35,817 nt of DNA from Reclinomonas americana ATCC 50394 (GCA_048213135.1 PS015369.1:1-35817), one strand, 5' to 3'. Counted from the first letter of the stretch, positions 1-35,817 are shown. Numbers and translations are program-made. The notes: generated by a model not told the origin, from the sequence alone.

Positions 1-50
1 CCGCTCGCCATAGACATCAAGAGCACAGACACACACACACACACACACAC

Positions 51-1197
51 CTTTCTTGCTGTGATATCAGCTTGTTTCGGATGATATCACGCATGCGTCT
101 GAGGCACTCGGCGGCGACAAAGGCAGCGTCCGCAAGGTCTGCAGTGGTCGGTGGCCAATTGCAACGGGGTGGCGGCGCCACGGCCGCCTCCGCACCATCA
201 GCGGCATCTTCTTTCTCAGCCGCTGGATCCGGATGCTGTGCCTGCCACAACAATAGCAGGTACACCATCCTTCTGCTGGCACTGGACAATCTCGAGCTCC
301 GAGGCTCCCACCCGTCCTTCTTGACTGTCGACAACTCCAAATGCACGGATTCCAGCAATTCGAAAGTGTGGGACAAAAAGTCGGAGTACACGAGAGACGG
401 AGCTGGGTCACTGCCACTGCCACTGGCGGCGGCACCGGCGGCTGCCATTAATATTGGCACAGACGCTGCGCCGCTTTCTGCAAGGGCAGGAGCGACAAGG
501 AAATTGCTGTGCACAAAGATGCAAAATAAGACAGCGACAATCAGCAGTGGAGAGGAGAACCAACGTACGAACCCATGCACGAGTGCAAGCAGAAGGACGA
601 GCATAGCAAAGCCGAGGCGAGGCACACGCCGATTCCGTCTCTTCCCTTCCCTTCCCAACTTGGGTGTGCCGGTGTCCAGAAGGAATATTTCGAGGGGCAA
701 ATCGGCTGCGCGTATAAATGCATGAGTTAGAGACGGTGGGAGACGGGCGAGCGCGCTGTAGGTGAGTGTGTGTGTGTGTGTGTGCGACAGAGAGAGAGAG
801 TGAGAGAGAGAAAGAGATTGAGAGGACAGAAGTGCAGCGCAATTGCAAGAGAAGGCATGTCACACATCAAGGAAGAGTTACCGGCGACAGCTAGCACGTG
901 AGTCTAGGCTAGGGGGACGAGAGAAAGAGACATAATCGCGAGACGAGATCAACAAATTCTGATGTCATCTATCTCTGACACACACACACATACTCGCGCG
1001 CTCTCTCTCTCTCTCTCTGCATGTGTGCAATGAACCACGCACATGCACACATCACACAATCGTGCGAGAGAGAAAGGAGAGTCGGAGGGGTGAAAAAGAT
1101 TGGACATGGCCGCCCGCGCGCGCGCAAACTCACCTTTCTCTGGTTCGCTTGCTACGCCGTCGCCGGTCGACCACACGTGCGTGCCGGCCCATGTCAT
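51..1197 (-). CDS. Hypothetical protein with a probable N-proximal transmembrane/signal-anchor helix; multi-exon, 3' end runs off the window
   Basis: Exon 1197-1134 (MTWAGTHVWSTGDGVASEPEK) ends at G|GTGAGT and splices in phase 1 to CTAAC...GCAG|705, joining ORF 17..700 (ADLPLEIFLL...RRNRRVPRLGFAMLVLLLALVHGF hydrophobic stretch). The exon ends at 51 at AAG|GTGTGT. The true start may lie further upstream or in the gap. Confidence 0.5.
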
Positions 1198-1699
1198 GGC
1201 AGTGGCCACATGCTCCTTCTTCTCCTTTCTTGCCTCGACCAGCAGCGATCGCTGTGAACCGATCGTGAACAGTACACAATAAGCATTTACACAACACAAC
1301 ACAANNNNNNNNNNNNNNNNNNNNNNNNNNNNNNNNNNNNNNNNNNNNNNNNNNNNNNNNNNNNNNNNNNNNNNNNNNNNNNNNNNNNNNNNNNNNNNNN
1401 NNNNNNNNNNNNNNNNNNNNNNNNNNNNNNNNNNNNNNNNNNNNNNNNNNNNNNNNNNNNNNNNNNNNNNNNNNNNNNNNNNNNNNNNNNNNNNNNNNNN
1501 NNNNNNNNNNNNNNNNNNNNNNNNNNNNNNNNNNNNNNNNNNNNNNNNNNNNNNNNNNNNNNNNNNNNNNNNNNNNNNNNNNNNNNNNNNNNNNNNNNNN
1601 NNNNNNNNNNNNNNNNNNNNNNNNNNNNNNNNNNNNNNNNNNNNNNNNNNNNNNNNNNNNNNNNNNGAAGGAGGGAGGGAAGGAGAGAGTGATCGAGGT

Positions 1700-3511
1700 G
1701 TGACGCTGAAGAAACTTTCGTTTGAGCATGAAGCCTGTCCACAAGGTGGACCGTGGGGCTCGATGTACATTGACCAGGAGTTCTTCACGGCCATTCGAGA
1801 CATTGTGGGTCACGAAAATTTTGCGTCCGTGTGGCAACCGTCGGCAGTCGAGCTGCTGGACGACGAGCTCAGGGAGACTCTGGCGGACGCGAAGAGCCGT
1901 ATCACAAGAGATATCATCGAGTTCAAGCACGCTGTACGGTGAGTTGTCACTGCACTGATGGGTGCTCCTGCTCCGGGTCATCTGACACGAACGATGTGGG
2001 GTGTGCTCAGTGTCGACCAGCTGGCAGACGCGACGCAGCCGGTGCTGAGGATCGATCTCTCGCCCTTTTTCTTGACTGCGACTGAGTGTGCGGAGACGAT
2101 GAAAGTGAGCGACGCGGTGGAACTGGTGTCAAGGAATGTGGACAACTACAACAGATCACGTGGTGGACAACAACACGTGGTGCAGCAGTTGCGTGACTCT
2201 CATCAACACTGTGTGCAATGCTGTGTCGCTCACCGCGATGTCATCGTTGTAGGATGCGAAGAGAACGCAAGACGTTGGGGATTGGATTCACTGCTCTCGG
2301 TGCTCAAACACTATTCAACAATGTGCGTACTCCGACTCCACTACCTGTATTGCTCCACATTTCGTTCTGACTTCCTCCGCGCGCTCCGTCAGGTGATTGA
2401 CCACATTGTTCATCACGTTCGTGACCATGTGGTTGGGGCCATGAACCGCAGCGGGCATGCAACCGGACGAGTGTACGCCGTGATGGCTGGTGGATTCGGT
2501 TCATGCGAAATCTTGCAGCGCCGCTTGATGGACGAAGCATTCTCGGTTTGTGTACACTGCTGTCCCTGACTATCGTGCTGTTGTTCCAGTAGCTTACGGT
2601 ATACGGGGGTTCACAGGAGTGGATTGCGCAGACTGCAGCGTCTGCACCTGGTGGCTTGAATTTCGGTTTCGTTGTGCCTGCGGAGACGCAGCAATTGGTT
2701 TTGAAGGGCGCAGCTTCGATGGGCATCATTCATCTCTTGCACCTCAACGGAGTGCGTGCTACGGAAGTGGCGAGAACGCTATCAATTCCGCAGGTCGTCA
2801 CAAGGAGAATCAACAAGTGGTACGCCATCTCGGTTTCTCGGCCCGTCTCTGACACGTCACAGCATCTCTCCGCTGGCCAGCCGATTTACGTGCGTCATTG
2901 GCTTTCTGCACTCGGCGTGCATGTACACGTGCTAACTGTTGACTCCTTTGGCGCTGCGTAGGTCGTTGAGGACGTGAGGCGTGTTGATGTTCCGCTGCTG
3001 CTGGCGAATCGGAACGATCCATTCACCCTCAACGAAGAGAAGAGGGTCGAGGGGTTGACTGCACTTACAAGAACCCAGGTTTGTGATGCTCCAGTTTCGA
3101 GATTTTTGGCGCAACGGCAACTGTGTGCTCATGGTCATGATTACGTCGCAGACGCACGTCGCTATCAAGTTGTACAGCTTCCCAACGCGACTGGTTCGAC
3201 GTGTCAACGGTGGTGTCGAGAGCGGACTTCGACCAATGCCGCAACCAATGCGCGACGTCGAAGGGTTGGATATCCGCACCATTCCGCTCTCGGAATGGCA
3301 GTGCGAAGGAGAGATCCGAGTGCCCAACACCAACCCAGACCAACGAATCACGGTGTGTTTTTCTCGTTAAGCAATGTTTGTGTTTCCGCTGGTGACTGAC
3401 GCTGTGTGTCAGGCCGCCATCCGTTTCGGTGGAGAAGAAACGCAGCTCGTGGTGACTACCGCAGGCTTCAGAGAGCAGACCCCGTTGCGCCTCTGTGAAG
3501 TGGGCAGGTGA
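1700..3511 (+). CDS. HSPA12-type atypical Hsp70 (5' part lost in gap), about 8 visible exons
   Basis: Spliced peptide carries HSPA12-like motifs in the expected order: GGPWGSMYIDQEF, TLFNN|VIDHIVHHV, VMAGGFGSCEILQ, FVVPAETQQLVLKGAASMG, RRINKWYAI, and C-terminal IRFGGEETQLVV. Inferred intron starts at 1939, 2188, 2323, 2546, 2890, 3079, 3353; stop TGA 3509-3511. Confidence 0.75.
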
Positions 3512-3536
3512 TGACTATCTGAGCCGCCGATTGAAA

Positions 3537-4781
3537 TCACTTGTGTACTGTCATTGTCGCCAGCCAATCACGATTCAGGGGATGACATGTGCAGAAGAGC
3601 ACGTGGGGTAATATTAATCGTCTGATTGACGACCATGAGCTCAGAAGACACCATTCACTCCTCACCTCTCCCCCTGCCACGCTCGAAACAACCTCGCCGC
3701 CGCATCCTCCACCACAAAGCACCGCAACACAATCTCCGGCAAGCACCGACGCTCTCCTTCTCTGCCTCCTCCCCCCTCCCTCCTCCTCCTCCTCATCCTC
3801 CTCCTCCTCCCGCTCCTCCACCACCGCCGCCAACACCCGCGACGCCTCCACGGCCGCCGCCAATTCACGCCGCAACAACGCCACCGGCGTACCCCACAAC
3901 CGCACCGTGTAATCCCAGCTGCCACTCACCAAATGCTCACCATCCCCCGACACCGCCAACGACATGATCGCCGACTCGTGATGCGGGCCCGCCAAGCACT
4001 GCACTTTGCCATCCACGGACCACACGCGAATGGACAAGTCCTCGCTGCCGGAGACCAGGAAGCGCCCGCACGGAGTCCACGCCACCGACACCACACTGTC
4101 GGTGTGCCCCTGGAGAACGCGAGGTTCTTCATCATCGCGCAGCAATGGCCACACGCGCACTGTGCAGTCCCCACTGGCGGCCGCCACATACTCGTCATTC
4201 ACAGGCGATACGGCCACAGCACGCTCCAGATCCGTGCATCCCGCCAGAACGCGCTCCAGTCGCCCCGTCTCCAGCGACCACACCTGCACCACCATGTCTT
4301 CGCCGCCACTCACCGCGTACCTGTCGTCGCCAGTGACCGCCACGCACAACACAGCGCCCGTGTGACCTTGCAAGCAGCGCACCTCGACGCCCGCCTGCTC
4401 ATCAACAACCTCCCACACGCGCACCACCGTCTTGTCATCGCCACCGCTCACCACTTGTCGACAGTCGCTCAGAAACGCGACCGCATGCACGGCCCACGTG
4501 TGACCCACCAGCGTACACACGAGCTGCGCGGTGGCCAGTGCCCACACACGCAACTTGCCATCGTAACCTCCGCTCACCACGAATCGCCCACAGCGACTGA
4601 CCGCCACAGCCAGCACGCGACTGTGATCGGCCACTCGCAGCACCTCCTCGCCCGTGTCCACACGCGACACGCGCACAGTGGCATCGATGCTGCTGCTAAT
4701 CACAAACTGCGAGTCGGGAGTGAAGACCGCAGAGTACACCTCGCCAGTGTGGCGACGCAGGGTGCGCTCAGCAATGAACAT
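3537..4781 (-). CDS. WD40-repeat beta-propeller protein (about 7 repeats) with acidic low-complexity C-terminal tail; intronless
   Basis: Uninterrupted 414-aa ORF from ATG 4781 with repeated GH..V..V.....G..lvSG..D..vrvW units. Confidence 0.9.
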   Translation of the reverse strand: MFIAERTLRRHTGEVYSAVFTPDSQFVISSSIDATVRVSRVDTGEEVLRVADHSRVLAVAVSRCGRFVVSGGYDGKLRVWALATAQLVCTLVGHTWAVHAVAFLSDCRQVVSGGDDKTVVRVWEVVDEQAGVEVRCLQGHTGAVLCVAVTGDDRYAVSGGEDMVVQVWSLETGRLERVLAGCTDLERAVAVSPVNDEYVAAASGDCTVRVWPLLRDDEEPRVLQGHTDSVVSVAWTPCGRFLVSGSEDLSIRVWSVDGKVQCLAGPHHESAIMSLAVSGDGEHLVSGSWDYTVRLWGTPVALLRRELAAAVEASRVLAAVVEEREEEEDEEEEEGGGRRQRRRASVLAGDCVAVLCGGGCGGEVVSSVAGGEVRSEWCLLSSWSSIRRLILPHVLFCTCHPLNRDWLATMTVHK

Positions 4782-4826
4782 TATTGATCGGGACCGGACA
4801 ACCTTACACTACGCACCTTTGTTATC

Positions 4827-8334
<3,508 letters not shown>

Positions 8335-8389
8335 GCTCACCATCAAACAATGAACAGCCGATTGCTCCTTTATTGAAGAAGCCGCGTTA

Positions 8390-10993
8390 TTACACGTGCA
8401 GTTGTGTGCGCTCCTTGGTGATGTGCTGGCGATACTTGTCGAGCATGGGGTCGACCTCCTCGCGGATGAACTCCTCCACTTGCTGCGGTGCGCGGCCGAC
8501 AAAGCGGCGTGCGTCGACTACGTCATCGAGCTTGTCGCGCACCTTGGCGAACTCGGGTGCCGCCCGGATGCGATCCAGCAGGTCGTTGCCCGCTCCCTCC
8601 TCCTTCACGCGGCTGTGCAAATGCAGAGAGAGTGAGTATCTCTTCCTCTCTCTCCCTCACTCTCTCTCTCTCTCCGCACCGCGCGCTCTCCATGGACAGT
8701 CGACGAATCACTTCGTGCAGCTCCTGTCGATCGCCACCGGCTTTGACGGCGGCCATGAGAATGTTCTCCGTGGCCATGAACGGCAACTCGGCTTGCAGAT
8801 GCTTCTCGATCACGCGCGGCCACACTTGCAGTCCGTCGGCGACGTTGGCGACCGTGTTGAGGATGCCGTCGACCGCCAGGAACATCTGCGGAATGCTCAA
8901 CCGTCGGTTGGCGCTGTCGTCCAGCGTGCGCTCAAACCACTGGTTGGCGTGCGTGTGACTGGCGTTGGCGGCGAGCGTGGTGGCGAAGCGGCTGAGCGAG
9001 CAAATACGCTCGCACCGCATCGGATTGCTACAGGCGGAGCAGTGTGAGAGCTAATAAACACACAGGCCGCAACACCTGTTTCGTTTCCCGCATTCTTCTT
9101 CCTCTCTCTCTCTCTCTCTCTCATCTCTTCCCCCTCTCCATCCCTTCCCCACACACACCGCTTGTAGGGCATGGCAGAGCTGCCGATCTGGGACTTCTCG
9201 AATGGCTCCTCAATCTCCTTCATGCTCATCAACAGTCGAATGTCCACGGCCATCTTGTTGGCGCTCTCACCGATGCCGGCCAGCACGTTGAGGATCATGG
9301 TGTCGAGCTTGCGCGTGTACGTTTGACCGCTACCCAGGAAAGGTGAGAAGGTCGATGCGAGAGTGGCGAGACACTAGCCTCGCACCTCACGGGAATGCTG
9401 CGCGAAAAGTCCATCAGCTGGCACACTCGCTTGTCGAGCTCGCGCACCTTGCTGTGGTCTCCGGCAAACAGCTCAAGGAAGCTGGCTTGCGTGCCAGTGG
9501 TGCCCTGCGCCGCCGCAAATGAGACAAACAAAGGCACACTTCATTGTGCCTGCACACACACACACACACACGCCGACCTTGACGCCTCGCATGGGCATGT
9601 TCTCAATCAGGTCCAACACCGAGTGCAAATCCATCCAAAAGTCCTGCATCCACAGCGTGGAGCGCTTGCCGACCCTGTCACATATGCAGAGTGAGAGAGA
9701 GAGATGTCTCGACTCACAAGTCGCAAGGAGAGACGTGCACGCAACGTCGTCAACTGCGCCGGCTGGAAATGCGTAAAGCCGAGGGTCGGCATGTCCTTGT
9801 ACTGCAGCGCAAAGTCGCGCAGCAGCGACATGACCTTTAGCAGCTTGTCGCGGAGCATGCCCAGGCCGGAGCGCATCAAAATCAGTTCAGAATTGTCGCC
9901 CACGTAGCACGAGGTGGCGCCGAGGTGGATAATGCCCTTGGCCGACGGACTATTGTGATTCAGAGGGTGAGTGGGTGTGATGCACGCAGGTGGTGGCGAA
10001 GAAACGCAACACTTGCTCGCCGTACACGTGAATGTGAGCCATCACGTCGTGTCGCAGCTCACGCTCCTTTTGCGCCACGCGCGCAAAGTCAATCGTCTGC
10101 GTCGCCGCACGGAGGGCCTCGACTTGGGCCTGCGGCAAGAGGAGAAGAAGGGCACGATAAGGAGAGAGGCCACGGAAAGAAGGGGAAGGAGGCGGAAGGC
10201 GGCAAGTAAGAGCTGTCTGTCAGCATATCTGCTTCTCTTCTTTGCCCAGGAGGAGATCTACAAAGAGAAGCAGAAGGAAGAGGAGAGCAGCCTGCTTGCT
10301 TCTCTTTCTCTCCTTGAATGTGCAGGAAGGCAGAGAGGAGAAGGGACAAACGTGCTGCGTTGCATGCAAGTTTGCTTCTCCTGCTACCTGCCACACGTCA
10401 ACAAACGAAGAAGAGTGACAAAGAGCAGCAGAGGGAACAGGTGTATCTGCCTGCCAGACACCAACAAGAGAAGAACAGAGGAGCAGAGGGGCAGGAAAGC
10501 CACCTGCAAGCCTGCTGCCCCCCCTCTCTCTCCCTCCCCAAAGTTATTCCGGTACCCTTTCCCTCCCTTTCCCCCTCCCCCTTTACCCCCTTCACTTGCT
10601 CACCTTGGAGACACCCGGCACTCCCAACTCGCACTGCGCCTGCGCCAGCGCGACCCACAACTCACGCCACGTCGAGTAGCGCTTTTGCGGCGAGAACAGA
10701 AAGCTCATTTCGCGACTGGCATAGCGCCCCACCAGAGGGTTATCGTACACCAAGTTTTCTGTGTGAGAGAAAGTGAGTGACAAAGAGAGTACTTATGTTG
10801 GGAGACGCATGCACCTGCAGCAACACCCGGATGCGACTTCGAGAATGCACGACGAGTCACAAGCGACCTGACACACACATGCATTGTCAGTGACTCTCTT
10901 CTTCTGTGTGTGAGAGAGAGTGGACGTGACACACCACTGCGTGTGAGTGCGAGGCACCACAGAGGTGGAGCGAGACAGCGCGCGCCACAACAT
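8390..10993 (-). CDS. ADSL: Adenylosuccinate lyase with N-terminal extension (about 10 exons)
   Basis: Motifs [115 protein letters not shown]; stop TAA 8390-8392. First exons 10993-10935 and 10867-10815 splice in frame to 10758. Confidence 0.95.
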
Positions 10994-11089
10994 GGACACT
11001 GCAAATGCAATTTCATTGTTGTTTGTTTTCGAACTCTCTCACTTGTCTCCTGTCTCTGTCTGTCTCACTCTTCTTGGGGCATTGCTGCA

Positions 11090-14000
11090 TTACTGCTTGC
11101 CGACCATGTCTGTGGCGGCCTGCTCGACCTCTGGGAAGGAGGCCAGCACGTCGGCCCATGTCCGTCGGCCGTCGCAAATGTCGGCGACTGCGCGCGCCAG
11201 GTCGTCCATGGAACCGCGCACTTGGCGGCACGAGTCGCGCTCGCGCAGTGTCACCGAGCCGTTGGCCACCGTGTCAAAGTCAATGGTCATGCCGAACGGG
11301 ATACCGAGCTCGTCGGCACGGGCGTACCGCCGACCAATGTTGGCGCTGCTGGCGTCTGCGCGGAAGGTGACGTAGTTGCGGTGCAGGGCGGTCTCTGCGG
11401 GTTGTTGTGTGAACGATGAGAAAACAAGAACGCGGAGGTACACCACGTCACAGTTGCACGCAACTGGCCTGCTCCACAAACGGCACAAAGTCCGTGTTGC
11501 CGCTCAGCGGCAGCACGGTGCACTTGTAGGGTGCGACGGCCGGGCTCAATGACAGCACCTGCATGGTGTTGGCATGAGATAAAGAAGATGGATGTAAGAG
11601 ACGGGGGTGGAGAGTGCACGCAACTCCGCGTGCCTCGTCACCCTCGCGCGTCCAGTAGGCCTGCTCCAGCAGGGCGTACAGAATGCGACCAATACCGAAT
11701 GACGGCTCAATCACATTGGGGACGTAGTTGTAGCCGCTCACACGCTTCTCCACCTCCTTGAAGGAGACCATGTCGCGGGTGATGGTGATGCTCTCTCCGG
11801 CGTCGCCAATCACGATGGTGTGTTGGCTGCGGAGAGTGGCGGGAAAGTGTAAGTCCACAGAATAGGTCACGAAGAAAGGATTCTCACAACAGGCGAAGAA
11901 ACCAAGCAGACAGACAATGACAGGCCTTCAGACGACAAAAATACTCTTTCCATCAAGCATGAATCACAGGAGATACGAGGAATAAGCACAAGGAAGAATG
12001 CCACTTGACAAAGGCAGAGTGCAAGACACAAGTCCCTCACTCCACAGCCCCCAGCACCAACCAAGAGACAAACACGCACACATTGACCACATCACATACA
12101 GAGTGCAAGAAAACACAAATCCCACTCACTCCTCACCAAGCACAATCGCAACAAAGAGACAACAAACACCACATGTTGGACGCCAACAAGACAACAAGTC
12201 CCTCGAGCACAAATCACAACAACAAACACGCACACACATCTCTCGTCTCTTCCCCATCCTTCCCCTTCCTTGTCCCTGCCACTCACCCAGCATTGTCGAG
12301 TGCCTCCTGAATGCACCGCGCCTCCGCCTCCGTGACATTCTCGAGGTACGCCTGCGCACCGCCGGCCTGCTTCTTCAGCGCGCGGCCGAGAACCTGCTTG
12401 TTGAACTGCGGCTCCCACACGCGCACGAGGCGCGGCTCGTCGTAGTCCTCGCGCGCCGTCAGCTCCACCTTGGACACGCTCTGGTGCTGCGTCAGATCGA
12501 ACGCCGAGCGATCGGCGATACCCACACACTCGACCCAGCCGTACGAGGTCTTGATCTCGGCATCCCAGCAGTCGGCGGCGTAGTGAGCTGTTGCGTGCAG
12601 ACACATGAGTTGACTCTCCCCCTCTCTCACCCACACATTCACACCAACGCACCCATCTCTGTCCGTCGGTGCTGGCGGAAGCGCAGGCAGTCGGCGCGGA
12701 TACCGACGTCCAACATGAACAGGTAGGTGCGGCCGATAAAGTAGCCGAGAGTCTCGTTGTTGATCATGCCCGACGACACGGCGCTGCCAATCGTCACCTT
12801 GATGGTCTTCTCACCGGCATCCTGCAGTGGTGCGGGCCACACGGTGATCTCCAGATCGGCGACAGTCGGGAACGACGGATGTGACTTGTCGGCCGGGTTC
12901 ACAAAGTGCTCGATCTCGGCCAGGGTGAATTCTCTGCACGCGAGATCTTCCGTCAGCAGGGATGCACGCAAGAAACACGCACATCATCAATAACAAACAC
13001 ACGTACACACTCACTCGCTCACACACAAATTCACATTCACGCTGCCACTCAGAGACACACACACACAAACTCTGACTCATTCACGCGCACACATCACACA
13101 TGCACACTGTATCAAACGCATGCACTCACTCGACTCTCACTTGTTCGCGCTCCCACTCTTTGTGCGTCAATCCCATCCTCTCTCAGTGTAAGTATCACTT
13201 ACTCACTCTTCTCCTACACTTCTCTCTCACACATGCACACTCGGGCATGTATACACACAAATACAACCTCCCTCTCTCTCATCACACTTCATCTCTCTTC
13301 GCTCACTTACCCCTTTCCTCTTCACACACACACACACACCGTGACAGACACAAACACAAACCCTCTCCTTCTGTCTGTGCATCTCTCCTTTTCTCTCTCA
13401 CTTCTCCTCATCCCTCCCTTTCCCTTATTCCTTCTCACCCACCTGACACGCAGGAGACCATTGCGCGGCGCAATCTCATTTCTGAACGCCTGACCAATGG
13501 TGGCGGCGGCAAACGGCATGCGGCCACCATTGAACTCCAACAGGCGCTTGAAGTTGACAAAGATACCCTGCGCCGTCTCTGGTCGCAGGTAGCCCTGCGA
13601 GCCGTCCACGGGGCCAATGTTGGTCCCGAACATCAGGTTGAAGGGGAAGGGGTTGGAGACCGGGTTGCCGTTGTGCGACTTGACACCGATCGTCTGCATG
13701 ATTTGGCCGAGCTCGTCCGCGTCGTAGGCGTCGGCCTGTGTGCAAAAAGAGAGGGAGAACACGTCAGATGATCAAGACCAACAAAGTCTTCTCCCCCTTT
13801 GCCACAGACACGCAACGTTGCGAATGTAGGCCTCGTATTGCAGGCGCTCCTCGGCCGTGATCTCCACACTGGCCAGCTTCTGGTGGCAAAACTCCTCCAG
13901 CAGCTTGTCGGCACGCAGGCACTCGTTGGTGACCGTGTCGCGCACCATGAAATCGTTGAAGCGATCGACGTGGCCCGAGGTCTTGAGCACCACCGCCGGT

Positions 14001-14849
14001 GTCAGCGACGTCGTATCGATCTCCAGCATGTTCTCCGCATCGACAAAGTGACGGCGCCACCGCGCAATGAAGTTGGCCTTGATGGCGCAGCCGGGTGGAC
14101 CGTAATCAAACAGACCAGCGACACCACCATAGATGCCAAAGGCCGGGTTGACAATGAACTTGCGCTTCAGCAGCGCATCGAATGCCTCGCGATTGATCAC
14201 CAGCTTGTCCTCCGCAGCCTGCGCCGCGTGAGCCTCCGACAACTGCATGCATCGGCGTTGTTTGAGCAAATTCGCGCGCCAAAATCGGACTACATGCGCA
14301 TAAATGTGCGATTCACACCTTCTTGCGAATCGTCTGCAGCTGATCGACGGCCGCATCGATCTGCTCCTTGCTGGCACCAGAGCCCTGCACACACATCGAC
14401 AGGTGTCACGCGGAAGAACTTGTCTGTCGTGCACATGTCGCGCCATGTACAACTCACACACACACGCACACAACGAAGGGAGAGCAGGCGAGAAGAGAGA
14501 GAGACACACACATGTGTGCGCATTTGTGCATAAGGAGAGTGGGCGATGGGAGCACGCAGTGACTGGTGCACCGTCGAGGTCAAATGTGAGCTCCTCATTC
14601 CCCCCTTTGTCGCGACATGACAGCCCACCACACGCACCACTCTCGCCACCCGCGCCACGCAGACACCACACACAAGTGGAGCTCTCACACTCTCTCGCAC
14701 AGACACAAGCACACACGCAGAGAGACAGCTGAACTCCGCACAGTAAACAAACTCACCTCCGCCTTGAGCGTGCGGACCAGCTCCCTCTGCGCGTCCAACT
14801 CAGCGTTCAACGCTGACAATGCATCTGCTGCCGAAGCCGAAGCCGCCAT
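11090..14849 (-). CDS. GARS1: Glycyl-tRNA synthetase (eukaryotic alpha2 type) with N-terminal WHEP-like domain (about 9 exons)
   Basis: Motifs [74 protein letters not shown]...[26 protein letters not shown] and anticodon-binding [18 protein letters not shown] at 14849, TAA at 11090. Confidence 0.97.
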
Positions 14850-15349
14850 CGTTGCTGTCTCACTCGACAATCACAAAAACGGAGTTGAGATGCCAAGGAC
14901 AATGTTGTCCTTGCTGTGTGCTTGAAGGGTGCCAGCGTGGATGTGTTGCTAGCATGCACTATCTGCGTATGCGTAATACAAGCCACCGTTGTGCATGCGC
15001 AAGACTGGCACGATTTTTGATCGCGACGTCGATATCGATTTCCGCGACGTTGAGCTTTCCAGGTGAGCGGACCTCGAAAAGCCCGACTCTGACGCCTCCC
15101 ACGCACAGTGCAATCGAGTTGCAATCGTTAGATCTCGCTGTTGAAGCGCGTTTGACTGCACATGACGAATGCGACGTCGGGTTCGCATTGCAGCTGCAAC
15201 TTCGCATGCCTCTTTCTGATCGACGTCGCACAAAGCTCAGCATCACTTTCTACACCGTGACGAATGCACTCTTTCCCCGCATCCCTCTCAGCGTTTTGCA
15301 CAATAGACACGGGAACAAATGTCCTGCGCACACAACTCATATCAAAAAA

Positions 15350-17641
15350 ATGGAGCCGGCGACGGCCTCGCCCTCACACAAGCGCATTTTCGACCACTAC
15401 TTCAAGGGCATTCCCGTGATCCGTGCCGCCATTGAGCAGCAACCACCCTCGGCCACACAACAACACCAACAACGCACAGTGATCACACGCAGTGGACGCG
15501 CAGGCCGCATTCGCCAGGCCTTGCATGTGCGCGCCACCGCCGAAGTCATTGCCTCCGCCGTGCAGCGCAAGTTGAAGCACGTCGTGTCCTCGGCAGTCGC
15601 CGCGCAGCAAGATGCTGATGATGATGATGAGCAGCAGCAGCAAGGAGGGGAACGAGTCATTGCGCGTCGGCGATTGTCTCCATTGTCACCGGCGACTGCG
15701 GGTGTGAAGCAGTTCGACTCGACCGAGCTACGCAATGACTATCTGGAGTCGTTAACGCGTCGGTACGAGGACTCGGCGGCGCTGCAGGCGTCGAATGTGC
15801 GAGCGCTGGAGAGTCGCGTGGAAGAGCTGGAGCGTGTGGTGGCGGTGTCGCAGCGCGAGGCAGCGGTGTCGCGCAAGGAGGCGCTGGTGGCGCAGGAGGT
15901 GGCGAGGGAGTTGCAGATGCGCGTGGAGTTGAGTCAAGAAGGGGGAAAGGGAAGGGATGAGAGAGGGGAAGAGAGAGAGTGCAGGGTTCGGGTGCTGCTG
16001 CTTGTTGACAAGGACGCGCTGTTGGTGTCTGAGAGGAAGAAGAGGGACGCAGAGTTCGAGTGCTTGCTTCTTTGCGTGCTGTCTGTGTGCGAAAGAGAGA
16101 GAGAGAGAGAGAGTATGCAGGGTTTGAGTGCTGCTTCTTGACAAGGACGTGCTGTCGGTGTATGACAGGAAGAGGGGACGCAGAGTTCGAGAGCTTACTT
16201 CTTGTCGAGGACGTGCTTGTGTTGCTGTAGGGAAGAAGGCTGAGGTTGATCGCTGGTACATACCGCGCTGTTGGNNNNNNNNNNNNNNNNNNNNNNNNNN
16301 NNNNNNNNNNNNNNNNNNNNNNNNNNNNNNNNNNNNNNNNNNNNNNNNNNNNNNNNNNNNNNNNNNNNNNNNNNNNNNNNNNNNNNNNNNNNNNNNNNNN
16401 NNNNNNNNNNNNNNNNNNNNNNNNNNNNNNNNNNNNNNNNNNNNNNNNNNNNNNNNNNNNNNNNNNNNNNNNNNNNNNNNNNNNNNNNNNNNNNNNNNNN
16501 NNNNNNNNNNNNNCCTTTGCTCTCTCTTCTCTTCGTCCTCTCTTCTATTTCCTCTCTCTCTCTCCCTTTCCCTCCTTCATTTCTCTCTCTCTCTCTCTCT
16601 TCTATCTCCTTCCCTCCTCTCCCACCCTTCTTTCTCTCTCTCGTTTCTCCTGCATTTGTTCTCTCCCGTCCCCTCACTTCTCTCGTCTCCGTTTCGTCTC
16701 TCTCCTTCTTTTCCCCCTCTCTTCCCCTTCTCCCGTCATCCCCTTCATTCCCTCTCCCTGTCCCTCTCGCTTTCCCCCCTTCTCCCTCTCACTCTCCCCC
16801 TTCTGCGCACAGCGACGCGGAGGCACGACGAGTGGCGGCGGATCAGGAGAGAGTGGCGGCGGTGGCGGAGCTGGCGAGCGTGCAGGCGCAACTTCGCGGC
16901 GAGTTGGAGCGACACGAGGGCATGAATGCGGTGGTGCGTATTCCAGGCTGCTGTAGGCCAACATCTCCATGTTTTCTGATCCATCATGCCCCGACAGGAG
17001 GAACACCGACAGAGATTAGTGGCGGAACAGGAGGCCGCCGAGCTTCGTGACCAGCTGCACAGATTGCAGACGCAGTACGACGCCGATCCGCAGCGAGATT
17101 TGCACGATCGGATGGTCGACGTGACGCGAGACTTGGCTCGGACCACCACCGATCGCGACGTGTTGCGAGAACGGTTGCGGTACATGAAGGATCGGCTTGA
17201 GTTGCTGCAGACGGAGAGAGATCAGGCGGTGGCTGCAGCGGCTGGTAACTCGTCTGGCGGCCCCGGCAGCGGTCAGCGAATCGAGGAGTTGCAGGCGGCA
17301 CTCGCCACGTCTGAGTCACAGGTATGTGTCGCACATCGTCCCTTTCCCCCCATATTGCCTATGTCGCTCACTGTGTCGCTGCGCAGCGCCACATCCTCGA
17401 GGAGCGCGTCAGCCATTTGTCGCTGTCGGCAGAAAAGTATTTGTTGGTGCTCGACCAGCTGCGCGACGCGGAAGAACGCCTGCTGCTGGCCAACCGCGAG
17501 ATGAGACACTGGAAGACGGTGGCCTTCAACAACGGTGCTGCACCGGAGCCATTCTTGCCCGCCCGAACCACCACTGCGGCGGCCAGTGCCACTGCCGCAG
17601 CAGACGTTGGAGACGGAGCAACAACAACAACAACAATATGA
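15350..17641 (+). CDS. Hypothetical coiled-coil protein (at least 4 exons; one intron contains a gap)
   Basis: ATG 15350 (MEPATASP); heptad-rich segments (NVRALESRVEELERVV, LRDQLHRLQTQY, RIEELQAAL). Exons about 15350-15927, 16813-16933, 16998-17321, 17387-17641 are phase compatible. Confidence 0.65.
15992..16215 (+). repeat. Imperfect intronic direct repeat, 2 copies of about 80 bp
   Basis: GTGCTGCT..TTGACAAGGACG.GCTGT.GGTGT.TGA.AGGAAGA...GGACGCAGAGTTCGAG.GCTT at about 15992 and 16128. Confidence 0.75.
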
Positions 17642-17747
17642 TTGCAAGGCTGATTTGTGACAATTTCTTTATGTGGCCAATGTAAAACACGTAGTGCTCC
17701 GCGAATTCCGCAACCTCCCCTCACTGCCATGCAACAAATCAACAAGA

Positions 17748-20700
17748 TCAGCGCATGGAAGCAAGAAAATTACCATCGTGTCCACCACCAACCCTCGCAG
17801 ATGCCGGTGCTCGGGCGGATACGGTGGTGACGCCAGAGGGATTGAAGACGTCGAGGAGTCGGCAGAGGGTCGGGTGCAGCGTGATGGGTTGCGGAACCGA
17901 GGCCGGCAGCAACTGGAAGGTACGCGGAATGCTGCCGATTGGCGTCTGCGGTACCTCAAAGCGACCGCCGGGTGTCAACTCAAACACGTCGCGGTTGTCG
18001 CCGGCCTTAATGACCGCATCGCGTTTCTTTCCGTTGAACTCGCTGTGTGATGGCGGGTGGTGAGTCAATGGTCGCGCAGGATGCAACGCAGCGCACGACG
18101 CAACGGTGTCTCCGGCAGCAATCCAAACAACTGGCGACGCGTGAGGAACTTGCACTGTTGCTTGATAAAGTCGGCAGTGGGACTTGGAGTTGTCAGCAAC
18201 TCGGCGCACTGCATCACGATGCGCATGAACTGCGGTCTGTGGTACCAACACAAAGGTGGGTACGACTCTCAAATCGCCTGATTGCTGGTGAGGTGAGGTG
18301 AGGTGAGGCGCAACGGTGGAAGTCCAGGCAGCAGCGCCGTAAAGGCCCACTGGCAGTAAATGTTTACGCAGAGCTGCAGATTGGCGACCTGCTGCGGCTC
18401 TCTCCTGGTGTGCTTACGCAGCAGCTCGTTGAAGAGCTCGGCCTGGATGCTATCCGACACGTCGAGGATGAGCATGCTGCGCCACGTGTCGGGGATGCCA
18501 TAGTTCTGGAACGCATTGATCAGGCCGTCCAGCGGATTGATCACCAGCGTCATTCTGTGGCGCGTGAGTGACGACAGACACTCATGACACACGCAAACGT
18601 AGCCACTCAACTGTTCGTAGCCGTTGACACCAAAGAACGACTCGCACAACGGCACTTGAATGGACTGCCCGTCGCAAGTGAGCGATGAGACGGCACGTAC
18701 AAGAAACCCTCCAACCACTCCGGTGACACGCACCTTCCACAACGCATTCATCGTGAACAAAAAGTTGCGCTTGCTCAGCTCCACCAGCGTGTATCGGAAG
18801 CGCGCCAGTCGCCGCCGCTCGTCAAACTTTGAGTTTCGTCGCCTCGTCGTACTGCCACCGTCGTGCTCAAACTGCACCACGGGAATGTACTCGGTGCGCA
18901 GCGTGTCCTTGGCCAGGTGCATTGGTACTCTGCAGGAGAGAGAGACACGCGGTGAGTGACAATGCGTGTACACGCAACAATGCTCACCACACTGCAAACC
19001 TCCACAGCGACGGATCGTTCGAGTACAGGTCGGGCAGCAGATCCTCATTCACGGCCTCGATGCGCTGTTCGCGCTCTTGCAGCAGGGCAAGGAACTGGAA
19101 CGCAAAGCCGAGATGGTGAACTTGAATTTCATGTGAGTCGCGATGTTTCTGTCGCAACACGGAGAGTGAGTACAAATACAGCAGAGCTTCTTGAGAAACA
19201 AGGCACACGCAACGAAAATCGAGAAGGCATACGCGTGAAGGAACTTTTCGAAAAAGTTGGTGTGCGGGTTGGCGATCAGATTGTGGCTGTAAATGTGCTG
19301 GATGATCAACGCCGCCGACGCCGCCGACACTGTTCATGTTGATTACATCAGCAACTGAACTACCCACACCCTCCCTTGCCGTCCCTCTCCTCCATCTTCC
19401 TCGTCCCTGTCCTCGTCATTTCCTCTCCTATTCTCTCTTTCCCTTTCCATTCTCCGTTCCGCTCTCCTCCGCACCTCTCTGTTCTCCTCTCTTTCCCCTC
19501 CCCTCCTTACCCCTCCCCTCCGATAACTCTTCTCCCCCTTCCCCCTCTTGCCTCCCTTCCCTCCTTCTCCCTTTCCTGCTCACCAGAATGCGCATCGGGG
19601 CTGCCGATAAACGTGTGCGAGAACAAAATGAGGTGATCCAGCAGGAAATTCTCCTCGTCCAGGCGCGTGCGCGCCTCCAGCTCAATCTCCGGATCCACTT
19701 CGAGGTCGTCGACGCGGTACAGCTCAGAGGGTGACATGGGCAATGTAGACTCGTCGGCAGGAAGTGCATCGCCCGGCTCCGGAATACGCAGTCGCAGGTC
19801 GCCATCCTCGCCCTCCTCCGTCGCCATGTCGCCGCTGTGTGCACGCACCAACTCTCGCAGCTTCGGCAGCGCCTTGAAATGCGTCGATCCATCTGCCAGC
19901 TTGTGCTTCAACACATCAAAGCGGAACTCGCCCGGCACCAAGGTGCGCGACAGGATGCCCCAAACACCACCCAAGCACGCAGATGGACTCCCTGTGTCCG
20001 AGAGAATAAGCCGACAGCAAGCACCAGGTGTGCGCGCATGGCCAGAGCAAGCCACTCACCCCACCACACCGAGGCCACCAGATGCCGTCCACCGTCGACC
20101 AGCTGGTCCATGATGCACAGCGTCAACGATTTCACGGCCGACATGTCGCAGCCGGTGACCGAGTGCGACACAAACACAAAGTGCTCCGCCTCTTGCGGCA
20201 GCTCGTCCAGTTTGAGCGTGATGGCGGCCAGAGCATCGTTGGTCTCGGCGACCAGCGACACTCCATCGACGGCAGTTCGATCCACCGCAAAGTTGATCAC
20301 GCCTGTATGATCCCACCCGGTGAGGTTAGCATACCATTTCTAGCACGACATCAACCAGACATTCGACGCACCAATCATCTCATTGGCGGCATTGAATACG
20401 ACACAGCTGAGGTCGACATTCTCGCTGCCCCTCCACTGCACCATGAATCGCAAGTGTGTGGTCGTGGCTCGCACGCGCATATGGTCGCCCTTCAGCAGGC
20501 ACTTGCGCGTGTCGAACGGTTTCTGTCGGCGCATATCCTTCAACGCGTCGTAGGCCACCTGCAGTCGCGTCTCCTCCTCCACGGCATGCGTAATGGGAGT
20601 CCCCAGCTGTTGCCAGTCGTCCACTGCGCCCTTCAGCTTCTGCAACACTTTTTTCATCGCCTCGTCGCGCGAGTGTGCCGTGCGATCCACCACAGCTGTC

Positions 20701-22489
20701 GCCGTGCCCCATTTGCAAATCAGTGCATGTATGTCAATCACTAGTACACGCGTGCCCACATACGCACCACTGGGCGAGCCCATCTCCGACAGCTCCCTCA
20801 ACTCTGTGGCGAGTTTGTGCACCTGATCCTCGGCATCGGCAAGGCGCCGATCCAGCGTTTCCCGCTTGGCCGCATCGGGGGCACCCGAGAGCAGCTTGAG
20901 CGATTCGGCCAGCTGTCGCTTCTTGCTCTCCGCTGCCGCCAGCATCACAAAGGCGTGTCCGTACTGCTGTACAACTTGCAGGAGGCGCTCCTCACGCTCC
21001 ACCAACGCATCATCCACGCCGTCCATGCCCATCTTGTCCTCCAAATGCGACAGCGAAGTTCGCAAGCGAGCCAGTTGCCGACCGATTTCCTGCTCTCGCT
21101 GCGTCAACAAATCCAGTTCGGCAATGGCGGCAATGGTGGCGTGTCGGCTGTTGCGTTCCTGCTCGGCAAACTGCTGTGCGAGGCTCTGCAGGCTGCGATC
21201 GAGCCACTCGTTGCGTTTTGTCAGCGCCTCCAGCAGCCAGTTGCGCTCGTCGCCCACCACCTGCAACGAGGTGAGCAAACGGAACGATGCATACACACAC
21301 ACATCACTGTGCCCACGCAACTCGAATCGACTCCTTGAATTCGGTAAACTCGCGGCTCAATGAATCCTCCAACGCCCTCTCCTCGATGGTATGATGCCGC
21401 GACGACAGATCCATGCTGTGCACCAACTCGGACAGCTCCACGTGACTGTCGCGAATCTCACCCAGCTGGCGCGACATTTCCACCAGCGCCTCCTGCAGCA
21501 CCGCGTACACGCGCAGTCACGCAAACGATCATCACAACGGTCGTAGGCACACACACACACACACAAACCTGCATGTGCTGCCACAGATCGCGATCCTTGG
21601 AGAGCGCAAACCGCCGCTCCAGCGCCGCCGGCGACAACATCTCATGCGCCACACGCGCATTCTGCTCCATGGTGGCCAGCAAGTGTCGATTGATGCTGCT
21701 GAGTAATCGCGTACGCTCATTCAAGCGCCACGTCCCTCCCTGCAGCCCCGCCACCACTTTTCTCTCCTGCGCCAGCTGCTCTCGCAACTTCTCCTGCTCA
21801 TCGTCCAGGTGCTCATACAGCGTCACGCCGGCACCAGGAGAGTTGACGGGCGAGCCTTGTGTCGACGCCGAGCGACGAGGCGACAGAGGCAGACTGGCAC
21901 CGCTGCCGCTGCTGCTGCCACTGGAAAGCACCTGCTCATGTGGAAGGTGAATGAGAGAGAGAGAGAGAGAGAGAGAGCAGGCGGTGAGAGTCGCATACAC
22001 GCACCTTGCTATACACGCTCTCCACAAACGCGGCCTCGTCAGCCAGCTGCAACAGACGATCGAGGAAGCTCTGAAGACAGAGAGACAACTCCTCGAGTGA
22101 GCACGACGCACTGAGTGTGTGAGAGACAGTTTGCGGAAAGACCTCGAGCTCTGCAGCACGCGTGGCATCCAGAATGCGCAGACGATCAACCTCCTCTCGC
22201 GCAGCCTGCAAAACAAACATGAGCTGATGCAATCACTCACACACACACGCGACTGACTGACCGTGATTCCGCGTTCCAGTCGCAGAGACACTGTCTCGGC
22301 CTTGACTGCGCGATCCATCAACACGCGTTCATCTCTCTGTGTGAGATGAAAAGTGTGAGATGAAAGTGCGTCAGAGTGGACATGTCGCGTGTATTCCTTT
22401 GTGCGCACAGGCTCAGCGCGAATGGCCTCCTCCACTTGACCCTCCAGTGGACCTGCCACTTGCAGCAGATCGCCCAAGCGTCTTCTCAT
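17748..22489 (-). CDS. Large multidomain protein: N-terminal coiled coil + TerD-like domain + C-terminal Dilute (DIL)-like domain (about 16 exons)
   Basis: Continuous phase-consistent splicing from ATG 22489 (alternative ATG 22555) to the stop at 17748. TerD-like: MVQWRGSENVDLSCVVFN...ITLKLDELPQEAEHFVFVSHSVTG..MSAVKSLTLCIMD. DIL-like: IQAELFNELLRK...VANLQLCVNIYCQW...VMQCAELL...IKQQCKFLTRRQLFGLL. Confidence 0.6.
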
Positions 22490-22655
22490 CGTTGCCGGCA
22501 GACAAGAGGATGAGAAGGACACAAGGACGCGCGACGCCCTCCCTCCTTTGTGCATAAAAAGGCCAAGCCTTTCATGATTCGATTGCTAAACAACGCCCGA
22601 AGACGAGAAAAAAACACATTATGAACATCTCTATGATCGTCAGATCCTTCCTACG

Positions 22656-24079
22656 CTATTCGTCAAAGGTGCCGGTGGCGGCCAGGATGGTGAACACCAG
22701 TGCAATGGTCATGTACCCGGAAGCCATGGCGACGAACCTGCACGTGTTGCAGATGAGTGGAGATGGGAGGGGAAAGCACCGGTGAGGTGCACGCAACTTC
22801 CATCCGCGATGCTTGCTCGTGCCGCTAAAGGAATCGGAAATCTCCTGCAAGCCAAACGATGTATGAGATCGCGCTGGTGGTGCTCCTCTCGACACACACT
22901 CACCGCAGCGCCGACGTAGATAAAGGCACCAGAGGCCAACGCCAGCAGCACGCCCTGCGTGGAGTCGCCCGAGAACGACGAGATGCCGAGGCCGACGGCC
23001 ACACCGATCGGTGTCATCAGCGCAAACACGGTGAGGAGGAAGAAGTAGGGGCCGCGGGAGATGCCACTGCCGATCCACTTGATGCCGACAGCGAATGAGT
23101 CGAATGGCTGTCATCGTCGCGGCCACGAGTGAGCGCCAGGCAGAAAGGGAGAGAGAGTGAGAAGATCGGAGCGCATCACCTTGTGCGACACAATGGCCAC
23201 GAAAATGGCCATCAACGAGCTCCACGAGTGCGACGTGCCAAACGCCAGCCCCGCGATCACCGAATGCAGTGACAGCGCCGCCATGGTCATCAGCGCCGAC
23301 ATCGGGCTGTCCTTGCCATCGTTCGCATCGTCGTCGTCGTCTTCGTCACTGCTCTGTGCCTTCTGATGCGCCCGTGCCACAGCATTCACCGGTCCATGCT
23401 CCGGATCCCGCGTTGGTGTCACACCCACTCGCACCGCGCCACTCGCCGTGATCGTGTCTGCGCCAGAGGTCTGCCCATTGATCAGCGGACTCGACTCGTC
23501 AGCACGCGCTGCGGCCTTTGGTGGCTCTCCATGATCCGGATGCGCAATGATCACGCGGTCGATGCAGAAGCTAGAATGCCAATGAGCAGCAGCCTGAGTG
23601 AGCAGCAGACTGACTGCGTGTACAACGCAACAAAATGTAGAACGCGAGACCGCACAAGAACTGCGCGAGCGGGAAGTTGCCGAGAGAGTTCGCCGAGAGT
23701 GGTGCCAGCAGCTCCACAGCATCCGGGTACACATCCATCAAGCCTACGTGGTAGTACGAAGTACGAGCGGAACAACAACAAGCATAAGAAGGAGAGAGAA
23801 TGACTCCACGCGTCTCCCTGTGTGTGGCTCACCAATGGCCAAGATGACACCTGCAGAGAAGCAAAAGCCAATGACCAGTCGATGATGCGCGTGTGCCATG
23901 GAGCGAATGATCCAGGGGGCGACTCCCGCCAGAAAGGCCTCGACAAAGAAGAGAAACAGGAAGCCGATCTTCCAGTTGCGCAAACAGGAGCCCTGACAAT
24001 CGTCGCCCGCAGAGGCAGCGGACACAGAGCTAATCATCGACATGAGCATGAGCACGAGCACGAGCAATGGTCTGCTCAT
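22656..24079 (-). CDS. ZIP-family (Zrt/Irt-like, SLC39) zinc/iron transporter (about 6 exons)
   Basis: Signal peptide plus TM segments; motifs CFSAGVILAIGLMDVYPDA, ALSLHSVIAGLAFG, AIVSHK, FALMTPIGVAVG, LALASGAFIYV; stop TAG at 22656. Confidence 0.9.
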
Positions 24080-24148
24080 GGTCAACAGAAAGAGTGATTG
24101 CACGTGGTGTCCTCTCGTCCTCTTCTTTGCTTGTTTGTTTGTGTGAGG

Positions 24149-25682
24149 ATGAGTGAGGAGGCTGTGCCTGTGCCACGTGTTGTGGCGGTTAAGGGACCGT
24201 TAGAGTTCCCTGTGCGTGAGGACGATGGGTTGGTGTATGAGACGTATCGAGGAGAGGAGGAGGACTTGCCGGCGATCAAGGCACTGATGGAGCCGAACTT
24301 GTCAGAGCCGTACTCAGTGAGTGAGAGAGAGAGAGAGAGACACGCACTGTAAAAGCAGGTCTGACTCTCATTCTGTGCTGCCCTAGGTGTTCACGTACAG
24401 GTTCTTCTTGAATCAGTGGGCCAACTTGGCATTCATTGTTGCGCGCCTCAGTCTCAGTGTGCGTGAGAGTTGCTGGTTTTTTTTGTTGATGGTGAGGTAC
24501 TAGGTGCGTGACTCGACGTTGGGCATGGAGCCGGTGGGAGCGATTGTGTGCAAGTTGGATTACAAGCGGGATCGACTGCGCGGGTACATTGCCATGTTGG
24601 CGGTCAAGGCGAGTTCTTCTTCTTCTTCTTCTTCTGTTGTTGGTGTTGTTGAGCAGCTGCATTGGGAGATAGGAATGGATCCTCTGCTCTTCCGTGTCTG
24701 CTGTCTGAGGAGGCATGGAGCAGAGGACTTGCGTCACATCTGCTTCTCGATCGGTCATGTTGTCTTGTGGCTCTCTGTTCCCCCTCCTGTTCCATCTTTT
24801 TGATGCTGCACCCGTCTTGTTGGTCCTCGGTCTTTCCTCTCTTCTCTGAGCAGGCACAGAGCAGAGGACTCGCATCGCACAAGCTTCCCGATCATACATG
24901 TTGTCACTCGGCACCCAGTTTCTCGCTGTTTAGCCTCCTGTGCCTTGGGTTGCCCCTGTACCCATGCATCTTCAATCCCTCGTGTGTCGTCTCTTCTCTG
25001 AGCAGGCACAGAGCTGAGGAGTTGAGTCACAAAAGCTTCTCGATCTTGCATGTTGTCTTGTGGCTCTCTGTTCTCTCGCCTTCTCTCCTTTCTGCGTCGT
25101 TCTTGCTACTTCAATCATCTATGTGGTCCTCGGTCTTTCCTCTCGTCTCTGAGCAGGCACAGAACTGAGGACTTACGTCACAAATGCTTCCCCATCTTGC
25201 ATGTTGTCATTCGGCCTCGGTTCGCCCTCCTCCTCTGCCTCCGTCTCCTGTACCGTCCTGTTGTGCTGCACCCATCCCTCCTTGGTCCTCGGCCCTGCCT
25301 CCTGTTACCTCTGGGCATTAGCAGAGCAGGAGAATCAGCAGCTGTCCCTCCCTCTGCCCTCTTCTTTCTGCACCTTCTGTTTCCTCTGCCCCTTCTCCCT
25401 CTTACCTCCCTTCTCCTTCCCCCCTCCTCCGTCCACCCTTCCCCCCTTCTCCTCCCCTCGCAGGACTCGCACCGAAAACGCGGCATCGGCACCGCGCTGG
25501 CCAAGCGCGCCATCGGTCGCATGGTGCAGAACGGTGCCGACGAGGTGGTATTGGAGACCGAGGTCGGCAATCGCGGCGCACTCGCCCTCTACGACGCACT
25601 CGGCTTTGTGCGACACAAGCGCCTCAGCAAGTACTACTTGTCGGGCACCGACGCCTTCCGCCTAAAGCTGTGGTTCACGTGA
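24149..25682 (+). CDS. NAA30: N-alpha-acetyltransferase 30 (NatC catalytic subunit, MAK3)
   Basis: Exons 24149-24316, 24387-24437, 24504-24608, 25464-25682 give LSEPYSVFTYRFFL, GAIVCK, RGYIAMLAV, RKRGIG, DEVVLETE..N..AL.LY..LGF.R.KRL..YYL.G.DAFRLKL. Confidence 0.95.
24705..25215 (+). repeat. Degenerate intronic tandem array, 4 units with period about 141-152 bp, in A-B-A-B order
   Basis: CTGAGCAGGCACAGAGC.GAGGAC...TCACA...GCTTC.CGATC..CATGTTGTC with GAGGA anchors at 24723, 24864, 25016, 25167. Confidence 0.88.
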
Positions 25683-25845
25683 TTGTCTCAAAAAAACGTC
25701 ACAGCCCGCGAAATGAAACGATGCGTGGCTTTTATATGCAACGTGTAACCTTGTCTGCTGCATCACACGCTCCTGCTGCTGGTGGAGTGGTGCGAAGTCT
25801 GTCCGGTATGACCAATCACTCGCCGTTTACCACTCCGTCAATAGT

Positions 25846-27180
25846 ATGTCTGGGGAGAGTCCGTCTCCGCCCACCTCACCCGCCCATGCAGCCATTCGTC
25901 GCAAAGCGGCTCTGCGCCAGGTCATCATGGAGACCATGAACACAGAGTTCGTCTTTCTCTCCTCTCTTCTCCCCCCTCTGACCAGCAAGTAACGTCTTGT
26001 TTGTTTTTGTGTGCACACAGGCCACACTATCGCGATGAGGACTCTCTGCCACTGGTGGTGGAGTTTCTGCGACAGAACTCGTTCTTTGAGCGGTTCGACG
26101 ACGAGGCGATGTGGGGATTGGCACGTGAGTCGATCTTGCGCACAGTGGAGGGTGGTGCGACAGGTGAGTCAGTCAGTCAGTCATTAACGACCTGCCTTCC
26201 TGGTGTGTAAGTCGTTCTTTGGGCGCGCGCAGTCATGTCAACGATCGGCGAGTCCGACTTCCTCTACGTGATCATGCGAGGCGCAGTGTGCGTGCAGACC
26301 AAGGACAATCGCGGTTTCGATCGTGTGCTGTCGCTGCTGGAGCAGGGCGACTCGTTTGGCGATGTGACGAGCTTGAGGACGTTGCCTCCGTTGCGTATAC
26401 CTCTCTGCTCTTCTCCGCCTGACTCACTCGCGGGAGGCAACTGATCGCGACAACAGCAACTGCCACGTGATTCCGGTGCAAGAGACCGACTTGGTGCTGC
26501 TGGGTCGGCACACGGTGCAGCGGTATGTCACGGCGGTCCTTGAGGAGGAGACGGAGCGGCGAGCCGAGTTCCTGCGGCGGTTGGTGGTGCCGGTGTTGCG
26601 GACGTGCCCGGTGGATACGGTGTACCAGGTGGCGCGGGCGATGCATTCGCGATATGTGCGAGCCAACAAGGGTGCGTGCGCAGCCTTGTCCATCCTTTGC
26701 TCCTTTATTCCACCAGCACTCATCGCCTTCCCCCCCGCGGTTGCAGTGCTGGTGCACCAGGGCGAAGAGGGCGATGTGCTCTTCTTCATAGTCTCCGGCG
26801 AGTGTCGCGTGATCATGGAGGTCGATATCCCGTCACGACCCGGCGTGCTGGAGGGTCCCGACGATCGGCCCACCAACAAGCACTTTTTGGAGACGGCGTC
26901 GCTGGTGGCGGGCGAGTATTTTGGCGAGTTGTCGGTGCTGCGGCAGGTGCCACGGGCGGCGACGGTGGTCACCAACACGCCCGTGCGCCTGTATTGCTTG
27001 GCGCGTGTGGATTTCTTCAACTTGCTTCGCGACAGCGTCGTCGAGGACTTCAATCGGTACGCGGAGACGTACCCCACGCGTCAGCAGATCATCGATGCGT
27101 ACTTGGAGATTCAGAGTTGGAACGAGAAGAAGCGCAGTGTGGTGCTCGGTGCGCTGGAGAAGCTCGTGCATGAGAGATGA
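25846..27180 (+). CDS. Protein with two cyclic-nucleotide-binding (cNMP) domains (CNBD-like; 5 exons)
   Basis: Domain 1: IGESDFLYVIMRGAVCV...LEQGDSFGDV. Domain 2: HQGEEGDVLFFIVSGEC...GEYFGELSVLRQVPRAATVV. Introns start at 25947, 26164, 26390 and about 26672; stop TGA at 27180. Confidence 0.82.
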
Positions 27181-27365
27181 GTAAAAAACAAGCTCGTCAC
27201 GCCATCTGGCAAAAAGAGAGGAGTGCGGCAGCGCCGGGGTCAATTTGGAAGTTCGATGAAGGCGCTTGCCATGTGCCTCTCTCGGCCAAGAAAGAGTGTT
27301 GCCGGAGAGTCTATTTCTGTCCATTTCCGATCGATTACGACGACTTGTGGGTCAACAGTATTTTT

Positions 27366-30300
27366 TCATTGTGGTGGCGGCGACGGTGGATCGGTGTGCG
27401 CCACCTCGTCGCACAGCAGGAATAGCACCTTGGACCGCGATATTCTCCAGTGGTCCAGCTCGAGCAGCTCACCCGTCAACGCCTTCACGTCGGCGGCACG
27501 TCCGAGTTGCTCGACGAAAATGTCGTACTCGATGTCGTCGATGCGGTTGGAGAGCTGGAAGCAGCGTTCGATGAAGCGCTCGATGTTGAAGACGAGCGGC
27601 GTCGTCAAGTTGTGCCAGTCGGGAGCCAGGCGGATGGGAATCAGCGGCACGCCGTGCATGCGGGTCACGATTACCGAGACGCGCGCCAACGAAACGTACC
27701 CGGTCGACAACTGTGCCCCCGGTTTTCTTTCTCAGCACACAAGCACATGAAGCACACTGACGTAGTACCACTCACGGAACGCACCTCTTCGCCATTGCCG
27801 ACCGCATCGTAGCCGAGACCGACTTGAATATCGTCCATCAGGGCCATGCACAGCAAAAAGGCGCTCAGTGGCCGAATGCCCCACGTGCCGGACAGCAGGC
27901 GAGCAAAGGTCTCCACGCGCAGGTCTTGCGAACGGTAGCGCTCCACCGTGGCAACAATCGTACGCGAGTATTGACCCACCAGGTGGCTGTCGCCATACCG
28001 TTGCTGCAAAACGCATGTTATGGAGTGCATACACAAACTAACTCGCACACCCCCAATCGCCCACACCTTTAGGTTCTCCAACATAAACTCGCCCATGGTG
28101 GACCGATTGATAACATCGCGATCGGCCACCCGGTCGTGGTACATCTTGAAGTGATACGTCTCCTTGACGAAACGCAGTAGCCACTTTTTCGAACGCGCCT
28201 GCGCAGCCTCGATGCCCTCGTTGGAGTACTTGAACGACTCGCGAGGACCCACCAGGGCACGCGACATGCGGCGTCCTCCTCCCGCATTCAACAGCATGGT
28301 GCCGTAGTTTGCATCGTTGCCGTCCGGTCCGCCAATCAAATCGCCGACGCCTACACCCACGGCCATGAAATGCGCCTGCGAGGCAGGCATCGCGTCACCC
28401 AACGCGTGCATGCCGGTGGTGATTGTCGGTGCTCCACTCGCAGAGGCCATGATGGGCGCCGCCGCCGCCGCGGTGGAAAAGGCCGCCGTCGCGACGGCAT
28501 TGGCCGTGGAGTCGGTGCTGGGAACCTTGGCCAGCGGTGATATGCGTCCGCCCGACAGCAGCAGCTGCGGCTTGCTGGCCAGGCTCGTGGTGCTGCTGTG
28601 ATGTCTGTCGATGGGCACCAGGAACGACGGCAGTGACGGAGCGTGACCTGCGGCGAAGTTGGTGAGAAGCCACGGGAAAATGGTAAGCTCTCTCACTGCT
28701 GTGCTCACCTAATCTGTTGGGAGACACGTCGCGATTCGCTGAGTGTTGCGACTGCTGCTGCTGCTGCTGTTGAGCTCCTGGCGAGCGCAGCATGTGGGAT
28801 TCCGACGCCTGGCCCGTGAACACCAGGCCGGCTGGACGAGTTGTTATCTCCGGCAGGCGCACCTGACTAACGTTGGGCATGGAGGTGCTGTTGCCGCCCA
28901 GCGAATAGCTCGTGCGCAGAATGTCGGCCAGGGAGACACTGCGCACTTCCAGTGGTCGCAAACTGTTGTCGGCGGCCACTCGATCGCGCATCGCACTCGA
29001 GTTGACAATCGTCTGCAACAAGTGGAGTGAGTCGATAACTCTTTGCGGGAAGTGCGACCCTTCACACTCCACTCACCAGCGGCGACGGATGCGGCATAAA
29101 AGCGCCCCTCATGTCCACCGAGCTGGCAGCCGACTGCAGACTGCGCCGATCATCGGGGATCTCCGACAACAGTCCATCACTGTACAAGCGAGTCAGCAAA
29201 GCAACGNNNNNNNNNNNNNNNNNNNNCAATACCACCGCCGAGACCGTCGACCAGTAGTGGAGCGCCCGTGGCAAACGCAGCCACCGCACCGGAGAGATAC
29301 ATGTTTGGAGGTGGCTGTGGCTTTTGCGGCGGTGATTTGGGCGGCCGCTGGTACAAATGGGACGACGTGGACTCTCGTCCACCAATACCACCATCGCCGC
29401 CGCCGCCACCACCACCACCACCACCACCAGCGGCAGCGGCGGCGGCGATTCCGCGTGAGCGTGCCGCCTCGACCGCCTGTTTGGCCTCGGCTGTGGCTGC
29501 TGCGGCCGCGGACATGGCTGCTGCCGCGGCAGCAGTGGCCTCGGCGGCAGCCAGACGTGCGGCCTCGGTTGTGGTGCTCGCAGCCGCCAGCTGCTGTCGA
29601 AGCGAGTCCACCTCCTCCGACAACTGACCAAAGAGAGAAAGAGAGTGAGGGAGTGAGCAAAGGAGATGAGGAGACGTACACGACACACCTGCTTGGCTCG
29701 TCCCCGCTCACGCTCCGCGTCGTTCTCCAGCGTCAACACCACACTCTTCAGCTGCTCGGCGGTCTTCATGTAGCGCGCCTCCATGCCACTGGTGTCGGCC
29801 GAGTGCTGCCGGAACGAGTCCTGGGTGGGTAGCATGCGCAACGCAGAGGCGACCTCGCCATCTGAATCCATCGAGGCCGACGGCGGCGACTGGGTGCGCT
29901 GACGCCGTTGTTGCTGCTGCTGCGCACCAAACGATGCAGTGCTCGCACCATCGGGCGTGGAGGCGGCACGACCGACCGCACGCAGAGCCATCTCCATGGA
30001 CTGCAGACGATCCTCAAAGAACCGCTCCATTTCGTCCATGGCGCGACTGTGCAACGCCTGCAGGTTGTGCAGCGCCTGCGAGCCAACCACCGCCGCCGAC
30101 ATGTTCGACTTGTCCGCACTGTCCAGCTCCAACGAGCGACCGTCCACCACCGACGAGACCGACGACGGCGTTGTGCCCGAGTGCTCCACCACCGACGATG
30201 GCGAGCCTTCATCGCTGCTGCCACCACCACCACCACCACTTCGACTGGCAGTGCTGCTGTGCGAAGGAACATGGACATGCAAGCCGGCTGCAGCGGCCGC

Positions 30301-33300
30301 CGCCTTCTTACCACGCTGCTTCTTGCGCGGTCGAGCACCTGAAGCGAGCGACTGCACATGCACCTCGTCGTCGTCGTCATCACCGTCATCGCCCACAGCG
30401 TGATCGCCGTCATGCTCGCCTCTTCCGCTCGCGTCCGCAAGACTGTCAGTCGACGAGACGCGCACCAGTGTAGCCACAGCGGCCTCGGCTACGTGTGACG
30501 ACTCGGGCTTTTCGACAGGTGGCGGCGGTGGTGTCGTCTTGCTGGCGACTGGTGGTTTGCTCGGAGGCTGTCGAGTTGCGGCTGCTGGTTTCTCTGCCTC
30601 TGCTTCCGCCTTGCTGGCCTCCACAGTGTCACTCTGCCCACCATCGCTCGGTGCCGTGGCGCCACCGACGAGATCAGTGGCGGCGGGACTGCGTTGGCGG
30701 GACGGGCGACGGCCGCCCGACTTGCCGGACCGGCCACCACCGCCGCCGCTTGCCGCCGTCGCTGTCGCTGCTGCTGCTGCCGCCGCCTTGGCTTCTGCTA
30801 GTTGCCGCTGCAGGCTCTCCACCTCGCTCTCCAGCGTGCTCACACGGCGCTGCAGTTGCACCTTTTCTTCCTTCTCCCCTCGGTTTTCGGTGCTGGCACG
30901 CAGCGGAATCGCGGCCACAATCGTTGTCTCGCCACCCTCGTCGCTCTGCTCATCGTCGCCAGACTCGCCGGCCGAAACTGTGGATGATGTCGGCGACACT
31001 GCGCATAGAGAGATGAGAAAAAACACGCACAAAACCGGTAACATTGACAACAGAACTTGACATTCGTGAGTCGCTTCTCCGATGGCCGTGACCTCGGCGA
31101 GCCGAGTCGACGTCGCTGTGGGAGCCGTCCAACTCACTGCCTTGGCCTTTGCGAGTGCGGCCGATGATTCGCTTCACCGCAGCTGACTCGTCGCCGTCGC
31201 GCAAGTACGAGTCACGGGTTTGGATTGATCTGGTTTTTGCTCGGTTTTCAGCAAGTGATTTCACAGCAGCAGACCATGGCAACCACCGCACCTCTCGTAG
31301 TAGTTGACAATCTCGGTCTGTGAGTTGCCGTCGGCGGACGTAACTGCGCGCAAACATCGAAAAATGGTTGAGAAGGAGTCATGCCACCCACACTCTCCCC
31401 AACAACGCACAGGTGGCCTGCACTTCAGCAGCACACAGCAGTGGACGCGGTAGCATAGAGCGCTTGATTACGGGCAGCATTCTGAACAGCTGGATGTTGA
31501 TGTCTTCCAGGATCAGCGAGGCGTCGAAGCGGCCGTCGGACTGCCAGCAAAGAAACGACAAGAGTGTGAGTTGAATTGAAGGAGTCATGCACTCGCCCCA
31601 GCACCACGCAACAGCCACCACGAATCCCTGGCGTGTGAAGCGTTCCATGCTGGCGGTGGATCCCGGCGCAAAGTGTTCACGCAGCTCCAGCAGCGCCGAT
31701 TCCACGTCCTGTGCACCAACAACCGCCGAGATCAGGAATCAACATTCTCGACTGGCATGTTTCTCACAGGACGAAACGTAGATCATGCCGACAGTCTCCA
31801 CCAGCACAGGCTTCAGCTCCGTATAATCCACCAGCCGACGACGGCGTTGGCGTCCACCAGCTCGACGAGTCCGCGAGGCAATCTGTCTGTCGATTGTCTC
31901 CTGATCTTCCTCATCCTCCGAGTCGGTGGACAACTGGCCCAAATCGTCCTCACCACCTGCTGTTGGGCTGCTCATAAAGTCCAGGTGGCCCTCGAACATC
32001 TGCAGTCGATGCCGCAGCTCGTAGATCTGTGCATCGCGCTTCTCAATCTCCTCTCGTTGCGTGCCGATTTCGGTGTCTGGCGCGACGAGAGTGTGAGCAG
32101 CAAGTGTGCGATGACTGCAACGGAAAAACACACACGCAACGAAGTTTCGCCATCTCCTCGTGGAACTGATCCCAGTCGGTCTTCAGCTTGCCTGCCAACT
32201 CCTCAATCCTGTCGTGCAGCTGCTTGTTGTTCCTCAGCAGTACCCTGCACGCGAGTGAAGCCGAAAAGTTAGGAACCTCCACACCTGTTCATGCTTCGCT
32301 GCTTCCACCAACCAGTGACGAGCGTTTTCACCCTGCAGCCTCTCCTCCAGCTGCTTGATGGTGTCCTCCAGCGCTCCGGTCTTCTGCAGCTGCTCCTGCA
32401 ACGCTTGCTCACGCCTCCGTACCTCGATGGTGAACACCTGTCGCAGCTGCTCGAACGCGGTGGTCACACGCGTCCACATGCTCAACAAATTGCGGCGGCA
32501 GATATCCAACAGCACGCCACGCTCCATCATGTGCGTGCCCACCTGTGTTGTCATGCATCAGACGCAGCCTCGACACTTCGACACTGTGTGCGAGACTTGC
32601 AGTCGTTCACGCACCTGTCGCACGAGCTCCACCATGACCGTATTCCACACACTCAGCTCTCGCCGCAGGAAGCGATCAAACGTGTCGCTTGCGTGCTCGT
32701 CGCTGTCGCTCGAGTCCACCAGCCCGTGGTGTGCGCCGTCGAGCCGGTTCACAGAGCGCTGCTGCTCCGACAGCATCTCATCGAGGGTGCGGGCCAGCAG
32801 CAACACCTCGACACGCCCCGTCGGCTGTTCCGACGGGAAAATGCGTTTCTTCCACAGCTTCATGTGCTCGTCGAACACGGACTGCACCAGTGTGAGATCG
32901 GGAGGGACGGAGGGCGCACAGAGACAGACAGAGGCATCTTGCGCTCACCGCCTTGTCGCCGGAGCCGTGCACACCCTGCGACAGTGGCGCCGTCGAGTAC
33001 ACGTGAAACTCGACGGGAATCACCGAGTCCGGCATGTGGACGTGACTGGCGGTGATCTCGCGCATGGTGCGCGACTCGTAGTTGCTGCCAAAGAACTGCG
33101 TCAACACGTCCCGGTAGTTGATGAACTCGGAGTCGGGTCGCACGGTCGGTTGCTGCGCGACGAGTGAGTTGGTGGAGAGGTCAGCAGTCGAGCAAGCGCG
33201 CGCAACTCCCGTGTCTAGCAAGTGCGACACATCGCTCAGTGCCGACTCCAGGCGCACTAGATCGGCGTCGGACATGTACGACGTCAGCGCTTCCCTGGCC

Positions 33301-33909
33301 ACTGCGGCGGGATTGGGTGGCGGCAAGGTGAACTGCAATACGGATGGTGGTGGAGTGGAGGGCGGTGTGGGGCGTGCGGAGGGAGCGAGTGGCGTGGTGC
33401 TGGCCGCCACTGGATCCGCAGAACGCGGTCGATGTGCCGATGACACGCGACTGTTGCCCGCCGATGACGAGGACAACAGCTGCTGTTGTGCCGATGAGGA
33501 GTCCGACATCTCGCGTGGTGTCCGTTTCAGCGGCGGCAGCACGTCTCCACCACTGCCGGGCGTGACGACAACACTCCCACGGGACGCCAGCGACAGGCGT
33601 GTCACCGCCGCCGCCGCCGCCGCACCTCCATTGTTGGCAGAGGTGGCGGAAGTCGGTCGTGACAAGCGCACCGCTCGCACCGCACTGCCGCGGGCACTCT
33701 GCACCATCGGCGACGCACTGCTGGCATCGTCACGCACCGCGCCACCGTTGTCCCCCGTCCCCTCTACAAGACGCATCACTTCTGCGCGTGCACTGGCCGC
33801 GGCAATCGCCTCCAGTGCGCCCGCCTCCTCGCCCTCCTCCGCGACCTCATCATCATCGTCGGCCGACTCGAGCAAACTCGAAAAGAACTGTCGATGTGAG
33901 GTGGCGGCA
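27366..33909 (-). CDS. Large protein with axonemal dynein light chain domain (AXDND1-like), coiled-coil/low-complexity middle and TSNAXIP1-like C-terminal region; 5' end in gap
   Basis: FPSEQPTGRVEVLLLARTLDEML...ELSVWNTVMVELVRQV..HMMERGVLLDICR resembles the Ax_dynein_light motif. C-terminal SKKWLLRFVKETY...MGEFMLENLKQRYG..LV..Y...IVATVERYRSQDLRVETFARLL. About 14 exons can be joined in phase; single-gene status is inferred. Confidence 0.6.
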
Positions 33910-34632
33910 CTGTGCCATTGCGCGCAGAGTGAGAGGCTATAGTTACAAGAATGGCGAGAGACTNNNNNNNNNNNNNNNNNNNNNNNNNNNNNNNNNNNNN
34001 NNNNNNNNNNNNNNNNNNNNNNNNNNNNNNNNNNNNNNNNNNNNNNNNNNNNNNNNNNNNNNNNNNNNNNNNNNNNNNNNNNNNNNNNNNNNNNNNNNNN
34101 NNNNNNNNNNNNNNNNNNNNNNNNNNNNNNNNNNNNNNNNNNNNNNNNNNNNNNNNNNNNNNNNNNNNNNNNNNNNNNNNNNNNNNNNNNNNNNNNNNNN
34201 NNNNNNNNNNNNNNNNNNNNNNNNNNNNNNNNNNNNNNNNNNNNNNNNNNNNNNNNNNNNNNNNNNNNNNNNNNNNNNNNNNNNNNNNNNNNNNNNNNNN
34301 NNNNNNNNNNNNNNNNNNNNNNNNNNNNNNNNNNNNNNNNNNNNNNNNNNNNNNNNNNNNNNNNNNNNNNNNNNNNNNNNNNNNNNNNNNNNNNNNNNNN
34401 NNNNNNNNNNNNNNNNNNNNNNNNNNNNNNNNNNNNNNNNNNNNNNNNNNNNNNNNNNNNNNNNNNNNNNNNNNNNNNNNNNNNNNNNNNNNNNNNNNNN
34501 NNNNNNNNNNNNNNNNNNNNNNNNNNNNNNNNNNNNNNNNNNNNNNNNNNNNNNNNNNNNNNNNNNNNNNNNNNNNNNNNNNNNNNNNNNNNNNNNNNNN
34601 NNNNNNNNNNNNNNNNNNNNNNNNNNNNNNNT

Positions 34633-35817
34633 GACGCGGGATCGTCGTTCCAGCGCGCCGTCAAGGACCTCCTCACCAAGGTCAAGGACGTGCGCAGTCA
34701 GCAGGACGAGGTCAAGAAACGATTGGAGGCGGTGTCGTCGCAGTCGCCCGCTGCCAATGGTGGGGGAGCAGCTGCGTCGCCCGCCGCAGCCATGGCGTCG
34801 CTGTCGACAGTGGCCACGGTAAGAGACGAGCGAGCGAGCGCGCAGCACCACGCTGGCTTTACTTCCGCCGCAACTCACTCCCTCCCTCCCGTCTTGCACA
34901 GTCTGCCAACTCGTATCTCAACCCGACGGTGCCAGTGGAGCTCCTGTCGCGACCGATGGGTCGCGCAGCAGCACATGCCATTGCGGCGCTCTTTACGCCG
35001 CTGTCGGAGGACGAACGGCGGGGGCGATCGCGGCAGGGTGTGGCAGTGAATGGCAAGTCGCGCTCGTCGAGCACCAATGGTGGTGTCAGCACGCGGGGCG
35101 GAATGCGACGGTTATCGGCTTCACCGTCGGCAGTGGCCTCGGACGACGTGTACGAAGACGAGGGCGAGTTGGACGAGGCGGCGGAGGAGGAGGCGGAGCG
35201 GGAGTGGCGAAGGAGGAGGCGACTGCTCATGCAGCTCGCGCACCAGCAACCACTGCAGCAGCAGCAGCAGCAGCAGCAGCAAGGCACACCATCCACCAGA
35301 TCTCCGTCGCGATCGCCATCGCCGCGGAAACCGCGGCACAGAAAGTTGTGTCCTTTTCTCCTTTTTAGCTTTGCTTTCGACGGCACCGTGACTCACTCAC
35401 TGCTGGGGAATCAGAGAGGAGCTGCAGCTGGCCAAGACGGTGACCGACCTGGACAATGAGATGAACAAGTTCCGCCAGCTCGCCCGCAACCTCGCGCCCG
35501 TGACGCCGGGCGTGCCGCTAGCAGCGACACTGGCCTCCGGCACCAACATCCTCTCCATGACACCACCGGTCGTGACAAGTCCGCCCGGTGGACGTGGTGG
35601 TGGTGGTTCATTACCGGTTTTGGGTCGGTCGCCAACTGGAGCGTTGCGCTTCGCGGCAGGATCGCCGCCATCGCACGGCTCAATGGGGACGCGCTCCTCT
35701 TCCTACTCGCTCTCCATGTCGCCGGTGCGCGGGGCTGGTGGTGCAGGGTCGCCGAATTCTGGTGGTGCACCACGCCTGCGCGACCTCATGACACGCCTCA
35801 ATGGCGGTGGTCGAGCA
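34633..35817 (+). CDS. Partial hypothetical low-complexity/coiled-coil protein (5' in gap, 3' off window)
   Basis: Exons about 34633-34817 (donor GTAAG), 34901-35344 and 35415-end join in frame: ...VKDLLTKVKDVRSQQDEVKKRLE...polyQ...KEELQLAKTVTDLDNEMNKFRQL. Confidence 0.55.

Follow-up and report, generated by a model that had tools for sequence, protein, structure and literature searches.

In well-studied eukaryotes, the position at which U1 snRNA pairs and the position at which the intron is cut coincide. To our knowledge, the two are uncoupled only at rare human sites and in engineered constructs. GC-AG introns form a minority donor class and require strong matches in the remainder of the donor. 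The mammalian shifted-register 5' splice sites (Roca and Krainer 2009, as cited in Tan et al. 2016, PMC4856993) are described there as GU-initiated introns in which the bases matching U1 lie one position off, with intron G+1 replacing exon G-1; position -1 is not G, and the cut is still made at GU. Such sites are rare in humans, where all validated noncanonical registers together account for 3119 of 201,541 sites (1.5%; PMC4856993). The bulge +2/+3 and bulge +3 registers are predicted for 68 and 51 of the 201,541 human sites, respectively (Roca et al. 2012, cited in PMC4856993), and they keep exon position -1 opposite U1 C9. Irimia and Roy (2008, PMC2483917) reported atypical, strong GTGCGTG donors in Ostreococcus lucimarinus, in introns that lie outside chromosome 2.

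The material examined here is one 36-kb window, a 35,817-nt stretch of the Reclinomonas americana ATCC 50394 genome. Its main donor class shares G/GTGCGTG with Ostreococcus (the slash marks the exon-intron boundary), and in both cases a strong branch motif lies near the acceptor, ACTGAC in Ostreococcus and CTCAC here. In addition, GTTGCGT(G) constitutes a genuine second class of GT-AG 5' splice sites that is abundant in this genome and that the Ostreococcus account (PMC2483917) does not mention in its passages on donors. The second class resembles the mammalian shifted-register sites in its GU start, in the one-base displacement of the U1-matching bases and in the lack of G at -1. However, it comprises 17 of 56 predicted introns, with the pairing suggested by composition, and its distinct, near-invariant consensus, GTTGCGTG, has GCGU as its core in place of the AAGU core of the human sites. 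As in the human bulge registers, one extra nucleotide separates GU from the U1-complementary remainder, but G is absent from -1 (0/17 to 0/18). The class is, like GC-AG introns, a minority that depends on matches elsewhere in the donor; nonetheless its members start with GT, and a GTT/GC boundary is 3.4–6.1 bits worse.

An earlier note on this DNA had listed 18 GTTG[C/A/T]G donors, and all 18 hexamers were found at their coordinates and on their strands. The base at -1 in this list is A in eight sites, C in seven, T in three and G in none, in agreement with the note's claim that these donors never follow an exonic G. Position +7 is T in 16 of the 18 sites and +8 is G in 11. Base composition predicts 21.3 copies of GTTGCG and 4.4 of GTTGCGT on the two strands of the window, which contain 50 and 20, respectively; 14 of the 20 GTTGCGT are assigned to donors. 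Among the hexamers located 35–115 nt upstream of 177 branch plus acceptor modules, TTGCGT (18 observed, 6.2 expected) and GTTGCG (21 observed, 9.7 expected) belong to the most strongly enriched. When the output of a donor-blind gene finder was submitted to unsupervised two-component EM clustering, the donors separated into gaG/GTGtGTggc (58%) and gcc/GTTGCGTGc (42%); the consensus sequences of the two clusters are G/GTGcGTG for the main class and /GTTGCGTG for the variant.

Exon bases were excluded from the donor model used to predict the set of 56 introns. The 17 GTTG[ACT]G donors in this set correspond to ~30%, rather than the roughly one in five estimated earlier, and include two members beyond the earlier list, 33206(-) and 31612(-). 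GTTGCG donors number 14 among the predicted introns, where independent position frequencies yield 1.54, and the two do not match. Position -1 is G in none of the 17 GTTG[ACT]G donors and in 28 of the 39 others (Fisher p = 4.4e-7). The variant class is also the tighter one, carrying C at +5 in 14/17 compared with C at +4 in 12/24 GTGNG donors. Three of the 18 listed sites (24438, 26390 and 35345) are ambiguous, and 13 are based on crude, self-trained gene models from a home-made predictor. From the latter it might be argued that the sites are not introns, or that GTTGCG arises by chance or from base composition. Such an artefact is scarcely credible, however, given the excess of GTTGCGT, the enrichment upstream of branch plus acceptor modules, which involves no reading-frame argument, and the fact that the GlyRS and ADSL genes are unreadable unless the GTTGCG-type segments are removed.

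The boundaries in these two genes were evaluated with profiles of 103 GlyRS and 88 ADSL homologues; the best GlyRS identity is 54%, and the protein databases contain no close relative of this genome. At five sites the GTTGCG donor obtained the top profile score of all GT/GC-AG candidates compared, and removal of the intron restored the conserved protein; for the other 13 listed sites, homologues were lacking or gave no resolution. GlyRS intron 1 (13736..13816, minus strand; aac/GTTGCGTGT) is the best of 24 candidates, with a GTT/GC runner-up 3.4 bits lower. GlyRS intron 5 (11559..11624, minus strand; gga/GTTGCGTGC), which interrupts RG/VLSL, is the best of 21, with a GTT/GC runner-up 4.8 bits lower and a gap-free conserved block. 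GlyRS intron 6 (11395..11464, minus strand; cca/GTTGCGTGC) is the best of 31, its runner-up is 5.3 bits lower, and there is no in-phase GT or GC within 30 nt. ADSL intron 2 (9950..10010, minus strand; agt/GTTGCGTTT, TAG acceptor) is the best of 14, with a runner-up 5.7 bits lower, and ADSL intron 3 (9675..9745, minus strand; gac/GTTGCGTGC), a phase 2 intron at LTT/VGKR, is the best of 28, with a GTT/GC runner-up 6.1 bits lower and a gap-free alignment to the profile. The five introns have phases 0, 0, 1, 2 and 2; thus, GTT is not a codon effect. When both intron ends slide by as much as 3 nt, the profile score falls by less than 1 bit at four of the five sites. Homology therefore fixes the intron length, and the exact boundaries rest on the GT-AG rule.

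With that qualification, the earlier statement that the boundaries are well constrained stands for GlyRS and ADSL but not for NAA30. The exon ends of the candidate NAA30 intron (24438..24503, plus strand; att/GTTGCGCGC) align to human Naa30 around residues 47–50, and its boundary is ambiguous because this loop varies in length and an in-phase GTGCGTG lies 21 nt downstream. Misplaced boundaries might also be envisaged for the class as a whole, either as GC-AG introns that begin three bases later (GTT/GCGTG) or as introns that use the second GT (GTTGC/GTG) with a shifted acceptor. Every GTTGCG site does contain an in-phase GC at +3, and a genuine GC-AG intron exists in the window (NAA30, AAG/GCGAGT). 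However, this sole supported GC donor conforms to the main class, including the G at -1. The GTT/GC runner-up scores 3.4, 4.8, 5.7 and 6.1 bits lower at four of the homology-backed sites, the downstream-GT solutions are at least 5.3 bits lower, and coding offers no reason for an exonic GTT to be invariant in all three phases. Misplacement is consequently very improbable.

All 20 listed introns start with GT and close with CAG or TAG. In 18 of them a CTNAY branch-like motif is located 11–37 nt upstream of the acceptor; the introns at 18314 and 24438 lack one in this usual range. Assignment to the U12-type (minor spliceosome) introns was rejected; the expected donor is [AG]TATCCTT, and these donors read GTTG[CAT]G. 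On the plus strand, the intron at 2188..2252 (gca/GTTGCGTGA; 65 nt) was read from the sequence with a CTCAC branch-like motif and a TAG acceptor; the gene finder missed it because the plus-strand gene is poorly modelled. A candidate intron of 303 nt at 15928..16230 (plus strand; gga/GTTGAGTCA) has an uncertain acceptor and adjoins a run of N at 16275-16513. The candidate intron of a cNMP-binding gene at 26390..26456 (plus strand; tcc/GTTGCGTAT) is ambiguous, as GTTGCCT at 26381 competes, and so is the intron at 35345..35414 (plus strand; aaa/GTTGTGTCC), where an in-phase GTGTCCT at +3 competes.

Four minus-strand introns supported by gene-finder models are each located in an orphan gene. The first, at 18043..18104 (acc/GTTGCGTCG), has a CTCAC motif and a CAG acceptor, its retention leads to a stop after 37 nt, and no homologues were found. 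The second lies at 18237..18314 (acc/GTTGCGCCT; no in-phase GT within 30 nt), the third at 18555..18611 (aca/GTTGAGTGG) and the fourth at 19149..19213 (ttc/GTTGCGTGT; no in-phase GT within 30 nt). A coiled-coil-gene intron at 21261..21321 (minus strand; cga/GTTGCGTGG), retention of which leads to a stop after 15 nt, was recovered by the donor-blind pass. The ZIP transporter gene contributes two minus-strand introns, one at 22738..22797 (gaa/GTTGCGTGC) from gene-finder models, where Pfam offers no resolution at the junction, and one at 23571..23631 (ttt/GTTGCGTTG) recovered by both the donor-blind pass and later gene-finder models. Gene-finder models also support a coiled-coil-gene intron at 32077..32140 (minus strand; ttc/GTTGCGTGT), with an in-phase GTGTTTT alternative at +9, and the two extra members at 33153..33206 (minus strand; gga/GTTGCGCGC) and 31541..31612 (minus strand; gct/GTTGCGTGG).

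Alignment of the two classes on their common TGCGT(G) core places xG/GTGCGTG of the main class over x/GTTGCGTG of the variant. In base composition, position -1 of the variant (A.47, C.35, T.18, G 0) is close to main-class position -2 (A.38, C.33, T.13, G.15) and not to main-class -1, where G is.72. Scored under the main-class matrix, the variant exon positions have a log2 likelihood of -132.6 when shifted by one and -169.6 unshifted, an improvement of 37 bits, and intron positions +3 to +10 score -147.1 shifted and -435.3 unshifted. G precedes 24 of 30 donors with G at +5 and only 3 of 24 in which G occupies +6 and another base +5 (p = 1.3e-6). Within the donors that carry T at +3, G at -1 is confined to four (GTTTGG, GTTGGT and GTTTGT, with G at +5, and GTTTTG, with G at +6) and occurs in 0/20 of the others. 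The -1 pattern fits the placement of intron G+1 in the slot of exon G-1, and the composition suggests a one-base shift of register. The probability of 0 of 18 is 0.05 if G were 15%, such that "never G" is only weakly distinguishable from the expectation of the shift; likewise, for GTTGCG hexamers, G at -1 in 0/17 donors and 5/33 non-donors is, on these counts alone, not a convincing difference.

The earlier proposal of a shifted or bulged U1 register is borne out in part, by the compositional signature of a one-base shift; a simple bulged-T register does not agree with the absence of G at -1. In the bulged arrangement U1 would pair normally with G+1 and U+2, one U of +2/+3 would bulge, and the helix would resume on GCGU. 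This arrangement retains the G+1:C8 and U+2:A7 pairs, and it has been experimentally validated at rare human sites, with the 68 predictions for the +2/+3 bulge noted above (Tan et al. 2016, PMC4856993). However, because U1 C9 stays free to pair with exon position -1, it predicts that G is favoured there, as in 28/39 main-class donors, or is at background; the observed counts are 0/17 and, for the listed sites, 0/18, and the latter has a probability of 0.002 at 29% G. A bulge is therefore an improbable account of the class.

The reading that we favour, and consider probable, is that the second class is real and that a single U1 pairs with the shared core in a shifted register. The variant has the (U)GCGU(G) recognition core of the main class, G/GUGCGU(G), and its GU is one nucleotide further upstream of this core. 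Most likely, one and the same U1 snRNA would pair identically with the core of both classes. In the variant, intron G+1 would occupy the usual slot of exon G-1, opposite U1 C9, U+2 would be a tolerated mismatch, and U6, U5 and Prp8 would still cut before the sole available GU. Under this mechanism an exonic G at -1 would go unused because that slot now equals position -2, and, to compensate for the mismatch, the rest of the motif would tolerate less variation than its main-class counterpart. The preferred C at +5 counts against the mechanism, as it is a mismatch to canonical U1 position 5. Nearest-neighbour duplexes with the human U1 5' end average -1.7 kcal/mol for the variant and -6.6 kcal/mol for the main class, although this organism's own U1 may differ. 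No register dominates in the variant duplexes; 8/17 adopt a +1 offset downstream, and 3/17 pair G+1 with C9. The weakness of these duplexes implies that a human-type U1 would bind variant donors poorly in any register. No U1, U6 or U5 snRNA genes were found within the 36-kb window.

This predicted weak binding of a human-type U1 5' end would be in keeping with two U1 variants, or one U1 with a non-textbook 5' end, where one guide pairs with GGUGCGU and the other, changed opposite U+2, pairs perfectly with GUUGCGU as a parallel channel. A motif that is near-invariant over 8 nt in ~30% of introns is what a complementary guide would give, and unidentified snRNA changes were raised by Irimia and Roy for the Ostreococcus GTGCGTG donors (PMC2483917). 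However, the variant is tighter at free positions (C at +5 in 14/17 versus 12/24), which is expected of mismatch compensation and needless with a perfect guide, and a dedicated U1 is possible but rather unlikely. It is similarly doubtful, though conceivable, that the major spliceosome of this lineage has two parallel 5' splice-site channels, a standard one for G/GUGCGU and one for GUUGCGU with its own U1 variant or a remodelled U1/U6 interface; if it did, about one-third of introns would depend on a guide RNA known in no other eukaryote.

If the favoured shifted register is correct, about one intron in three would be cut one base upstream relative to the U1-type core, which would amount to a natural large-scale experiment. 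Such a genome would be informative on the choice of cleavage site once U6 and U5 have taken over from U1, on the tolerance of mismatches in the 5' splice site, and on the co-evolution of snRNAs with splice-site classes. Gene predictors trained with only one donor matrix would fail to find about one-third of exon boundaries in this genome, or would put them in the wrong place.

The very uniform 5' end and the narrow length range of the variant introns (54–81 nt in 16/17) could also reflect recent gain through a mobile, introner-type element whose end carries GTTGCGTG. However, local alignment of intron interiors gives mean scores of 8.1 for variant-variant, 7.6 for N-N and 7.9 for V-N pairs, with a maximum of 13 and no within-class excess, and such an origin has very little likelihood. 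The genome is intron-rich, with 6–7 introns in GlyRS and ADSL.

The 18 donors of the form GTTG[C/A/T]G (the variant class) were checked against the window, and the hexamer, coordinate and strand that the earlier note had listed are right for 18/18. None is preceded by G; the last exon base, position -1, is A in 8, C in 7 and T in 3. Position +7 is T in 16/18 and +8 is G in 11/18, so that the real motif is GTTGCGT(G). Over both strands, the window holds 50 copies of GTTGCG and 20 of GTTGCGT, for which base composition predicts 21.3 and 4.4. Fourteen of these 20 heptamers are assigned as donors, and four of the remaining six are on the + strand inside genes placed on the - strand by the gene map, i.e. 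antisense. Enrichment was also assessed without a reading-frame argument, by counting hexamers 35–115 nt upstream of 177 loosely defined branch + acceptor modules. TTGCGT (18 vs 6.2 expected) and GTTGCG (21 vs 9.7) were among the most enriched hexamers and outranked GTGCGT (16 vs 8.0), the hexamer of the main-class donors, G|GTGCGT(G). Presence of the motif is evidently not sufficient for an intron, because GTTGCGTGT at 4547–4554 (-) is located on the sense strand within the uninterrupted frame of a WD40 protein, where no branch + acceptor module follows downstream.

Five boundaries in the GlyRS gene (13816, 11624 and 11464, all -) and the ADSL gene (10010 and 9745, both -) were tested by homology. 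Profile HMMs were built from 103 of 120 listed GlyRS homologues (length 590–760) and 88 of 120 listed ADSL homologues (length 455–540). The spliced models with GTTGCG donors align end to end, scoring 933 bits for GlyRS and 816 bits for ADSL, with zero gaps at any of the five junctions, two conserved 12-residue blocks included. Alternatives were enumerated as all GT/GC...AG pairs up to 60 nt from each boundary that preserve an open frame. The GTTGCG donor scored best at all five sites, ranking first among 24, 21 and 31 candidates at GlyRS 13816, 11624 and 11464, and among 14 and 28 candidates at ADSL 10010 and 9745. The runner-up at four sites was a GTT|GC boundary, where a single valine is inserted and the score drops by 3.4, 4.8, 5.7 and 6.1 bits; for 11464 it was the GT located five bases downstream (GTTGC|GT), with a deficit of 5.3 bits. 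The constant GTT does not represent a codon, since the five introns have phases 0, 0, 1, 2 and 2. A 3-nt displacement of the donor by itself lowers the score by 3.4–8.6 bits. When donor and acceptor are moved in concert by 3 nt or less, the score shifts by under 1 bit at 4/5 sites, and homology therefore sets the intron length and neighbourhood, with the exact base following from the GT-AG rule. In ADSL intron 4 (9571–9577, -), the profile favours the donor aag|GTCGGCGTG (9577) over GTGTGTGTG, six bases downstream, by 7.4 bits; the GCGTG core of this donor lies further from the GT than usual.

Introns across the window were predicted by a dynamic-programming gene finder that combined a branch + AG module with codon log-odds and accepted every GT as a donor. 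A donor-blind pass, i.e. one with no donor model, picked 7/18 listed sites exactly, and a two-component mixture fitted to its donors from random starts separated gaG|GTGtGTggc (58%) from gcc|GTTGCGTGc (42%). The self-trained gene finder, run with a raised intron penalty, gave a GlyRS model identical to the homology-verified one and found 15/18 listed sites. The donor model was refitted on positions +1 to +9 only, against circularity over the exon bases. The 57 predicted introns were reduced to 56 by removing predicted genes with less than 300 nt of coding sequence; genes on the + strand are poorly modelled, so the intron total is underestimated. The class is indeed abundant, and the share of roughly one in five put forward earlier rises to 30%, since 17/56 predicted introns begin with GTTG[ACT]G. 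Among these window introns, G is found at -1 in 0/17 GTTG[ACT]G donors vs 28/39 of the rest (Fisher p = 4.4e-7), and GTTGCG occurs 14 times among 56 donors vs 1.54 expected if positions were independent. The original observation is thereby confirmed in a somewhat stronger form than stated: the variant class makes up ~30% of inferable introns, is statistically distinct and excludes G at -1. That a GTTGCG donor class exists is, in our judgement, very probable. The class tolerates less variation than the main one (C at +5 in 14/17 vs C at +4 in 12/24 GTGNG donors) and is thus more than an arbitrary main-class donor with a T added. The variant introns are 54–81 nt long in 16/17 cases and resemble the other introns in length and 3' signals. 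Their interiors are unrelated to each other (mean local alignment score 8.1 vs 7.6 and 7.9), hence the class is not a mobile intron family.

Variant donors could pair with U1 one base out of step, with intron G+1 in place of exon G-1 (shifted register), or with G+1 and U+2 paired as usual and one U of +2/+3 bulged out (bulged register). Aligned by their cores, the main class reads xG|GTGCGTG and the variant class x|GTTGCGTG. A main-class matrix was derived from 31 donors, with 8 donors carrying T at +3 or GTCGCG set aside. Under this matrix, variant intron positions +3 to +10 score -147 log2L when shifted by one vs -435 unshifted, and variant exon positions -1 to -4 score -132.6 vs -169.6. At -1 the variant class (A 8, C 6, T 3, G 0) is similar in composition to the main class at -2 (A 15, C 13, T 5, G 6) and unlike the main class at -1, where G occurs in 28/39. 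Over the 56 donors, G is present at -1 in 24/30 with G at +5 vs 3/24 with G at +6 but not +5 (p = 1.3e-6). Of the 24 donors in which +3 is T, those reading GTTTGG, GTTTTG, GTTGGT and GTTTGT have G at -1 (4/4), and none of the 20 others does. This pattern across donors points to a one-base shift, as predicted, and not to a bulged T. A bulge should keep G at -1, because exon position -1 stays opposite U1 C9, whereas 0/17 predicted variant introns have it, which makes the bulged register improbable. The 0/18 count among the listed sites is by itself only marginal (P = 0.05), because the shift model predicts ~15% G at -1, and for GTTGCG hexamers alone the frequency of G at -1 hardly differs between donors (0/17) and non-donors (5/33). 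A routine one-base register shift, as proposed earlier, is the best-supported reading as judged from composition alone in one window. The joint proposition, that the class exists and is recognized in the shifted register by the same U1, appears moderately probable. Near-relatives also follow a non-G base: GTTTCGT (16691, +; 31777, -) and GTTGCCT (26381, +) are among the 20 others, and GTCGCGTG (33451, -), whose +3 is C instead of T, falls outside the 24. All four look like looser members of the shifted class, GTNNCGT.

Duplexes were predicted by nearest-neighbour energies with the human U1 5' end (as given in Table 2 of PMC4856993) in place of the host's own U1. The main class pairs with a mean of -6.6 kcal/mol and adopts the canonical register in 24/32 donors; the variant class pairs with a mean of -1.7 kcal/mol and in no consistent register. 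From such a weak duplex it follows that either the host U1 5' end differs or proteins carry much of the recognition. A different host U1 5' end, for example one paired with the favoured C, would be one option for recognition of variant donors. The weak binding of the human U1 5' end to these donors also keeps alive the reading that a dedicated variant U1 serves them, which we regard as unlikely. Shifted and bulged U1 registers are described as established but rare in human (PMC4856993), with Roca and Krainer 2009 cited there as the founding paper on the shifted register. According to the same source (Tan et al. 2016, PMC4856993), validated noncanonical registers account for 3119/201,541 human 5' splice sites (1.5%), and its Table 3 gives 68 predicted sites with a +2/+3 bulge and 51 with a +3 bulge. 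A precedent for the main class of the window is provided by Ostreococcus lucimarinus, whose introns outside chromosome 2 are reported to have the consensus GTGCGTG, and for these donors the authors considered as yet unidentified snRNA changes possible (Irimia and Roy 2008, PMC2483917). No account of a GTTGCG-type donor class came up in the literature searched.

Several sites are less firmly placed. The boundary of NAA30 at 24438 (+), previously described as well constrained, is not so, as the loop length varies among solved Naa30 chains. The flanking exons match human Naa30 (7mx2_A) to residue ~47–48 and resume at residue 50, and an alternative in-phase GTGCGTG donor is located 21 nt downstream. 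The same gene contains an apparent 855-nt GC-AG intron (24609–25463, +; AAG|GCGAGT...CGCAG|GAC), whose exon ends match residues 80 and 81 of 7mx2_A gap-free; two residues are lost if the nearest in-phase GT is used. Rival donors exist for 26390 (+) (GTTGCCT at 26381) and for 35345 (+) (GTGTCCT at +3), and the acceptor for 15928 (+) is uncertain because the 303-nt intron ends beside an N run. A multi-exon orphan gene (17877–20303, -) matches no Pfam family, and its largest exon (19591–19959, 123 aa) has 0 homologues among 1.84 billion representatives, and its four listed donors (18104, 18314, 18611 and 19213) are gene-finder predictions. For the ZIP transporter no homologue was obtained at E <= 1e-5, and Pfam coordinates gave no resolution of its two junctions (22797 and 23631, -). 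The gene finder predicted two members beyond the original list, at 33206 (-) and 31612 (-). The predicted intron 19005–18930 (-) contains a GTTGCGTGT at 18978. This GTTGCGTGT is 27 nt downstream of the chosen GTGGAGG donor, in the same phase and with no intervening stop, and could be the actual donor, which would give a 49-nt intron.

The window is eukaryotic nuclear DNA (35,817 bases, G+C 55%, five N runs) densely packed with ~13 genes. Those that can be named encode a WD40 protein, an asparaginase-like protein, ADSL, GlyRS, a ZIP transporter, NAA30 and a cNMP-binding protein; the others are coiled-coil and orphan genes. Introns are mostly 50–90 nt long and end with a CTCAC-type branch motif, then CAG. 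Counts of branch-like motifs over both strands of the whole window are 148 for CTCAC, 53 for CTGAC, 18 for CTTAC and 8 for CTAAC. The textbook U2 GUAGUA box is expected to mismatch the base preceding the branch A of CTCAC. The protein databases contain no close relative, the best identities among the matches listed being 54% for GlyRS and 72% for ADSL. The ADSL gene (8393–10756, -) shows 62–72% full-length identity to the nearest sequences among the matches listed, which come from Naegleria, Willaertia, Balamuthia, oomycetes and several bacterial groups, e.g. Victivallales and Lentisphaeria. A protein atlas search with the WD40 protein returned generic WD40 clusters only and no taxonomic lead. 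A metagenome scan with GlyRS exon 1 yielded one locus (56% identity over the best matched segment, 49% over full-length GlyRS), which is uninformative because it is intronless and GTTGCG is absent.

An Rfam search of the window gave 0 matches at gathering thresholds and thus no snRNA; the 16 sub-threshold matches at E <= 1 comprise 15 to microRNA-precursor families, one to a bacterial sRNA and none to an snRNA. Fourteen of the 16 fall on one long hairpin at 5243–5397 (+), formed by a stretch of purines and then one of pyrimidines (-82.6 kcal/mol, z = -5.7), in a predicted intron of the asparaginase-like gene. The hairpin is probably low-complexity sequence, because its matches are only sub-threshold and are to many unrelated microRNA families. 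GlyRS and ADSL also contain long G/T-rich introns of 460–509 nt with GT and GA/GGA repeats (12934–13442, 11827–12286 and 10130–10603, all -), the other introns being 55–80 nt; the donors of all three belong to the main class and have G at -1.
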